Part shown: in pieces, positions 1 to 64,000 of the stretch | Layout of the letters: every line of letters begins with the position of its first letter | How positions within the stretch are numbered: position 1 is the first letter of the stretch | Source of the DNA: Myxococcales bacterium | GTDB lineage: Bacteria; Myxococcota; Myxococcia; Myxococcales; 40CM-4-68-19 | Assembly: GCA_035635635.1 (NCBI GenBank) | Contig: DASQAS010000056.1 | Coordinates: 18,666 to 82,665 of the forward strand | DNA: 64,000 bases | Reading direction: 5' to 3' | Translations under genes and position numbers: made by a program | The notes under the pieces: model-generated | Told to the model about the DNA's origin: nothing | What the model saw: the letters and a program-made list of their open reading frames with translations, nothing else | The model's database searches: none

Positions 1-251
1 CGGAGGCGATGGCGTGCGGGACTCCCTGCATCGCCAGCGACGATCCGGCGCTGGTGGAGGTCTCGGGTGGCGCCGCGCTGCACTTCCCGCGCGGCGACGC
101 GGGCGCGCTGCGCCTCCTGCTGCGGCGGGTCCTCTCCGATTCCGCGCTTCGCGACGAGCTCGCCCGCAAGGGGCTGGAGCGCGCCAGGGCGTTCCGCTGG
201 GATCGGTCCGCGGCGCTGCACGTGGAGGTCTACCGCGAGGCCGCCCGGTGA
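1..251 (+). CDS. Glycosyltransferase (GT-B fold, GT1/GT4-like), C-terminal fragment; the 5' end lies outside the window
   Basis: This is the frame of ORF 9..251. The peptide GTPCIASDDPALVEVSGGAALHFPRGD...FRWDRSAA resembles the C-terminal nucleotide-sugar-binding half of GT4 enzymes. The stop TGA at 249-251 overlaps the GTG start of the next gene (GTGA). Confidence 0.7.
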   Translation, partial: EAMACGTPCIASDDPALVEVSGGAALHFPRGDAGALRLLLRRVLSDSALRDELARKGLERARAFRWDRSAALHVEVYREAAR

Positions 252-1360
252 AGGTCGCGCTCGTCCACGACTGGCTGACCGGTCTGCGCGGCGGCGAGCG
301 CGTGCTCGAGCAGCTCTGCCTGCTCTACCCGGACGCGGACGTCTTCACCCTCGTGCACGTGCCGGGGTCCGTCGGCGCGATCATCGAGCGCCACCGGATC
401 TTCACCAGCTTCCTGGACCGGCTGCCGAAGCGCGCCTACCGCCACTACCTGCCGCTGTTTCCCGTCGCCATCGAGAGCTTCGACCTCTCCGGGTACGACC
501 TGGTGATCTCCACCAGCCACGCGGTGGCCAAGGGCTGCCGTCCCGCGCCCGGCGCCCTGCACGTCGCGTACATCCACACGCCCATGCGGTACGTCTGGGA
601 CCAGTTCGACTCCTACTTCGGTCCGGGCCGCGCGGGAACGCTGACGCGGCTCGCGGCCCACGCGGTGGCCCCGATGCTGCGCCTCTGGGACGTCCGCTCC
701 ACCCGCAGGGCGCACGCGCTGATCGCCAACAGCCGGTTCGTCGCGGATCGCATCCGGCGTTATTGGGGCCGGCAGGCCGACGCGGTGGTGTACCCGCCGG
801 TGGACACCTCCCGGTTCGTGCCCGCCGCGGAAGGTCCTGCGCCCGACGATTACGCGCTGGTGGTGTCGGCGCTCGCCCCCTACAAGCGGATCGAGCTGGC
901 CGTGAGCGCGTTCTCCCGCCTCAAGCGGCCGCTCTGGATCGTCGGGGACGGGCCCGAGCGCGGGCGCCTGCAGGCCGCCGCCGGGCCCTCCGTGCGCTTC
1001 CTCGGAAGCGTCGGGCACGACCAGCTCCCGCCCTTGTACGCTCGGGCCCGGTTCTTCGTGCTTCCCGGAGAGGAGGACTTCGGGATCGCCCCGGTGGAGG
1101 CGCAGGCCGCGGGGCGGCCGGTGCTGGCGCTGGGTCGCGGCGGCGCGCTGGAGAGCGTGGTGGACGGCGAGACCGGCGTCTTCTTCGACCAGCCTACCGT
1201 CGAGTCGCTCCTCGACGGCATCTCCCGCATCGATGGGCTGCAGGCCGACCCCATCCGGCTGCACGAGCACGCGCGGCGGTTCGACACCAACCGGTTCGCT
1301 CCCGAGCTGCAGCGGGCCATCGAGGGTTGCATGCAACGCGCGCACCGTTCATTCATCTGA
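248..1360 (+). CDS. Glycosyltransferase family 4-like (GT-B)
   Basis: GTG at 248 is in the frame of ORF 14..1360, whose upstream part is an Arg/Ala-rich artefact. The product starts VKVALVHDWLTGLRGGERVLEQL and carries the C-terminal motif FFVLPGEEDFGIAPVEAQAAGRPVLALGRGGALESV, an EX7E-type GT4 signature. Confidence 0.85.
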   Translation: MKVALVHDWLTGLRGGERVLEQLCLLYPDADVFTLVHVPGSVGAIIERHRIFTSFLDRLPKRAYRHYLPLFPVAIESFDLSGYDLVISTSHAVAKGCRPAPGALHVAYIHTPMRYVWDQFDSYFGPGRAGTLTRLAAHAVAPMLRLWDVRSTRRAHALIANSRFVADRIRRYWGRQADAVVYPPVDTSRFVPAAEGPAPDDYALVVSALAPYKRIELAVSAFSRLKRPLWIVGDGPERGRLQAAAGPSVRFLGSVGHDQLPPLYARARFFVLPGEEDFGIAPVEAQAAGRPVLALGRGGALESVVDGETGVFFDQPTVESLLDGISRIDGLQADPIRLHEHARRFDTNRFAPELQRAIEGCMQRAHRSFI

Positions 1361-2289
1361 TGGTCATGGTGCGGTTCCCTGTCCGCGACGAAGAGCTCCT
1401 CGACGCTTATTCCCACGCGGTGACCTCGGTGGTGGACGCGGTCGGCCCGGCGGTGGCCAGCGTTTCGCTGCCGCGGGGCGGCGGTTCGGGCGTGCTGTTC
1501 ACTCCCGACGGCTACCTGCTCACGAACGCCCACGTGGTCGGGCGGGCCCGGAGCGTCAAGATCGGCCTGCCGGACGGATCCACGCACGACGGAAACGTGG
1601 TCGGCGCGGATCCGGCCACCGACCTGGCGGTGGTGCACATCGACGGCGCGCACCTGCCGGCGGCGGAGCTGGGCAACAGCTCGAAGCTTCGGGTGGGCCA
1701 GCTGGTGGTCGCGATCGGCAACCCGCTCGGATTCTCGTTCACCGTCAGCGCGGGCGTGGTCAGCGCCCTGGGCCGGACGCTCCGCGCCCAGGACGGGCGC
1801 CTGATGGACGCGATCATCCAGAGCGACGTCGCGCTCAATCCGGGCAACAGCGGAGGGCCTCTGGTCGACAGCCATGCGCGCGTGGTGGGGATCAACACCG
1901 CGGTCATCCTGGGCGCGCAGGGGCTCAGCTTCTCGGTTCCGATCGATACGGCGCGCTGGGTGCTGGGCGAGCTGATGCAGCACGGCCGCGTCCGGCGCGG
2001 GGTGCTGGGCCTGTCGGCGCAGACGCGGCCCATCGATCGCCGCATCGCGCGCGCGCACGGGCTGTCGCAGAAGACGGGGATCGAGCTGATGGAGGTCGTT
2101 CCGGGGAAGCCGGCGGACCAGGCCGGCTTGAAGTCGGGCGACATCCTGCTCAGCCTGGACGGCACGACGGTCGAGAGCGTGGATGGCGTGCATCGGCTGC
2201 TCGGGGCCACTTCGATCGGACGCGCGATGGTGTGCAAGGTGCTGCGGGGCGCGGCGCTGATCGACGTGACGGTCACGCCCGCCGATTGA
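1360..2289 (+). CDS. HtrA/DegP-family S1C serine protease with a C-terminal PDZ domain
   Basis: ATG at 1360 overlaps the upstream TGA (ATGA). Triad contexts are present: LTNAHVV (His), TDLAVV (Asp) and GNSGGPLV (Ser). The PDZ-like tail reads GIELMEVVPGKPADQAGLKSGDILLSLDG. Only the last 309 codons of ORF 67..2289 are taken as real. Confidence 0.9.
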   Translation: MVMVRFPVRDEELLDAYSHAVTSVVDAVGPAVASVSLPRGGGSGVLFTPDGYLLTNAHVVGRARSVKIGLPDGSTHDGNVVGADPATDLAVVHIDGAHLPAAELGNSSKLRVGQLVVAIGNPLGFSFTVSAGVVSALGRTLRAQDGRLMDAIIQSDVALNPGNSGGPLVDSHARVVGINTAVILGAQGLSFSVPIDTARWVLGELMQHGRVRRGVLGLSAQTRPIDRRIARAHGLSQKTGIELMEVVPGKPADQAGLKSGDILLSLDGTTVESVDGVHRLLGATSIGRAMVCKVLRGAALIDVTVTPAD

Positions 2290-2361
2290 CGCGCGGGATC
2301 GGGGATCGGGACTCGCTCCCATGCGATCCCCTCGCCAAATTCGCGTTATACGTGCCTCCCG

Positions 2362-3762
2362 ATGTTCAAGCGGCACAACCAGCTCTTCACCGCGCTGCGC
2401 GTCCTGCTCGACATGCTGCTGGTCGGCGTCGCCTTCTGGGGCGCCTACGCGCTCCGGTTCGGCTCGCCGCGCACCTGGCCGTACCCGGAGCTACCGCAGC
2501 CCCGTGAGACGCTGATCGTCGCGTTGGCCGCCCTGATCCTCTGGCCCCTCTCCCTCCAGGCGGTCGGACTCTACCGGCCGCAGCGGCAGAAGACGCCGCT
2601 CGACGAGGTCTTCGGGGTCTTCAAGGCCACGCTCGCGGCCGGCCTGCTCCTGGTCGCCAGCGCGTACTTCGTCCGCGAGACGCGGTACTCGCGAGGCACG
2701 CTGGCGCTCTTCACGGTCCTGAGCTTCATCGGCATCTCCCTCGAGCGGGTGTTCTTCAAGGAGGTGCTCCAGGGGCTGCGGCGCCGCGGCTACAACCTCC
2801 GCTACGTCCTGGTGCTGGGCGCGGGGAGGCTGGCGCGGCAGGTGATGGAGCAGATCGATCTGCATCGCGAGCTCGGCTTCCGCCCCGTGGGGTGCCTGAG
2901 CCTCGCCCGCAAGCGCGTCGGCACCAGCGTCGGGGGAGTGGAGGTGATCGGCACGCTGCGCGAGCTCCGGCAGGTGCTGACGAGGGGCGGGGTGGACCAG
3001 GTGCTGGTCGCGCTGCCTTCCCGGTCGATGCACCACCTCCCGCGGATCATGGAGGTGTGCGGCGACACCACCGTGGACGTGAAGCTGGTGCCCGACGTGT
3101 ACCAGTACGCGACCCTCTTCGGCGGCCTGGAGGAGTTCGGCGGGCTGCCGATCGTGAATCTCCAGTCCACCGGCGTGCTCGGGATCAACGCGCTCGCCAA
3201 GCGCGCGTTCGACCTGGTCTTCTCCGCGCTGTTCCTGCTGCTCTTGTCGCCGCTCTTGCTGGCGATCGCCATCGCCGTGAAGCTGACCAGCCGCGGCCCG
3301 GTGCTCTACGGCCAGGAACGGGTCGGACTGGATGGGCGGCCCTTCCGGATGCTCAAGTTCCGCACCATGCGCGCCGATGCCGAGGCGGACGGCCCGCAGT
3401 TCGCGAAGGACCGCGACCCGCGCGTCACCGCCGTCGGATCGTGGCTGCGCCGCACTTCGCTCGACGAGCTGCCGCAGCTCTGGAACGTGCTTCTCGGCGA
3501 CATGAGCCTGGTCGGACCGCGCCCGGAGCGGCCGGTCTTCATCGATCAATTCCGCAGGCGCATCCCGCGCTACCAGCTCCGCCACATGGTGAAGAGCGGC
3601 ATGACCGGGTGGGCACAGATCCACGGGCTGCGCGGCAACACCAGCATCCAGAAACGGGTCGAGTACGACCTCTACTACATCGAGCACTGGTCGCTGCTGC
3701 TCGACCTCAAGATCCTCGCCCGCACCGTGGCCTTCGGCTTCCTCTCGAGGAACGCGTACTGA
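2362..3762 (+). CDS. Polyprenyl-phosphate hexose-1-phosphate transferase (bacterial sugar transferase, WcaJ/EpsZ-like initiating enzyme)
   Basis: The 466-aa product has N-terminal TM helices, a central Rossmann-like region ([14 protein letters not shown]) and the C-terminal sugar-transferase core: [21 protein letters not shown]...[25 protein letters not shown]...[22 protein letters not shown]. Confidence 0.9.
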
Positions 3763-4907
3763 TGCTGGGCATCCCCGAGCTGCTCGAGGCGGTGAAGGGC
3801 CTGCGGGTTGGCGCGATCCTCAACCCGACCAGCGTCACGCCGGAGCTGCGGCACCTCGCCGACGTGCTTCACGAGAAGAACGCGCTGGCGGCGCTGTTCG
3901 GGCCCGAGCACGGCGTGCGCGGAGACGCACAGTACCTGGAGGAGGTGGGCGACGCCGTGGATTCCCGGACCGGCGTGCCCGAGCATTCGCTCTACGGCAA
4001 GGACTTCGATTCACTGACGCCGCGCGACGAGCACCTGCGCGGCCTCGACGCGCTGGTCTTCGACGTGCAGGACGTCGGCAGCCGCTACTACACGTACCTC
4101 GCCACCATGGGCCTCGCGATGCAGGCCGCCGCGCGCCACAAGCTGCGCTTCGTGATCCTCGACCGGCCCAATCCGATCGGTGGGATGGCGGTCGAAGGCG
4201 GCGTGATCCAGAAGGGCTTCGAATCCTTCGTCGGCCTCTGGCCCGTCTGCGCGCGCCACGGCCTCACGGCCGGCGAATACGCGCGCTTCGTCAACCAGAC
4301 CATTCGCTGCGACCTCCGGGTCATCGCCATGCAGGGATGGAGCCGGGAGCTCTACTTCAACGAGACGGGCCTGCCGTGGGTGATCCCCTCGCCCAACATG
4401 CCCACGCCGGACACCGCGCTGGTCTATCCAGGGATATGCCTGCTCGAGGGGACCAACCTGTCCGAGGGCCGCGGGACCACGCGCCCGTTCGAGCAGTTCG
4501 GCGCTCCCTGGCTGGACGGGCAGCGCCTCGCGGACGATCTGACCGCGGAGCGGATGGCGGGGGTGCGCTTCCGGCCCTGCTCGTTCACCCCCACCTGGGA
4601 CAAGCACAAGGGGCAGCGCTGCCACGGAGTGCAGATCCACCTCGGCGAGCGGCGGTCGGTGGAGGCCGTCCGGCTCGGCGTCGCGGCCATCGTGCACGCC
4701 CGCGCCCAGGATCCGGCGAAGTTCCGCTGGCGCACCGAGAAGTACGAGTTCGTGGACGACAAGCCCGCGATCGACCTGCTCACCGGAGGCTCCGCCTTCC
4801 GCGGGCGGGTCGAGCAGGGCGCATCGGTCGCGGAGCTCTGCGGACTCTGGGACGCGGAGCGCGCGGCGTTCACCCGGGAGCGGGAGAGGTTCCTGCTCTA
4901 TGCCTGA
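3762..4907 (+). CDS. DUF1343 family protein (NamZ/YbbC-like exo-muramidase family)
   Basis: ATG at 3762 overlaps the upstream TGA. The product starts [25 protein letters not shown]...LFGPEHGVRGD and includes DALVFDVQDVGSRYYTY...FVILDRPNP, the pattern I recognise for DUF1343. The upstream part of ORF 2892..4907 is out of context. Confidence 0.8.
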   Translation: MLGIPELLEAVKGLRVGAILNPTSVTPELRHLADVLHEKNALAALFGPEHGVRGDAQYLEEVGDAVDSRTGVPEHSLYGKDFDSLTPRDEHLRGLDALVFDVQDVGSRYYTYLATMGLAMQAAARHKLRFVILDRPNPIGGMAVEGGVIQKGFESFVGLWPVCARHGLTAGEYARFVNQTIRCDLRVIAMQGWSRELYFNETGLPWVIPSPNMPTPDTALVYPGICLLEGTNLSEGRGTTRPFEQFGAPWLDGQRLADDLTAERMAGVRFRPCSFTPTWDKHKGQRCHGVQIHLGERRSVEAVRLGVAAIVHARAQDPAKFRWRTEKYEFVDDKPAIDLLTGGSAFRGRVEQGASVAELCGLWDAERAAFTRERERFLLYA

Positions 4908-5436
4908 GATCGCGCTCTTCGGCGGCAGCTTCGACCCCCCGCACGTCGGGCACCTGCTCGCCGCCTCCTACGTGCTCGCCACCGAGCCGGTGGATGAGCT
5001 CTGGTTCGTGCCGGTCCTGCAGCATCCGTTCGCGAAGCCCCTGGTCGGCTCCTACGACCACCGCGTGTCCCTCTGCGAGCAGCTCGCGCGGGAGCTGCGC
5101 GGGGCGAAGGTCTCGCGGGCGGAAGAGGAGTCCGGGCAGACGCGGACGGTGGATCTGCTGGAGTGGCTCCAGCGCAAGCATCCGGGCGTGCGCTGGGCGC
5201 TGGTGCTGGGGACCGATCTCGACGCGGAGAAGCCGCAGTGGAAGCAGTTCGATCGCATCCAGCAGCTCGCGCGCATCGTCACCGTCCGCCGCGGCGGGTA
5301 CGGCGAGGGCGGGGTGACCTTGCCCGAGGTCTCCTCCACCCAGGTGAGGGCGCTGTTGCAATCGGGCGGCGATGGCTCCCGCCTCGTCCCCCGCGCGGTG
5401 CTCGAAGCCATTCGCGACGCCGGAACCTACCGCTGA
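4900..5436 (+). CDS. nadD: Nicotinate-nucleotide adenylyltransferase
   Basis: The N-terminal motif GGSFDPPHVGH is the (H/T)xGH nucleotidyltransferase signature. A C-terminal SSTQVR motif (ISSTxxR-like) is present. The length of 178 aa is typical. Confidence 0.9.
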   Translation: MPEIALFGGSFDPPHVGHLLAASYVLATEPVDELWFVPVLQHPFAKPLVGSYDHRVSLCEQLARELRGAKVSRAEEESGQTRTVDLLEWLQRKHPGVRWALVLGTDLDAEKPQWKQFDRIQQLARIVTVRRGGYGEGGVTLPEVSSTQVRALLQSGGDGSRLVPRAVLEAIRDAGTYR

Positions 5437-5448
5437 TATCGTCGCGGC

Positions 5449-6231
5449 GTGCGCTTCCTCGCTCTCACGCTCTGCCTCGCCGCGCCGCTGCCCGCCCTCG
5501 CCCAGTCCGAAGAGCCCGCCGAGACGCCCATCTCGGTGCCGCCGCCCATCCCGGTGGGGTTTCTGGTGGCGTGGAAGCCGACCCTCCTCTCCGTTCGTGT
5601 GGACAGCGGAGCCGGGTCGGAGTTCGGGTCGGACAAGTGGTCGCTCTTGCGCGCCCTGGGGCGATGGACCAGCACGGCCTTCGACGATCGGCTGATGATT
5701 CGCGCCGAGATCGAGGGCGGGCAGTTCCAGAGCGACACCCCGATCGCGCTCGGCTCGAAGGGGGTGGACCTGACGGCGCGGCTTCTCGGCGGCGCGGCGA
5801 CCCGGATCTCGCCGGGTTTCGTGGTGTCGGCGAGCGCCGGGGTGATCACCCGTTACCAATGGGGAACCGAGCCCCAGTCCGGCGCAACGCGGTTCGGGCT
5901 CTTTGGCGCGAGCTCGAACCTCGAGCTCGAGTATCGCATTGCGCCACTGCTCTCGGTCTCGGGCTACTTGGAGTGGGCGCTGACCCCGTTTCCCTACAAC
6001 GCGCAGCCGAATCTGGGGAACCTCTCCGACGCGAGCGAGTTCCGCGCCCGCCTGCAGTTCTCGCTGGAGGTCACGTCCTCCACCGCGGTGGACCTGGGGT
6101 ACGACTTCACCCGCTGGCATGCTGCATTCACCAACTCCAGCGTCCTCGATCCCACCGGCCCGGCGGACAAGGCGCTGCTCCTGGAGGACCGCGAGCACGC
6201 GATCACGGTGGGAATCCGCTGGAAGCCTTGA
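5449..6231 (+). CDS. Exported protein, probable outer-membrane beta-barrel
   Basis: Start is GTG. The signal peptide is MRFLALTLCLAAPLPALAQSE. Downstream there are alternating hydrophobic strands and a C-terminal ITVGIRWKP. I recognise no specific family. Confidence 0.6.
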   Translation: MRFLALTLCLAAPLPALAQSEEPAETPISVPPPIPVGFLVAWKPTLLSVRVDSGAGSEFGSDKWSLLRALGRWTSTAFDDRLMIRAEIEGGQFQSDTPIALGSKGVDLTARLLGGAATRISPGFVVSASAGVITRYQWGTEPQSGATRFGLFGASSNLELEYRIAPLLSVSGYLEWALTPFPYNAQPNLGNLSDASEFRARLQFSLEVTSSTAVDLGYDFTRWHAAFTNSSVLDPTGPADKALLLEDREHAITVGIRWKP

Positions 6232-6264
6232 ATGGGACGGGCGCGGGAGTTACGGTGCGGCATC

Positions 6265-7254
6265 ATGGCCTTTCCCGCCGACCGGCCCCGCCGCCTGCGC
6301 AGGACCGAGACGCTTCGCGGCCTGGTCCGCGAGACCCGCCTGCGTCCCGGCGACTTCATGCTCCCGCTCTTCGCGGTCTCGGGGAAGGGCGTGCGCAAGC
6401 CGATCACCTCGATGCCCGGCGTGGCGCAGCTCTCGGTGGACAACGTGGTGGAAGAAGCGCGCGGCGCCTGGAACGCCGGCGTCCGCTCCGTGATCCTCTT
6501 CGGCATTCCGGACAAGAAGGACGCCGAGGGCACCAGCGCCTGGGATCCGAAGGGACCGGTCTGCACGGCCCTCAAGGCGCTCAAGGACGCGCTGCCGGAC
6601 ATGGTCTGCGTCGCGGACGTCTGCATGTGCGAGTACACCGACCACGGCCATTGCGGCCCGCTCGAGCGGGACGCCCGCGGGCACATCGCCGTGGCCAACG
6701 ACCGCACGTTGCCGCTTCTGGCCCGCGCCGCCGCCGCGTACGCCGAGGCCGGGGCGGACATCGTCGCCCCGAGCGACATGATGGATGGCCGGGTCGCCGC
6801 CATCCGCAAGGGCCTGGACGAGAAGGGCCTGCACGACATCGCGATCCTCAGCTACGCGGTCAAGTACGCCAGCGGCTTCTACGGCCCCTTCCGCGAGGCC
6901 GCCCAGAGCGCGCCGAAGGAAGGGGACCGGCGCGGGTACCAGATGGATCCAGCCAACCTGCGCGAGGCGCGGCGGGAGGCGCTCCTGGACGTGGCCGAGG
7001 GCGCGGACATGCTGATGGTCAAGCCGGCGCTCGCGTACCTCGACGTGCTCGCCGAGGTGAAGCGCGCGACCAACCTGCCGGTCGCCGCCTACAACGTGTC
7101 CGGCGAGTTCGCCATGCTCAAGGCGGCGGCGAAGGCCGGGTGGATCGACGAGAAGCGGGTCTGCCTGGAGATCCTCACGGGGATGAAGCGCGCGGGTGCC
7201 GACCTCATCCTCACGTACTCCGCAGTCGAAGCGGCCCGATGGCTTCAGGATTGA
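6265..7254 (+). CDS. hemB: Porphobilinogen synthase (delta-aminolevulinate dehydratase)
   Basis: The N-terminus [26 protein letters not shown]...FMLPLFAV matches the conserved HemB start. The metal-site region is [17 protein letters not shown], and the active-site Lys region is [11 protein letters not shown]. An alternative in-frame ATG exists at 6232. Confidence 0.93.
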
Positions 7255-7265
7255 GCGGGGGCTCG

Positions 7266-7841
7266 ATGGACAAGGCCGAGCCTTCCGGCCCGCGCCCTTC
7301 GTATCCGCCGGCCGACTTCCGCCGGCGCGCGATCGCCCGCACCATGGATCTGATCGTCGCGCTCGCGCCGCTCCTGCTGGTTCCCGCGGGCCACCCGGTG
7401 GCGGTGGCGCTGCTCTCCAGCTCGGTGCTGCTCTTCGGCGATTCGCTGTTCGGCGCGGGACGTTCGCTGGGAAAGCGGCTGGCCGGCCTCCGGGTGATGG
7501 TGCTGTCCACGCTGCGTCCCGCCGGCGTGCGCGAGTCGGTGCTGCGCAACGGGCTTTTCGTCCTGGGGCTGGCGCCGGCCTTCGCCGGCGCTCCCTCGCC
7601 CCTTCCCGCCGCCGCTCTGGCCTGCGTGATCGTCCTCGAGGCGGGCGTCGCGCTCCGGCCGCTGACCCGCGACCTGGGCCAGCGGCGCCTGGGCGACCTG
7701 ATCGCCGGCACGCAGGTGATCGACGGCAGGGTCGCCCTTGGCCTCTCCACCCGGCCAGTGACCAACCCCGCGCCCACCACCGCTCCACTCGCCTCCCGCG
7801 CTGCCCGCCAAGAGGAAGGCAACGAATGCGCATCGCCCTGA
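7266..7841 (+). CDS. RDD-family membrane protein
   Basis: ATG at 7266 is in the frame of ORF 5163..7841; an alternative ATG lies at 7239. The product has RRRAIARTMDLIV... three hydrophobic segments ...RRLGDLIAGTQVID, matching the spacing of the R-D-D signature residues. Confidence 0.65.
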   Translation: MDKAEPSGPRPSYPPADFRRRAIARTMDLIVALAPLLLVPAGHPVAVALLSSSVLLFGDSLFGAGRSLGKRLAGLRVMVLSTLRPAGVRESVLRNGLFVLGLAPAFAGAPSPLPAAALACVIVLEAGVALRPLTRDLGQRRLGDLIAGTQVIDGRVALGLSTRPVTNPAPTTAPLASRAARQEEGNECASP

Positions 7842-9961
7842 CGCACAATCTCCGCCTGAGCGATTCCGAAGACGAGGCAGAGTTCGACACCCGCGAGACC
7901 ATCGAGGCGCTCTCCTCCGCCCTGGAACGGCTCGGCCACCGCGTCGAGCGCATCGAGGTCAGCGGCCCCGCGAGCCGCACCGCCGCCCGGCTGGAGGCGT
8001 ACGCGCCCGACCTGGTGTTCAACACGGCCGAGGGGCGGCGCGGCCGCTTCCGCGAGGCGTTCTACCCGGCGCTCTTCGACGAGCTGGGCTTCCCTTATAC
8101 GGGGTCCGACGCGTGGGTGCTCGCGGTCACGCTGGACAAGACGCTCACCAAGCTGGTGCTGCGCGAGCACGGAGTGGTCTCGCCGAAGGGCCAGTTCATC
8201 GAGAACGCCTCCGAGCTGAAGGCGGACGGCTGGCGGTTCCCGGTGATCGTGAAGCCCAACTTCGAGGGCAGCTCGAAGGGCATCACCCAGGACTCGGTGG
8301 TGGAGGATCGGATCCGGCTGCGCGCCTTGGTCGAGAAGCAGCTCGCGCGGTTCCCCGCGGGAGTGCTGGTCGAGGAATACATCCCCGGCAAGGACCTCAC
8401 CGTGGCCTTCCTGGAGAAGTGCGCCCCCGAGCGCGAGGGCGTGCTGACGCCGGTCGAGTACGTGATCGACGACGCGGAGCTCGCCAAGCGCCGCTACTGC
8501 ATCTACGACTACGACCTCAAGTCGGTGCACTTCGACGCGGTGAACGTGCGCTGCCCGGCGGAGTTCCCGGCCTGGGTGCTGGAGCGCGCGCAGGAGATGG
8601 CCCGGCGCGCGTACAAGGCGCTCGGGGTGCGCGACCTGGGGCGCATCGACTTCCGGGTGGCCGACGACGGGCAGGTGTACTTCATCGAGATCAACGCGCT
8701 GCCGTCCCTGGAGCCCGGCGCGGGGATCTACGCGGCCGCGGCGCTGGAAGGGCTCCACACCGACGCGGCGCTGGGGAAGGTGGTGGAGAGCGCGGTCGCG
8801 CGCTGGGGGCTCAAGGATCCACGCCACTCCGGCAGCCGGCCGCCGCGGCGGGGACCGCTGCGGGTCGGGTTCACCTACAACGTGAAGCGGGTGAAGCCGG
8901 CGCTGGACGGCACCCGGGACGAGGAAGCCGAGTACGACGCTCCCGCCACGATCCAGGCGGTGCGCGAGGCGATCGCGGCGACAGGTCACGAGGTGATCGA
9001 CCTGGAGGCGACCGCGGATCTGCCCTCGCTGATCGAGACCACCAAGCCGGACCTGGTCTTCAACATGGCGGAGGGGATCAAGGGACGCACCCGCGAGTCG
9101 CAGGTCCCGTCGCTCTTGGAGCTGCTCGACATTCCCTACAGCGGCTCCGATCCCGCGGCGCTCAACATCGCGTTGGACAAGGCGCTGGCGAAGAAGATCG
9201 TCCGCCAGCACGGCATCCTCACCCCGAACTTCTTCACCATGACCACCGGCAAGGAGCGCCTGCCGAAGGACCTCCGGTTCCCGACCATCGTGAAGCCCGT
9301 CGCCGAGGGCAGCTCCAAGGGCGTGCACGCGACCAGCGTGGTGGAGAACGAGGCTGAGCTGCGCGAGGCCGCGCAGAAGATGATCGCCAAGTACGACCAG
9401 CCGGCGCTGGTCGAGGACTACATCGGCGGCCGCGAGTTCACGGTGGGGATGCTGGGGGAGCGCAGGCCCAAGGTGCTGCCGCCCATGGAGGTGGTCTTCC
9501 TGGACGAGAGCGAGACGCGGCCCGTGTACTCGTTCGAGTTCAAGCAGGACTGGTCGTCGAAGATCCGCTACGACGTGCCCGCCCGGCTGGAGCCCGCGCA
9601 GGTGAAGACCCTGGAGCGCGCGGCCCGGGAGTGCTTCATCGCGCTCGGCTGCCGGGACGTGGCCCGCGTCGACTTCCGCATGGACGAGCAGGGGAAGATC
9701 TATTTCCTCGAATGCAACCCGCTGCCTGGCCTCACGCCGGGCTGGAGCGACCTGGTGCTGATCGCGAAGGCGGCCGGCATCGAGTACAACGCGCTGATCG
9801 CGGAGATCCTCTCGGGGGCGATCCGCCGGTACAAGGAGCGGGAGCGCGCGCGGCGCAGCGAGACGCGGCCCGGGGAGCCGGCGAAGTCCGCCAACGGGAC
9901 TGCCGCCGTGTCGTTTCCGCCCCCACCGGCTCTGGAGGCCGTGGCAGAGTCCGGGAAGTGA
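7826..9961 (+). CDS. Fused tandem ATP-grasp protein with two D-alanine--D-alanine ligase-like modules
   Basis: The 711-aa product contains two homologous halves. Half 1: LDKTLTKLVLREHGV...VIVKPNFEGSSKGI...VEEYIPGKDLTV...GRIDFRV...YFIEINALPSL. Half 2: LDKALAKKIVRQHGI...TIVKPVAEGSSKGV...VEDYIGGREFTV...ARVDFRM...YFLECNPLPGL. Confidence 0.85.
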   Translation: MRIALTHNLRLSDSEDEAEFDTRETIEALSSALERLGHRVERIEVSGPASRTAARLEAYAPDLVFNTAEGRRGRFREAFYPALFDELGFPYTGSDAWVLAVTLDKTLTKLVLREHGVVSPKGQFIENASELKADGWRFPVIVKPNFEGSSKGITQDSVVEDRIRLRALVEKQLARFPAGVLVEEYIPGKDLTVAFLEKCAPEREGVLTPVEYVIDDAELAKRRYCIYDYDLKSVHFDAVNVRCPAEFPAWVLERAQEMARRAYKALGVRDLGRIDFRVADDGQVYFIEINALPSLEPGAGIYAAAALEGLHTDAALGKVVESAVARWGLKDPRHSGSRPPRRGPLRVGFTYNVKRVKPALDGTRDEEAEYDAPATIQAVREAIAATGHEVIDLEATADLPSLIETTKPDLVFNMAEGIKGRTRESQVPSLLELLDIPYSGSDPAALNIALDKALAKKIVRQHGILTPNFFTMTTGKERLPKDLRFPTIVKPVAEGSSKGVHATSVVENEAELREAAQKMIAKYDQPALVEDYIGGREFTVGMLGERRPKVLPPMEVVFLDESETRPVYSFEFKQDWSSKIRYDVPARLEPAQVKTLERAARECFIALGCRDVARVDFRMDEQGKIYFLECNPLPGLTPGWSDLVLIAKAAGIEYNALIAEILSGAIRRYKERERARRSETRPGEPAKSANGTAAVSFPPPPALEAVAESGK

Positions 9962-10005
9962 TCGACTGGATGGCGTTCCGACGGAAGTCGGGATAGAGCA
10001 CGGGC

Positions 10006-11262
10006 GTGGAGCAGCGGGCGCGCGCGAGAGAGCTGGGAGTCGCCCTCGGGCGCTTCAAGCCGGGCAAGTGGAACGCCATCACCGACGTGGAAGGCGTCCT
10101 GGTGGGGCATTCCACGATCATCCGCGGCGCGGCCGGTCCGCTGCGGCGCGGGCGGGGCCCGGTGCGCACGGGCGTCACCGCCATCCTGCCCAACCAGCGG
10201 AACATCTTCGAGCAGCGGGTCACCGGCGGCGGGTTCGTCCTCAACGGCGCTGGAGAGGTCTCGGGCCTCACGCAGCTCCTCGAATGGGGACTGGTCGAGA
10301 CGCCCATCTTTCTCACCAACACCTTGAGCGTCGGCGCGGTCAGCGACGCCGCCGTCCATTGGATGATCGAGCAGTTCCCCGGGATCGGCGACGAGCACGA
10401 CGTCCTGATCCCGCTGGTGGGGGAGTGCGACGACTCCTGGCTGAACGACGTCGCCGGCCGGCACGTCAAGGCGGAAAACGTCCGCGAGGCGCTGGAGACG
10501 GCCACCAGCGGTCCGGTCGCGGAGGGCTCGGTCGGTGGCGGCACCGGGATGATCTGCCTCGACTTCAAGGCGGGGATCGGCACTTCGTCGCGCAAGCTCC
10601 CCCCGGCGCTGGGCGGCTACACGGCGGGCGTCCTGGTGATGAGCAACTTCGGCCACATGCGCGACTTGCGCATCGCCGGACTTCCGCTCGGGCCGTTGCT
10701 CGAGCAGCGCTACCGGCACCTGCACAAGCGGGCCTCGAGCTACGGGAGCATCATCGCGGTCTTCGCGACCGATGCGCCGCTCTCCAGCCACCAACTGGGG
10801 CGCATCTCCAAGCGCGTCGCGCTCGGGATCGGGCGCGCCGGCAGCATCGCCGCGCACGGTTCGGGAGAGATGGTGCTCGCGTTCTCCACGGCGAACAAGA
10901 TCCCGCGGACCACGCAGAAGATGATCTACCACATGAAGATCCTGCTCGATCAGCGGCTCAACCCGCTCTACGAAGCCGCGATCGAGGCCACGGAAGAGGC
11001 GATCCTCAACTCGCTGTGCATGGCGCGGGAGATGGAGGGCGTGAACAACAACTTCGCGCCCGCGCTGCCGCTGGACGAGGTCCGCGACCTCTTGCAGCGC
11101 TCGGCGCTCAGGCCGCGGACGCGACCGCCCCCGCCGGCGAAGGACGTGCCCAAGGCACCGCCGGAAGCGCCGCGGGTCTCGGAGGCGCCGCCCAGCGCCG
11201 CCCGCGGCGCGGAGGGCATGATGACGGTGCCGCTGCCAAAGGAGCCGGGGACCGGCTCGTGA
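10006..11262 (+). CDS. DmpA/BapA-type (peptidase family S58/P1) aminopeptidase
   Basis: Start is GTG. Family-typical features are NAITDVEGVLVGHSTI, TGVTAILP, FVLNGAGE and the self-processing region GSVGGGTGMICLDFKAGIGTSSR. The tail is Pro-rich. Confidence 0.85.
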   Translation: MEQRARARELGVALGRFKPGKWNAITDVEGVLVGHSTIIRGAAGPLRRGRGPVRTGVTAILPNQRNIFEQRVTGGGFVLNGAGEVSGLTQLLEWGLVETPIFLTNTLSVGAVSDAAVHWMIEQFPGIGDEHDVLIPLVGECDDSWLNDVAGRHVKAENVREALETATSGPVAEGSVGGGTGMICLDFKAGIGTSSRKLPPALGGYTAGVLVMSNFGHMRDLRIAGLPLGPLLEQRYRHLHKRASSYGSIIAVFATDAPLSSHQLGRISKRVALGIGRAGSIAAHGSGEMVLAFSTANKIPRTTQKMIYHMKILLDQRLNPLYEAAIEATEEAILNSLCMAREMEGVNNNFAPALPLDEVRDLLQRSALRPRTRPPPPAKDVPKAPPEAPRVSEAPPSAARGAEGMMTVPLPKEPGTGS

Positions 11263-11358
11263 CCGGCCCGGCCGCCGAAGGCGGCTCAGCGGCGGCGTTT
11301 TGATGTAGAGTGCGCGACCCGTTTGAGCCGTGGGGTCGTACCTTTCAGTGGAGACGAG

Positions 11359-11589
11359 ATGGCCCGTTCGAAGAGCAAGCACATCCGCACCATCATGCAG
11401 CGCCGCAAGCACTGGAAGGGGCGGATGAAGCGGATCAAGGAAGCGGTCAAGGCGAACGGCGGCAAGCCGTTGCCGCGGAAGCCGGCGCACGTGAAGAAGA
11501 ACCCGCCGCTGCCGCCTCCGCCTCGCGCGCCCGAGGCCACCGCCGCCGCGCCGTCCTCTCCGCCGCCCGCCCCGACCGCGCGCGCCTGA
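11359..11589 (+). CDS. Small basic protein with a Pro-rich tail (hypothetical)
   Basis: The ATG is preceded by GGAG about 8 nt upstream. The product starts MARSKSKHIRTIMQRRKHWKGRMKRIKEAVKANGGK and continues with a PPLPPPPRAP tail. I recognise no family, and the coding call rests on RBS spacing and frame only. Confidence 0.45.
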   Translation: MARSKSKHIRTIMQRRKHWKGRMKRIKEAVKANGGKPLPRKPAHVKKNPPLPPPPRAPEATAAAPSSPPPAPTARA

Positions 11590-11666
11590 TTTCACCGCGG
11601 CCGGCCGGGCGGGCGCTCGCACGGTCAGCCGGAGCGCGCCTTCCGGCGGATGCCTATCTTCCGCCC

Positions 11667-12398
11667 ATGCTGGCGGAAGCACGGGTGGGGACGAGCGGGT
11701 TCGCGTACCGGGAGTGGGTCGGATCGGTGTACCCGCCGGAGGCGGGACAGGGGCAGCTCCTGCCGCTGTACGCGGAGCGGCTGTCGGGCGTGGAGATCGG
11801 GTCGCTGCCTCCGGAGCTCGCCGAGTCGTGGAGCGCGGCGGTCCCTCCGGGGTTCCAGTTCGCGCTCAAGGCCCCGGCCCGCGTCGCCAGCGAGCTGGCG
11901 TCGGGCAAGGGCGGCGCGCGCGCGTTCGCGGCCTTCTTCGACATCGCGGCAAGGCTCGGCGACGCGCTCGGCCCCGTGCTCATCCAGGTGCCCGGGTCGC
12001 GCACCGCCGATCGCCACGCGCTCGGCTCGTTCCTCTCTTCGCTCCCCGAAGGCCTGCGCGTGGCATTCGAGTTCAAGCACCCGTCGTGGCACGACAACGC
12101 CACCCTGCGGATGCTGTCGGCGCGCGAGGCCGCGCTGGTGCTCACCGACGACGGGCGGGGTTTGCCGCGGCTGGAGTTGACCGCCGGCTTCACCTACCTG
12201 AGGGTCCGCCGGGACGACGATCGCCCCGATCTGATCGACGCGTGGGCGGAGCGCCTGGGGCTTTTGACCCGTCGCGGGATCGACGTGTACGCGTTCCTCA
12301 AGCACGACCGCAAAGGGCGCGCCTTCGACCGCGCCCTGAGGCTAGCAACGTTGCTGCGTGCCGAGTCACAGGTTGGCGAGCAGGCGATGCTCAGCTGA
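11667..12398 (+). CDS. DUF72 family protein
   Basis: The product starts MLAEARVGTSGFAYREWVGSVYP and contains LGPVLIQVP, AFEFKHPSW and VYAFLKHD, which follow the DUF72 (YecE-like) pattern. Confidence 0.85.
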   Translation: MLAEARVGTSGFAYREWVGSVYPPEAGQGQLLPLYAERLSGVEIGSLPPELAESWSAAVPPGFQFALKAPARVASELASGKGGARAFAAFFDIAARLGDALGPVLIQVPGSRTADRHALGSFLSSLPEGLRVAFEFKHPSWHDNATLRMLSAREAALVLTDDGRGLPRLELTAGFTYLRVRRDDDRPDLIDAWAERLGLLTRRGIDVYAFLKHDRKGRAFDRALRLATLLRAESQVGEQAMLS

Positions 12399-12469
12399 TG
12401 AGAAATTCGGGGAGCTTCGACAGGGATCGCGCGACGTGAGGCAGCCGACCCAGAATTAGCGCGCGCACA

Positions 12470-12602
12470 GGCGGCGGGACCAGCGTGGCCGGGCCGCCGC
12501 AAGTTCAAAAACCGCCGGGTCGCCAGGGAAGGGAAGTTGTGGCGCCGCGTTCGCGGTTTTTGCATGTCCGAAGCGGCGGCCGGCCATGCTGGTCCCGCCG
12601 CC
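12470..12602. repeat. Long nested inverted repeat (about 133 nt extended hairpin) in a convergent intergenic region
   Basis: The outer arms 12470-12500 and 12573-12602 are reverse complements: about 30 bp with one bulged G and one G-T position. An inner perfect 10-bp pair joins CAAAAACCGC (12506-12515) to GCGGTTTTTG (12553-12562). Confidence 0.7.
12506..12562. terminator. Candidate bidirectional intrinsic terminator
   Basis: An A5 tract, a GC-rich imperfect hairpin and a T5 tract (CAAAAACCGCCGGG...GCGTTCGCGGTTTTTG) sit between the convergent DUF72 gene (ends 12398) and FmdB gene (ends 12682). The arrangement reads as hairpin plus U-tract on both strands. Confidence 0.5.
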
Positions 12603-12681
12603 GTCACGGCGGACCTTATCGAGAGGCAGAGAGACGCCATCCGGTTTGAACCGACTGCTCACTTGTGAACTGAAGCCGCGC

Positions 12682-12996
12682 TCACTCGGACTTCTTCCCC
12701 GGGTTCGAGCTCTTCGACGGATTGTGGCTGGGCGGAGCGCCGCCGGTCGAGGGCGACGGCGTGGCCGCCGCGGGGGCGTCGCTGGAGGGTTTGCTGGTGC
12801 CGGCGTCGGCCTTGCTGCTGGAGCTGTAGAGGTCCTTGTACCAACCGCCGCCTTTGAGCTGGAACGAGTTCCGGCTCATGATCTTGGCCATCTTGCCGCC
12901 GCATTCCGGACAGGCGTCCGGGGGAGGGTCGCTGACCTTCTGGAGGCGCTCGACGATGCGGCCGCAGTTCTCGCAGACGAATTCGTAGATCGGCAT
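12682..12996 (-). CDS. FmdB-family zinc-ribbon protein (CxxC...CxxC)
   Basis: The N-terminus MPIYEFVCENCGRIVERLQKVSDPPPDACPECGG is the classic FmdB/CxxC_CxxC_SSSS signature. It is followed by a low-complexity Ser/Pro/Ala tail. Confidence 0.85.
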   Translation of the reverse strand: MPIYEFVCENCGRIVERLQKVSDPPPDACPECGGKMAKIMSRNSFQLKGGGWYKDLYSSSSKADAGTSKPSSDAPAAATPSPSTGGAPPSHNPSKSSNPGKKSE

Positions 12997-13006
12997 CGGG
13001 AATAGA

Positions 13007-14164
13007 TTAACCCAGGCTCAATAGCTTCTGCAGCCGGACCGCGTCGTCCCGGTTCAGACGCAGCTTCTTCGCGAACAATTCCAGCGCGTCCCGCTTCCCC
13101 GAGAGGCTGGTCCAGATCACGCCGGCCCGCACGGCCACCTCGCGCTCGAGCCCCTCCAGGACACCCAGATCGGCCAGCTCGTCCCGGCGGTGCAGCACCT
13201 GCTCGATGCGCTCCCGGGGCCAGCGCCGGCGCAGCGCCTCGCGGCGGAAGCGGTCGCGGGTGGAGTCCAGCTCGCGCGCGACGCCGCGCTCGAGGGCGAT
13301 CTCCCGCAACGCCTCGGGGGTGATGCGCAGCTCGGCGGCCACCTTCGACTGCGACCCGCGGTGCATGGACCAGAGCCCGCGGATCAGGTCGCGCTCGCGC
13401 AGGGCAAACTCGCGCTCCAGACCCGCGGCGCGGAACCGCGCGAGCAGCGCCCCGCCCGAGACGTCGAGCCGCTCCGCGAGCGCCGTCCGCCGCGGACCGA
13501 GCTCGGCGAGCACGGCCTTCAACAGATCCTGCTCGGACACCGCGGCGCCCCCCGGAGGGGCCGGGGCGGAAGCGGCCCTCGCGGGACGGCGCCGCACGGG
13601 TGGGCCGCTGTGGCCTGCCACCGCGCGGGCTACCGGCATCTGCGCGTCGGTGCCGCGGGCGATGCGATATGCCCGGCGCCGGATCCCCAGTGCCTCCAGC
13701 TCCTCGTCGAGCTCCTCCAGCGGAACATGCAACGCCCGCGCCACGGACGGCCCGTCGCGGTGATACGCGAACAGCCCCAGCAGATACTCCACGCGCTCGG
13801 CATCCGTGGCCCGGCGGCGTCGCCTGGGCGCGGCAGCCGGAGCGACCTTCGGCTTAACCTTGGCTCCGCTCCGGTGTCCGCCGACCATCGCGGCGAGCGC
13901 GTCGCGCTCGTTGAGCAGCTGGTAGTAACCGGAAAGCTCACGGGCTGCGGCCACTTGCGGGTCCGTCCCGCGGGCCAGATCGGCCCATCCATACGGGCCC
14001 AGACCGGGCTTTGGCGGATGTCGCAGGAGCTGCCGGAGGTTCTTTTCCTCCGCGGAGGTGAGGGTGGCCAAGGCAGCGCGGATCTCAGCGTCCTTGGCGC
14101 GTTCCGTAACTGCACGGACTGCAGCGACCAGCGCGTCCTCTACTCTGGCCGGGTCCCGCGGCAT
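13007..14164 (-). CDS. Hypothetical protein with a possible Fis-type helix-turn-helix
   Basis: ATG at 14164 is chosen inside ORF 13007..14383; upstream codons overlap the cyclase promoter region. The segment HRGSQSKVAAELRITPEALREI resembles HTH_8 (Fis-type) motifs. The rest has no family I recognise. Confidence 0.55.
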   Translation of the reverse strand: MPRDPARVEDALVAAVRAVTERAKDAEIRAALATLTSAEEKNLRQLLRHPPKPGLGPYGWADLARGTDPQVAAARELSGYYQLLNERDALAAMVGGHRSGAKVKPKVAPAAAPRRRRRATDAERVEYLLGLFAYHRDGPSVARALHVPLEELDEELEALGIRRRAYRIARGTDAQMPVARAVAGHSGPPVRRRPARAASAPAPPGGAAVSEQDLLKAVLAELGPRRTALAERLDVSGGALLARFRAAGLEREFALRERDLIRGLWSMHRGSQSKVAAELRITPEALREIALERGVARELDSTRDRFRREALRRRWPRERIEQVLHRRDELADLGVLEGLEREVAVRAGVIWTSLSGKRDALELFAKKLRLNRDDAVRLQKLLSLG

Positions 14165-14237
14165 GGGGGCGCGCAACTTCACGAAAACTGCCGTACAAGT
14201 CAACTCGAATACTTGCCTGGACCCACCGCTCGGACGG

Positions 14238-15680
14238 ATGCTTGTTGCCCCCATGCGCCGGTTTCCGCTCCGCCTGAAGATCGCCGGGTTTGCGGCCGGA
14301 TTGGTCCTGCTCGCGACCGGTCTGGTGGCGCTGTTCACGGTCATCTTTCCCTGGCGGGCGAAGCTGAAGTGGCAGGAGCACATCGCCTCGTCGCTGGCGA
14401 AGACGGCGCTGCCGCCGTCGATCGATCTCCGGGCGGACGGCGCTCACTTCGACCCGGCGCGCGTGCACGCGCTGGTGGCGAACTCGAGCCGCGTACAAGG
14501 TGTGGAAATTGTCTACGCGTTGCTCTGGGACGACAAGGGTCATCTCGACCAGGCCGCCTCGTCGGTGAACGCGCAGCTTCTCCAGAAGGCATCGGAGCCG
14601 CTGGCCCAGCTCTACTTGCGCGACCGCGCCCGCGCCCTGGAGGTGCTCGCGCTGGGCCGCAAGCAGCCCGGCATCCGGCGGCTGCCCATCAAGCTCGCCA
14701 CGGACGAGGGGCATGCGACCATCGGCCGGCTCGATCTAGGCCTCTCCACGGTGGCCATCGACTCCGAGCTGCGGCGCACCCTGATCCGCGACGCCTTCGT
14801 GCTCGCAGGCACCCTGTTCTTCGGCGTCTGGAGCGCGCTCTGGATGGCCCGCCGCATCGCCCAGCCGCTCACCGACCTGTCGGCGGCCATGGGCCGGGTG
14901 CGCGAGGGCGATTTCGAGATCACCGCCGCCCCCAGCGCGCGCACCAACGACGAGATCGGGGACCTGGCCCGCTCCTTCGACGAGATGGCACACGGGCTCA
15001 AGGAGCGCGAGCGCTTGCACGGCACGTTGGGCCGCTATGTCTCCGGCGACGTGGCGGAACGGATCCTCTCCGAGGACGACGACCTGGCGCTGCGCGGGGA
15101 AGTCCGCCACGTGTCGGTGCTGTTCCTCGACGTGCGCGGCTTCACCACCATCTCCGAGAAGCTCACGCCCGCCGAGGTGGTGGCGTTGCTCAACGAGTAC
15201 TTCGACGTGGTGGTCGACCGGGTCGGCGCTCACGGCGGAACCGTCAACAAGTTCATCGGCGACGCCGCGATGTGCATCTGGGGCGCGCCCAAGCCGGCCG
15301 ACCAGGCGGAGCGCTCCGCGGTCCTCTGCGCCCTGGAGATCCAGGCGCGCGCGGCGCAGCTGTCCGCCGAGCGCAAGCGGCGCGGACTCACCACCGTGGG
15401 CTTCGGGATCGGCATCAACGCGGGCGAGGCGGTGGCCGGCAACCTGGGCGCCGCCAAGCGCCTCGAGTACACGGTGATCGGCGACGCGGTGAACCTGGCC
15501 CAGCGCCTCGAGTCGCAGGCGCGCGCGGGCGAGGTGCTGGTCTCGCAGCGCGTCTACGAGAAGGTCGCCTCCGAGGTCGAGGCGCTCCCCCGCGACCCGG
15601 TGAAGCTGAAGGGCAAGTCCAAGCCGGTGCCGCTCTGGGAGATCCGACGGGTCAAGGTCGCCGCCACGGAGGCCGCGTGA
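14238..15680 (+). CDS. Membrane-bound class III adenylate/guanylate cyclase with a HAMP domain
   Basis: There is a TM helix (IAGFAAGLVLLATGLVALFTVIF), a second TM plus HAMP region (WMARRIAQPLTDLSAAMGRVREGDFEI), and a cyclase core (VSVLFLDVRGFTTISE...GGTVNKFIGDAAMCIWGAP...GINAGEAVAGNLG...YTVIGDAVNLAQRLE). An alternative start lies at 14253. Confidence 0.88.
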   Translation: MLVAPMRRFPLRLKIAGFAAGLVLLATGLVALFTVIFPWRAKLKWQEHIASSLAKTALPPSIDLRADGAHFDPARVHALVANSSRVQGVEIVYALLWDDKGHLDQAASSVNAQLLQKASEPLAQLYLRDRARALEVLALGRKQPGIRRLPIKLATDEGHATIGRLDLGLSTVAIDSELRRTLIRDAFVLAGTLFFGVWSALWMARRIAQPLTDLSAAMGRVREGDFEITAAPSARTNDEIGDLARSFDEMAHGLKERERLHGTLGRYVSGDVAERILSEDDDLALRGEVRHVSVLFLDVRGFTTISEKLTPAEVVALLNEYFDVVVDRVGAHGGTVNKFIGDAAMCIWGAPKPADQAERSAVLCALEIQARAAQLSAERKRRGLTTVGFGIGINAGEAVAGNLGAAKRLEYTVIGDAVNLAQRLESQARAGEVLVSQRVYEKVASEVEALPRDPVKLKGKSKPVPLWEIRRVKVAATEAA

Positions 15681-16648
15681 AGCGGCTGTTCGCGGCGTCG
15701 CTGCTGCTGCTCTTGCCGGTGGCCGCGTGCGACGACGACAAGGTGACCGCGCCCGACGAGCTGACCATCGTGGTGCAGGGCGACCGCCGCGAGGTGGAGC
15801 AGCTGGAGAAGTCGGTCCGCGAGCGCGAGGAATCGCTCAAGCGCGACAAGGAGCAGCTCGACTCGCGGATCGCTGAGCTCGCGCGCGGCCTGAAGGCGGC
15901 GGCGGACGCGGAGCAGCGGCGCAGGCTCGAGGAGGAGCTGCGCCAGTCCCACGCCCTGGAAGGGCAGCTCGGCGTGCGCGTCTCGGCGCTGCAGGCGCAG
16001 AAGATCGAGGTGGAGGCGAAGAAGCGCGCGGTGGACGCGGACCTGCAGCGCGCGGCGCAGGCCGCCCTCGACGCGCGCTCGGCCGCGGTCGCGGCCCGGG
16101 AGGCGAAGGTGGCGGAGCGGGAGGGGCAGCTCGCGGTGTACGAGCGCGATCTCTCGCAGCGGTACAAGGACGTCGCGCTGCGCGAGAAGGCGGTCGCGGC
16201 GTTCGAGCGGCAGGGGCCACCGCCCGAGTACCGGGATCGCAAGCAGGTACCGAAGGCAGCGATGGTGGAGCAGAAGCACAAGAAGCTGCTCGGCGACCTG
16301 GACGCGCGCGGGATCCTGATCACCGATCTGCCGGCCGAGGAGCAGCCGCTCAACGCGGAGATCTTCTCCGCGCGCAGGCAGCGCGACTTCGCCCGGGCGA
16401 TGGATCTGATCAACGATCTCACCAAGGCGGTCGCCAAGCTCCGGGTCGATCAGCGCTTCGTGGAAGGGAAGATCACCCGGCTGCAGGGGGCGCGCGGCAC
16501 CGCCAGGCTCTCCGACATGCAGCGGGGCGAGATCGAGAAGCTGCTCAAGGACGTGACCTCCGCGTTCTCCGACGGACGCTACGAACAGGCGAACAAGGGG
16601 CTGAACCGCATCGCGGTCATCCTGGACGCGAGCACCGCCTCGGGGTAA
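15677..16648 (+). CDS. Coiled-coil lipoprotein
   Basis: GTG at 15677 overlaps the cyclase TGA (GTGA). The lipobox is LLLPVAAC. About 200 aa of heptad-like E/R/A/K-rich sequence follows. Only the last 323 codons of ORF 13190..16648 are accepted. Confidence 0.7.
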   Translation: MKRLFAASLLLLLPVAACDDDKVTAPDELTIVVQGDRREVEQLEKSVREREESLKRDKEQLDSRIAELARGLKAAADAEQRRRLEEELRQSHALEGQLGVRVSALQAQKIEVEAKKRAVDADLQRAAQAALDARSAAVAAREAKVAEREGQLAVYERDLSQRYKDVALREKAVAAFERQGPPPEYRDRKQVPKAAMVEQKHKKLLGDLDARGILITDLPAEEQPLNAEIFSARRQRDFARAMDLINDLTKAVAKLRVDQRFVEGKITRLQGARGTARLSDMQRGEIEKLLKDVTSAFSDGRYEQANKGLNRIAVILDASTASG

Positions 16649-16658
16649 ACGACCCCAC

Positions 16659-17243
16659 GTGAGCGAGGGCGCCGCAGATCCCCACCGGCTCCGGGTCCGT
16701 TCCGGGCTGGGGTTCGTACAGTTCCTGCGGCCCGCCCTCTACGTGCTCCTGGTCCTGTCGGCTCTCTTCACCTTCTGGTCGGGCGGGGCGGTGGCGGGGC
16801 GCTCCTTGCCGCGCTGGACCCAGAGCGTCGCCCCGACCATCTTCGCCGTCTTCCTCGCCATCTTCGCCTTCTACCGGTTCGCGCTGATGCGGGCGAAGAA
16901 GTACCCGGCGGCCATCGGCCTCTTCCAGGTCGGGCTCGGCGCGCTGATCTGGGTGCTCCTCTTGCCCTCGACCCGGCAGAAGATCGCGCCGCCCTCCGCG
17001 GCCGACGAGGTGCCCGTGTTGATGGGCTCGCCCGACGCGCGGGTGCGCGCCCTCGCCGTGGAGGTCGCGGGCTATCGCCGGGACTCGCGGTACGTCTCCG
17101 ACCTGATCGGGCGGCTCGACGACGCGGACGCGGCGGTGCGGGCGAAGGCGCACGTGGCGTTGGTCCGCCTGACCGGGACCGATGCGGGGCTGGAGCCGGA
17201 AGCCTGGCGCGCGCTGGCCCGGCAACGGGGCTGGACGCGTTGA
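16659..17243 (+). CDS. Membrane protein with C-terminal HEAT-like repeats
   Basis: Start is GTG. There are three hydrophobic helices, followed by SPDARVRALAVEVAGYRRDSRYVSDLIGRLDDADAAVRAKAHVALVRL, a HEAT_2/PBS-lyase-like repeat pattern. Confidence 0.7.
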   Translation: MSEGAADPHRLRVRSGLGFVQFLRPALYVLLVLSALFTFWSGGAVAGRSLPRWTQSVAPTIFAVFLAIFAFYRFALMRAKKYPAAIGLFQVGLGALIWVLLLPSTRQKIAPPSAADEVPVLMGSPDARVRALAVEVAGYRRDSRYVSDLIGRLDDADAAVRAKAHVALVRLTGTDAGLEPEAWRALARQRGWTR

Positions 17244-17292
17244 ACTGACGCGCCTTGACGCTTCAGGCGGCCCCCGGTAGATTCTCGTTTCG

Positions 17293-17311
17293 AGACTGAG
17301 AATCAATTTCA
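17293..17311. promoter_or_regulatory. Fur-box-like operator upstream of fur
   Basis: GAGACTGAGAATCAATTTC matches the 19-bp consensus GATAATGATAATCATTATC at 14/19 positions. It ends 3 nt before the fur ATG. It is part of a 7-bp inverted repeat, GATTCTC (17281-17287) / GAGAATC (17299-17305), in a locally AT-rich patch. Confidence 0.5.
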
Positions 17312-17313
17312 AA

Positions 17314-17805
17314 ATGAAGCGAACCGCCGCCCCCCGCAAGCCGTCCACCGCCGCCGCCGCCCGCGAGCGCCTCGCGAGCTGGATCGCCGCCCGCGGGCTC
17401 AAGGCCACCCGCCAGCGCGACCTGATCGTCGATACCTTCTTCTCCCAGACCGGCCACCTCTCGGTGGACGAGCTGGTGGAGAAGGCCAAGCAGCGCGACC
17501 CGAGCATCGGCGCCGCCACCGTCTACCGGACGATGAAGATCCTCGCCGACGCCGGCCTCGCCTCCGCCCGCCACTTCGAAGGAGGGCAGACGCGCTACGA
17601 GGCCGCGCTCGACCGGCACCACCACGACCACCTGATCTGCACCTCCTGCGGGAACATCGTCGAGTTCGAGAACGAGCGGATCGAGGAGCTCCAGGACCGG
17701 GTGGCCGAGGAGCATGACTTCACCGTCACCCACCACAAGCTCGAGCTGTACGGTCTCTGCTCCGCGTGCAAGCAGCAGCAGTCCCACCCCAACCGGCAGC
17801 GTTAG
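17314..17805 (+). CDS. fur: Fur-family transcriptional regulator
   Basis: The product contains KATRQRDLIVDTFF...HLSVDELV...ATVYRTMKILADAGL (winged helix), a HHHDHLICTSCGNIVEF metal site and a C-terminal LYGLCSACK. Confidence 0.9.
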   Translation: MKRTAAPRKPSTAAAARERLASWIAARGLKATRQRDLIVDTFFSQTGHLSVDELVEKAKQRDPSIGAATVYRTMKILADAGLASARHFEGGQTRYEAALDRHHHDHLICTSCGNIVEFENERIEELQDRVAEEHDFTVTHHKLELYGLCSACKQQQSHPNRQR

Positions 17806-17849
17806 CACCTACCCACGAAAGAACCTCTCATGTCCTGCGATCGATGGTT

Positions 17850-17868
17850 GAGAATGAGAATCACAATC
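17850..17868. promoter_or_regulatory. Fur-box-like operator overlapping the start codon of the next gene
   Basis: GAGAATGAGAATCACAATC matches the Fur consensus at 15/19 positions. The ATG at 17854 lies inside it. Confidence 0.6.
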
Positions 17869-18585
17869 TCTCTCAACGCGCTCCTGGCCGCCGCGCTGTT
17901 CGCGCCGGCCGCGCGCGCCGACCGGCGCACGATGATCCGCGCCTACGAGTACATGACCCAGCCGGAGGGTAATCTTGAATTGGAGATCTGGAACGACGTC
18001 GCGGCTCCCAAGGACGGCGGGTTCGATGCTGCCGTGGTCACGACCCGCATCGAGCTGGAGTACGGCATCACCGATCACTGGGACTTCGCGCTCTACCACG
18101 TGTTCGTCCAGGAGCCCGGGGCATCGTACAAGTTCGACTCCTGGCGGCTGGAGACCCGGTACCGCCTGTTCGAGCAGAACGTGCTGCCGGTGGATATCGT
18201 TCTCTATCTGGAGGCGGAACGTCCCGTCGACTTCACCGCCCCCTGGGAGCTCGAGGAGAAGCTGATCCTGGAGAAGACCTTCGGCCGATTCGCGCTGGTG
18301 GGAAACATCATCGGCGAGCAGAGGCCGGGGCATGCCAACCAGGGCTACGCGTGGGAATTCGACCTGGGAGCGCGGTACGAAGTGGTTCCGCAGCTCCGCA
18401 TGGGCGCGGAGTTCTGGACCATCCGCGAGACGGTGGCCGGCAATACCGAGGCGACGTATTTCCTCGGTCCCTCCGTCTCCTGGGCCACCGGCAAGTTCTG
18501 GCTGCAGCTCGGCGCCGGCTTCGGGCTGGGCGACCAGAGCTCCGGCGCCACCTTCGTGCGGTCGGTCCTGGGGATCAACCTGTGA
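17854..18585 (+). CDS. Exported protein, probable outer-membrane beta-barrel (candidate Fur regulon member)
   Basis: The signal peptide is MRITISLNALLAAALFAPAARA. Alternating beta-strand-like segments follow. An alternative ATG lies at 17830. I recognise no family. Confidence 0.7.
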   Translation: MRITISLNALLAAALFAPAARADRRTMIRAYEYMTQPEGNLELEIWNDVAAPKDGGFDAAVVTTRIELEYGITDHWDFALYHVFVQEPGASYKFDSWRLETRYRLFEQNVLPVDIVLYLEAERPVDFTAPWELEEKLILEKTFGRFALVGNIIGEQRPGHANQGYAWEFDLGARYEVVPQLRMGAEFWTIRETVAGNTEATYFLGPSVSWATGKFWLQLGAGFGLGDQSSGATFVRSVLGINL

Positions 18586-18830
18586 TCCGCGCGGCGCTCC
18601 TCCTGCTGCTTGCGGCGGCCTGCAGCTCGGCGCCGTCGCACCCGCTCTCGCAGGAGGAGCGCCTCTACCGGTCCAAGTGCACCTCCTGCCACCGCGCGTA
18701 CGAGCCGGGGGAGCGGAAGGACTGGCCCCAGGTGATCGACAAGATGCAGGCGGAGCGGAAGACGCGGCTCACGGAGGAGCAGCGGGCGCAAATCCTCGTC
18801 TTTCTGCAGGGCACCGGGATGTCCAGGTAG
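18582..18830 (+). CDS. Small lipoprotein with a single CXXCH motif (putative haem c-binding)
   Basis: GTG at 18582 overlaps the upstream TGA. The lipobox is LLLLAAAC. CTSCH is the only CXXCH motif. The product is 82 aa. Confidence 0.6.
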   Translation: MIRAALLLLLAAACSSAPSHPLSQEERLYRSKCTSCHRAYEPGERKDWPQVIDKMQAERKTRLTEEQRAQILVFLQGTGMSR

Positions 18831-27553: not shown

Positions 27554-28872
27554 GAAAGAACTACGTCCTCGACACCAACGTCCTGCTCCACGACCCGCGC
27601 GCTCTCTTCCAGTTCAAAGACAACAACGTCATCATCCCCATTTACGTCGTCGAGGAGATCGACAAGTTCAAGCGCGATCTCTCGGAGCTGGGGCGGAACG
27701 CGCGCCAGGTCTCGCGCGACCTGGACTCCTTCCGGAAGGAGAACGGCAGCCTGACCGAAGGCGTCCCGCTGGAGAGCGGCGGGATTTTGCGCGTGCTCTT
27801 CACGCAGCGCGAGCTGCCGCGCGAGCTGATGAACCAGCACGTGGCCGACAACCGCATCCTCGCGCTGGCATTGGACGTCAAGGAGCGGGAGCCGAATCTG
27901 CGTTGCGTGTTCGTCACCAAGGACATCAACCTGCGCATCCGCGCCGACGCTCTAGGGCTCGTCACCGAGGACTACGAGAACGACAAGATCCAGAACCCCG
28001 AGGTCTACATGGGGGTGCGCGAGCTGGAGGTGGGCAAGGGGGACATCGACGACTTCTACGCGCGCGGCGAGCTGACTCCGCCCGAGGGGATCAACGGCGT
28101 CTACCCGAACGAGTTCGCGCTGCTCAAGGACCGCAACGCGCCAAACCACACCGCGCTGAGCAAGTACAACGCGCAGAAGGGGCGGTTCGTCCCGCTGCTC
28201 AAGTCGCTCAAGGAGGGCGCCTGGGGCCTGCGGCCGCGCAACAAGGAGCAGAGCTTCGCGCTCGACCTGTTGCTCAACGACGAGATCAAGCTGGTCACCA
28301 TCGTGGGCAAGGCTGGCACCGGCAAGACGCTGCTCGCCATCGCGGCCGGCCTGCAGAAGACGATGGAGGAGCAGGTCTACCAGAAGATGCTGGTGAGCCG
28401 GCCCGTGTTTCCCCTGGGCAAGGACATCGGTTTCTTGCCCGGTACCGTGGAGGAGAAGCTCAATCCCTGGATGCAGCCCATCTACGACAACGTCGAGTTC
28501 CTGATGGGGCTGTCGCGCGCGGACAAGAAAGCGGGGCGCAGCTACCGGGAGCTGATCGATCTGGGGCTGGTGGCGATCGAGCCGCTCACGTACATCCGCG
28601 GGCGCAGCATCCCCAACCAGTACATCGTGGTGGACGAGGCGCAGAACCTCACGCCGCACGAGGTGAAGACGATCATCACTCGCGTGGGCGACAACACGAA
28701 GATCGTGCTGACGGGCGACCCGTACCAGATCGACAATCCATACGTGGACTCGACCAGCAACGGCCTGGTCCACGTGGTGAACAAGTTCAAGCACGAGCGC
28801 CTGGCCGGCCACATCACGCTCACCAAGGGCGAGCGCTCGGCGCTGGCGGAGCTTGCCTCCAACGTGTTGTGA
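27550..28872 (+). CDS. PhoH-family ATPase with an N-terminal PIN domain (YlaK-like)
   Basis: TTG at 27550 overlaps the upstream TGA. The PIN region is YVLDTNVLLHDP...VIIPIYVVEEID...NRILALA...VFVTKDINLRIRA. Walker A is GKAGTGKT, followed by IVVDEAQN and GDPYQID. Only the tail of ORF 24403..28872 is accepted. Confidence 0.9.
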   Translation: MRKNYVLDTNVLLHDPRALFQFKDNNVIIPIYVVEEIDKFKRDLSELGRNARQVSRDLDSFRKENGSLTEGVPLESGGILRVLFTQRELPRELMNQHVADNRILALALDVKEREPNLRCVFVTKDINLRIRADALGLVTEDYENDKIQNPEVYMGVRELEVGKGDIDDFYARGELTPPEGINGVYPNEFALLKDRNAPNHTALSKYNAQKGRFVPLLKSLKEGAWGLRPRNKEQSFALDLLLNDEIKLVTIVGKAGTGKTLLAIAAGLQKTMEEQVYQKMLVSRPVFPLGKDIGFLPGTVEEKLNPWMQPIYDNVEFLMGLSRADKKAGRSYRELIDLGLVAIEPLTYIRGRSIPNQYIVVDEAQNLTPHEVKTIITRVGDNTKIVLTGDPYQIDNPYVDSTSNGLVHVVNKFKHERLAGHITLTKGERSALAELASNVL

Positions 28873-29003
28873 GAGCGTCCACACCGCGGCCAGCTTTCTG
28901 GCTGAAGGCCCACGTTCTGGCCCGTGGAATCCTGCACTGAACCTGTAACATCAGGGAAAAACATGGCCGAATTGCGGCACGCGGCTTGAAGGCCTCTCCC
29001 CGG

Positions 29004-29639
29004 ATGCCATCCGCAAATTTCGTCTTCCCCGTGCGCTACGTTTCTGAGGGGGTGGCCGTCCAGAGCACCTCGCGAGAGCTGAGCCCGTTGGGGATCGCCG
29101 TCCGCTCGCTCACCCCGCCCCCGGTCGGGGCGAGGGTCTCGATGGCGCTGTACCTGCCGAACACGTCGGTGCCCGAGGTGGCGATCGGCCGCGTGGCGCG
29201 CGCCAGGGCCGATAGCCCGGCGGAGTCGGGCTTCTGGGCGGACTTCATCGTGGTCGACCCGCAGGCCCGCATGCGCATCTCACACCTGCTATCGGATCGC
29301 GATCAGGAAGAGGCGAACAAGCGAGGCTTTCCGCGGCACGAGGTGACCCTGGCCGTCCGCTTCCGCAGCGCGCGCGAGTTCGTCCTCGAGCACGCCAGCA
29401 ACATGAGCCGCGGCGGCATCTTCATCCAGACGGACGATCCGCCCCCGCTGGAGACGGTGGTGCAGGTCGAGCTGCAGCTTCCCGACGACCCCCAGCCGGT
29501 GAGCTCCAGCGGGATCGTGGTGCACCGTCAGCTCGCGGTGGGAGGGAAGACGCCCGGCGTGGGCGTGCAGTTCGTCGATGCCAGCGACGCCTTCCGGGAG
29601 CGGATCGATCGGTACATGGATTCGCTGGTGAAGCAGTAG
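29004..29639 (+). CDS. PilZ domain protein (two PilZ-like modules)
   Basis: Module 2 reads RGFPRHEVTLAVRFRS...NMSRGGIFIQTDDPP...GVGVQF, the RxxxR...D/NxSxxG c-di-GMP binding signature. Module 1 is more degenerate (FVFPVRYV...LSPLGIAVRS). An alternative TTG start lies at 28986. Confidence 0.8.
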   Translation: MPSANFVFPVRYVSEGVAVQSTSRELSPLGIAVRSLTPPPVGARVSMALYLPNTSVPEVAIGRVARARADSPAESGFWADFIVVDPQARMRISHLLSDRDQEEANKRGFPRHEVTLAVRFRSAREFVLEHASNMSRGGIFIQTDDPPPLETVVQVELQLPDDPQPVSSSGIVVHRQLAVGGKTPGVGVQFVDASDAFRERIDRYMDSLVKQ

Positions 29640-29699
29640 CGGGCCCTGGAACGCATCCCATTCTGCACTCGCCCCGGGGCGTGTTGCGCGGTGTCGCGA

Positions 29700-30773
29700 C
29701 TACCCGCGCGCCCGGAAGTCGAGCAGCTCGAGCGGCCGCTCCGCCATCTCCAGGGCGATCTCGCGCCGCCAGCCCTCGGCGTCGCCGCCGACCTGGAGGG
29801 GCATGTCCCGATCGAACTTGATCAGGACCTTGTCGCAGTGGAAGTCGTAGATGCCCGAGGGCGGCAGGCCACCGCGCCAGAGCGTGCGCAAGTTGGCGAG
29901 GATCTTCGGGATGCCGATGGCGGTGAGGCGGAGCTGGAAGCGGCCCGGGGCGTGCAGCGCGTAGGGGAAGGCCTGGAACCCGAATCCGTAGTTCGGCACC
30001 GTGCTCGCCGCCGCGATCTTGCACGGGCCCTTGTAGAGGATTTCGCCGCGCTCGACGTCGCGGCCGACCCGATTGCCGTCGGGGCCGAGCCGCTGCGCGC
30101 GGCCGCCCAGGTTGATCACCTCGACGTTGGGAACGCCGCACTGGAACAGGTAGGAGGGGAGCGTCTTGCCGACCACCGAGCAGAAGTAGCCGAAGCCGCC
30201 GGGCCCGAAGTGGTCCTTGATGCTCACGTAGTCGTTGAGGATGGCCGCGTCGATGCCCAGGCCGGCGAAGGGCGCGCGCTTGCCTTCCCAGGAGAGCAGA
30301 TGCAGCGGACGGACGACGGAGACCTCGCCCGACCGCGCGCGGAGGATGTCCTCCACCACGCCGAGGCGGCGGCCGCTCGCACCCGCGAAGTCGGCCAGTG
30401 CATTTCCGGTCCCCAGCTTCAACACGCCGAACCGGGGAAGATCCACGGCGTGCGCGGGGACCGGGAGCAGTTTGTAGGCGCCGCGCAGCGCGCCCACTCC
30501 GGGCTGCTGGGCCTGCTCGAAGAAGCAGTTCACGTAGCCTACGAAGGTGCCGTCGCCGCCGCCGGTGAGGATGGTGCGGTAGCGCTTGTCGAGCACCTGC
30601 CGCGCGATCAGCCGGGCGTCGTCGAAGCAGCGCGAGTAGTAGAGATCCTCGGGGGGCACGAAGTTCTCGAGCTCCCGCTTGAGGCCGTCGGAGACGCTCC
30701 TCGCGTTGGCGTTGAGGAGGACGGCGACGCGCTCGGCGCTGCGGATTGGAAGGAGACGCTCGACGTTGCCCAT
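29700..30773 (-). CDS. Diacylglycerol/lipid kinase catalytic-domain protein (DAGK_cat family)
   Basis: The product contains VAVLLNANARS...ILTGGGDGTF (the GGDGT motif)...LKLGTGNALA, typical of the DAGK/YegS/NAD-kinase-like fold. It is 357 aa. Confidence 0.8.
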   Translation of the reverse strand: MGNVERLLPIRSAERVAVLLNANARSVSDGLKRELENFVPPEDLYYSRCFDDARLIARQVLDKRYRTILTGGGDGTFVGYVNCFFEQAQQPGVGALRGAYKLLPVPAHAVDLPRFGVLKLGTGNALADFAGASGRRLGVVEDILRARSGEVSVVRPLHLLSWEGKRAPFAGLGIDAAILNDYVSIKDHFGPGGFGYFCSVVGKTLPSYLFQCGVPNVEVINLGGRAQRLGPDGNRVGRDVERGEILYKGPCKIAAASTVPNYGFGFQAFPYALHAPGRFQLRLTAIGIPKILANLRTLWRGGLPPSGIYDFHCDKVLIKFDRDMPLQVGGDAEGWRREIALEMAERPLELLDFRARG

Positions 30774-30998
30774 CAGGAGGTAGTCAGTAGCAAACGGAAG
30801 GCCGGGACCGCTGCGGCGCGTTACAGGTCACAAATCGGAAACAATCTCGACACTTGGATGTATTGCAGGTAATCCCGACACCCACATGCCTCCGCGTACC
30901 AGCGGTGGCGGTGCGAACAGCGCTACGCAGATCACCTTTGCTCTTGGCGACCTGCTTTGCACAGCGTAAACAGGGCGTTTCATCCTGGAGGCTCTTGC

Positions 30999-31886
30999 AT
31001 GAAGGTCTTCCTGACGGGCGGTAGCGGGTACATCGGATCGGCGGTCGCGCTCGCCCTGAAGAAGGCGGGTCACGACGTGCTCGCGCTCGTTCGCTCGGAG
31101 GCCAAGGGGGAGGCCCTCAAGAAGGCCGGGGTGAAGCTCGCCGTCGGGGAGCTCGGCAATCCGGCCGGATACGCCGGGTCCGCCTGGGGCCGGGCGGCGT
31201 TCGTGAACCTGGCGCAGGAGTACAGTCCCGCCGGTCCCGAGCTCGACCAGAAGACCATCGGCAGCGCGCGGGATCTGCTGCGCGGCCAGGTGGGCGCGAC
31301 CTTCATCTATACGAGCGGGTGCTGGGTGCAGGGCGCCACCGAGGGCATGGCCGACGAGAGCACGACCCTGAAGCCCCCGCGCGCGGTGACCTGGCGGCCG
31401 GCGCACGAGCAGGCCGCGCTGGAGATGGCGAAGGACGGGATCCGCTCGGCGGTGATCCGCCCAGGCGTCGTCTACGGAGGCGCGCACGGTGGAATTCCGG
31501 CGATGTTCTTCGGCACCGCGCTGAAGCACGGGGCCGCGCACACGGTCGGTCCGGGTGACAACCACTGGCCGCTGGTGCACCTGGACGATCTGGCCGAGCT
31601 GTACGTGCGGCTGGTGGAGCGCGCGCCGGCGGGCTCGGTCTACTACGCGACCGACGCCTCGCGGCTCACGCAGCGCGAGATCGCGGAGGCCGCCTCGCGC
31701 GCGGCGGGCAAGGACGGAAAGGTCCAGGCGCAGCAGCCGGACGGAAGCCCGTACCAAGAGGCTCTCATGCTCGATCAGCAGATCTCGAGCGAGAAGGTGC
31801 GCAACGACCTCGACTGGCGGCCGCGGCACGAGAGCTTCGCCGCGGAGGCGTCGGCGCTGTTCAAGCTCTGGCACGACGCAAGGTAA
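30999..31886 (+). CDS. NAD(P)-dependent epimerase/dehydratase-family (extended SDR) protein
   Basis: The ATG at 30999 gives MKVFLTGGSGYIGSAVALALKKAGHDVLALVR, a Rossmann TGxxGxxG motif. The upstream part of ORF 30957..31886 is not needed. Confidence 0.85.
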   Translation: MKVFLTGGSGYIGSAVALALKKAGHDVLALVRSEAKGEALKKAGVKLAVGELGNPAGYAGSAWGRAAFVNLAQEYSPAGPELDQKTIGSARDLLRGQVGATFIYTSGCWVQGATEGMADESTTLKPPRAVTWRPAHEQAALEMAKDGIRSAVIRPGVVYGGAHGGIPAMFFGTALKHGAAHTVGPGDNHWPLVHLDDLAELYVRLVERAPAGSVYYATDASRLTQREIAEAASRAAGKDGKVQAQQPDGSPYQEALMLDQQISSEKVRNDLDWRPRHESFAAEASALFKLWHDAR

Positions 31887-31916
31887 GCGAGCTCCCGACG
31901 TGATCGGGTCGGGCCC

Positions 31917-33464
31917 CTAAGCCTTCGCCGGTTCGCCCGCCGGAGCAATCGCGTCCAGCAGCGCGCGGTCCGCCTGGATCGCCACCCTCTGCGAATAGAG
32001 CTGCAGGCCGCGCAGCCCGCCCAGCTCCTCGCCTCCTCCCGCGTGGCCGGGCCCGCCGTGCAGGAGCTGCGGCAGCACCGTCCCCGGCCCCAGCGTCTGC
32101 CCCGCCACCTTCTCGCTGCCGACGTAGATGCGCCCGTGGTACGGCGCGATCGCCAGCACGCACTCGCGCAGGAAGTCGCGGTCGTCGCTGTACACGGAGC
32201 AGACCAGCCCGCCTCCTCCCTTGCGCACCAGCTCCGCGGGCGAGGACGCCGGCGCGAGCGTCGCCACCGGCCCGAACACCTCGTCCTTGTGCATCACCTT
32301 CGCGCCCCCGGGGTCGCGCGAGAGCATCAGCACCGGGCTGACGAAGTACCCCTTGCCCTCGGGCGCGAGCGGCTTCACGCTGCCGTCGCCTCCGAACACC
32401 GGCTGCGCTTCCGAGGTCAGCTTCGCGATTCCCGCGCGCACGTCGCGGAGCTGGTCGGAGGTGCTCAGCGGGCCCATCGAGACTTCGGCGCGCGCCGGGT
32501 CGCCGACGCGCACCTGCCCCAGCCGATCGATCAGCGCGTCCTGCGCGGCCGCCAGGTGATCGCCGGCGACGAAGATGCGGCGCACGGCGGTGCACTTCTG
32601 GCCCGCCTTCTGGGTCATGTCGCGGACGACGTCCTGGACGAAGAGGTCCCAGGTGGCGCTGCCCGGCTGCACGTCGGGTCCGAGGACGGCTGCGTTGAGC
32701 GAGTCCGCTTCGACGTTCAGGCGCGCTCCGCGCTTCGCCAGCTGCTCCCGCAGCTTCGCGGCCGTCGTCGAGGATCCCGTGAAGGCCACCACGTCCTGCG
32801 GCCCGAGCCGATCCAGCAGATCGCCCGGCGATCCGCAAACGAACTGGAAGGTCCCCGCCGGCAAGAGGGGCGCCCCGATCTCCGCGACCCGGAAGGCGAC
32901 CAGCGCGGTGCTGGTGGCCGGCTTGCTGACGATGGGCATCCCCGCGAGCAAGGCACAGGCCGCTTTCTCCGCGGTGCCCCAGGCTGGGAAGTTGAACGCG
33001 TTGATGTGCACCGCGACGCCGTCGCGCGGGACCCAGAGGTGGATTCCGGCGTAGCGCGGCGTCCGCCCGAGCTGGACGGCTTCGCCGTCGCGCAGCGCGC
33101 GCAGCGGACCGACCTGGGCCCCCAGCTCGGCATAGTGCGCGAGGGTGCCGATGGCTCCGTCGACGTCGAACTTCGCGTCGCCGCGGGTGTTGCCGCCGTT
33201 CTGCATGGCGAGGGCGATCACCTCGTCGCGGGCGGCGTAGAGCGCCTTGCTCCAGGCCTTGAGCAGCTCTCCGCGCTGGGCGAACGTCAGCTCGCGGAGG
33301 GCGGGGCCGCCCTTCGAGCGCGCGTGCTCGAGGGCGGCGCCGAAGTCGAGGCCGAGGCTCGACGCGCGGGCGAGGGGCTCTTCGGTCGCCGGGTTGACCA
33401 GCGTCGCGAACGGCTCCTTCCCTTCGATCCACTTCCCTTCGACGTAGCTGCGCAGCGTCTTCAT
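31917..33464 (-). CDS. Aldehyde dehydrogenase, PaaN/PaaZ N-terminal-domain type
   Basis: ATG at 33464 lies inside ORF 31917..33836. The product starts [15 protein letters not shown] and contains [27 protein letters not shown] and the catalytic Cys context GQKCTAVRR, followed by a C-terminal [16 protein letters not shown]. These follow the PaaZ-type ALDH pattern as I remember it. Confidence 0.85.
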
Positions 33465-33504
33465 GGGGCGGCCAGATAGCACACTCCTCGGCCGCTGCGG
33501 CAGG

Positions 33505-34950
33505 TCAGTGTGCCGGAGGCCTCTGCGGCGGAGGGTTCTCCCGCGGCGGACGCGGTGGAGGACGCGGCAAGGCCTGCGGCATCTCCGCCAGCGCATACGC
33601 CACCAGCGCGGTCGCCGCGACGTTCCTCGCCAGCTCGGCCGGATCGATCTTGTCGAACGTGTCGGCGGCGCTGTGGTGGGTGTCGAAGTAGTGCGTCCCT
33701 TCGTTGTGCACGCGCACCAGCGGGACCGACGCCGAGTCCATTGGCCCGAGGTCCGCCCCCCCCGCGTCCCCCGGTTCGAGCCGGATCCCGAGCCCTTCGA
33801 GCGGGGCGATCCAGGGATTGAGCAGCTCGCCGGCACCTTCTCCCGCCCGCAACCGGATGGAGAGCGGCCGGCCCGCGCCGCTGTCCGCCTCCAGCGCCGC
33901 CACGTGGTTGGCCAGCTCGGCCCGGTGCGCAGCCGCGTAGGCCTTCCCTCCGGCCAGGCCGTTCTCCTCGTTCATGAACAGCACCACCCGCACCGTGCGC
34001 CGCGGGCGCTGCTTCAGCGAGCCGATCAGCCGCCCGGCCTCCATCACCATCGCCACTCCGGCGCCGTCGTCGTTCGCGCCGGTCCCGAGGTCCCAGGAGT
34101 CGAGGTGGGCGCCGAGCAGCACCACCTCGTCGGGCCGCTCGCGGCCGCGCACGTCGGCGACCACGTTCGACGAGTCCGCGTCCGGCAGCATCCGGCAGCC
34201 GAGCGACAGCCGCACGCGCACCGGCCCCCGCTGCAGGAGGCGCGAGATCAGGTCCGCGTCCTCGGTGCTGATCGCCGCGGCCGGGATCTGTCCGGCGTCG
34301 GCGTCGTAGCTGGTCATGCCGGTGTGCGGCGAGCGCAGCGAGGCCGTGGCGAGCGAGCGCAAGAGGACGGCGACCGCGCCGAGCCGCGCCGCGGCGGAGG
34401 GGCCGCGGGTGCGCATCTCCACGAAGCGGCCGTAGTCGTCCGGCTTGCTCATGGCGTGGTTGAAGAAGACGATCTTCCCGCGCGCGGCAGCGCCCAGCGC
34501 GGACAGCTCCGCCAGCGACCCGGCTTGCACCACTTCGGCAGTGGCGTTTCCGCCCACGCTGTTGCCCAGCGCGGTCAGCGCGAGGCGGTGCCCGACCAGG
34601 CCGGCCGCCGGCAGGATCTCGCCGCTCTCCTCGCCGCGCACCCAGTGCGGCACCTTCACCGGCTCGAGCCGCGCGGAGAGCCCGTCCTGCTGGAGCTTCT
34701 TCAGCGCCCACTGGACGGCGGCCTCGGCCCCGGGCGATCCGGACAGGCGGGGACCGACGGTGTCGGTGAGCTCGCGCAGGCTCGCGTAGGCGACGCCGTC
34801 GGCGAGGGCGCCGCCGACGAGCTGGCGGGCGACGTCGGGTGGAACGGCGGCGGAGAGCACCAGGAGCGCGATCAGCAAGATTTCGGCCTCCTTGAAAAGA
34901 CCGGACTCTACGCCAAGGGAGGTCGGGTGCGTGCGCCAATGTGCCCACAA
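33505..34950 (-). CDS. M28-family zinc aminopeptidase (exported)
   Basis: Metal-binding contexts are [32 protein letters not shown] and a C-terminal HHSAADT. There is an N-terminal hydrophobic segment, [13 protein letters not shown]. The exact start is uncertain; a GTG about 13 codons downstream is possible. Confidence 0.85.
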
Positions 34951-35012
34951 TGTCGCGTGGCCTCGCCCGCCAACCCTGTGGTCTGTCAGGGACTAGAGAG
35001 GAGCCCTCCAAA

Positions 35013-35687
35013 ATGAAGCGAGTCCTTCTTCTTGCGTTCGTGATGGCTGCCTGCGGCGGGAGTGGATCGGGCAATACCGCCGTGGATCGCAACCGCGCCG
35101 GCACCGGCAGCGCCACTCTTCTGGTGTCCGCCACCGTGACAGTGACCAATTCCTCCACCACCCCCAGCACCGCGCTGGGCGTGGACGTGAGCGACGGCCT
35201 CAACGCCAAGGTGAGTGGCGCCACCGTGACCATCCAGAACGCGGGCCTGGGAGGCGACGTCGCGCTGACCGAAGGCACGGCGGGGTCGGGGCACTACACC
35301 GCCTCGAAGACCTCGCTGCCCTCGGGCGACTTCACCCTCTCCGTGGTGAGCGGCACGAACAAGGTGCAGGGCGTGGTTCTGGGAAGCCCCGGTGTCCACG
35401 CCATCAACGCCCCGGCCCTGAACGGGACGGTGACGGCGAACCAGCCGCTCGACGTGAGCTGGACGACGCCGGCGATGGCCAAGTCCGCGACGATCACGAC
35501 CCGCAACTACACGATCCAGGTGCCGGACACGGGCGCGTACACGATCCCGGCCGCCAACAACCCGGTCCGGACGGGCCAGCGCGTGATCATCACGCGGACC
35601 AACGAGACGGACATCGCGGGCGGGCTGCCCGGATCGAGCATCCGGGCGAGCGTGACCACCACCGTGGATCCGTTCAACGTCCAATAG
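35013..35687 (+). CDS. Lipoprotein (Ig-like/beta-rich, hypothetical)
   Basis: The ATG is preceded by GAGAGGAG. The lipobox is LLLAFVMAAC. The body is Thr/Val/Ser/Gly-rich and beta-strand-like. The 3' end overlaps the convergent Orf-J by 14 nt. Confidence 0.7.
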   Translation: MKRVLLLAFVMAACGGSGSGNTAVDRNRAGTGSATLLVSATVTVTNSSTTPSTALGVDVSDGLNAKVSGATVTIQNAGLGGDVALTEGTAGSGHYTASKTSLPSGDFTLSVVSGTNKVQGVVLGSPGVHAINAPALNGTVTANQPLDVSWTTPAMAKSATITTRNYTIQVPDTGAYTIPAANNPVRTGQRVIITRTNETDIAGGLPGSSIRASVTTTVDPFNVQ

Positions 35688-38193
35688 CCCGACGAATCCG
35701 CAGGGCGACCAGCGAGGGGCCGGACACGTCCAGCCACTGCTTCAGGACCGAGCGGCGGCCGTCGAAGGCCAGGTTTCCGCCGGCGAGGAGCGTCTGGAAC
35801 GGCGACGACGTGTCCGCCCCTCCGCTGAACCACTGCTCGACGCGCAGGAGCGAGTCGCTGCCGCCGGAGAACCCGCTCCACCAGGAGTCCTCGCGGTGAG
35901 GAGAGAGATCCGGCTCGGCTGACGCGCCCGCGCCGGCGATGCCGAACCAGCGCTGGACGAGGCCGTCGCCCGAGGCGACGTCCACGCCCTGCAGCTCCAG
36001 CGCGGGCTCCGCCGGCTCCTCTGCCGCGCGCACGCGCAGCGCGCCTTCGCAGACGCGCCGCTTGGTCATGCGCTGGATCTGGAGCGGAGCCTCGAGGAGG
36101 GGGCGCCGCGCCAGGTGCTCCTCGATGCGCCGCAGGGTCTCCTTCTCCCGGCGCTCGTCGGGCACGTCGAGGGCGATCAGCTTCCAGCCTTCGCCGAGCA
36201 GGTGCAGCCGGACGCCCGCGCCGCGCAAGGTGGTGAGGTCCGGCGCGGCCCGCCGCAGGGTCCCCTCGAGCTGCCGGCGGACCAGGGCGATGACGGTCTC
36301 CAGCAAAGCCTCGCCGAGCTGCCCGTGCCGCGCGCCTTCGGCATCGCGGAGCGCGCCGCCGCCCGCGATCAGCGCCCGCCAGCGCCGCGCCGTCGCGCGA
36401 TAGGCGCTGCGCACGGAGGTGGGCGCATCGCGATCCGCGCTGGCGAAGGCCGCCGCGTCGATCAGGCGCTCGCCGCCCAGCAGATAGCTCATCGAGGAAC
36501 CCGGAACGAAGGGAAGCGGACGGCCCGGAGCCTGGGGCAGGCGGACGGTGACTTGTAGCGTGAGCCCGCCGAAGTCCACGAAGGTCTCCAGCGGATGGCG
36601 ATCGTCGCGCGCGCGCGCCCGGCCGGAGCGCGCCGCGAGCGGGTCGGTCACCAGCCGGTGCGAAGCGGTAGCCCAGGCTGCGGACAGCCCGGCGCAGAGC
36701 TGCCGGCCGACGCCGTCGAAGATCGTCCGGAACGGTTGCTGGCCGCCGCTGTCGAAGGCGCACTCCGGATAGGTGAGCACCGCCTCCGCAGAGGACAGAT
36801 TCGGCCGGCGCAGCGTCCAGCGGCCTCCTTCGGGCGTGACCAGCGGAGTGCCGTGGGCGGCCGCCAGGGTGCGGCCCAGGTGAAAGGCGTACGTTTCCAG
36901 GAGCCTGCGGCTCACCTCGGTCCGGTCGGCGAGCGGCTGCGGCACGTCCGCCAGCCAGTCCGAGAGCAACAGGAGCTCGGGGGACTTGAACCGATCGATC
37001 AGGAGCGGCGCGTGGTTGCCTCCGCTTTCCGATGCCTGCGGCAGCCAGAGCTGCGCGGCGGCGTCGGGCGCGCCGGTCAGCAGATCCACCAGCGCCTCCG
37101 GCGAAGCGGCGGACAGCGCGGTCGGGAGCTGCTCGCCCGGCGCCAACAGATGGTCGGCGCAGCCCACCTCGTGCGCGCTCGCCGCGTCGCCGGCGATGCG
37201 GCGGAATCCGGAGGGGGAGGGGCGCGGCGCTCCCTGCGGCAAGAGCTTCGCGCCGATGGATCCGGCGGCCGCGTTGTCTTCCTCGACCGCCACCGTGGAC
37301 GTGCTTCCGATGTCCACCGCGAGGCGCAGCGTGCCGGGCACCGGCGAAGCGGCTGCGCTGACCCCGGCCTCCGGCGCGTCCTTGGTGCACGCCTGCCAGA
37401 TCGCCGGCAGGTCCCAGAGCGCCTGCGGCTCCCGGCCCTCCAGGACGCGCAGGACCGCCCAGCGGGGCCAGCCCGCGGGCCAGTCGGCGGTGGGCGGCGA
37501 ATCGCTCCGCGGCATCACCCAGGTGACGGTGGTCTGCCCCCGCGCTCCGGGGGCAGGCGCGACGGGCGAGGCCGGGGCGCCCAGCCAGATCCGCACGGGA
37601 GCGCGGGGCTCCGATGCGCGTCGGGCGGCTGCGCGCAGCCAGACCTCGCCGCGCCAGTCGGCGGCGGGGAACGGCGGCGACAGCGCCAGGTGGAGGCGCA
37701 GCGAGGCGGCGACCGAGCCGTACCGGCCCGCGAAGACCAGCGGGAAGCACTCCACCGCCGCAAGCTCCGTCTCGCGCACGACCGCGAGCCAGGCCCGCTG
37801 CACCACGCGAGGCCCGTCGAGGTGCGGCGGTCCCTCCAGCAGCAGCACGCCGGCGTCGATCAGCCAGGCGCACCAGGACGGCATCGGAAGGGGCAGCAGG
37901 GCCTTCTCCGCCGCGGGACCCTGGGCGTTGGCCGGCACCAGCAGCGGATCCGCGCAGCCCACCGCGTCGCGCCAGTCGGCGAGCGCGGGCCGCAAAAGGC
38001 CGTTCACCGCCGACTCGGCCAATCCGAAGCGCGCGCCCATGCCCGTGAGCAGCGCGTCGATGGCGAGCGCCGGCCGCAGCGGCTCGGACTGTCCCCATCC
38101 TCCGGGCCGCTGCGGAGGAGCGCCGCGGCGCTTGAGGACGCGCAGGACCGCGCCCGCCGCGCGCCGGATGGAGAGGGAATCGCCGTCCGCCAT
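35674..38193 (-). CDS. Orf-J: 839-aa protein with actin/Hsp70-like (ASKHA) phosphate-binding motifs; last gene of the 10-gene operon
   Basis: The full ORF is ATG-initiated, 6 nt after the Orf-I stop. The phosphate-1-like motif is LAVDIGSTSTVAV (D294, nt 37297-37314). The phosphate-2-like motif is FVDFGGLTLQVTV (D540, nt 36565-36576). An adenosine-motif-like LHLLGEGWK lies near aa 667. There is no signal peptide or TM segment. Confidence 0.75.
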   Translation of the reverse strand: MADGDSLSIRRAAGAVLRVLKRRGAPPQRPGGWGQSEPLRPALAIDALLTGMGARFGLAESAVNGLLRPALADWRDAVGCADPLLVPANAQGPAAEKALLPLPMPSWCAWLIDAGVLLLEGPPHLDGPRVVQRAWLAVVRETELAAVECFPLVFAGRYGSVAASLRLHLALSPPFPAADWRGEVWLRAAARRASEPRAPVRIWLGAPASPVAPAPGARGQTTVTWVMPRSDSPPTADWPAGWPRWAVLRVLEGREPQALWDLPAIWQACTKDAPEAGVSAAASPVPGTLRLAVDIGSTSTVAVEEDNAAAGSIGAKLLPQGAPRPSPSGFRRIAGDAASAHEVGCADHLLAPGEQLPTALSAASPEALVDLLTGAPDAAAQLWLPQASESGGNHAPLLIDRFKSPELLLLSDWLADVPQPLADRTEVSRRLLETYAFHLGRTLAAAHGTPLVTPEGGRWTLRRPNLSSAEAVLTYPECAFDSGGQQPFRTIFDGVGRQLCAGLSAAWATASHRLVTDPLAARSGRARARDDRHPLETFVDFGGLTLQVTVRLPQAPGRPLPFVPGSSMSYLLGGERLIDAAAFASADRDAPTSVRSAYRATARRWRALIAGGGALRDAEGARHGQLGEALLETVIALVRRQLEGTLRRAAPDLTTLRGAGVRLHLLGEGWKLIALDVPDERREKETLRRIEEHLARRPLLEAPLQIQRMTKRRVCEGALRVRAAEEPAEPALELQGVDVASGDGLVQRWFGIAGAGASAEPDLSPHREDSWWSGFSGGSDSLLRVEQWFSGGADTSSPFQTLLAGGNLAFDGRRSVLKQWLDVSGPSLVALRIRRAIGR

Positions 38194-38199
38194 GACGCC

Positions 38200-38535
38200 T
38201 CAGCGCAGGTGCGCCCGGGCCGCGGCCGCGGGGGCATCCTGGACTTCCGGGGGTGGAGAGCTCTTCGGCAAGGCGGGCTCCTCGTCCAATTCTTCCTCGA
38301 CGAGGCGGCGCCGGCGCAAGAGCACCCGGAAAACCCCGGTGCTGACCGCGAATAGCCCGGCCAGGGCGGCGACGAGGTTGGCGTCGCCCAGGGCGGCCGC
38401 GGCGTCGAGCCACTCCGGGGGGCCGTACAGCGCCAGGGCACTGGGCACGAGCAGGCTGACCCCGGCGCCGGCGAGGAGCGCCAGGATCCACGGCCTGCGC
38501 TCGAGGCGCAAGAGTCTGCGTCCCATCCTGCTCAT
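38200..38535 (-). CDS. Orf-I: 111-aa two-TM membrane protein
   Basis: ATG at 38535 overlaps the Orf-H TGA (ATGA). The product is MSRMGRRLLRLERRPWILALLAGAGVSLLVPSALALY...ANLVAALAGLFAVSTGVFRVLLRRRR plus an acidic/Pro tail. Only the last 111 codons of ORF 38200..40725 are accepted. Confidence 0.6.
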   Translation of the reverse strand: MSRMGRRLLRLERRPWILALLAGAGVSLLVPSALALYGPPEWLDAAAALGDANLVAALAGLFAVSTGVFRVLLRRRRLVEEELDEEPALPKSSPPPEVQDAPAAAARAHLR

Positions 38536-41030
38536 GGCTCCCCGCCGTCGATGGTCCACTCCCGGGCCGGGATGCCGGAAGAGCGCGCCAGTCCGAGGTC
38601 CACCAGTGGACTGTGCGAGACCAGGATCGCGGCATTGCGGCCCTGGGAGTCCGAGACCCAGCCGAGCAGCGCGTCCATCAGCCGCAGGTGGGCCGCGGGA
38701 TCGGCGGCGCCGAAGGGCTCGTCGAGCAGGAGCAGCCGCGTCCGGCGGGCCGACTCCAGCCGCATCACCTCCGCGGCGAGGAGGATGCGCTGCCGCTCGC
38801 CCTCGGAGAGGGCGCCGATCGATCGCGCCAGCAGTTCCCTGTCGAGCGCGCCGCCGTACCAGCGCTGGGCGAGCCCGTGCCCCTGCGCGGCGGAGACCTT
38901 GCCCAGGACCTCGCGGACGGGCATCTCGGCGGGAAAGGCCCGGGCCGCGTCCTGCATGACGAAGCCTATTTGTAGCGAGAGCGGCGGCCGCGCGGCGATC
39001 TCGCGGAGCAAGGTGGACTTGCCGCAGCCCGAAGGGCCGGAGAGGACGACCAGCTCGCCGCCGCGGATCCGGGCGGAAGCGGAGACGGAATAGGGGCGAC
39101 CGGAGATGGTGGTGCGGTCGCGGAGGACCCGGACGCCCTCGCCGTCCTTCGCGGCCGCGGACTCGCCCGGCGCGCGCTCCCGGGCCGCGAACAGGGCGTC
39201 GACCGCCGCGAAGTACTGCTGCAGCCCCTGCGGCTCGGCTCCCTCCCAGCGGCGGACCGGACCGGCGAGCACGGAGAGCGCCCGCGCCTTGCGCTCCTCG
39301 ATCCAGAGGACGTGGTCGGCGACGGCGTCCGCGGCCCGATCGCCGAGGAGCGCGTCGATGGGCTCGGGATCGTGCGAGGTGAGCACCACCGCTCCGGTTC
39401 CGCTGAACTGCGCCGGCAACAGCTCGCGCACGCAGTCGAGCAGCGCGTGCGTGCGCGGCCCGTCCTGCGCCGAGGTGGGCTCGTCCAGGAGCAGCGTGCA
39501 GGCCGGATCCGCGCGCGCCCGCGACAGGGCGAGCGAGAGCAAGAGGCGCTGCCGCTCGCCGCGCGAGAGCGCGGAGACGGGCGTGAAGGGATCGAAGAGG
39601 CGCCTGCGGAGCGGAGCGTCGCCGAGCCGGCCGAGCAGGTCCCAGAGCACCCGATCGGCGTGCCCGTCGCGGGGCCGCGCCAGCCGGGCGACGTCGGGTG
39701 CGGAGAAGGAGCGCGGCAGCGCCTCGTCCGGATCCTGCGGGACCAGCACCGCGCGGGGAAGCTGCGCCGTCCAGGCGCGCAGCAGCGTGCTCTTGCCGGC
39801 GCCCGAAGGACCCAGCACCCACTGCAGCGCAGGGCGCGTGGCGATGCCGTGCGCGCTGGCCACCCCTCGCGCGAGGACGCCGCGGCCGACGCGGAGCACG
39901 CCGCCCTCGAGGGTGACACGTCCGGTCCCGCGGGGCAGCGTCTGCGCCAACAGGAGCAGGAGGGCGGCCGCGACCACCGCAAGGTGCGTCGTCCCCCAGG
40001 CGGCGGGGAACGGCAGCGGCAGGCCGTCTCCGCCGGCGCCGCGCAGGAACAGCGCGGCTCCGAGCGAGGGATAGGGCGGGAACCCCGGCGGGCGGAAGCT
40101 GTCGATCAGCGTGTTGGAGAGGATGTCGATCAGCGCGGCGGCCGCCATTCCCGCCAGCAGCAGCGCGCCCAGCTCGCGCCGCCGGCGCAGCCACAGGCCC
40201 TGCCGGACCAGGATCGACCAGGGCCGCTCGCCGCGGACCCGGGCGGCCAGGAACGAATCGCTGCTCTCCTCCGCGGCGCGGACGTCGTCCAGCCAGCTCC
40301 ACAGCCCCCGGCCGATCCCGAGGCCCAGCCCCACCGAGGCCGCGAGCAGGCCGGGCGCGATGCCGAGAAGCGATCGATAGGCGAGCTGCTCGTCGGGCCG
40401 CAGCGCCAGCCATTGTCCGGCGGCGAGGAAGGCCACCTCCGCGCAGATCAGCGCGCGGACCACCAGGGCGAACGCGACATAAGGGACGGCGCCGGCGAAC
40501 GAGAGCACGCCGCCGATGGCGCGCGCCCACCCGTCCATGCGCTGCGCGTAGAGCAAGAGCCAGAGGGCGCCGATCACCGCCGCGGTGGCCAGCGCGCCCA
40601 GCGCGACCAGCGTGGTGCCGGCGAGCATCATCGCCAGCGGCGGCTCCGAGAGGCGAGGGAACGGAAGCGCTCCATGCCAGGCGAGCAGAAGGCGCGGCGG
40701 AAAGAGCACGCCGCTCGAGCGCCACGCCTCGGCGGTGGCGGCGGCGATCAGCACGAGCGCGCCGGCGGACAGGGCGTCCGAGATGGATCGCGGAGGCGCG
40801 GCGTCCCGGCCCAGCCCCTCGCGGACGTTCACCCGGATGAAGGCGAGCACGATCGCGCCCCCGCCGGCGAGCAGGAGCCCGAGGAGCGCGGCGGCCGCCG
40901 GGTAAGGCTCGTCGCGGGCGGGCAGGACCAGAAGCTGCCCCGCGCCGACCGCAAGCAGCACGGCTCCGAGCGCGGAGAGGGCGCGGAAGCCGGGCGGGAG
41001 AAGGGCGTCGATCCGTGGGCGCCCCGTCAT
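38532..41030 (-). CDS. Orf-H: fused ABC transporter polypeptide (Opp/Dpp-like permease domain plus two ATP-binding cassettes)
   Basis: ATG at 41030 overlaps the Orf-G TGA. The N-terminal half has about 6 TM segments and an EAA-loop-like stretch, SDSFLAARVRGERPWSILVRQGLW. NBD1 has GPSGAGKSTLL, LSRGERQRLLLSLAL and LLLDEPTSAQD. NBD2 has GPSGCGKSTLL, LSEGERQRILLAAEV and LLLLDEPFGAAD. The upstream 385 codons of ORF 38532..42185 are rejected. Confidence 0.85.
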   Translation of the reverse strand: MTGRPRIDALLPPGFRALSALGAVLLAVGAGQLLVLPARDEPYPAAAALLGLLLAGGGAIVLAFIRVNVREGLGRDAAPPRSISDALSAGALVLIAAATAEAWRSSGVLFPPRLLLAWHGALPFPRLSEPPLAMMLAGTTLVALGALATAAVIGALWLLLYAQRMDGWARAIGGVLSFAGAVPYVAFALVVRALICAEVAFLAAGQWLALRPDEQLAYRSLLGIAPGLLAASVGLGLGIGRGLWSWLDDVRAAEESSDSFLAARVRGERPWSILVRQGLWLRRRRELGALLLAGMAAAALIDILSNTLIDSFRPPGFPPYPSLGAALFLRGAGGDGLPLPFPAAWGTTHLAVVAAALLLLLAQTLPRGTGRVTLEGGVLRVGRGVLARGVASAHGIATRPALQWVLGPSGAGKSTLLRAWTAQLPRAVLVPQDPDEALPRSFSAPDVARLARPRDGHADRVLWDLLGRLGDAPLRRRLFDPFTPVSALSRGERQRLLLSLALSRARADPACTLLLDEPTSAQDGPRTHALLDCVRELLPAQFSGTGAVVLTSHDPEPIDALLGDRAADAVADHVLWIEERKARALSVLAGPVRRWEGAEPQGLQQYFAAVDALFAARERAPGESAAAKDGEGVRVLRDRTTISGRPYSVSASARIRGGELVVLSGPSGCGKSTLLREIAARPPLSLQIGFVMQDAARAFPAEMPVREVLGKVSAAQGHGLAQRWYGGALDRELLARSIGALSEGERQRILLAAEVMRLESARRTRLLLLDEPFGAADPAAHLRLMDALLGWVSDSQGRNAAILVSHSPLVDLGLARSSGIPAREWTIDGGEP

Positions 41031-42097
41031 CGGACGCTCCCGATCGCGCTGAGCGAGGAGCGGATCTCCACCACGAAACGGTGGCCGAGCACCCAGAGCA
41101 CCACCAGCGCGCCGCCGACCAGCGCCGCCGACGACAGCCGCTCCCCGACCGAGGCCTCGCGCATGGCCGAGCGGATCAGCGAGCCGAGCCCGCTGGCGGC
41201 GGCGACCACCGAGGGGTCCTGGTCCGCCTTCGCGCAGGCGAACACGGCGGCGGCGGCGAGCGCGGGCACCAGGGGAATGAGCCACTGGACGGCATCGAGC
41301 GCGGACAGCCGTGCGGCCGCCGACACCGCGGGCCTGCCGCCCAGCGCGCTCAAGCAGGCCGCCTGGGGCGCGGAGCCGAAGAGCCCGCGCGCCGCCGCGC
41401 CGGACAGCGCGCCCGCGAACCCGGCGACGAAGAGCACCGCGGCCGGGCCGACGCCGAGGGAGCGCGTGCGGTCGTAGAACAGGGCCGGATCGAGCAGCGG
41501 CCACAGCGGTAGGACGACCAGGACCGCGGTGGCGCCGGAGAGCAGCGCATGCCGCGCGGCGGGCCGCAGGCTCCGCCTCCAGCGGATCAGCTCGGCGGCG
41601 ATTCCACCCGCGGCCGCGGCCAGGACCGCGAGTCCGAGGCCGCCGAGCAAAAGCCCGAGAGCGTCGGACACGCCGCGGGCGGCGCTGCGGAAGCGGCTGC
41701 GATCGGCCACCGAGGCCGCCCACGCGTCGCGGAGCGAAACCAGGCGCGCTCCGTCGTCCCCGGCCGGCGTCAGCGCCCACGGTGGCCGGCGCGCCCAGAG
41801 CGATCGCAGCGGTCCGTCGGGCGCGTCCGCTCCCAAGCTCCGTTCCGCGAGCGCGCGCAGGACGGCGAGATCGAAGTCGAGATAGGCGGAGGCGGAGGGC
41901 TGGGTCCGCTCGGGGGCGCCGCTGCGGTCCACCAGCGCCAGCGCGACGGCGAGCGCGAGCAGGCAGGCGCAGGCGACGGAGGCGGCGGCCAGCCATCGGG
42001 TCGCGGCGGCCGCGATCTGCGCCGCGCGAGCGGCGCCGGCCAGGGCATCCAGCCCGTCTGTCGGCGCCGCGATCCGCAGCTCCGTGGGGCCGCTCAT
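41027..42097 (-). CDS. Orf-G: polytopic membrane protein, probable ABC permease partner (OppB/DppB-like topology)
   Basis: ATG at 42097 overlaps the Orf-F TGA. TM1 is followed by a loop of about 100 aa and then about 5 further TM segments. I see no clear sequence motif beyond topology. Confidence 0.65.
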   Translation of the reverse strand: MSGPTELRIAAPTDGLDALAGAARAAQIAAAATRWLAAASVACACLLALAVALALVDRSGAPERTQPSASAYLDFDLAVLRALAERSLGADAPDGPLRSLWARRPPWALTPAGDDGARLVSLRDAWAASVADRSRFRSAARGVSDALGLLLGGLGLAVLAAAAGGIAAELIRWRRSLRPAARHALLSGATAVLVVLPLWPLLDPALFYDRTRSLGVGPAAVLFVAGFAGALSGAAARGLFGSAPQAACLSALGGRPAVSAAARLSALDAVQWLIPLVPALAAAAVFACAKADQDPSVVAAASGLGSLIRSAMREASVGERLSSAALVGGALVVLWVLGHRFVVEIRSSLSAIGSVR

Positions 42098-43107
42098 CGC
42101 GCGCGCTCCGTTCCGGCGCCGATGCAGCGGCCCTCGTGGCCCAGCGCGCAGCCGAGCTGCTGCTCGAGAGCGCCGCGCAGCACATCCATCTCCTGGCAAT
42201 GGCCCGACCAGGCGCCGGCGTCCAGCGTCCAGCTCGCCCGATCGAGCGAGCGCCGCGCGCCGACGATCTGCGCTTCCCACTGATCGAAGCGGTCGAGCAG
42301 CGCGGTCCGGACGCGCGCTTCGCCGCCGCAGCGCGCGCTCGCGGCCGGCGGCGGCGGCACGGCGGCGGGTGCCGGAGGTGGCGGCGCGGGGGCCGCGGCG
42401 GCCGCTTCCGGCCTGGGCGGCTCTCCGCCGAGCAGGATCGACTCGTCGAACGCGGCGCCGGGATCGAAGGCGCGCGCCCAGCGCGCGTCGCCGTAACGGA
42501 ACGGCTCGGCCCAGCGCTCGCGCCCCGCGACCAGCGGGAACGAGGACCTTGCCAGGTCCGGATCGCCGTCGGCCTTCACCGGCAAGAGCCACCATTCACA
42601 GGTGGTCGCGCCCAGGAGATCGGACGAGGGCCAGCCGCGTTCGGCGCCCCAGCAGACGAGAGCGGCGCGGAGCGCGCTGCGGTCCGCCTGCGCCGCGACC
42701 AGGTGCTGGTCTTTGCGGCGCTGTGGCGCCCGGGGCCAGCCGTCGATCGCCGACCGGACGGCGAATCGATCGATCAGCGCCGCCGAGGGCGGCGTGCGCG
42801 AGAGCCGGATGGCGGCGAGCTCGACCGTGCCGCGGGGGCCGAAGAAGGCCGCGGCGGGCACGGCGCAATCCGGATCGGCCTTCGAGCGCAACAGCTTCAC
42901 GCGGTCGGGCGACCTGGACCGCTGCTGCGCGTACTCGGCGAGCGCGCGGGTCTGCGCGCCCGGCCGGACCTCGCAGACGTCGTCCGGTTCTCCCTGGCAA
43001 TCGGAGCAGCCACGCAGGGACGCGGGCTTCGCGGCGTACTGGTAGACGCGGAACCAGTCCGGCGCCTCGGACGCGGTGAGCAGGGCGATCGCCAGCGCGG
43101 CGGTCAC
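42094..43107 (-). CDS. Orf-F: exported Cys-rich protein (337 aa), hypothetical
   Basis: GTG at 43107 overlaps the Orf-E TGA (GTGA). The N-terminus is short and hydrophobic (VTAALAIALLTASEA). There are about 10 Cys, a Pro/Ala linker (PPRPEAAAAAPAPPPPAPAAVPPPP) and a C-terminal helical module. The start is less certain than the others. Confidence 0.6.
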   Translation of the reverse strand: MTAALAIALLTASEAPDWFRVYQYAAKPASLRGCSDCQGEPDDVCEVRPGAQTRALAEYAQQRSRSPDRVKLLRSKADPDCAVPAAAFFGPRGTVELAAIRLSRTPPSAALIDRFAVRSAIDGWPRAPQRRKDQHLVAAQADRSALRAALVCWGAERGWPSSDLLGATTCEWWLLPVKADGDPDLARSSFPLVAGRERWAEPFRYGDARWARAFDPGAAFDESILLGGEPPRPEAAAAAPAPPPPAPAAVPPPPAASARCGGEARVRTALLDRFDQWEAQIVGARRSLDRASWTLDAGAWSGHCQEMDVLRGALEQQLGCALGHEGRCIGAGTERAR

Positions 43108-45341
43108 GGCTGCGCGCTCCAGGCCTGCAGCAGCCGGGTGAAGTACCAGGGGCTGCGCGCGGCGTCGCCCTGCGACTCGGGAATGGTGAGCGTCGCAGGC
43201 TGGAGGAAGGCCAGGGGATAGATCGGCGCCGGTCCGTTGCGCGCGACGTCGTCCTCCAGGAGCCGCAGGCTGTCCGCGCGCGTCGGCGGCGGTCCGCCTT
43301 GGGCGCCGAGCCAGGCCGGAGGCGGATAGACGATGGAGGACTCGTAGCCGGCGAGCAGCGTGCGACCCGGGCTCTCGCTCACCGCCTGTCCGCCGCTCAG
43401 GTTCTGGTTGCCGGCGGGATGCAGCAGCGGGACCAGCGTCGGGTACTTGCGGTTGTAGTAGTTGCTCGCAACCGTGAGCAGCACGTCCCAGCTCCCCAGC
43501 GCGCCGCGGTGCACCTCGCTCGCCTTCACGCCCGAGACGGAGACGGAGACGCCCTGGGCCGCGGCGACGGCCGCGATGCGCGCGGCGGCGGCGGCCCAGG
43601 GCTCCTCCTGGACGTAGACGAGGCTGAGCGGACGGCAGCCTTCCTCGGCGATCTCGCCGAACGGCTTGGCCTGGCGCCCGACGCAGGCATCCGCGGCGCC
43701 GTCGCCGCCCTTCGGGACCAGGCCGGCCACCGTCCGCGCCCGCGCGTCGCAGGGGGCGCGGTTCTCGCCCGCGCCGAGCGGCTCGCGCAGGTCCCGTTGC
43801 AGCTCGAGCAAGCGGTCCTCGCTGGCCGCGCCCAGCGCATTGAAGAGCCGCCGCACGCAGCGCGTGTTGCCGTCGCGGCGCGCGAAGAGGGCGACCAAGG
43901 ACTCGAAGCCGTCCTCGGCGGGCTCGATCGCCCGGCGGGGTCCGTCCAGGTTCCAGAGGGCGCGGAAGAGGCAGATGCCCGGCTGCTGCCGGCACTGCAG
44001 TCGCCTCTCGGCCACCGACTCGGGCCAGAGCGGCTGGTACCGGACCAGCAGGCGCGATCGCGCGCCCTTCGCTTTCGGCACCTCCGCCGAGCTCTCCAGC
44101 GTGACGTGCAAGGCGTCGTAGTCGGTCAGGTGGAACGGGCCGCTCGCGCCGATGTGGTAGGGGATCTCGTCGGCCGCGAGGTTGGTGAGCGGCGGCTGGA
44201 GCTTGCCCACCGACGCGCGGAGCTGGGCGGCCATGCGCTCCCGCTTGAGCTTGCAGGCGCGCTCGCCGCCTGCCTCGCACCTGAACAAGTCCACCATCGC
44301 CTCGTCGTCGAAGGCGGCGCGCTGCAGGCTGCGCAAGAGCGGGGTGGCGCGCGAGGGCAGGCGCGGATCGAACGGCGCGAACACCGGGAAGGCCAGCGTC
44401 TGCGCCGCCATCTCCGCCTCGTGGGGCCGCTCGACGTCGATGCCGCGGATCAGCAGGCAGAGCCCGCGGGGCTGCCGCTCGAAGAACGCGCGCAGGTCCG
44501 CCGCCGTCTCCGAGCTGCCCGGCGTGCCGAGCGTCGCGGCGTTCCAGGGCTGCGCCTCGATGAAACGGGAAGCGTTGGTTGCGGTCACGGCCTCCGACAC
44601 CAGCGAGCTCAGGTGGACGCTCATGGGGACGGGCCCGCAGGCAGCCGGCGCCACGGAGGACGGCGCGGCCGCCTGCGCCAGCGCCTGGTAGTAGTAGAGG
44701 CTGGCCGCGACGTCGTCGGGGGCGAGATCGGCGTTGCTCCCCTGGAAGCAGGCTCCCTGCGCGCAGGTGCGGACCACGCCGCAGTAGAGCAGCGCGCTCG
44801 CCGCCTTGCTCACCGCGCAGTTCGCCCCTCCGGGCGCGCAGCTCTCGAGCCGGCCGACCTCCAGGATCGAGCCGGGCGCATCGTCCGTCTGCCGGCGCGA
44901 GAGCTGCAGGGCGGGGAGGAAGAGCGCGTCGTGGAGCTGTTGCTCGGTGAGCGTGGCGTACTGGCCGGGGCACAGCGGCGCGACCCGGCCGCTGACCTCG
45001 TAGACCAGCACGTCGCCGACCTCGTCCACCGCCTGCGCTTCGCACTGGTGCGCGGATCCCGCGGTCGCGAAGCGGAGGAACTGGTCCGGCAGGTCCGACT
45101 GCATCGGGCACTTCAGCAATACCGGGCCGGTGGGCTCGCGCACCTTGAGCACCGCGTGGCGGCCGCGGACCGAGTAGGTGGCCTGCTTGCGCACGGCCGG
45201 GGGCAGTGCACGGTCGATGCGCAGCGCTCCCATGCGCTCGGACAAAGACCAGGGCGAAGCCGGCCGCACGGGCGCATTGCTGCGCACGTACGCGGTGCCG
45301 GAAGCGGCGGCCCCCGCAAAGGCCATCGCGATGGCGAACAA
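43104..45341 (-). CDS. Orf-E: exported Cys-rich protein (745 aa), hypothetical
   Basis: A TTG start at 45341 gives the signal-like MFAIAMAFAGAAASGTAYV; an in-frame ATG lies 5 codons downstream. There are about 18 Cys spread through the protein. I recognise no domain. Confidence 0.7.
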   Translation of the reverse strand: MFAIAMAFAGAAASGTAYVRSNAPVRPASPWSLSERMGALRIDRALPPAVRKQATYSVRGRHAVLKVREPTGPVLLKCPMQSDLPDQFLRFATAGSAHQCEAQAVDEVGDVLVYEVSGRVAPLCPGQYATLTEQQLHDALFLPALQLSRRQTDDAPGSILEVGRLESCAPGGANCAVSKAASALLYCGVVRTCAQGACFQGSNADLAPDDVAASLYYYQALAQAAAPSSVAPAACGPVPMSVHLSSLVSEAVTATNASRFIEAQPWNAATLGTPGSSETAADLRAFFERQPRGLCLLIRGIDVERPHEAEMAAQTLAFPVFAPFDPRLPSRATPLLRSLQRAAFDDEAMVDLFRCEAGGERACKLKRERMAAQLRASVGKLQPPLTNLAADEIPYHIGASGPFHLTDYDALHVTLESSAEVPKAKGARSRLLVRYQPLWPESVAERRLQCRQQPGICLFRALWNLDGPRRAIEPAEDGFESLVALFARRDGNTRCVRRLFNALGAASEDRLLELQRDLREPLGAGENRAPCDARARTVAGLVPKGGDGAADACVGRQAKPFGEIAEEGCRPLSLVYVQEEPWAAAAARIAAVAAAQGVSVSVSGVKASEVHRGALGSWDVLLTVASNYYNRKYPTLVPLLHPAGNQNLSGGQAVSESPGRTLLAGYESSIVYPPPAWLGAQGGPPPTRADSLRLLEDDVARNGPAPIYPLAFLQPATLTIPESQGDAARSPWYFTRLLQAWSAQP

Positions 45342-45369
45342 CGTCCTCAGGCAGGACCCTTCTCGGCCG

Positions 45370-47802
45370 TCAGTAGTCCCTCCGCCGAAGGCTGAAGAAA
45401 TAGAAGACCTGGTTGGCTACCGTCGGGGTCAGCGCCATCTCGTAGAGCGAGTCGGTCCGGCGGGGCACGTCGTCGGGATCGGTGAGGTCGGCGACCCGCT
45501 CGTAGATGCGGCCGAGCTGCGGGTGCCGCCCCTGCCGGGTCACGTTCTCGCTGCCGTAGCGGAAGGGATAGGCGCTGGCGATGGCGACCAGCGTGCCAGC
45601 GCCCCCGAGGCGCCGCAGCGTGAGCCGGACTCCGGCGTGGGCGTCGCAACCCAGGGTGAGGCTGCTGGGCGATTCGGGGCTGGACAGGGTCACTTCCTGC
45701 GGGCGCTCCACGCCTTCCGGGCGCGGCGGGCAGATCGGGCCGTCGAACTGCCCTCCGGGCGCCTCGCTGCGCAGCCGCGAGAGCGCCTCGCACGCCTCCT
45801 GCGCGCAGCGATCGAGCTTCTGCACCCACTCGTCGCTGAAGCCGAACGGCGGCGGGAAGTCGAGCCTGCGGCTCTCGGACGGAGCGGGCGCGGCCAGGTC
45901 GGGGCGGTGCAGCCCGAAGATCCTCCGGACGGAGGCAGCCACCTCGTCGGGGCACTTGCCCGAGCGCACCGGGCAGAGGCGGTCCTTCACGGCGTGCCGG
46001 TCGAGCGCCTCGCGGTACGTGGCGCGCAGGCGCCTGCGGATCTCCCGCGCGGTGAGGACCGTCTTGCCGCAGATCAGCGGCTGGGGCAGCAGCTCGAGGA
46101 TGCGCGTGCCCCCTTCCACGAAGATCTTGTACGCGGCGACGGTGCTCACCCGCTGCGCGACGGCCTCGGCGTCGAAGGCCCTGCAGAGGATTTGCGAGGT
46201 GCGCGCCAGGACGCCGCGCGCCAGCTCGTCGTGATCGCGGCGGGGATCGGCCGCGGCGAAGATCTCCTCCAGCCGCTCGGACATGGGCCCGAGGTCCTTG
46301 TCCTCCACGCCCTTGAACAGCTCGGTCAGATCGGGCGCCGGCGGCTCGCAGAGCAGGTCGGACGAGCGGCGCAGCGCGGCCCGCGCGGACGGGATGTCCG
46401 CGACCCGCTCGATGCGCAGGCGCTGCGGATCGCTGCCCAACAGGCGCGCCACGATCACCGCATCTTCGTCCGGGTTGCGGACCGGCGCGGCTCCGGCGCT
46501 CCCGATGCAACGCTTGCCGCGGATCGGCACCGCCTGGTCGCGGACGCGGAAGCCGGCCGGACGCGAGATCCCCGGCACCGGGAGCGCGCTTCCGGAACGG
46601 GCGTTGACCCAGTCGAGGCGCGCCTGCGCGTCGTCGAGGCTCCGGATGCTCGGGAGCCCGGCCAGCCGCTTCTGCAAAGCCGCGGCATCGGGGGCCAGGG
46701 CCACCGTGATCCAGCGCGCGGCGGTGGGCTTGTCCTCCGCCGGGATCGAGGAGAGCTGCGCGGCCGCGTCGAGGTGGGCGCTCGCGCGGAGCCTGGCGCC
46801 GGCGCCCGAGCGCAGCGAGAGCGGCCATCCGTTGGAGCGCGCCGCCGACGCGGCCAGGCCTTCCAGCGCCGCTCCCGCCGCGTCCCAGGCGCGGAACACC
46901 GCGGCCGCGTCGGGAAGGTCGGGCTCGGGGCCGTAGAGCTGGGCGCGGCTGGCATCGAGCTGCGAAATGGCCGCCTGCACCGCCTTGAGCGGTCCATCCA
47001 GGCCGACGCCGCAGCGGCGGGCCTCGCCGGCGAGGCCGTCCGCCAGCTCGCGAAGCTGCGGCGACGGCCGCAGGGGCGCGTCCTGCGGCTGGGTGGCGAA
47101 AGCGCTCTCCACTCCGTTCAGCTCCTGCACCGCGCGGCGGAAGAAGCTGTCCAGCGCTTCCCGAGCGCCAAACAGGCCCGTCAGCTCCACGTCCACCCGG
47201 CACACCTTGCACTCGCGCCGCGGCCAGTCGTCGCGCGCCCGCCGCGGCCGCGAGAGCACGATGGTGAGCGAGCGCTGCCCCGCGCCGGGCGTGACGTCGA
47301 GGATCCGGTCGAACTCCGCGGGCTGGTCGGCGTCCAGCTCCAGCCGGGCGCCGAAGCGCGGCCGCCGGACCAGGACCCGGAGCTTGCCCATGGCCTGCGG
47401 CAGGTCGTCGATGGTGACGCGCAGATCGCCCAGCTCTCCCTCGACTGGGACCTGCACTTCCTGCGAGACCAGGATGCTCTCGCAGCGCAGGCCCGAAGCA
47501 GGCTGCGGCGATGGGGTCGAGCTCCGCACCGTCTGCAGCGGCGCCGAGGCGCAACCGCCGGTTGCGAAGAGGAGGAGCAGGAAGAGGGCCACGAGCACCG
47601 CGGCCAGCGGCGCGCGGCGCCGCAGCCTCCAATGCGCGGCCCAGGGATGGACGCCGGGCTCGAGAGCGAGCCGCAGCGCGGTGCGCGTCCAGGAGACGCG
47701 AATCAGCCCGTCGTCGGGCGCCGGGAGGGCCTTGGCGACCACGACGCTGCCGCGGCCGGCACCCGCCGCTTCGTTGGTCGCGCTTGGGGCGCGGGCGCTC
47801 AT
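45370..47802 (-). CDS. Orf-D: membrane-anchored or lipoprotein-like Cys-rich protein (810 aa), hypothetical
   Basis: ATG at 47802 overlaps the Orf-C TGA. After about 55 aa comes RLRRRAPLAAVLVALFLLLLFATGGCASAP, a signal-anchor or lipobox-like segment. About 14 further Cys follow. I recognise no domain. Confidence 0.7.
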   Translation of the reverse strand: MSARAPSATNEAAGAGRGSVVVAKALPAPDDGLIRVSWTRTALRLALEPGVHPWAAHWRLRRRAPLAAVLVALFLLLLFATGGCASAPLQTVRSSTPSPQPASGLRCESILVSQEVQVPVEGELGDLRVTIDDLPQAMGKLRVLVRRPRFGARLELDADQPAEFDRILDVTPGAGQRSLTIVLSRPRRARDDWPRRECKVCRVDVELTGLFGAREALDSFFRRAVQELNGVESAFATQPQDAPLRPSPQLRELADGLAGEARRCGVGLDGPLKAVQAAISQLDASRAQLYGPEPDLPDAAAVFRAWDAAGAALEGLAASAARSNGWPLSLRSGAGARLRASAHLDAAAQLSSIPAEDKPTAARWITVALAPDAAALQKRLAGLPSIRSLDDAQARLDWVNARSGSALPVPGISRPAGFRVRDQAVPIRGKRCIGSAGAAPVRNPDEDAVIVARLLGSDPQRLRIERVADIPSARAALRRSSDLLCEPPAPDLTELFKGVEDKDLGPMSERLEEIFAAADPRRDHDELARGVLARTSQILCRAFDAEAVAQRVSTVAAYKIFVEGGTRILELLPQPLICGKTVLTAREIRRRLRATYREALDRHAVKDRLCPVRSGKCPDEVAASVRRIFGLHRPDLAAPAPSESRRLDFPPPFGFSDEWVQKLDRCAQEACEALSRLRSEAPGGQFDGPICPPRPEGVERPQEVTLSSPESPSSLTLGCDAHAGVRLTLRRLGGAGTLVAIASAYPFRYGSENVTRQGRHPQLGRIYERVADLTDPDDVPRRTDSLYEMALTPTVANQVFYFFSLRRRDY

Positions 47803-48710
47803 GGCTGGGCGAGCAGCTCGGAGGCCTCGAAGATGCGCTGCAGGTCGCCCGGGAGGAGCGGCTCGAGGGCGGCCGCGCGGCGCGCGAACTCGTCCGTGCA
47901 GGACCGCTGCGCCTCGGGGAAGGCGCGGGCCGAGAGCCGGGCCTCGGTGGTGCGTCCGGAGAACTGCGTCCGCTCTTGCGGGTCGCGGCGCCGGTTGTGG
48001 GCGCGCTCCACCGCCGCGTAGAGCGCGAGGGGATGGACCTGGGGATGCAGCGAGGACAAGGCGTCGAGGTCCAGCGCCAGCGCGCTCTCCTCGTCCCGGC
48101 CCCCGACCAGGTCGTCGAGCACCGCGGCCTCCGCCACCGCGAGTTGCTGGTCGAAGAGATACGTCTGCGCCGGCTCCATGGCCGCGCGGAACGCAGCGCG
48201 GTCGGCCGGCTGCTGGAGCTGGGCGATCGCCACCAGGAACGAGGCGTCGAACTCGCGCACCGCCCACAGCTCGCTGCCCCTGGAGACGAGCGGGATCCTC
48301 AGCCGGGAGAGCGCGTCGAGGTACTCCCGGCGCCGCTCGGGCCGGCCCCGGCCGGCCGGGACCAGGATGAGGATGGGGCGAGCGGCGTCGCGCCACCCCT
48401 GCGGCATCGCCTCGATGGCCTGCTCGGTCAGCTCGATGAAGATCTCCTCGCCGAGCGGCTTCGCCATCAGGAGGTTCCGGACCAGGAGCAGCGGCTCGGC
48501 CTGGCCGAAGAGCCAGGCGTGCAGCGCCTCGCGCTCGGCCCGCTCGAGGCCGTCGAAATCGATCAGCCCGAGCCAGGGCCCCGCGATCCATTCCAGGGCG
48601 GGCTTGCCGCGAACCCGCGTTCCCGGTCCGGGCGCACCCGCGGAGGCGCAAGCGCCGGCGGTCACGGAGAGCATCCGGGTCCAGGTCGCTGCCACATTGA
48701 GGGAAACCAT
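47799..48710 (-). CDS. Orf-C: cytoplasmic hypothetical protein (303 aa)
   Basis: The ATG is preceded by GAGG about 7 nt upstream. There are no TM segments, no signal peptide and no motif I recognise. Third positions are consistently G/C. Confidence 0.6.
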   Translation of the reverse strand: MVSLNVAATWTRMLSVTAGACASAGAPGPGTRVRGKPALEWIAGPWLGLIDFDGLERAEREALHAWLFGQAEPLLLVRNLLMAKPLGEEIFIELTEQAIEAMPQGWRDAARPILILVPAGRGRPERRREYLDALSRLRIPLVSRGSELWAVREFDASFLVAIAQLQQPADRAAFRAAMEPAQTYLFDQQLAVAEAAVLDDLVGGRDEESALALDLDALSSLHPQVHPLALYAAVERAHNRRRDPQERTQFSGRTTEARLSARAFPEAQRSCTDEFARRAAALEPLLPGDLQRIFEASELLAQP

Positions 48711-48765
48711 CGGAACCTCGTGCGCTGTCGTACGTCCGTCGAAGCAAAAAACCCCGGCGAGGTGG

Positions 48766-49686
48766 CTACAGGAGCGAGAGCAGCTGGCGGAACCCCCTCA
48801 TGTGGTCGTATTTCCTGACGTTTCTGAAGAGCTCCGCGAGCTCCTCCGGCGAGGGGAGCGCGGCGGATCCGTCCGCGAGCAGCGCGAGCCCGCCCGGCCG
48901 GTCCTTGGCGGCTGCCACGAACCGGGCGCAGAGGCCCGAGGCGTCGGCCAGCGCGGCCCGGGCGGCGCGCGCCGCCTCGACGAACGCGGGGAGATGCGCG
49001 GGCAGAAGAGCCCAGTGGGCTGGAAGCGACCCGCAGAGCCGCTGGAGATCTCCCCGCAGGTCGGCGGGTCCGGCCAGGAACAGCCGCAGCCCGGCGTGGC
49101 GCACGGATGCGGGGTGGCGCGCCCAGCCCGAGCTGAGCACGCGCAGGACCAGGGTGATCGCGACCTGCGCGGTGAGCACCGGCGTCTGCCGCGCGCCAGC
49201 GTGCAACAGGGCGAACCAGTCGGCCTCGGGGACCGTGGCCAGATCGGGTCCGGCCTGCAGCGCGGGCCGCAGCCTTGCGTCTACGCAATGGAAGGCAAGC
49301 GCGAAGGCCGGGTCGGCGACCAGCGTCTCCAGCTCGGAGACCGCGCCTTCGGGAGATTCCACGGCGGCGGGCGCGCAGAGCCCGTCAACTCCCGGGAGCA
49401 CCTGGTGCAGGCCTTCGTCCTCGAGCGTGACCGCGATCGCCGAGACCGCGAACGCCGGCAAGGCCTCGAAGTCGAAGAGCCACCGGGTCAGGTCCTGCCA
49501 CAGCGTCCGCTCGACCTCCACCTGCGCGACGCCGCTTTCCTGGAGCCGCATCCGCTCGCGCCCGAGCATCCGATCGACCCAGGGCCGCAGCCGCGGAGAC
49601 TTGTCGAGCAGCGCCTCCCAGCGCTGGACCAGCTCGGCTCCGGAGCTGCTCGCGGAGGCCTCCGGCCAGATCCAGTCTGAGCGCAT
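48766..49686 (-). CDS. Orf-B: cytoplasmic hypothetical protein (306 aa)
   Basis: ATG at 49686 lies 10 nt after the Orf-A stop, inside ORF 48766..49854. There are no TM segments or signal peptide, and I recognise no motif. Confidence 0.55.
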   Translation of the reverse strand: MRSDWIWPEASASSSGAELVQRWEALLDKSPRLRPWVDRMLGRERMRLQESGVAQVEVERTLWQDLTRWLFDFEALPAFAVSAIAVTLEDEGLHQVLPGVDGLCAPAAVESPEGAVSELETLVADPAFALAFHCVDARLRPALQAGPDLATVPEADWFALLHAGARQTPVLTAQVAITLVLRVLSSGWARHPASVRHAGLRLFLAGPADLRGDLQRLCGSLPAHWALLPAHLPAFVEAARAARAALADASGLCARFVAAAKDRPGGLALLADGSAALPSPEELAELFRNVRKYDHMRGFRQLLSLL

Positions 49687-49696
49687 CCTGCGCACG

Positions 49697-50917
49697 TCAG
49701 GTCCTCTCCAGCAGCTCGCGGGCGTTCTCCTCCAGCCAGCGCGCCAGCGCCGGCATGCGGACGCGGGCCCGCCCCAGCATTGCCCCCGCATCCTCCGGCC
49801 CCAGCTCGATGCCCAACCGCTGCAGCGCCGAGGATACGTCGCCGGCTTCCGCATTGGATATCGTGCTTCGGACCAATACGGAGGCCGCCTCGAGGATCTC
49901 GCCGGAAGGCACGCCGGACGCCGGAGGCGCGGTCAAAAGCCGGATGGCGAGGTCGTCGGTCCGGTCGGGAAGCCATTCGGCGGACCCGAAACCCGCCTCG
50001 GCGAGGGCAGCGGAGAGGCCGCCGGAGGGGCCTCCCCGGGTGCGCCGCTCGCTGGCGGCGTGCGCGAGCAGCGCGAAGAAGCAGGCTCCGGCCATCTCGG
50101 GAGTCAACGCCTCGGCGCGCGGCAGGAATTTCCCGGACGCGTCGAGCCAGGGCCAGAGGTCGCGGCCGGGTCCGGCGGCGAACCGCGCCAGCAGGGCGCG
50201 CGCGTGCTCCTGCGTCCGGTGCTCGTCGTTGCGGCGCCGCAAGCGCTTGCGGGCGTTCCCGGCCGCGGCCTGGAGCAGGCTGGGAAGATAGGCTCCGCGG
50301 GCCTCCATGCCGGACCGGGTCGATCGGCCCGTCGGGTGGGGGAGCCAGAGGCGATCCTGCACCGCTGTCCAGGCGGCTCCGTGGGGGTGGCCGGCGTGCC
50401 GGAATGCCGCATACGCCGTCTGGGCGATCTTCAGCACACGAACCACGAACGCCGCGAAGGGCTCTACGCGCAACGTACGCTGTCCGACCCCGTGCAGTAC
50501 CTGACGCACCGTGGACCTCGGCGTGCGCGAACCGAGGAGCCGCTGGGCCACCGACTCCAGCTCCGCCACGCTGCGCAAGAGGGCCCAGGTGAGGGCGAAG
50601 CCCTCCGCCTTGCCCAGCGCCAGCGCCGCTTGCGCCAGCCACTCCCGCGTCGCCACGGGCAGGGCGGGCCGGGGTGAGGGGCAGGAACGCCAGGAAGCCG
50701 GGTCCATCGCCAGGTCGACGGCGCGCTCCGCATCCGCCCCGAGGCGGGCGCGAAGCTCGGGGGGAAAGAGCAGCCTGGCGTCCAGATCGCTGCGGCGGCG
50801 GCCCCGGGTGGGGGCGCGCACGAACCAGGACGCCAGCGAGACCCCCGACGGGCGGCGCTCGTCCCGCGCCTCGAAGGCCAGCCGGAGACATGACTCGAGC
50901 TGCGGAAGTGGCTCCAT
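49697..50917 (-). CDS. Orf-A: cytoplasmic hypothetical protein (406 aa), first gene of the operon
   Basis: ATG at 50917 follows a 106-nt divergent intergenic region. The protein is helical and Arg/Ala/Leu-rich, with no motif I recognise. Confidence 0.6.
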   Translation of the reverse strand: MEPLPQLESCLRLAFEARDERRPSGVSLASWFVRAPTRGRRRSDLDARLLFPPELRARLGADAERAVDLAMDPASWRSCPSPRPALPVATREWLAQAALALGKAEGFALTWALLRSVAELESVAQRLLGSRTPRSTVRQVLHGVGQRTLRVEPFAAFVVRVLKIAQTAYAAFRHAGHPHGAAWTAVQDRLWLPHPTGRSTRSGMEARGAYLPSLLQAAAGNARKRLRRRNDEHRTQEHARALLARFAAGPGRDLWPWLDASGKFLPRAEALTPEMAGACFFALLAHAASERRTRGGPSGGLSAALAEAGFGSAEWLPDRTDDLAIRLLTAPPASGVPSGEILEAASVLVRSTISNAEAGDVSSALQRLGIELGPEDAGAMLGRARVRMPALARWLEENARELLERT

Positions 50918-51023
50918 CCCCTCGCTGACCTGCGTCCGGTGTTGAAGGTGACCGTGGCCCCCCGTTTGCGGTCACGCCAAAGTCCCGCTAGGACATACGT
51001 TCGGGACGGCCGGAGAATTCATC

Positions 51024-52739
51024 ATGCGCGTCGAGGGTGCAAAAGGGTTCCTGGCCGGATCGCCGGAAGTAAACCCTCGCTGTGGCGGGTTCTACATCGC
51101 CTGGCTGGACGGGCGGGCCTCGGTGCGGCTCGTTCCCGGCGACCGGGCCGTGGAGCCCAGGCTCTGGCAGGCGGTGGTCGACGCCTTGTCGGAAGCCCCG
51201 GACGTTCTCGCCGATACGATGGGGCTAAGGGCCCCGCAGCGGCCGTGGGAGCGGGTCGAGGTGTCGATCGGCGCCGGAGCCTACGCGGAGGGCGAGGCCG
51301 TCTCGCTCGGCTCCGGGTGCATCCGGCTCGCCGTCGGTCAGGATGCGAGCCCGGCCGATGCCGCGGCGATCGCGCAGCACGAGGCATTGCACCTGTTGCT
51401 CGCGTCGACGCTGCGGGGCGGGGAGAAGTGGTGCGACCCCGATCTAGCCTTCACCGACTGGATCGTCCGGGGAATCGAGGGGCGCTTCGCGCCCGTCATC
51501 CCGCGCTTCCGCGCCCCGCTGCCCGGCTTGCTCGACCCGGTGCCCGCCTCGCGGCAGGAGGTGCAGCGCCGGGTGGCGTCCGCCGGTGAAGACGTGGCGG
51601 CCGGCCGGCGCTACTTCGGAGAGCCGCTGCTTTCGGCGTTGCGCCGTCTCGCCGGAACGGAGGATCCGCGCATCGCGGAGCGCAAGCAGCTCTGGCTGGT
51701 AGAGGCCGCGCTGGGGACCCACTACCTCGAGGCGGCGGGGCGGCTCTGGGCGGAGGACGCGGAGATGCTCCGGCCCATCCTGCTCGACGATTGGCTGATC
51801 GACTACGAGCAGTACGCCCGGGGGGTGTCCAATCCGCCGGACGCGGCCGGGCACCTCTGGCGGATCCCGGAGGCGGGCTGGAGCCGCGACCCGGTGGTGC
51901 GCTTGTCGGTGGCCGCCCAGGCGCTCCAGCGCGACGACCATTGCTTCTTCTCGCCGGGAGCCATCCCGCACGATGCCGTGGTGTGGAAGAACCGCGGGCG
52001 CGTGCGCCTGCCGGTGGTCGCCTCCGAGCCGGGAGCGCGGCCGCCTCCGCTGCACGGTTTCCGCTCGGTGTTGCGCGCGATCGACGGCGGGAAGGTCACG
52101 CTCCTCCTGGAGGAGGCCGCGCGTGGCGCGGAGGCGTTCGAGGCGCGCGCGCTCTGGCCGCGAATCCTCGCGCGCCTGCTCGCGGCGGGGCTGCCGCTGC
52201 CGGAGGCTGAAAACTCCGCGGTCCCCGCCGTCCAGGTGATCGACGCGGAAGCGTACGCAGATTGGAGCGAGGCGGCGGCGGCGCTGCGAGCCATGCTCGG
52301 CGAGCGCGGCGCCTTCGTTCCGCGGGTGCTGCCGCCCCAGCCCGCGGCCACCGTCGCGCGCCCGAAGCGGCTGCCCACTTCGATGCTGGTGGTCCACGCC
52401 GGACCGCCGACGGCCGAGTCGCTGCTCGCGGCCCGCGAGCTGGCCGCGCGGGTGCCGGTGCGCGGCGCGCTCTTCCGCGGGGACCTGGGCGGGGGCGCAG
52501 CCTGGGAGCGGCTGCCCGACCTTCCGCTGCCGATGGATCCGCGCTACCGCGAGGAGCGGTGGCAATCGGGCCTTCTGCCCTCGGAGCTTCGGGAGCTCCC
52601 GCGGATGGTGGACGAGGCGACGCGCGAGGGGCACCTCACGACGCCTTTGTCGCACCTGCTCTCGATCGCGTCGGTCGGTCTCGAGGAGTGTCACTATCCG
52701 CGCGCCGCCGCCCGCGCGCCTCGCGAAGCGCCAGGCTGA
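51024..52739 (+). CDS. Hypothetical 571-aa protein with an HExxH motif (possible metallopeptidase), divergent from the 10-gene operon
   Basis: The ATG is preceded by GGAG 8 nt upstream. AQHEALHLLL (H119-E120-H123, nt 51378-51392) is the only recognisable motif. No signal peptide is present. Confidence 0.65.
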   Translation: MRVEGAKGFLAGSPEVNPRCGGFYIAWLDGRASVRLVPGDRAVEPRLWQAVVDALSEAPDVLADTMGLRAPQRPWERVEVSIGAGAYAEGEAVSLGSGCIRLAVGQDASPADAAAIAQHEALHLLLASTLRGGEKWCDPDLAFTDWIVRGIEGRFAPVIPRFRAPLPGLLDPVPASRQEVQRRVASAGEDVAAGRRYFGEPLLSALRRLAGTEDPRIAERKQLWLVEAALGTHYLEAAGRLWAEDAEMLRPILLDDWLIDYEQYARGVSNPPDAAGHLWRIPEAGWSRDPVVRLSVAAQALQRDDHCFFSPGAIPHDAVVWKNRGRVRLPVVASEPGARPPPLHGFRSVLRAIDGGKVTLLLEEAARGAEAFEARALWPRILARLLAAGLPLPEAENSAVPAVQVIDAEAYADWSEAAAALRAMLGERGAFVPRVLPPQPAATVARPKRLPTSMLVVHAGPPTAESLLAARELAARVPVRGALFRGDLGGGAAWERLPDLPLPMDPRYREERWQSGLLPSELRELPRMVDEATREGHLTTPLSHLLSIASVGLEECHYPRAAARAPREAPG

Positions 52740-53298
52740 AGCGCAGCGCGTACGCGGCCACCGAGGCGGGGATGACGACGGTGCGGAGGTCGGAGGCTTG
52801 CGCGAAGACCTTCGGCGCCTTGCCCCAGTTGTAGGTCAGCGCGGCGAAGGTGGCGCGATCGAGCTTGCCGCGCCAGCCGGCGGCGCGCAGCGTGCGGTTG
52901 TGGCCTGCGCGCGCGAACCGCTCGTCCCACCGGCGCCAGGCGTCCTTGTAGATGCGGGCCGCGGCGATGGCGTTGATGCGCGGATCCCAGAGCAGCCCGG
53001 GCGAGTCGAGGCGGAAGATGCCGGCCCACCAGGGCATCACCTGGAAGGCGCCGACCTCACAGGAGCGCCCCAACCAGGGGCGCAGCGTGGTCTCGGTCAT
53101 GCCCAGCGCCTCCAGCGCGTAGGGATCGACGCCTTCCTGGTTCGCCACCTCGTGCACCAGCGTCCGCAGCCACTCGCGCAGCCGGGGGTCGTCCGGGGCC
53201 TGGGGCCCGCTGCGGGCGGCGCAGGGCTCGGAAATGCCCGCGGCGCCGGCCCCGGAGGCGAGGGCCAGCGCCGCGATCACCCACACGGTGCGGTTCAC
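52636..53298 (-). CDS. Exported lytic transglycosylase (SLT domain)
   Basis: GTG at 53298 overlaps the upstream TGA. The signal peptide is MNRTVWVIAALALASGAGAAG. The SLT core is YALEALGMTETTL (catalytic Glu context)...EVGAFQVMPWW...AARIYKDAW. The 3' end overlaps the convergent gene 51024..52739 by 104 nt. Confidence 0.78.
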   Translation of the reverse strand: MNRTVWVIAALALASGAGAAGISEPCAARSGPQAPDDPRLREWLRTLVHEVANQEGVDPYALEALGMTETTLRPWLGRSCEVGAFQVMPWWAGIFRLDSPGLLWDPRINAIAAARIYKDAWRRWDERFARAGHNRTLRAAGWRGKLDRATFAALTYNWGKAPKVFAQASDLRTVVIPASVAAYALRFSLALREARGRRRADSDTPRDRPTRSRAGATKAS

Positions 53299-54143
53299 CG
53301 GTACGGATCAGCGGCTGGAGGGGCGCTCCTGCGCGCCATCGAGGCGGACACCGGCGCTACCGGCGAGGGCAGCGAGCGCGGCGCTCCCGCGCCGTCCGCT
53401 TGCGTGGCCACTTCCGTGGCCAGGCGCGCTGCCGCGCGCTGGGTCACCGCCGCCATCACGCGGGCGCGCAGCGCGAGCAGGCCGGCCTTGCGCCGCAGCG
53501 AGTACAGGCTCAGGCCGCCGTCGGGTCCGCCGGTCTCGAGCGTGCCCTTGACCAGATTGGAGATCTCCTCCTGCAGCGCCTTGTCGGCGGGGTCGCCCTG
53601 CTGGCAGGTGTCCGGAGAGAGATAGCAGGCGGAGTTGGTTAGGCGCTCGTCGCGCTCCGCCGCCACGATCTGGTCCTGGGCCTCGCGCGCGAGCCCGCCG
53701 ACGGCGTTCTCGCCCTGCTGGCCGTTCTCGGCGCCGTCCGCGTCGAGCGCGTCCACGTCGCGCAGCACGCCCTCGTAGATCCCGCGGGCCTGGTCCAGGT
53801 CCTTCTTGTATGCGGCCAGGAACTTGGCGTGCGCTGCCTGCGCGGCGCGGCCGTGCGTGCCGTCGCGCGTGACCTCGCTCTTCCAGGCCTGGTACAGGCG
53901 CCGGGTGGCGTCGCTGCGCTCCATGCCCGCGGCCTGGCCCAGCTTCACCCAGGCGCGGCTGACCCGGAGCGCGGGGCTGTCTTCGGTCTCCGCCCATTTC
54001 CCGTTGTCCGGCGGCACCGCGGGCAGGGGGATGGGCGGCAAGGGATAGGTGACGGACTCGCTCGCCTTGATGGGCTTGAACTCGTCGGCGGCACGGGCCG
54101 GCACGGCGGCCGCGAGAGCGAGGATCAAAAGGATGCGGTTCAT
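53295..54143 (-). CDS. Exported hypothetical protein (282 aa)
   Basis: ATG at 54143 gives the signal peptide MNRILLILALAAAVPARA. The body is helical. I recognise no family. Confidence 0.65.
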   Translation of the reverse strand: MNRILLILALAAAVPARAADEFKPIKASESVTYPLPPIPLPAVPPDNGKWAETEDSPALRVSRAWVKLGQAAGMERSDATRRLYQAWKSEVTRDGTHGRAAQAAHAKFLAAYKKDLDQARGIYEGVLRDVDALDADGAENGQQGENAVGGLAREAQDQIVAAERDERLTNSACYLSPDTCQQGDPADKALQEEISNLVKGTLETGGPDGGLSLYSLRRKAGLLALRARVMAAVTQRAAARLATEVATQADGAGAPRSLPSPVAPVSASMARRSAPPAADPYR

Positions 54144-54208
54144 ATGCGACTCCTCCAATGTAGGGGACACCCGATTGGGTGTCCCCAGCGGGTTGTCCCG
54201 GACTGGTA

Positions 54209-54727
54209 TCAGTACTGCCCGCCCCCACCGTTGCCGGCGCGCAGGACGGGTGCGAGCGTCTGGAGGATCTGCTCCTGGTCAGTTGGCGGCGGCGGCTTCT
54301 GTGCGGTCTGGACGGCGGCGATCTGCGCGCGCGCCGCGCCGAGCTGCTTCTGCAGCTCCTCGATCTGCTTCTTGTACGAGGCGGCCTGCGCCTGCGCGCT
54401 CTTCGTCCGCTGGACTTCGCGATCGAACTCCGCCTTGGCGACCATCGCCATGTTCTTGGCAGCGGCCATGGCGCTGCCCAGCACGTTGGGTCCTTCGGCC
54501 TTCGGGGGCAGCACCGCCGCGGGAATCGCGCCAGCCTTGACGAGCTCGGCGGCCGGCGCGGGAGCCGCCGCGGCGGTCGCCACCGGGCGGATCTCGGGCG
54601 CCGGAGGAGCGCGGCGCACGAACCAGATGAGCGTGGCGACCAGAGCCGCGCCGACCACGGCCCAGGGCCAGGTGCGCCGGGCGGGAGCGGTGTCGATCGG
54701 TTGGAACTCGGGGCGTTCGGTGGACAT
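54209..54727 (-). CDS. Single-pass membrane protein with a periplasmic coiled coil (172 aa)
   Basis: The ATG is preceded by GAGGAG. The TM helix is WPWAVVGAALVATLIWFV. An Ala/Pro linker follows, then the coiled coil AEFDREVQRTKSAQAQAASYKKQIEELQKQLGAARAQIAAVQ. Confidence 0.65.
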   Translation of the reverse strand: MSTERPEFQPIDTAPARRTWPWAVVGAALVATLIWFVRRAPPAPEIRPVATAAAAPAPAAELVKAGAIPAAVLPPKAEGPNVLGSAMAAAKNMAMVAKAEFDREVQRTKSAQAQAASYKKQIEELQKQLGAARAQIAAVQTAQKPPPPTDQEQILQTLAPVLRAGNGGGGQY

Positions 54728-54741
54728 GGGCTCTCCTCGGA

Positions 54742-55497
54742 TCAGGGGTTGTGGGCGATGGGCTTGACGGCCTGGACGCCGCGGAGGAACGCGTCGTTGA
54801 TGGCGTCGGCGAAGTTCGGCGCGGTCTCGCCGGCGAGGAACGTGACCGGAGGCGCGTCGTTGGCGTGCAGCACCCAGACGATCAGGAAGCCGCGCGAGCC
54901 GGGATCGACCGGCGTGCGCAAAGGCGCCGTGATCTTCGGGCAGCGGTCGCGCAGCTGGCGCACGGCCTCCGCGGCGGTGCGGCCCGCGTCCTGCCCCTTG
55001 TCCGCGGCGAGCTGCGCGTACGCGTCGCGCAGCTTCTGCTTCCCTTCGCTGCAGGCGTCGGAGCCTTGCTTCGTGCCGCTCACGGCGCCGCAGGCCTGCA
55101 GCACCGCGTCCACGTTGCCCGTCTGGCGCAGGGCGCTGTGGGTCACGCGGCGGGCCGACGTGCAAGCGCGCTCGATCAGCCGCGGCGAGCCGTAGTAGAC
55201 GCCGGCGCGGAAGAGCGGCATCGCCATCGCCGAGGCGAGCACCTGGCTGGACGCGGTGATGATCTCGTCGAGCCCGGCGGCGGTCATCCGGCTGCCGAGG
55301 TCGCGCTCCTGCTCGCGGCGGCGGACGTAGTTGTAGGCACCCTGGTCGGTGTCGAGGGGGCCGAGCGGCGCGATCTGCGGTCCGCGCGAGGCGTCGAGGC
55401 CCTTCTCCCAATCGCGCTCGGCCGGCAGCTGCGTCGCGTCCTCATGGGCGCAGGCCAGGAGCGCGGCCAGGGTGAGCATCAAAATGGACTTCGGCAT
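54742..55497 (-). CDS. Lipoprotein (251 aa), hypothetical
   Basis: ATG at 55497 gives the lipobox LTLAALLACA. The protein contains several Cys. I recognise no family. Confidence 0.7.
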   Translation of the reverse strand: MPKSILMLTLAALLACAHEDATQLPAERDWEKGLDASRGPQIAPLGPLDTDQGAYNYVRRREQERDLGSRMTAAGLDEIITASSQVLASAMAMPLFRAGVYYGSPRLIERACTSARRVTHSALRQTGNVDAVLQACGAVSGTKQGSDACSEGKQKLRDAYAQLAADKGQDAGRTAAEAVRQLRDRCPKITAPLRTPVDPGSRGFLIVWVLHANDAPPVTFLAGETAPNFADAINDAFLRGVQAVKPIAHNP

Positions 55498-55541
55498 GGG
55501 GAGTCCTCCTGAACTTCGCCACAGCAAAAAAATCCAGCCCG

Positions 55542-56117
55542 TCATGGAAGCGTCAGCTCCGGCAGCGGCGATCCGCTGACGGCGTCGAGCAGCGGCCCCG
55601 CCGCGTGCTCCGGGCCGTACACGGGCCAGGCGATCTCGAGGATCGCGCCCAGCCGGCGGTGCCAGGCCTGGTTCAGCTCCTCGAGGAACCGGGTGGCGCG
55701 CAAGACCGCGTCGTCGCGCCGGTCCGCGATCCGCGCCAGGCGGTGCGTGTTCTCCAGCCGCAGCGGCGGCCGGAACCAGCCTCCGGGAAGCCGCAGCGTG
55801 GGCATGCCGGACAGCCGCGCGCGCACCAGCGAGTACGGGGCGAGGGTGGGCGGTGCCAGCGAGACCAGGGGTCGATCGTACTCGGCGCAGACGGCGACCA
55901 CCGGTCCCGGACCGCGCGGCACCACCGCGCCGTCCTCCTGCCGGAACGAGGCGTTCCCGATCAGCAGCGTCAGCGCGTACAGATCGGGCGACCACCCGAG
56001 CGCGGAGGCGCGGGCGGGCTGGAGGCGGAGGGGGAGCGAGACGGAAGGCGGGCCGCGCTCGCCGGCGGCGGCCCTGCGCGGATCGCGCTCGGCTGCGAGC
56101 AGCTCGTCGGCGCTCAC
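55542..56117 (-). CDS. Hypothetical protein (191 aa)
   Basis: GTG at 56117 overlaps the upstream TGA (GTGA). There are no TM segments or signal peptide. The call rests mainly on translational coupling and codon bias. Confidence 0.5.
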   Translation of the reverse strand: MSADELLAAERDPRRAAAGERGPPSVSLPLRLQPARASALGWSPDLYALTLLIGNASFRQEDGAVVPRGPGPVVAVCAEYDRPLVSLAPPTLAPYSLVRARLSGMPTLRLPGGWFRPPLRLENTHRLARIADRRDDAVLRATRFLEELNQAWHRRLGAILEIAWPVYGPEHAAGPLLDAVSGSPLPELTLP

Positions 56118-56734
56118 GCTGCGGCTCCGCGCTGGAGGGCCGCCGCGGTCTCGGCCAGGAGCGTGTGCATGCGCGCGGCGTCCGCCTGGGCGCGCCGCGC
56201 CTGCGCCTCGGTGACCGCGAGCAGCGACTTGAGGGTGTGGAGCAGGACCTCCTCGGGGTCGCCGCCGCGCGCGTCGATGCCGTCCTCGTCCAGCCGGCGG
56301 GCGACGAGCACGATCACCGGTCCGAGCAGCATCGGGAAGGTGCCGCCGACCATCAGGAAGTACGCGTAGCTGATCTCCCGGTAGGCGCGGGCCATGGTCG
56401 CCGCCAGCGCGTCTGCGCCGACTCCTGTTCCCATCGCGTCGCCCAGGGCGCCCATGCCCAGCGCGCCGAGCAGCGTGCTCATCCCCAGGCCGAGCCCGGG
56501 GCCGAGCAGCATCATGGTCAGGGCGATCGGGCGCACCTGCTTCTGCCAGATCTCCGCGCGGCGCGCGGCGCGGATGCGGCGGGCGTCGGACGGGACGATC
56601 TCGACGCGGGCGCGCCAGGCCTGCGAGATCACCCAGCCCAGCACCGCGACCTGGATCAGGTTGATCAACAGCAGCATCGGCGCGCCGCCGTACGTGTCGA
56701 TCGAGTAGTGCCAGAAGCGGGCGAAGAGCCCCAT
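56114..56734 (-). CDS. Three-TM membrane protein, weakly MotA/TolQ/ExbB-like
   Basis: ATG at 56734. The product has MLLLINLIQVAVLGWVI...IALTMMLLGPGLGLGMSTLLGALGMG...YAYFLMVGGTFPMLLGPVIVLVARRL and a cytoplasmic coiled-coil tail. The Gly-rich TM2 and TM3 pair loosely resembles proton-channel stator proteins. Confidence 0.55.
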   Translation of the reverse strand: MGLFARFWHYSIDTYGGAPMLLLINLIQVAVLGWVISQAWRARVEIVPSDARRIRAARRAEIWQKQVRPIALTMMLLGPGLGLGMSTLLGALGMGALGDAMGTGVGADALAATMARAYREISYAYFLMVGGTFPMLLGPVIVLVARRLDEDGIDARGGDPEEVLLHTLKSLLAVTEAQARRAQADAARMHTLLAETAAALQRGAAA

Positions 56735-56809
56735 CGCGGCCTCCTTCAGGGCCCGCAAGCAAAAAATCCGGCGGGCGGCGCACGGCGCGGGCTTTTTTGC
56801 TGGCGCCGC

Positions 56810-57331
56810 ATGCGACTCGCGGTGCTCCTTGCCGGGCTGATCCTCGCCGTGCCGGTGGATGCAGCGCCGCGCCGCACGCCCTGGCTGCTCTTTCCCATCG
56901 ACGTCCGGCGCTTCGAGCACCTGTCTTCGCCCTTCGGCGTCCGCAAGCTGAACGGACACAAGAGCCTGCACCGCGGGGTGGATCTGGTGGCGCCGCAGGG
57001 CTCGTGGGTGGTCGCGGCGCGCGAGGGCAAGGTGGCCGACGCGGGACGGGCGCGCCGCTGCGGCTGGTACGTCACCGTTGAGCACGAGAACGGATGGCGC
57101 ACGGTCTACTGCCATCTGCGCTCCGACCCGCGCCGCCTGGGGATCACCGAAGGCGTTCGCGTCCCCGCGATGGGGGTGGTCGGCGAGGTGGGGAGCACCG
57201 GGCACTCCACCGGGCCACACCTGCACTTCTCGCTGCTCGATCAATTGGGCCGCGCGCAGGACCCGCTCCTGGCGCTCTACACGCCGGCGGAGACGCTGCG
57301 CGTCCTGAAGAAGATGGGGCTGGCCAGATGA
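56810..57331 (+). CDS. M23-family metalloendopeptidase (exported)
   Basis: The signal peptide is MRLAVLLAGLILAVPVDA. Motifs are HRGVDLVAP (HxxxD), GWYVTVEHENGWRTVYCHL and GSTGHSTGPHLHFSL (HxH). Confidence 0.88.
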   Translation: MRLAVLLAGLILAVPVDAAPRRTPWLLFPIDVRRFEHLSSPFGVRKLNGHKSLHRGVDLVAPQGSWVVAAREGKVADAGRARRCGWYVTVEHENGWRTVYCHLRSDPRRLGITEGVRVPAMGVVGEVGSTGHSTGPHLHFSLLDQLGRAQDPLLALYTPAETLRVLKKMGLAR

Positions 57332-59280
57332 ACGGTCTCGTCCTCCGCTCCGCGATCGAGCGCGCGCGCGTGTCCTGGCGCGGGATCGCCGCTGCTGCCC
57401 TGGGCGCGATCGCGGCCTGCCTGGCGGTCGCGTTCGCCTCGCCGCTCTCCCTGGCCGGCGGCGCCCGCGTGCAGCAGGCGGCCGCGCTCTTCGCCGCGGA
57501 CCTGGCCCAGTACCGCGCCGCGCCGGCCGACCTGCGCGCGGCGCCGCTGGTCTCGGCGGCGGCCGCCGGATACGAGGACCGCGCCTTCTTCCACCGGCCG
57601 CGCTGGGTCCCGCCGCTCAGCCCGCCCGGGATCGCGCGGGCGCTGGTCCGGAACCTGCGCGGGATCCAGCAGGGCGGCTCGACCATCCCGCAGCAGCTCG
57701 CCAAGCTCTACCTGCGCGAAGGCCCGCGGGGCGATCTGCTGGACAAGGGGAGGGAAGCGCTCTTCGCCACCTGGCTCGTGCGCCAGGCCGCGCCGGACGA
57801 GATCGCGGGCGTGTATCTGAACCTGAGCGCCGCGACCTCGATGGGCACCGCGCGCCGGCCGGCCGAAGGGCTGAACCGGCTCTCGCTGGCGTTGTTCGGC
57901 CTGCCGCTGCGCAGGCTGGCGCGGGAGGACCAGCTCGTGCTGGGCGCCTCGCCGCGCGGGGTGCAGTGGCTGCGTGCCCACCCGGTGCTCTCCGCGCACC
58001 GCATCGCCGCGACCCGCGACTGGCTCGTGTCGGAGAAGCTGTGGGACACCTCGGTCCAGTCGTACCTGGACGGCGCCGGCATCGACCCCGAGGGCGCGTT
58101 CCGGTTCGTCGAGGGCTGGACCGAGCGCGTGGCGAGCGGAGAGCTGCCCACCGCGGACCTCGACCTGGTGGCCGCGATCGATCAGTTCCGGGACGGGCTG
58201 CAGGCCGTGCTGCAGTCCGGATTTCCCGGGACCGACGTGCGCGCGGCCTTCGCGGCGCTGGGCCGCGGCGGCGCGGTGCTGGCGCGGTCGGGCGCGGAGT
58301 CCGCGCTGATGGCCGTGAACTACGGCTCGGTGGCCAAGCTCGAGGCGCTGGACCTGGCGGTCGAGGCCTTCGGGCCGGAGGCGGTGCGGGAGCTGATGCT
58401 GCCGCCCGGCGCCTGCGTACGATGGATCTGGTCGACCAAGGAACTGCGCCGGTCGCACCCGTCGCGGTACTGCCCGACGGACGTGGCGCCGGCCACGCGA
58501 CCGATGGCGCTCGACGAGGCGGTGGCGCGCTCGGTGAACTCGATGACCACCCGGCACGCGATCCTGCTGCCGGCGCTCCTTGCGCAGCGCAGGCCCGATC
58601 TGCTGCGCGAGGTGGCCAAGGAGCTCTCCCCGCAAGAGCGCGCCGCGCTGGACTCTCCAGCCGATCGCGCGCTGGCCGGCGACCTGCTCGCCCAGCTCGG
58701 CGAGGCGCTGCCGCCCGACTCGATCCCGCCAGAGCTGTCCTACAGCGCGGCGGGCGTGGCGCTCTTCCGCTACCTGCGCGACCGCCGCGAGCAGGCCGGG
58801 CTGCCCGCGGAGCGGCTTCCGGAGGACCCGACCTCGCTCCTCGGCAACTCGTCCCGGGCCACGCCGGAGCAGATCGGCGCCTACCTGCAGAGGAAGCTGT
58901 TCGCCAACGACGGAACCTGCATGCTCAGCGATACCGGCGCGCTGCTCGCGCTGCACCGCAAGGAAGGCACGCTGCGCTGGCTGGCGCAGCGCTGGCCGAG
59001 GATCGTCTTCAGCGGCAAGACCGGATCCTCCCCGCACGACGACTCGGCGGTGGCGGCGGTCGGCCTCTGCCTGGACGCGCGGCCGGTGGTGCTGATCGGC
59101 GCGCTCCGGCCGCTGCATCCGCCGCTGCCCGACGGGCTGCAGGGCTCGGTGCTGCTGCGGGGGATCGACGCGTACCTGAGGGAGCTGGCGAAGCTGCAGC
59201 GCAAGCCTTCATCGGCGCTGTTGCCGGCCTGGGCGGAGCCGCCGGCGCCGGCCGAGATCGCCGCGGAGGCCACCCCATGA
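57328..59280 (+). CDS. Class A penicillin-binding protein (GT51 glycosyltransferase plus divergent transpeptidase), 650 aa
   Basis: The ATG overlaps the M23 gene TGA. There is a TM anchor. GT51 motifs are YEDRAFFHRP and GGSTIPQQLAKL. The transpeptidase triad is GSVAKL (SxxK), SVN (SxN) and SGKTGSS (KTG). Confidence 0.82.
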   Translation: MNGLVLRSAIERARVSWRGIAAAALGAIAACLAVAFASPLSLAGGARVQQAAALFAADLAQYRAAPADLRAAPLVSAAAAGYEDRAFFHRPRWVPPLSPPGIARALVRNLRGIQQGGSTIPQQLAKLYLREGPRGDLLDKGREALFATWLVRQAAPDEIAGVYLNLSAATSMGTARRPAEGLNRLSLALFGLPLRRLAREDQLVLGASPRGVQWLRAHPVLSAHRIAATRDWLVSEKLWDTSVQSYLDGAGIDPEGAFRFVEGWTERVASGELPTADLDLVAAIDQFRDGLQAVLQSGFPGTDVRAAFAALGRGGAVLARSGAESALMAVNYGSVAKLEALDLAVEAFGPEAVRELMLPPGACVRWIWSTKELRRSHPSRYCPTDVAPATRPMALDEAVARSVNSMTTRHAILLPALLAQRRPDLLREVAKELSPQERAALDSPADRALAGDLLAQLGEALPPDSIPPELSYSAAGVALFRYLRDRREQAGLPAERLPEDPTSLLGNSSRATPEQIGAYLQRKLFANDGTCMLSDTGALLALHRKEGTLRWLAQRWPRIVFSGKTGSSPHDDSAVAAVGLCLDARPVVLIGALRPLHPPLPDGLQGSVLLRGIDAYLRELAKLQRKPSSALLPAWAEPPAPAEIAAEATP

Positions 59281-59669
59281 TGTCGAGCAAGGCGCGCAAC
59301 TCGGGGTTCGACGAGATGGAGGCGCTCATCTACCGCCTCTTCGCCGAGAAACAGTTCGCCCTGGCGCTGCTGGCGCTGGTGATGGTGGCGCAGCTCCTCT
59401 CGGCGCAGTTCCTGCTCCTCCGCCTCACGCCCCCCTCGCAGCAATCCCGGGCGGCGCCGGCGAGCACGCAGCGGCTCGACGTCCGCTGCGACGCCGGCGC
59501 CGCACGGACCCTGTCGGGGGAAGCGATCAGCCGCGAGGCAGCGAAAGGAAAGGTCGTGGTCATGCACCTCGGCGCGGCGCAGGAATCCTGTCTGGCGCAG
59601 GTGACCTCGTCGGGTGCCGCGGAGCTCGTGGTGGGGATGAACGCGGATGCAAATCCTTCCGGCCATTGA
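59277..59669 (+). CDS. Small single-TM protein (130 aa), hypothetical
   Basis: The ATG overlaps the PBP gene TGA. The TM helix is FALALLALVMVAQLLSAQFLLL. Confidence 0.55.
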   Translation: MMSSKARNSGFDEMEALIYRLFAEKQFALALLALVMVAQLLSAQFLLLRLTPPSQQSRAAPASTQRLDVRCDAGAARTLSGEAISREAAKGKVVVMHLGAAQESCLAQVTSSGAAELVVGMNADANPSGH

Positions 59670-60450
59670 CGGCGCGGCGCCGCCCCGGCTGTTCCGGGCC
59701 GTCTGCCTGCAGATGCTGGTGCTGACCGGCGTGGCGCTCTTGTCGGCGCTTCCCGGCATCCCGTCAAAAAAAAGCGCGCCGGTGCCCGAGCCGGAGCCCA
59801 AGAAGCGCGAGGAGCGGCGGATCCGCATCGTCCAGCTTCCCAAGCCGCCTCCGCTCCCGAAGACGGAGCCCGCGAAGGTCCCGCCTCCGCCGCAAGCGGC
59901 TCCGGCCCAGGCGCAGCCCGCCCCCGCCCGGGAGGCGGCCCGCCCGGCCACGGCATCGCCGGCACCAACTCCGGCGCCGGCGCTGGCTAGAATCGCCGCG
60001 GATTCGACGGCCATGAGCGGCGTACGGATGCGCGTGCTGGTGCCGCGCAGCCCGGCCGAGCTGGCCGCGCACCTGCGCAACTCGGGAGCTTGCCTGGTGG
60101 TCTCGCGCCTCGTGGGCGACGGCGCCGAGGTGCTCTCGGTGCTGGGCCTGGACGGCTCGCGCGCGGTGCAGACGTCCGGTCCGCCCTGCTCTGGAGTGCC
60201 GCGTTTGCTGCGCGACCCCGCCCTGAACGCCGCGCTGGGCGATCCGCTGGGCCGCGCCCGCGCGCAGTCTCCGGGCGACGAGATCGTCTTCCAGATCATC
60301 CTCAGCCCCCGCCTGCACGACACGGCGCAGGCGGCGCTGCGGGCGCGCTTCGGCGCGATCGGTGAAGAGGAAATGGGCCGGCGCGCGGCGGAAAGCGGGT
60401 ACGAGCTCACCTGCTTCGCTGAGCCAGCGGGACCCTTGCGATGTGAATGA
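59647..60450 (+). CDS. Single-TM protein with a TonB-like Pro/Lys/Glu-rich spacer (267 aa)
   Basis: The TM helix is LFRAVCLQMLVLTGVALLSAL. It is followed by PVPEPEPKKREERRIRIVQLPKPPPLPKTEPAKVPPPPQAAP. The C-terminal domain lacks TonB_C motifs that I can see. The gene overlaps the upstream gene by 23 nt. Confidence 0.55.
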   Translation: MQILPAIDGAAPPRLFRAVCLQMLVLTGVALLSALPGIPSKKSAPVPEPEPKKREERRIRIVQLPKPPPLPKTEPAKVPPPPQAAPAQAQPAPAREAARPATASPAPTPAPALARIAADSTAMSGVRMRVLVPRSPAELAAHLRNSGACLVVSRLVGDGAEVLSVLGLDGSRAVQTSGPPCSGVPRLLRDPALNAALGDPLGRARAQSPGDEIVFQIILSPRLHDTAQAALRARFGAIGEEEMGRRAAESGYELTCFAEPAGPLRCE

Positions 60451-60470
60451 ATGTTACCCGGAGGTGCCGT

Positions 60471-62222
60471 ATGAAGCCGCTCGTCTTCTCATTCCTGGTC
60501 GCCAGCGCCGCTCTGGGCGCGGCAGCAGCGCCGCAAGACGAGACCATCGCGGTTCTCGAGCTGCGCTCCCGCGCCAATCCCATCTCCGCCGCCGAGGCGA
60601 GCGATCGGCTGCGCGAGGCCGTCCGCCGGGCCGCGCCCGAGGCCCGCATCGTCGATCGGACCGGCGACGCGGACTACGTCCTCTCCGGCAAGCTCTCCCG
60701 CGGCGGGATCGGCTACCGGGTCTGGCTCGAGCTGCGCGACCGCACCGGAGAGCTGGTGCAGCGCGCCTCCGCCACGGCGGGCTCCCGCCGCGAGCTTCTG
60801 GAGGCGGTCGAGGCTGCGACCTCAGATCTACTGGCCGCCCGCCCGGAGGCCCTCGCGGCCGGACCGCTCACCATCGCGCCCATCCAGCTTCCGGAGGTGC
60901 CGGCGCCCGTCGAGTCCTCCCAGGACGACAGCGTGCTGAACCTGGAGGCCGACGCGAACGTGCTGGTCGCCTGGGACCGGGCGCGCCGGGTGGAGGCGCG
61001 CGGCAAGGACATGCCGGAGGATGCCGCCTACGCCTGGCGGCGGCTCGCCTCGATGCCGGGCCTGAATCCCTTCCGCGAGATCGCCCTGACGCGCGCGCAG
61101 CAGTGGGACGCGTTCGCCAGCGCGAAGCGGGCGGCGGAGACGCAACAGGCGCGCGACGTGCAGCGGCTGCGCAAGGTGCTGCCGCTCAGGTCGTTGGGGG
61201 ACGAGGCGAAGATCGACCTTCTGGTGCGGTTCGCGACCGCGTACGGATTCGACAAGATGTCGCCGCTCGTGGCCCTGCTGCCCTCGGCCGAGGCGCGCGC
61301 CCGCGCCGAGCTGTCGCTGGACTGCGAGGTGAAGGAGGCGCCCGCCTGCGTGCAGCTCGCGCGCGCGGCGGACGAGGCCAAGGACGCGAAGGCCGCGGTC
61401 GAGTACCTGGACCGCGCTTGCGCCGCCGGAGCGGCGGAAGCCTGCGCCGAGGTCGGGGATCGATGGCTGCAGACCGAGACGCTGGACGCCGGTCGCGCCG
61501 TGACCGCGCTGCAGCGTGGATGCGAGGCCGCCAACGCGGCGGCCTGCGTGCGGCTCGCGCGCGTGCACGAGGAAGGCGAGGGCGTTCCCGCCAACCCGAA
61601 GCTGGCCGCCGACGCCAGGGAGAAGGCGTGCAACGCCGGCGACGGCAAGAGCTGCCGGCGACTGGCGGGCATGAGCGACGAAGCGGGCCGGATCGCCGAT
61701 CTGCTGCGCAAGGGCTGCGACGGCGGTGACAGCGTCTCGTGCGCACTGGCCGCGCGGGAGCCGGCGCTCGTCCAGCGTGAGCTCCAGGAGGCCTCCGCAG
61801 CGGCGAAGAAGGCAAAGAAGTCCGCCGTGACACCAGCGGCCGCGCAGGTGCCTCCCGCCACGCAGCCTCCGGCTTCGCCGCCCCGCACGGAAGAGACATC
61901 GTCGGGCAGCGGCAACGGCAAGGTCGCCGCCGGGATGATCCTCTTCGGCGCCCTGGCGGGAGCCGGCGCGCTGATGCTGGCCCTCGACGACTCCGAATCG
62001 TCGGGCTCGTACCGCCGGGGGCCCGGGCGGAACCTCGTGTACCAGGCGCCCCAGCCGAACACGGGCCGGACGGTGCTCACGGTCCTGATGGGAAGCGCGG
62101 CGGTGATCACGACGGGCGCGGGCCTCGCGGTCCTGTTCTCCAAGCCGAAGGAGCCCGAGAAGCCCAGCGTCGGCGTGGGCGTCTCCACGACCGGGGTGGT
62201 GGTGTCGGGGAGCTTCCACTGA
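60471..62222 (+). CDS. Exported Sel1-like (Cys-containing) repeat protein with C-terminal TM segments
   Basis: ATG at 60471 gives the signal peptide MKPLVFSFLVASAALGAAAA. Sel1/Hcp-like repeats are present: ACAAGAAEACAEVGDRW, GCEAANAAACVRLARVHEEGEGVPANPKLA and KACNAGDGKSCRRLAG. Two C-terminal hydrophobic helices follow. Confidence 0.78.
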   Translation: MKPLVFSFLVASAALGAAAAPQDETIAVLELRSRANPISAAEASDRLREAVRRAAPEARIVDRTGDADYVLSGKLSRGGIGYRVWLELRDRTGELVQRASATAGSRRELLEAVEAATSDLLAARPEALAAGPLTIAPIQLPEVPAPVESSQDDSVLNLEADANVLVAWDRARRVEARGKDMPEDAAYAWRRLASMPGLNPFREIALTRAQQWDAFASAKRAAETQQARDVQRLRKVLPLRSLGDEAKIDLLVRFATAYGFDKMSPLVALLPSAEARARAELSLDCEVKEAPACVQLARAADEAKDAKAAVEYLDRACAAGAAEACAEVGDRWLQTETLDAGRAVTALQRGCEAANAAACVRLARVHEEGEGVPANPKLAADAREKACNAGDGKSCRRLAGMSDEAGRIADLLRKGCDGGDSVSCALAAREPALVQRELQEASAAAKKAKKSAVTPAAAQVPPATQPPASPPRTEETSSGSGNGKVAAGMILFGALAGAGALMLALDDSESSGSYRRGPGRNLVYQAPQPNTGRTVLTVLMGSAAVITTGAGLAVLFSKPKEPEKPSVGVGVSTTGVVVSGSFH

Positions 62223-62266
62223 GCCGACCAGGAGGCTGTCCCCCTGATGGTCAAGCGTGACTGAAG

Positions 62267-62291
62267 CGTGCTCGTGCCCGGCACGAGCACG
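62267..62291. terminator. GC-rich hairpin between convergent genes (possible terminator without a U-tract)
   Basis: CGTGCTCGTGC-CCG-GCACGAGCACG is a perfect 11-bp stem with a 3-nt loop. It lies 45 nt after the Sel1 gene stop and 37 nt before the 3' end of the convergent minus-strand gene. No flanking T run is present. Confidence 0.4.
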
Positions 62292-62327
62292 GGTCCCAAG
62301 CACGAGCGCCAGCACGCTGACCCGAGC

Positions 62328-62633
62328 TTATCGCAGCAGGCGAAGCGAGAGGGCGACCGTCAGGGTGGACACGAAGGCCATGGCGGCCGCGACGGTGGCG
62401 CCGTTCTTCGAGCCTTCACGGGTCCAGATCAGCCCGGCGCAGATGGCGATGGCGGCCCAGATCAGGCTGCGGGCGTACTGCAGGCGCAGCGCGATCACGT
62501 TCAGTTGCAGCAGCAGGCCGATGGAGGAGGCGGCCAGCGCGCCGATGGCAAGGCGGCGGTCGTTGTGCTCGCGGACGAAGAGGTACACCGAGCCGGCCAG
62601 GGTGACGAGGACGAAGAATAGCCGCATCGACAT
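62328..62633 (-). CDS. Small three-TM membrane protein (101 aa)
   Basis: ATG at 62633 is preceded by GGGAGG. The product is MSMRLFFVLVTLAGSVYLFV...LAIGALAASSIGLLLQL...LIWAAIAICAGLIW. Confidence 0.6.
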   Translation of the reverse strand: MSMRLFFVLVTLAGSVYLFVREHNDRRLAIGALAASSIGLLLQLNVIALRLQYARSLIWAAIAICAGLIWTREGSKNGATVAAAMAFVSTLTVALSLRLLR

Positions 62634-62857
62634 GGTGGACCTCCCACGGCGACGATACCCGAGGGGCACTTTCCGACAAGAAAGCAACCTGCCGTAAATA
62701 GGGGCAGATGTGGGCATCGCCAGAGAAGTGTCGAATCCTCCGGCAGCCCCGGTTGCGATCTGCAACCAAACCTGGACAGGCAAGGGCGTGTCCCAGAGGG
62801 AAGCGGATCTGGCACGGGACGTGAAGGGGACGACTGACGAACCCCGGAGAGCCGCCG

Positions 62858-63454
62858 ATGACCCCGATCATGAACGCCGTCCGACCAATCCGATCGTTGC
62901 CTGCCTCCCGAGTGACCGCCCGGCGTGCCGAGATCCAGGGCCAGGTCGTGTCCGTAGGAGCCCCGGGCCGCGGCACCGTCCGGCTGGTCGCAGCGGCGGA
63001 GAACCAGATCGTGCGCAAGGGCGATCTCCTGCTGGAGATGCGCAGCGCCGGCCCGGACCGGAAGATGCCCGCGGCCTTGCAGGCGTCGTGGACGGCGGTC
63101 CTCAGGTCCCCGGAAGTCCGCGCCCCGGTGGACGGGCGCGTGGTCCAGGTGGACGTCGTGACAGACGAATTCGTGGACCGGTCGCAGCCCGTGTTCGCGA
63201 TCCTGCAGTCGGACGACGTCTGGATCGTCGCGGATTTCCACCCCGATTTTCTGGAGGGGATCCGGCCCGGCCAGCGGGCGTCCGTCCAGGCCGGCGGCCT
63301 TGAATTGACTGCGAGAGTCGAGTTCGTCGACGCGGACGGGTCGGCCCTCCTGGAGTTCGAGCAGGACGAGTTGAATCCAGCCGAGATCCTGCTCCCCGGC
63401 GCCCCGGCGGAGGTCACTATCGACCTGGATCAGCCCCGCTTGCGCATCCGCTGA
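62858..63454 (+). CDS. Short HlyD/membrane-fusion-protein-like barrel-sandwich protein (198 aa)
   Basis: The ATG is preceded by GGAG. The product contains VRKGDLLLEM...LRSPEVRAPVDGRVVQVDV...GQPVFAILQSDDVWIVADF...GQRASV, i.e. the lipoyl-like and beta-barrel parts of periplasmic adaptors. There is no TM anchor and no alpha-hairpin. Confidence 0.6.
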   Translation: MTPIMNAVRPIRSLPASRVTARRAEIQGQVVSVGAPGRGTVRLVAAAENQIVRKGDLLLEMRSAGPDRKMPAALQASWTAVLRSPEVRAPVDGRVVQVDVVTDEFVDRSQPVFAILQSDDVWIVADFHPDFLEGIRPGQRASVQAGGLELTARVEFVDADGSALLEFEQDELNPAEILLPGAPAEVTIDLDQPRLRIR

Positions 63455-63519
63455 CCGTCGGGAGACGTCCGCCGCTCGAAGCGGTATGTTCCCGGGTCCT
63501 TTCCCTCCGGGGGTTTCCC

Positions 63520-64000
63520 ATGCCGCGCACCGCGATAATGGTCGCACTGGTCTGCTCGTGGCTCTTCTCCTCCTCGGCCTTTGCCTGGAACCGCGGCGAG
63601 GCCCAGCGGTTTGCCACGCTTCCGGCGGGGACCGCGCACCCGGAGGGGATCGCCGTCGACGCCGATGGCAACGTGTACGTGGCCGACTTCGACGTGAGCA
63701 AGGCCGGTCCCGGTCAGATCGTCGTGTTCGATCCCTCGGGGCAGCACGCGCGGGTGGTGGACGTCGCCGGCTCGAGCAATTTGCTGCTGGGGCTCGACTT
63801 CCACCGCGTCGGCCGCAACGTGGAGCTCCTGGTGATCGACTTCGGTGGCCAGAAGGTGCTTCGCGTCGATCCGGTGACCGGAGCCTCGAGCATCTTCACC
63901 ACCATCCCCGGCGGCGCGGCGGCAGGCCCGAACGCGCTGACCTTCGACGACGCGGGCAATGTCTACATCTCCGACTCGTTCCAGGGCGTGATCTGGCAGG
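63520..64000 (+). CDS. Exported beta-propeller protein (SMP-30/gluconolactonase/NHL-like), 3' end outside the window
   Basis: The signal peptide is MPRTAIMVALVCSWLFSSSAFA. Motifs include HPEGIAVDADGNVYVADF...VVFDPSG...LTFDDAGNVYISD. The frame is open to the window edge. Confidence 0.7.
   Translation, partial: MPRTAIMVALVCSWLFSSSAFAWNRGEAQRFATLPAGTAHPEGIAVDADGNVYVADFDVSKAGPGQIVVFDPSGQHARVVDVAGSSNLLLGLDFHRVGRNVELLVIDFGGQKVLRVDPVTGASSIFTTIPGGAAAGPNALTFDDAGNVYISDSFQGVIWQ

Follow-up and report, generated by a model that had tools for sequence, protein, structure and literature searches.

A conserved ten-gene operon of uncultured Myxococcales encoding a putative, very divergent Opp/Dpp-like ABC module and an ASKHA-fold ATPase

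The window analysed here is a stretch of 64,000 nucleotides from a Myxococcales bacterium (GCA_035635635.1, DASQAS010000056.1:18666-82665). Ten genes, Orf-A to Orf-J, run along its minus strand from position 50917 down to 35674, and a preliminary description had read them as one translationally coupled operon. All ORFs were recovered at the coordinates listed there, with the protein lengths expected for A to J (406, 306, 303, 810, 745, 337, 356, 832, 111 and 839 aa). The coding signature is strong in all ten (GC3 0.88-0.94, GC2 0.51-0.62) in a region of 73-76% GC. The genes and features of the operon and of its neighbourhood are the following.

35674-38193, minus strand: Orf-J, 839 aa, cytoplasmic; ASKHA fold by AlphaFold2 model and Foldseek
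38200-38535, minus strand: Orf-I, 111 aa, two-TM protein by hydropathy
38532-41030, minus strand: Orf-H, 832 aa, membrane domain of 8-9 helices followed by two complete ABC cassettes (PF00005 twice)
41027-42097, minus strand: Orf-G, 356 aa, putative 6-TM permease of OppB-like topology by hydropathy; partner of H
42094-43107, minus strand: Orf-F, 337 aa, exported orphan; GTGA overlap with E
43104-45341, minus strand: Orf-E, 745 aa, exported, Cys-rich; predicted remote family-5 (OppA/DppA, cluster C) solute-binding homologue
45370-47802, minus strand: Orf-D, 810 aa, probable lipoprotein or membrane-anchored periplasmic protein; ATGA overlap with C
47799-48710, minus strand: Orf-C, 303 aa, cytoplasmic orphan; GC3 0.93
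48766-49686, minus strand: Orf-B, 306 aa, cytoplasmic orphan; GC3 0.90; the least conserved among A-C
49697-50917, minus strand: Orf-A, 406 aa, cytoplasmic orphan; GC3 0.88
50918-51023, no strand: intergenic region of 106 bp between the divergent Orf-A and HExxH gene; presumed promoter region
51024-52739, plus strand: up1, 571 aa, cytoplasmic, putative zinc metallopeptidase; invariant HExxH (QHEALH), C-terminal ALDPRYRE
52636-56728, minus strand: small orphan genes (up2, 52636-53298; up3, 53295-54170; others to ~56728); associated module
56750-57328, plus strand: Peptidase_M23 gene (PF01551, E 1.1e-23), first gene of the neighbouring M23-GT51 operon
57316-59280, plus strand: divergent GT51, a peptidoglycan glycosyltransferase (PF00912, E 3e-15); start approximate
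59277-62222, plus strand: 127-aa TM ORF, u6 (59641-60450) and u7 (60447-62222, one Sel1 repeat), downstream of GT51

Five of the nine junctions are 4-nt overlaps, ATGA at C/D, F/G, G/H and H/I and GTGA at E/F, and the remaining gaps measure 10 nt (A/B), 55 nt (B/C), 28 nt (D/E) and 6 nt (I/J), as had been described. For E, the orthologues point to a CTG three codons 5' of the TTG as the probable true start. Strand, overlaps and gaps together support a co-directional, translationally coupled single unit. In the presumed promoter region (50918-51023), neither a sigma-70-like promoter nor an Rfam element was detected. Terminator-like sites occurred only at chance level, with one weak hairpin inside the B/C gap.

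The layered localisation proposed for the products was confirmed by hydropathy and by the N-termini of orthologues. No hydrophobic segment was found in A, C and J by hydropathy, and B carries one weak stretch (residues 70-88) that we did not read as a membrane helix. D, described as membrane- or lipid-anchored, indeed has a single hydrophobic segment (66-84) followed by an invariant Cys84 within a lipobox-like LLLA-ASGC, and ahead of it stands a conserved N-terminal extension of ~60 aa. The N-termini of E and F are signal-peptide-like in orthologues, in agreement with their export. D, E and F are Cys-rich (15, 18 and 10 Cys, respectively, most of them conserved), and alignment of F revealed a Pro/Ala linker and a conserved CEWWLLP motif. 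Orf-I has the two expected TM helices; its homologues vary from 84 to 264 aa elsewhere, and always lie between H and J, or last where J is absent. Searches of Pfam, NCBIfam, PADLOC and PDB gave no family or solved-structure match for A, B, C, D, F and I, searches of PDB sequences with profiles of J, E (three versions), A, C and D returned nothing meaningful, and no relationship was detectable among D, E and F themselves.

Gene order is colinear in 13 species-level genomes (GTDB species representatives) and in 80 soil metagenome contigs, all of uncultured Myxococcales. In this clade, synteny upstream extends well past the operon, so that colinearity inside the clade alone proves little. The same order recurs, however, in about six far more distant lineages (L103, L105, L110, L111 with L104, L112 and L113), in which E is 22-40% identical and contig GC ranges from 39 to 75%; the arrangement thus reaches far beyond the source strain. 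Wherever there is sequence to compare, the gene order is kept. The E/F, G/H and H/I overlaps recur in most of these loci, and in L110 G and H are fused into one protein of 1356 aa. Because of this distant conservation, the G-H fusion and the conserved overlaps, a chance juxtaposition was ruled out.

The individual genes differ in how far they spread. Orf-A is 57-100% identical across the 80 soil contigs and has distant homologues at the same position in L103, L111, L113 and L110, and homologues of Orf-C occur in L103, L110, L111, L112 and L113; identity of Orf-B is 43-82% within the clade and 29% in L103. Every lineage keeps D, F and I together with E, G and H, as does a second copy on the L106 contig, which consists of D-I only and thereby defines the core of the system. 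Copies without J exist (L106 and L112), and A-C, J and up1 recur where E is only 23-34% identical and the flanking contexts differ. The family is rare, with 46 matches, about nine of which are full-length clusters, among 1.84 billion representative proteins. Rare as it is, the system is old, being present on contigs from 39% to 75% GC (39.5% for L109 and 52.7% for L110), and its retention argues that it has a specific function under selection. No mobile-element hallmarks were seen at the locus, which lies on the chromosome, is conserved vertically, is single-copy in type and has uniform GC composition. In summary, the ten genes form a single operon that is functional and vertically conserved, and the earlier suggestion that they specify a multiprotein envelope complex with fixed product ratios is plausible.

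The ASKHA-like fold attributed to Orf-J was borne out at the level of structure. Its AlphaFold2 model (pLDDT 79, pTM 0.83) gave 164 PDB matches by Foldseek at E <= 0.001, with Hsp70 NBDs at the head (E 3.7e-7) and ParM among them (TMt 0.47); the top matches are not kinase-like. The phosphate-1 and phosphate-2 motifs, DxGST (294-298) and DxGGLT (540-545), are invariant. J comprises a beta-rich N-terminal domain (~1-280), the ASKHA core (~281-720) and a conserved C-terminal helix, and this order of beta-domain, ASKHA and tail is not the NBD-SBD architecture of Hsp70. In sequence, J has no Pfam match, with HSP70 (PF00012), MreB, FtsA and PilM all absent, and its profile found no match among PDB sequences.

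Orf-H is a predicted permease fused to two ABC cassettes, as previously described, with PF00005 (ABC_tran) matching twice. Across 39 homologues, Walker A and B, Q-loop, signature and H-loop show no or almost no variation (H806 kept in at least 90%). In NCBIfam the cassettes score best against ATPases of the heme, zinc, manganese and B12 types. Of the 46 Pfam families that match H, the best 25 do not include oligo_HPY (PF08352). The AlphaFold2 model of H (pLDDT 83.6) has as its top Foldseek matches the fused M. tuberculosis DppD/OppD chains 8wdb_D and 8j5s_D (E 1.4e-11, TM-score to target 0.57), with the tandem-cassette proteins ABCE1, ABCF and EttA scoring almost as high; this search is dominated by the cassettes and leaves the membrane fold unclassified. 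The membrane domain carries an EAA-like coupling loop (~256-283), where its profile aligns weakly with OppB/C (P 0.003), only about 10-fold better than a reversed-sequence control (0.04), as compared with P 0.26-0.49 against FecCD, LolCE and LptFG. In the model, a short helix (258-265), a long helix (270-311) and one further TM are compatible with the OppB/C EAA-loop layout. Pfam gave no match for the membrane domain in 12 H orthologues, and as a query by itself this domain yielded mostly fragments, the search being overwhelmed by low-complexity words.

For Orf-G, hydropathy supported the Opp/Dpp topology, with six predicted TM helices of which the first two are separated by a 90-aa loop. No sequence signal linked G to any TMD class (best P 0.1, against Opp permeases) or to the membrane domain of H. 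Neither E, G nor the membrane domain of H reaches a Pfam or NCBIfam threshold.

Orf-E is the most conserved protein of the operon. In the first hhalign tests, clade-only alignments compared with E. coli OppB, OppC and OppA were not significant, and the match of E became so only once distant homologues had been added to the alignment. With this diverse profile, E matched E. coli OppA/DppA/NikA/GsiB/SapA with a probability of 76% (E 2.2e-5, 281 columns), residues 389-719 of E aligning with OppA 203-517, and a 7-sequence reference set at 8.4e-5; reversed and unrelated controls gave P 0.27-0.84, and D and F against SBP5 gave 0.6. At the curated cut-off of 32.4 bits, PF00496 (SBP_bac_5) matched neither E nor 12 orthologues, and below it the model hit two distant homologues in the same region (E 0.0014 and 0.096, 18 and 12 bits). 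By this remote homology, E is predicted to be a family-5 (OppA/DppA-type) solute-binding protein. An invariant tyrosine of E aligns with the ligand-anchoring aspartate of OppA, which holds the peptide N-terminus, and with tyrosine in its place classical peptide binding by E is doubtful. We also observed that the Cys-rich N-terminal part of E (~390 aa), together with the large conserved periplasmic D and F, is unusual for a simple importer.

The SBP5 homology of E, the OppB/C alignment of H and its DppD/OppD-like cassettes make E-G-H look like a cryptic, very divergent Opp/Dpp-type ABC importer module. The preliminary description had found no recognisable system identity and a functional handle only in H and J. 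Both statements were too strong, with E now read as a remote SBP5 and the membrane domain of H aligning weakly with OppB/C. No family set in Pfam, NCBIfam, PADLOC or PDB sequences matches the full parts list. A known system accounts for only three of the ten products and the synteny is wide, so that neither of the grounds named there for refuting novelty applies. Literature searches turned up no account of such a system. Among PADLOC defence systems, H alone matches, through a generic ABC cassette (mads_3, E 4e-36), and the other nine proteins do not.

The limits first drawn at 35674 and 50917 proved too narrow. The up1 gene adjoins A in every clade locus that reaches that far, and its homologues adjoin the operon in L111 and L113 (divergent) and in L110 (co-directional), with the motif kept in all. 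It has no family match; we consider that up1 probably belongs with the operon, as a candidate eleventh member of the system. Beyond it, the orphan set at 52636-56728 is colinear throughout the clade, and homologues of up2, up3 and u4c, together with those of the 195-, 276- and 171-aa genes of L104, form the same cluster after J in L104. An SLT lytic transglycosylase, a by-eye guess for up2, received no support from Pfam, NCBIfam or PDB.

The M23-GT51 set also travels with the operon. The M23 gene is 48% identical to the one adjoining the system in L112, and M23 genes flank J in L105 and L113. The GT51 protein has no detectable transpeptidase domain, and NCBIfam PBP models reach only 6e-11, far below their cut-offs; its homologues, 46-56% identical, adjoin the system in L104, L112 and L113. 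In both L104 and L112, GT51 is followed by homologues of u6 and the 127-aa ORF, and these genes are colinear in the clade. Overall, M23 and GT51 genes adjoin the system in four lineages, in differing arrangements, and none was seen around L103, L109 and L110. Their proximity could partly be inherited synteny, and we treat the set as an associated module and a candidate part of the system. The repeated presence of cell-wall enzymes suggests an undescribed cell-envelope system.

Our best explanation, put forward tentatively, is an ABC system that depends on a binding protein and is tied to the turnover or remodelling of peptidoglycan. Its motor would be a very divergent Opp/Dpp-type (type I, binding-protein-dependent) ABC transporter, with E as its family-5 binding protein in the periplasm, two permeases formed by G and by the N-terminal half of H, and both ATPase cassettes supplied by the C-terminal half of H. 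E would capture a periplasmic ligand and dock on G/H, and ATP hydrolysis at the two intact sites of H would move the ligand inward, or at least drive an importer-type cycle. The lipoprotein D and the periplasmic F, present in every copy, may act upstream of E to generate, hold or deliver the ligand, and the cargo may be acted on or sensed in the cytoplasm by A, B, C, the ASKHA ATPase J and the HExxH protein. As the system lies beside an M23 endopeptidase and a divergent GT51, the ligand would most likely be a peptidoglycan-derived fragment containing a stem peptide, and the role would lie in a cell-wall turnover, recycling or sensing pathway.

D, F and the N-terminal part of E would fit a structural or regulatory machine equally well. 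The Opp-derived ABC module might then be no importer and act as an ATP-driven conformational switch, controlling the adjacent M23 endopeptidase and GT51 through periplasmic D, E and F for peptidoglycan remodelling or insertion, as FtsEX switches EnvC and amidases, with the actin/FtsA-like J positioning or scaffolding the complex from the cytoplasm via I or the N-terminal tail of D. In its favour are the M23 and GT51 genes that accompany the system in four lineages despite rearrangements, and an atypical GT51 protein lacking a transpeptidase domain and scoring far below PBP cut-offs. The large, Cys-rich and highly conserved D, E and F (E most of all), the missing ligand-anchoring Asp of E, the ParM/Hsp70-like motifs and highly conserved C-terminal helix of J, the conserved cytoplasmic N-terminal segment of D and the conserved translational coupling are consistent with it as well. 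We nonetheless regard it as rather unlikely, since those relatives of the E/G/H engine that have been characterised are, to our knowledge, all importers, the membrane domains are not of FtsX type (H has 8-9 helices, LolCE P 0.47), and copies without J exist in L106 and L112. Equally doubtful, in our estimation, is that the operon, up1 and the M23-GT51 set constitute an undescribed envelope-spanning machine in which an Opp-derived ABC and an actin/Hsp70-fold ATPase drive or steer peptidoglycan insertion or remodelling, the polymer being peptidoglycan or peptidoglycan-like. Should this be true, it would be a self-contained alternative to the known elongasome and divisome regulators, built of families almost all without described relatives.

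The E-G-H assignment, and the clade synteny that reaches well past the operon upstream, would also suit an ordinary Opp/Dpp/Nik importer of a nutrient (peptide, metal-chelate or similar), diverged beyond recognition, its other genes being unrelated, lineage-specific hitch-hikers that inherited synteny holds together. This is improbable: D, F and I are kept with E, G and H in every lineage and in the minimal L106 copy, A-C, J and up1 recur at 23-34% identity of E in differing contexts, 4-nt overlaps tie orphans to transporter genes, and the rarity of the family (46 matches in 1.84 billion representatives) is unlike that of nutrient importers. A secretion, motility or anti-phage defence system using an ABC ATPase is more improbable still, even if the layered localisation resembles that of trans-envelope machines and H matches PADLOC ABC-type ATPases (mads_3, E 4e-36). 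These matches reflect generic cassette similarity in H only, Pfam and NCBIfam showed none of the ten proteins to contain a secretin, outer-membrane channel, pilin, nuclease or toxin domain, and the locus is chromosomal, vertically conserved, single-copy in type and uniform in GC, with no mobile-element hallmarks.

If the preferred reading, an ABC system tied to peptidoglycan turnover or remodelling, is true, an oligopeptide-type ABC transporter has been built into a much larger conserved assembly (six orphan families, a giant actin/Hsp70-fold ATPase and an HExxH protein) that is genetically tied to peptidoglycan enzymes. It would add to the known means by which ATP hydrolysis is coupled to cell-wall turnover or growth in bacteria, and would provide functions for at least seven protein families missing from Pfam and NCBIfam. 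The case also illustrates how a known engine can go unnoticed in an "orphan" operon until its distant homologues have been collected.

Among known systems, PilM-PilN and FtsA-FtsN are pairs in which an ASKHA ATPase docks on a small membrane protein, and here the ASKHA protein J is encoded directly after the small membrane protein I. Unlike PilM, FtsA, Hsp70 and ParM, J has 839 aa, with a beta-rich N-terminal domain of ~280 aa and a C-terminal extension, and it matches Hsp70 NBD and ParM at the level of the fold only (TM-score 0.42-0.47). FtsEX-EnvC, in which an ABC complex governs peptidoglycan hydrolases by way of an M23/LytM protein, resembles the system in that an ABC ATPase is genetically tied to an M23-family protein and to cell-wall synthesis genes, and in that an actin-fold protein may be coupled to it (FtsA in that case, J in this one). 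FtsX, however, is a 4-TM type VII membrane domain without a binding protein, whereas here a binding-protein homologue accompanies membrane domains of 6 and 8-9 helices; no FtsX-type domain was matched by Pfam, and the LolCE profile gave P 0.47 for H and 0.65 for G. In M. tuberculosis OppABCD and DppABCD (PDB 8j5q-8j5s and 8wd9-8wdb), both cassettes lie on one polypeptide, as in H, but the mycobacterial tandem cassette is a separate protein and that of H lies C-terminal to a predicted permease. A further feature of mycobacterial OppD is its Fe-S cluster; H carries only four Cys.

The Opp/Dpp systems (E. coli OppABCDF, MppA-OppBCDF and DppABCDF; TC 3.A.1.5) differ from the operon in several respects. 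No component here reaches a Pfam or NCBIfam threshold for them, one permease is fused to both cassettes, H has no oligo_HPY extension among its 25 best Pfam families, E is ~200 aa longer, disulfide-rich and without the ligand-anchoring Asp, and seven extra conserved proteins (A, B, C, D, F, I and J) and up1 have no counterpart. What is shared is a family-5 binding protein, E by remote homology, and two ATPase cassettes, with motifs intact in H. Two permeases may be shared as well, G having an OppB-like 6-TM topology and H an EAA-like loop that aligns weakly to OppB/C. MppA-Opp imports a peptidoglycan tripeptide, a function that parallels the M23/GT51 neighbourhood of the operon.

The ten ORFs of the preliminary description, Orf-A to Orf-J (here A to J), were found at exactly the coordinates it gave, running from 50917 to 35674 on the minus strand, with a codon-position GC that fits real genes (GC3 0.88-0.94 and GC2 0.51-0.62 in a region of 73-76% GC). 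The five reported 4-nt overlaps are there, as ATGA at C/D, F/G, G/H and H/I and as GTGA at E/F, while the other junctions are gaps of 10, 55, 28 and 6 nt. No sigma-70-type promoter was detected in the 106-bp region upstream of A, and an Rfam search of the locus returned no element. Terminator-like hairpins occur in the region at chance frequency; one such site, in the B/C gap directly past the B stop codon (48751-48763, minus strand), is a weak hairpin with a T-run after it.

Searches of Pfam and NCBIfam with A to J matched the two ABC cassettes of H and nothing else. PADLOC returned generic ABC-ATPase similarity for H and no match for the other nine proteins, and profile searches of PDB sequences with J, E, A, C and D gave nothing meaningful, so that by these searches the claim that most products are orphans is correct at face value. 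The layered localisation proposed for them also holds, as judged by hydropathy, orthologue N-termini and Cys content. A, C and J lack hydrophobic segments, and we do not read the single weak stretch of B (residues 70-88) as a membrane helix. D (45370-47802), a probable lipoprotein, has one hydrophobic segment (66-84), after which the lipobox-like motif LLLA-ASGC contains an invariant Cys. Ahead of this motif, within residues 1-84, stands a conserved N-terminal extension of about 60 residues (W..T..RL..P..HPW..WR), which is unusual for a lipoprotein signal peptide and may serve for docking on the cytoplasmic side or as a recognition sequence. Orthologues of E and F have signal-peptide-like N-termini, and the mostly conserved Cys residues of D, E and F (15, 18 and 10, compared with 2-4 in A, B and C) are as expected for periplasmic proteins. 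G is predicted to have six TM helices, the first two separated by a 90-residue loop, and the small protein I to have two.

The AlphaFold2 model of J (pLDDT 79, pTM 0.83) divides into a beta-rich N-terminal domain (about residues 1-280), an ASKHA core, and a low-confidence C-terminal tail that closes with a highly conserved helix. By Foldseek the core resembles Hsp70 nucleotide-binding domains (E-value 3.7e-7) and ParM (TM-score to target 0.47), and DIGSTS and DFGGLT, the phosphate-binding motifs, are invariant, confirming the earlier assignment of J to the ASKHA fold. Pfam did not confirm membership of the Hsp70, MreB, FtsA or PilM families.

Among 5.8 billion proteins, J has 87 homologues, all at least 49% identical, and those with a name are all from 'Myxococcales bacterium' MAGs. 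Scanning 185,579 species genomes with E yielded 13 loci, all in Myxococcales or Deltaproteobacteria MAGs, and scanning metagenomes with A yielded 80 soil contigs. In this clade A to J are colinear wherever sequence is available. Upstream synteny continues at least 11 kb past A, so colinearity within the clade by itself supports functional linkage only weakly; past J, on the downstream side, the neighbours vary (M28 peptidase in the window, MFS and rhomboid in the close-clade loci L001 and L003, respectively).

More distant relatives, which provided the decisive evidence, were gathered with full-length H and by an exhaustive phmmer search with E, which gave only 46 matches among 1.84 billion representatives, about nine of them full-length clusters. 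Gene identities in these contigs were confirmed by BLAST.

Distant versions of the operon (up1 is the gene divergent from A)
L103: A to J; E 39% and H 44% identical
L113 and L105: up1-like gene, then A to J, then M23 peptidase; E 30-31% identical
L111 and L104 (two contigs, one sample): jointly up1-like gene, A to J and a convergent gene cluster; H 34% identical
L112: B/C to I, without J
L110 (1.47-Mb contig, GC 53%): up1-like, A-like, C-like, D, E, F, G+H fusion, I, J
L109 (GC 39.5%): E only 22% identical
L106 (k141_6015131, 51.9 kb): canonical operon and a second copy of D, E, F, G, H and I only

Gene order is the same in L103-L106 and L109-L113 as far as each carries it, and most high-GC lineages again show the overlaps at E/F, G/H and H/I. 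In L110, G and H form a single 1356-aa protein (13864-17934) with two membrane domains and two cassettes. L106 carries its canonical J at 19946-22541 (minus strand) and, about 7 kb away, the diverged D-E-F-G-H-I copy, which lacks A-C and J and has sensor kinases and an amidase-signature gene as neighbours. That the genes have been conserved at 22-40% identity amid differing flanks, and through a gene fusion, shows that the ten-gene set is a functional unit, of which D to I is the core.

In both cassettes of H, the Walker A, Q-loop, signature (LSRGE and LSEGE) and Walker B motifs are invariant, as is the H-loop of the first (H553) and nearly so that of the second (H806). The AlphaFold2 model of H (pLDDT 83.6, pTM 0.81) contains 8-9 membrane helices; a short helix (258-265), a long helix (270-311) and one more TM follow one another as they do around the coupling (EAA) loop in type I importers. 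Among PDB structures it most resembles the fused tandem-cassette chains of M. tuberculosis DppABCD (8wdb_D, E-value 1.4e-11) and OppABCD (8j5s_D), but ABCE1, ABCF and EttA score nearly equally, so this match mostly reflects tandem architecture. Clade-only alignments against E. coli Opp-family components were not significant. With distant homologues included, the E profile matched E. coli OppA/DppA/NikA/GsiB/SapA (probability 76%, E-value 2.2e-5, 281 columns), E 389-719 aligning with OppA 203-517 across the PVGTGPY-equivalent region and the C-terminal lobe. A 7-sequence reference gave 8.4e-5, whereas controls (reversed references; permease profiles; D, F or H profiles) gave 0.27-0.84. Independent support comes from below-threshold Pfam SBP_bac_5 matches at the equivalent region of two distant E homologues. 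The H membrane-domain profile aligned with OppB/C around the EAA loop (H 256-309 to OppB 202-249, P 0.003; FecCD 0.26, LolCE 0.47, LptFG 0.49, reversed control 0.04), a weak alignment that nevertheless points in the same direction as the E result. G gave no sequence signal to anything compared; it has OppB topology and is the protein fused to H in L110. Taken together, E, G and H probably constitute a cryptic Opp/Dpp-type binding-protein-dependent ABC module, with two caveats: the OppA aspartate that anchors the N-terminus of the peptide (precursor D445) is replaced in the alignment by an invariant tyrosine of E, and the H cassettes lack the OppD/F extension.

Upstream of A, the window contains:
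51024-52739, plus strand: up1, 571 aa, divergent from A
52636-56728, minus strand: small orphan genes, an operon divergent from the M23-GT51 set
about 56750-57328, plus strand: Peptidase_M23 gene (PF01551, E-value 1e-23), beyond up1
56750-62222, plus strand: one operon of M23, a divergent GT51 glycosyltransferase, a 127-aa membrane ORF and the downstream genes u6 and u7

Homologues of up1 adjoin the operon in L111, L113 and L110, and up1 is probably an eleventh member of the system. Searched against curated families it gave no match; HExxH is invariant in it, a Glu downstream of that motif and a C-terminal ALDPRYRE motif are conserved, and it is possibly a zinc metallopeptidase. No transpeptidase domain is detectable in the GT51 protein. 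Homologues of most M23-GT51 and small-orphan genes adjoin the ABC/ASKHA system in distant lineages, in differing arrangements: convergent and past J in L104, as M23-GT51-127-u6 past I in L112, and with GT51 next to the up1-like gene and M23 past J in L113 and L105. Proximity kept through rearrangements in four lineages suggests that the system is functionally tied to peptidoglycan metabolism. Around L103, L109 and L110 no genes of the M23/GT51 set were seen, and inherited synteny may account for part of the signal.

Elsewhere in the window we observed:
7187-11262, plus strand: 924-aa protein carrying a pair of ATP-grasp modules, of which the second is a D-Ala-D-Ala-ligase C-terminal domain (E-value 2e-69), directly followed by a Peptidase_S58 (DmpA-type aminopeptidase) gene
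13929-15680, 25475-27553 and 28941-29639, plus strand: signalling gene cluster (HAMP-adenylate/guanylate cyclase, GAF-GAF-GGDEF diguanylate cyclase, PilZ-domain protein)
18866-25135, plus strand: 2089-aa ORF in which nothing is recognisable except a C-terminal eCIS core domain (PF13699, E-value 6e-26), a domain that polymorphic toxins share with cargo/toxin proteins of contractile injection systems

We find an importer-type cycle the most parsimonious model: E would bind a periplasmic ligand and then dock on G/H, translocation being driven by the two active ATP sites of H. D and F would act upstream in the periplasm, and on the cytoplasmic side A, B, C, J and up1 would act on the cargo or respond to it. 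Given the M23/GT51 neighbourhood and the MppA-Opp precedent, the leading candidate ligand is peptidoglycan-derived, stem-peptide-containing fragments, and we put forward cycle and ligand together as a tentative proposal. The main rival, in which the Opp-derived module would control the M23 and GT51 enzymes as a conformational switch and J would serve as an actin-like scaffold, draws on the large size and extreme conservation of D, E and F, on an E that lacks the ligand-anchoring Asp and on the conserved N-terminal tail of D; we consider it rather unlikely. The data fit poorly both with a plain nutrient importer accompanied by hitch-hiking genes, which is improbable, and with a secretion or defence system, which we regard as very improbable indeed.

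Our full-text literature search found no description of such a system, whose composition and peptidoglycan link would surprise a specialist; its function is inferred. The engine is of a kind already known, since it belongs to the binding-protein-dependent ABC transporters; it is outside every curated model, and the seven or eight proteins conserved around it have no described relatives. Under the importer model the layered operon resembles a polymer-turnover locus, and the fusion of a permease with two cassettes in H is a new arrangement.

What the first reader, a model, noticed from the sequence alone, without database searches (positions are those of the whole stretch)
35674..38193. Orf-J: an oversized actin/Hsp70-like (ASKHA) fold protein at the end of the operon
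Three motifs appear in the order expected for the ASKHA ATPase fold:
- A DxGxT-type phosphate-1 motif, AVDIGSTSTVAV, at D294.
- A DxGGxT-type phosphate-2 motif, VDFGGLTLQV, at D540.
- A GxG adenosine-like motif, LLGEGW, near aa 667.

These motifs are embedded in an 839-aa protein. It has a 290-aa N-terminal extension, a 245-aa insertion between the phosphate motifs, and a 150-aa C-terminal extension rich in Trp/Gly (WWSGFSGGSDS, WFSGGADTSSPF). It has no Hsp70 substrate-binding domain signature and no FtsA, MreB or PilM length match. An actin-like ATPase encoded directly after an ABC transporter module is unusual. It suggests either a cytoplasmic scaffold or filament, or a second nucleotide-driven step.
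Basis: partly seen in the sequence, partly recalled or inferred. Interest (0 to 1): 0.65.

Follow-up and report, generated by a model that had tools for sequence, protein, structure and literature searches.

The report
Orphan Hsp70-like ATPase beside ABC transporter
The gene encodes a real 839-residue cytoplasmic protein whose core has the two-lobed ATP-binding fold of Hsp70 and actin, from a very rare unnamed family that is always encoded just after an unusual ABC transporter and a tiny membrane protein; what it does is still unknown.

Summary
The ORF is real but lies on the minus strand (35674-38193, 839 aa).

The ASKHA reading is supported:
- The phosphate-1 (D294), phosphate-2 (D540) and adenosine (G667) motifs are invariant in 39 homologues and largely kept in relatives of 22-39% identity.
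- Two further Hsp70/actin-clade motifs are present: D517-P-x-A-A, and L-G-G-E at 572-575.
- An AlphaFold2 model (pTM 0.85) has the canonical strand and helix order.
- Its Foldseek hits are almost exclusively Hsp70 nucleotide-binding domains plus ParM (E about 1e-6).

At sequence level it is not a member of any described family. It has no Pfam, NCBIfam or PADLOC hit and no significant PDB sequence hit. Only 56 relatives exist among 1.84 billion cluster representatives. Close ones come only from uncultured soil Myxococcales genomes.

The trio of an ABC protein (membrane domain plus two NBDs), a two-helix hairpin membrane protein and the ASKHA protein is conserved in all six other informative main-family loci. 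In the window and three distant loci it sits in an island with a divergent peptidoglycan glycosyltransferase.

The most likely role, by inference only, is an ATP-driven switch or scaffold docked on the ABC complex. I rate it a new variant of a known kind, of moderate interest.

The parts
35674..38193 (-). Target gene g10: 839-aa cytoplasmic protein (no TM segment, no signal peptide), last gene of the operon
   Evidence: ORF and translation. GC3 is 0.90. 87 homologues. No hydrophobic segments. A convergent gene lies downstream.
37339..38193 (-). N-terminal region, aa 1-285: short helices followed by tandem beta-sandwich domains; conserved motifs include PSWCAWL (105-111)
   Evidence: AF2 model of this region alone has pLDDT 84 and pTM 0.84. 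Foldseek against PDB gives no hit at E<=1e-3; the best are Ig-like or macroglobulin-like domains at E=3.7e-3. The motifs are kept in distant relatives.
36034..37338 (-). ASKHA (Hsp70-NBD-like) core, aa ~286-720
   Evidence: AF2 strand and helix order. Foldseek PDB and BFVD hits are Hsp70 NBDs and ParM. hhalign is colinear with the DnaK/HscA NBD.
37285..37320 (-). Phosphate-1 motif AVDIGSTSTVAV (aa 292-303; D294, G296, S297, T298) on the beta1-beta2 hairpin
   Evidence: Invariant in 39 of 39 homologues. D294 is kept in 18 of 19 and G296 in 19 of 19 distant relatives. It aligns with DnaK IGIDLGTTNSCVA.
36628..36645 (-). Connect-1 motif D517-P-L-A-A-R (family consensus DPAAA), equivalent to Hsp70 N-E-P-T-A-A-A
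   Evidence: D517 is kept in 38 of 39, P518 and A520 in 39 of 39. Aligned to DnaK NEPTAAA by hhalign and to Hsp70 SEPAAA/NEPTAA by HMMER.
36550..36579 (-). Phosphate-2 motif VDFGGLTLQV (aa 539-548; D540, G542, G543, T545)
   Evidence: Invariant in 39 of 39. G542 and G543 are kept in 19 of 19 and D540 in 16 of 19 distant relatives. It aligns with DnaK YDLGGGTFDI.
36463..36483 (-). LLGGERL (aa 571-577), counterpart of the Hsp70 HLGGEDF motif at the start of the helix after the phosphate-2 hairpin
   Evidence: L572, G573, G574 and E575 are invariant in 39. G573 and G574 are kept in 18 of 19 and E575 in 17 of 19 distant relatives. Aligned.
36184..36201 (-). Adenosine-type motif LLGEGW (aa 665-670; G667, W670), strand-to-helix turn
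   Evidence: G667 and W670 are invariant in 39 and kept in 18 of 19 distant relatives. The motif lies between strand 661-666 and helix 668-674 in the model.
35674..36033 (-). C-terminal Trp-rich region, aa 721-839 (DSWW 769-772, EQWF 786-789, KQW 818-820, GPSLVALR 825-832), modelled with low confidence
   Evidence: pLDDT is 52-76. W771, W772, Q787, W788, F789, Q819 and W820 are invariant in 39.
38200..38535 (-). g9: 111-aa protein with two TM helices and an acidic, proline-rich C-terminal tail, between the ABC gene and the target
   Evidence: Sequence read and hydropathy. Counterparts of 84-165 aa in five other loci all have two TM helices, four of them followed by a strongly acidic tail.
38532..41030 (-). 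g8: 832-aa ABC protein with about 7 TM helices followed by two nucleotide-binding domains in one chain
   Evidence: Pfam ABC_tran 5.8e-22 in two stretches. NCBIfam hits. Hydropathy and Walker A/B and signature motifs read in both NBDs. PDB NBD hits.
41027..42097 (-). g7: 356-aa polytopic membrane protein (about 6 TM), probably the second membrane domain of the ABC complex; fused to the ABC protein in some relatives
   Evidence: Hydropathy. The 1354-1356-aa ABC proteins in L005 and L007 have 10-12 TM segments. blastp to L001 and L008.
42094..47802 (-). g6 (337 aa), g5 (745 aa) and g4 (810 aa): exported, Cys-rich proteins (signal peptides; g4 has a lipobox-like TGGC) with no family model
   Evidence: Start/stop overlaps. 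Sequences. No Pfam, NCBIfam or PADLOC hit. g4 and g5 have weak blastp homologues in L005 and L007.
57094..59280 (+). h5: 728-aa membrane-anchored protein with a divergent GT51 peptidoglycan glycosyltransferase domain; part of a second gene set linked to the trio in distant genomes
   Evidence: Pfam Transgly 3.1e-15. NCBIfam PBP1-type hits below cut-off. 41-54% identical homologues lie next to the trio in L004, L007 and L008.

Best explanation
g10 is a cytoplasmic ATPase of the actin/Hsp70 (ASKHA) superfamily. Its core (aa ~286-720) is most like an Hsp70 nucleotide-binding domain.

**What is shown**
- The core has the fold and the complete set of nucleotide-binding and catalytic motifs: D294, D517, D540, T545, the G542-G543 loop and G667.
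- It is flanked by a family-specific N-terminal tandem beta-sandwich module and a Trp-rich C-terminal tail.
- It lacks an Hsp70 substrate-binding domain.

**What is inferred**
- The protein binds and hydrolyses ATP, and opens and closes its two lobes as other ASKHA proteins do.
- It works as a nucleotide-dependent switch or scaffold docked at the cytoplasmic face of the co-encoded ABC-type membrane complex (g7 and g8).
- Docking is probably through the two-helix hairpin protein g9, whose acidic tail faces the cytoplasm, or through the NBDs directly.
- The whole assembly belongs to a larger envelope apparatus. This includes exported Cys-rich proteins (g4-g6) and, in most genomes examined, a divergent peptidoglycan glycosyltransferase and other wall-active proteins.

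The working analogy is PilM-PilN, MreB-RodZ or FtsA-FtsEX: an actin-fold protein in the cytoplasm couples nucleotide state to a machine that acts in the periplasm.
For: **Fold**
- The AF2 model has pLDDT 80 and pTM 0.85, with the canonical order of strands and helices in both lobes.
- Foldseek against PDB gives 127 hits at E<=1e-3. The top 50 are Hsp70 NBDs plus ParM, best 1.5e-6, probability 1.0.
- In BFVD the 13 hits at E<=1e-3 that carry a name are all viral Hsp70 or Hsp70h; 3 are unnamed.

**Sequence**
- All 9 sub-threshold PDB hits of the diverse family profile are Hsp70s, and they hit the phosphate-1 and connect-1/phosphate-2 motifs.
- hhalign gives a colinear alignment of about 330 columns to the DnaK/HscA NBD, pairing all five motifs.
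- The motif residues are invariant in 39 homologues and mostly kept at 22-39% identity.

**Partnership**
- The gene order ABC, small two-TM protein, ASKHA, with overlapping or abutting start and stop codons, is found in the window.
- It is also found in L001, L004, L005, L007, L008 and L036, that is 6 of 6 other main-family loci with enough flank, down to 23-28% identity.
- All five g9 counterparts examined have two TM helices, four of them followed by a strongly acidic tail.

**Envelope context**
- g4-g6 carry export signals.
- Homologues of window genes h2, h3, h4, h5 (GT51) and h6 lie beside the trio in L004 and L007, and those of h4, h5 and h6 in L008.
- A Peptidase_M23 gene lies beside it in L036.

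**Precedent**
- FtsEX, an ABC complex, is functionally tied to actin-like FtsA and to wall hydrolases (PMC8998562).
- RodZ links MreB to the wall synthase (PMC9804626, abstract).
- PilM-PilN is from my own knowledge.
Against: - No interaction, ATPase activity or localisation has been measured, and no cultured organism carries the gene.
- TM-scores to Hsp70 and ParM are low (0.27-0.46 on the target) because of insertions and lobe orientation, so the finer subfamily affinity is uncertain.
- Local-mode hhalign is weak: P about 1e-3 to 4e-3, probability 8-18%.
- The glycosyltransferase link is not universal. It was not seen within 10 kb in L005 or L036.
- The ABC membrane domains match no family, so the direction and nature of transport are unknown.
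- The most distant subfamily (P0125, P0133) has no ABC neighbour.
- The g9 hairpin differs from the single-pass partners of PilM, MreB and FtsA.
Confidence: 0.45

Rival explanations
1. It is a dedicated Hsp70-like chaperone or substrate-handling ATPase. g10 would bind a polypeptide or other cargo in the cytoplasm, through its beta-sandwich or Trp-rich parts, and use ATP cycles to hold, unfold or hand it to the ABC exporter.
For: The closest structural and motif matches are Hsp70 NBDs rather than MreB, FtsA or PilM. The protein has extra domains that could bind a client. It is strictly coupled to an ABC protein with two apparently competent NBDs.
Against: - There is no Hsp70 substrate-binding domain and no HSP70 Pfam match.
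- No J-domain or nucleotide-exchange-factor gene was found among the neighbours scanned.
- The exported neighbours g4-g6 have ordinary signal peptides and would not need an ABC route.
- The N-terminal domain has no significant structural match that would suggest peptide binding.
Confidence: 0.2
2. It is a filament-forming bacterial actin (ParM, MreB or MamK type). It would polymerise on ATP binding and position or move the membrane complex.
For: ParM is among the best structural matches (1mwk, E=5.8e-6; 4a61, E=2.1e-5). The catalytic motifs are intact.
Against: - There is no match to the Actin, MreB_Mbl, FtsA, StbA or PilM profiles.
- Hsp70 NBDs, which do not polymerise, outnumber and outrank ParM in every search.
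- About 400 residues of extra domains on both ends would have to be accommodated in a filament lattice.
- Nothing in the data speaks to polymerisation.
Confidence: 0.1
3. It is part of a conflict or anti-phage defence system, in which the ABC-type ATPase and the ASKHA protein act as sensor and effector components.
For: - g8 scores 3.4e-36 on the PADLOC mad3 model and more weakly on mad8, AriA and PtuA.
- The family is rare and patchy.
- In L005 the module lies beside helicase and transposase genes.
- The most distant subfamily lies beside a DUF87 (HerA-type) ATPase.
Against: - The PADLOC hits cover only the generic ABC NBD region, and no other gene of the cluster hits any defence model.
- There is no homologue on 72,556 plasmids or 50,697 phage records.
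- No nuclease, protease-effector or methylase domains were found.
- The neighbours are membrane and exported proteins and a wall glycosyltransferase, which points to envelope biology.
Confidence: 0.1
4. It is a small-molecule enzyme of the ASKHA superfamily: a sugar or acid kinase, a Ppx/GppA-type phosphatase or a reactivase. It would modify a substrate that the ABC transporter moves.
For: ASKHA includes many kinases. The phosphate motifs are intact. A link with a glycosyltransferase could fit a precursor-processing step.
Against: - No kinase, Ppx/GppA, BcrAD_BadFG, EutA or other Pfam or NCBIfam hit was found.
- The listed Foldseek hits are Hsp70 and ParM, not kinases.
- The DPxAA and LGGE motifs are typical of the Hsp70/actin branch (branch assignment from my own knowledge).
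Confidence: 0.05

Closest known systems
Hsp70 nucleotide-binding domain (DnaK, Hsc70, BiP; Pfam HSP70)
   Same: It has the two-lobed ASKHA fold and is the best structural match in PDB and BFVD. All five motifs are colinear: DxG[ST][ST], DPxAA (Hsp70 NEPTAAA), DxGGxT, LGGE and the G-rich adenosine turn. The spacing between motifs is similar (246 vs 186 and 127 vs 147 residues).
   Different: - There is no significant sequence match; the best PDB profile E-value is 0.55 and there is no Pfam hit.
- It has no substrate-binding domain or lid and no J-protein or exchange-factor neighbours.
- It has a 285-aa N-terminal beta-sandwich module and a Trp-rich tail.
- It is encoded with an ABC complex rather than with dnaJ and grpE.
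PilM-PilN (type IV pilus), FtsA with FtsEX/FtsN, MreB-RodZ: actin-fold proteins docked on envelope machines
   Same: A cytoplasmic ASKHA protein is encoded or functions with a small membrane protein and with a machine that acts on the envelope. FtsA is functionally tied to the ABC complex FtsEX and to wall enzymes (PMC8998562), and RodZ links MreB to the wall synthase (PMC9804626). Here the small membrane gene and the ABC gene are translationally coupled to g10, and wall enzymes are linked.
   Different: - There is no sequence membership in the PilM_2, FtsA or MreB_Mbl families.
- The partner is a two-helix hairpin with an acidic tail, not a single-pass protein.
- The protein is twice the size.
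- The ABC membrane domains are not FtsX-like by Pfam.
- The analogy is functional inference only.
ParM and other plasmid actin-like segregation ATPases
   Same: ParM structures are among the top Foldseek hits (E=5.8e-6, TM on target 0.43).
   Different: There is no partition context (no parR or parC-like genes), no plasmid homologues, no sequence match, and large extra domains.
SrfB (Pfam PF07520), a roughly 1000-aa putative virulence factor said to contain an actin-like ATPase domain (size and fold from my own knowledge)
   Same: It is a large bacterial protein in which an ASKHA-type core is embedded between long extensions.
   Different: There is no hit to the SrfB profile for the target or for 18 relatives, even at E<=10. 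No srfA or srfC-like neighbours were recognised. The structural comparison could not be run because no library of predicted cellular structures was available.

Membership tests
ASKHA superfamily (actin / Hsp70 / sugar-kinase fold) | Two RNase-H-like lobes, each beta-beta-beta-alpha-beta-alpha-beta-alpha, with the nucleotide site between them | tested here: met
   The AF2 model (pTM 0.85) shows both lobes. Lobe I: E281-295, E300-306, E331-334 ... H424-448 ... E509-516, H517-524. Lobe II: E535-542, E545-551, E566-572, H574-589 ... E661-666, H668-674 ... E704-709, H711-720. Foldseek probability is 1.0 to Hsp70 NBDs and ParM.
ASKHA superfamily (actin / Hsp70 / sugar-kinase fold) | Phosphate-1 motif DxG[ST] on the first beta-hairpin | tested here: met
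   D294, G296, S297 and T298 are invariant in 39. D294 is kept in 18 of 19 and G296 in 19 of 19 distant relatives. The motif lies at the end of strand 281-295.
ASKHA superfamily (actin / Hsp70 / sugar-kinase fold) | Phosphate-2 motif DxGGxT on the first hairpin of lobe II | tested here: met
   D540, G542, G543 and T545 are invariant in 39. G542 and G543 are kept in 19 of 19, D540 in 16 of 19 and T545 in 13 of 19 distant relatives.
ASKHA superfamily (actin / Hsp70 / sugar-kinase fold) | Adenosine motif (Gly-rich strand-to-helix turn in lobe IIA) | tested here: met
   LLGEGW is at 665-670, between strand 661-666 and helix 668-674. G667 is kept in 39 of 39 and 18 of 19.
ASKHA superfamily (actin / Hsp70 / sugar-kinase fold) | ATP binding and hydrolysis | not testable with these tools
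   This is inferred only from intact motif residues. It needs purified protein.
Hsp70 family (Pfam HSP70, PF00012) | Significant match to the family sequence profile | tested here: not met
   No HSP70 hit for the target or for 18 relatives at E<=10. The family profile against PDB gives Hsp70s only at E=0.55-2.7. hhalign local probability is 8-18%.
Hsp70 family (Pfam HSP70, PF00012) | C-terminal substrate-binding beta-sandwich plus helical lid (about 250 aa) | tested here: not met
   Only about 119 residues follow the core. They are Trp-rich, modelled at pLDDT 52-76 with few short strands, and have no profile match.
Hsp70 family (Pfam HSP70, PF00012) | J-domain co-chaperone and/or nucleotide-exchange factor as partners | tested here: not met
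   No DnaJ or GrpE domains were found in any of the neighbouring genes scanned. Partners encoded elsewhere cannot be excluded.
Polymerising bacterial actins (MreB, ParM, FtsA, MamK) | Match to the MreB_Mbl, FtsA, Actin or StbA profiles | tested here: not met
   No such Pfam or NCBIfam hits. hhalign to E. coli MreB and FtsA gives P=0.011-0.1 and probability <=4%.
Polymerising bacterial actins (MreB, ParM, FtsA, MamK) | ATP-dependent filament formation | not testable with these tools
   There is structural similarity to ParM (E=5.8e-6), but polymerisation cannot be judged from sequence.
PilM-type platform protein | PilM_2 profile match, and an adjacent gene for a single-pass PilN-like partner whose N-terminus binds PilM | tested here: not met
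   No PilM_2 hit. The adjacent small protein has two TM helices and an acidic C-tail, and no other pil genes are present. Only the general logic of an ASKHA protein plus a small membrane partner is shared.
SrfB (PF07520) | Match to the SrfB profile, and srfA/srfC neighbours | tested here: not met
   No hit at E<=10 in 19 family members. The neighbours have no Srf-family hits.
Known anti-phage defence systems (PADLOC-DB v2) | Target or several cluster genes match the models of one system | tested here: not met
   Only g8 matches, and only through its generic ABC NBDs (mad3 3.4e-36, mad8, AriA, PtuA). The target and the eight other genes scanned have no hit.

The most novel reading that the evidence does not exclude
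The trio of ABC protein, hairpin protein and Hsp70-like ATPase is the cytoplasmic and inner-membrane engine of a previously undescribed multi-component envelope machine. The machine has roughly 15 or more genes, almost all without any family model. It pairs an Hsp70-type ATPase with a non-standard ABC complex (TMD-(TMD)-NBD-NBD) and with a divergent GT51 glycosyltransferase and wall-lytic proteins. It could be a new apparatus for making, remodelling or crossing a peptidoglycan-like layer in uncultured soil bacteria.
Probability: 0.25. Interest if true: 0.8.

Novelty: new variant of a known kind. Interest (0 to 1): 0.55.

Why it matters
The ASKHA fold underlies actin, Hsp70, MreB, FtsA, ParM and PilM. 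Each new branch has so far revealed a distinct way of coupling ATP to cell organisation.

This branch is invisible to all curated family libraries. It is extremely rare: 56 representatives among 1.84 billion. It is locked, over deep divergence, to an ABC complex with an unusual domain order and to a small hairpin membrane protein. A partnership between an Hsp70-like ATPase and an ABC-type ATPase encoded in one translationally coupled unit has, to my knowledge, no characterised precedent.

If the link to the divergent peptidoglycan glycosyltransferase and lytic enzymes is functional, the island could be an unrecognised envelope machine of abundant but uncultured soil Myxococcota.

Practically, the result gives a defined family with clear catalytic residues to mutate. 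It also gives a short list of candidate partners (g8 and g9) to test.

Tried and rejected
1. **Reading the given coordinates on the + strand** gives a frame full of stops. The gene is on the minus strand.
2. **Family libraries.** Pfam, NCBIfam and PADLOC scans of the target gave nothing. A permissive scan (E<=10) of 19 family members also gave no ASKHA family.
3. **Profile of close homologues (A1) against PDB sequences** gave no hit even at E<=10. Only the more diverse profile A2 gave weak hits, all of them Hsp70.
4. **hhalign against single E. coli MreB and FtsA sequences** was not informative (probability <=4%). The 87% probability to DnaK/HscA came from a run with a stray -glob option. It fell to 8-18% in local mode, so I treat hhalign as supportive only.
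5. **N-terminal domain.** It was modelled separately and searched against PDB. Only generic Ig-like or macroglobulin-like beta-sandwich resemblance appeared, below significance, so no function is drawn from it.
6. **Looking up the window protein's own contig** failed because the protein is not on record.
7. **The search for related loci with the diverse alignment** failed for lack of conserved stretches. The close alignment found only Myxococcales or 'Deltaproteobacteria' MAGs.
8. **Names for distant relatives.** None carries an informative name.
9. **Plasmid and phage collections.** No match, so I rejected a mobile-element origin as the leading idea.
10. **Neighbours g4 and g5 against PDB sequences.** Nothing.
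11. **Literature searches** for an ASKHA/Hsp70-like plus ABC operon, or for SrfB as an actin-like ATPase, found nothing relevant.
12. **MADS defence system**, considered because of the mad3 hit on g8. I rejected it because only the generic NBD region matches and no other mad gene is present.

Full report
**1. The observation**

The coordinates 35674-38193 hold an 839-codon ORF on the minus strand. The plus strand in that frame is full of stops.

- The window is about 72% GC. The ORF has codon-position GC of 0.77/0.58/0.90, like the other clearly coding ORFs.
- Its ATG is preceded by GAGG.
- A convergent lipoprotein gene (34941-35687, + strand; MKRVLLLAFVMAACGG...) overlaps its 3' end by 14 nt, so it ends its operon.

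1. The gene is on the minus strand; the finding does not state a strand.
2. The spacing between the two phosphate motifs is 246 residues. DnaK has 186 between D8 and D194, so this is an excess of about 60 residues, not a 245-residue insertion.
3. The C-terminal extension beyond the core is about 120 residues.
4. A small gene lies between the ABC gene and this one.

**2. Conservation**

A word-indexed search of 5.8 billion proteins found 87 homologues. All are at least 49% identical, all are unnamed or 'hypothetical', none has a Pfam domain, and the named ones come from uncultured Myxococcales.

In an alignment of 39 of them, these residues are invariant:
- D294, G296, S297, T298
- P518, A520 (D517 is kept in 38 of 39)
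- D540, G542, G543, L544, T545, Q547
- L572, G573, G574, E575
- G667, W670, K671

An exhaustive HMMER profile search of 1.84 billion cluster representatives found only 56 proteins at E<=1e-3. About a dozen of these are full-length relatives of 22-39% identity. In those relatives:

| Residue | Kept in |
|---|---|
| G296, G542, G543 | 19 of 19 |
| D294, G573, G574, G667, W670 | 18 of 19 |
| E575 | 17 of 19 |
| D540 | 16 of 19 |

A scan of one genome per GTDB species found the close family in 22 loci. All are soil metagenome-assembled genomes labelled Myxococcales or Deltaproteobacteria bacterium. There are no homologues in the plasmid or phage collections.

**3. Fold**

AlphaFold2 on the 39-sequence alignment gave mean pLDDT 80 and pTM 0.85. 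The secondary-structure order in residues ~281-720 is the classical ASKHA pattern, seen twice:
- Three strands, with the phosphate motif on the first hairpin: D294 at the end of strand 281-295, and D540 at the end of strand 535-542.
- A strand followed by the DPxAA helix (509-516, then 517-524).
- A strand-to-helix Gly turn at 661-674.

Structure searches agree:
- Foldseek against PDB returned 127 hits at E<=1e-3. The 50 listed are Hsp70 nucleotide-binding domains (best 7krv_B, 1.5e-6) plus ParM (1mwk, 5.8e-6), all at probability 1.0.
- TM-scores are modest, 0.27-0.46 on the target. This is to be expected given the insertions and variable lobe opening.
- An independent library of predicted viral structures gave 13 hits at E<=1e-3. 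The 10 that carry a name are all viral Hsp70 or closterovirus Hsp70h, and 3 are unnamed.

At sequence level:
- The diverse family profile (A2) found nine sub-threshold PDB sequences (E=0.55-2.7), every one an Hsp70. They align through the phosphate-1 and the connect-1/phosphate-2 motifs.
- hhalign of the core against a two-sequence DnaK/HscA NBD alignment gave a colinear alignment of about 330 columns. It pairs these motifs:

| Target | DnaK |
|---|---|
| DIGSTST | DLGTTNS |
| DPLAAR | NEPTAAA |
| DFGGLTLQV | DLGGGTFDI |
| LLGGERL | HLGGEDF |
| HLLGEGW | ILVGGQT |

- Its statistics are weak in local mode (P about 1e-3 to 4e-3). One run with a stray -glob option gave 87% probability. I use hhalign as support only.

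The fold assignment is therefore well supported, at about 0.9. The DPxAA and LGGE motifs place the protein on the Hsp70/actin side of the superfamily rather than with the kinases; that branch assignment rests on my own knowledge of these motifs.

**4. What it is not**

- No Pfam, NCBIfam or PADLOC model matches the target.
- No ASKHA family (HSP70, MreB_Mbl, FtsA, PilM_2, Actin, StbA, EutA, SrfB) appears for any of 19 family members, even at E<=10.
- No Hsp70 substrate-binding domain is present. Only about 119 Trp-rich, poorly modelled residues follow the core.
- No J-domain or GrpE gene is nearby.

So it works like an ASKHA ATPase, but it is not a sequence-defined member of any described family.

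**5. Other parts of the protein**

- Residues 1-285 were modelled separately (pLDDT 84, pTM 0.84). They form short helices followed by tandem beta-sandwiches.
- Foldseek found nothing for this region at E<=1e-3. The best matches are Ig-like or macroglobulin-like domains at 4e-3. It is a family-specific module, plausibly for protein-protein contacts.
- Its motifs (PSWCAWL, and LAxSP...WRGP..LRAAA) persist in distant relatives, so it is an integral part of the family.
- The invariant R401-F-K-S-P405 (F402 and K403 are kept in 18 of 19 distant relatives) and the C-terminal DPWW, EQWF and KQW motifs have no explanation yet.

**6. Genomic context**

Upstream on the same strand, with ATGA or GTGA start/stop overlaps:

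| Gene | Coordinates | Length | Features |
|---|---|---|---|
| g3 | 47799-48710 | 303 aa | No family hit |
| g4 | 45370-47802 | 810 aa | One TM helix with a lipobox-like TGGC, Cys-rich |
| g5 | 43104-45341 | 745 aa | Signal peptide, Cys-rich |
| g6 | 42094-43107 | 337 aa | Signal peptide |
| g7 | 41027-42097 | 356 aa | About 6 TM helices |
| g8 | 38532-41030 | 832 aa | About 7 TM helices, then two ABC nucleotide-binding domains |
| g9 | 38200-38535 | 111 aa | Two TM helices, acidic and proline-rich tail |
| g10 | 35674-38193 | 839 aa | The target |

In g8, both NBDs have Walker A, Q-loop, signature, Walker B D-E and H-loop motifs (Pfam ABC_tran 5.8e-22; motifs read). None of g3-g7 or g9 matches any family.

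The order ABC, small protein, ASKHA recurs, mostly with overlapping start and stop codons:
- In L001 (51% identity; 785, 84 and 760 aa).
- In distant loci, with sizes given as ABC/small/ASKHA: L004 (916/104/947), L005 (1356/165/1015), L007 (1354/96/926), L008 (981/136/896) and L036 (969/249/963).
- That is six of six other main-family loci with enough flanking sequence.

Further points on the trio:
- In L005 and L007 the ABC protein carries 10-12 TM segments, which suggests a g7-g8 fusion.
- All five small proteins examined have two TM helices, four of them followed by a strongly acidic tail.
- Genes downstream of g10 differ between loci, so g10 is the conserved 3' end of the unit.

**7. A larger island**

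Window genes on the other side of the divergent promoter region have blastp homologues beside the trio in distant loci:
- h2 (52636-53298): signal peptide, and a motif resembling the lytic-transglycosylase E...GxxQ pattern on my reading, but no Pfam hit. Homologues are in L004 and L007.
- h3 (53295-54170). Homologues are in L004 and L007.
- h4 (within 56114-57244; about 3 TM helices). Homologues are in L004, L007 and L008.
- h5 (57094-59280; Pfam Transgly/GT51 3.1e-15, with PBP1-type NCBIfam hits far below cut-off). Homologues of 41-54% identity are in L004, L007 and L008.
- h6 (59647-60450). Homologues are in L004, L007 and L008.

L036 has a Peptidase_M23 gene next to the ASKHA gene. L005 shows no such genes within 10 kb and instead has helicases and transposases. 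The wall or envelope association is therefore frequent but not universal.

The most distant subfamily (P0125, P0133) occurs as two paralogues in L035. It has no ABC neighbour and sits near a DUF87 ATPase.

**8. Mechanism**

Shown:
- An ASKHA/Hsp70-NBD-like fold with a complete set of catalytic-site residues.
- A cytoplasmic location: no signal peptide and no TM segment.
- Obligatory genomic and translational coupling to an ABC-type membrane ATPase and a hairpin membrane protein.
- Frequent linkage to exported proteins and peptidoglycan enzymes.

Inferred:
- The protein binds and hydrolyses ATP.
- The resulting lobe movement is read out by partners bound at the inter-lobe groove or the accessory domains.
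- It docks on the ABC complex, directly or through g9.
- It thereby couples a second nucleotide cycle to whatever the complex does in the envelope.

Precedents for the logic:
- FtsEX with FtsA and wall hydrolases (PMC8998562).
- RodZ linking MreB to the wall synthase (PMC9804626).
- PilM-PilN (my own knowledge).

I put about 0.45 on this composite explanation.

Rivals:
- A dedicated Hsp70-like cargo-handling ATPase for the ABC exporter: 0.2.
- A polymerising actin: 0.1.
- A conflict or defence module: 0.1. The mad3 PADLOC hit on g8 covers only generic NBD sequence.
- A small-molecule kinase or phosphatase: 0.05.

**9. Novelty and verdict**

The fold is known. The family, its domain architecture (beta-sandwich module, Hsp70-like NBD, Trp-rich tail) and its fixed partnership with an ABC protein of unusual order (TMD-(TMD)-NBD-NBD) and a hairpin protein are not described in any library or paper I could search. 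I rate it a new variant of a known kind.

Interest is moderate at 0.55:
- A specialist in bacterial cytoskeleton, chaperones or envelope biogenesis would find the Hsp70-ABC coupling and the dark island worth following.
- However, function is entirely inferential and no cultured host exists.

Noticed in passing
window 51024-63454, and loci L004, L007, L008: A second gene set lies across a divergent promoter region from the operon: h2, h3, h4, the GT51 'Transgly' protein h5, and h6. Homologues of all five lie beside the ABC/hairpin/ASKHA trio in L004 and L007, and those of h4, h5 and h6 in L008; h5 is 41-54% identical there. Almost none has a family model. Together with g3-g10 this forms an island of about 28 kb.
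   Followed up: partly
window 38532-41030 (g8) and 41027-42097 (g7); L005 5429-9499; L007 5637-9701: The ABC protein has its membrane domain followed by two NBDs in one chain. In L005 and L007 a 1354-1356-aa version carries 10-12 TM segments before the two NBDs. This TMD-(TMD)-NBD-NBD order is not a standard ABC architecture, and the membrane domains match no Pfam family.
   Followed up: partly
window 38200-38535 (g9); counterparts in L001, L004, L005, L007, L008: The small protein between the ABC and ASKHA genes always has two TM helices. In four of the five counterparts examined these are followed by a strongly acidic, often proline-rich, C-terminal tail (for example ...DEADDTDEW, ...EDGHEDEGGGFI). 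The sequence itself is poorly conserved. It is a candidate tether for the ASKHA protein.
   Followed up: partly
window 18884-25135 (+): A 2083-aa ORF with strong coding signal carries a C-terminal eCIS_core domain (PF13699, 5.9e-26) and nothing else recognisable. It may be a large toxin or effector-type protein.
   Followed up: no
window 51024-52739 (+), h1: A 571-aa protein with no family hit contains an HEALH (HExxH-type) motif, suggestive of a zinc metallopeptidase. It is transcribed divergently from the operon.
   Followed up: no
window 52636-53298 (-), h2: A 220-aa secreted protein contains ...GMTETTLRPW...GAFQVMPWW..., which resembles the catalytic Glu and GLMQ motif of lytic transglycosylases. 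No Pfam hit was found even at E<=5.
   Followed up: no
L035 (NCBI GCA_964640745.1, contig CAZXJA010000001.1), genes at 10001-12916 and 15283-18129: The most distant subfamily (the P0133 and P0125 cluster) occurs as two paralogues about 2 kb apart. It has no ABC neighbour and lies beside a 1133-aa DUF87 (HerA/FtsK-type) ATPase. This is a different context from the main family.
   Followed up: partly
protein P0132 (1177 aa): One relative matches only the N-terminal part of the family profile (positions 89-382). It carries a C-terminal FGE-sulfatase domain (PF03781, 1.2e-33). The N-terminal module may therefore be used in other architectures.
   Followed up: no
window 14058-15680, 25478-27553, 28986-29639 (+): Second-messenger genes lie near the island: a HAMP-adenylate/guanylate cyclase, a GAF-GAF-GGDEF diguanylate cyclase and a PilZ-domain protein.
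   Followed up: no
window 34941-35687 (+): A convergent lipoprotein gene (signal peptide with lipobox MAAC, Thr/Ser-rich, no family hit) overlaps the 3' end of the target by 14 nt. No terminator-like hairpin was found between the two genes.
   Followed up: partly
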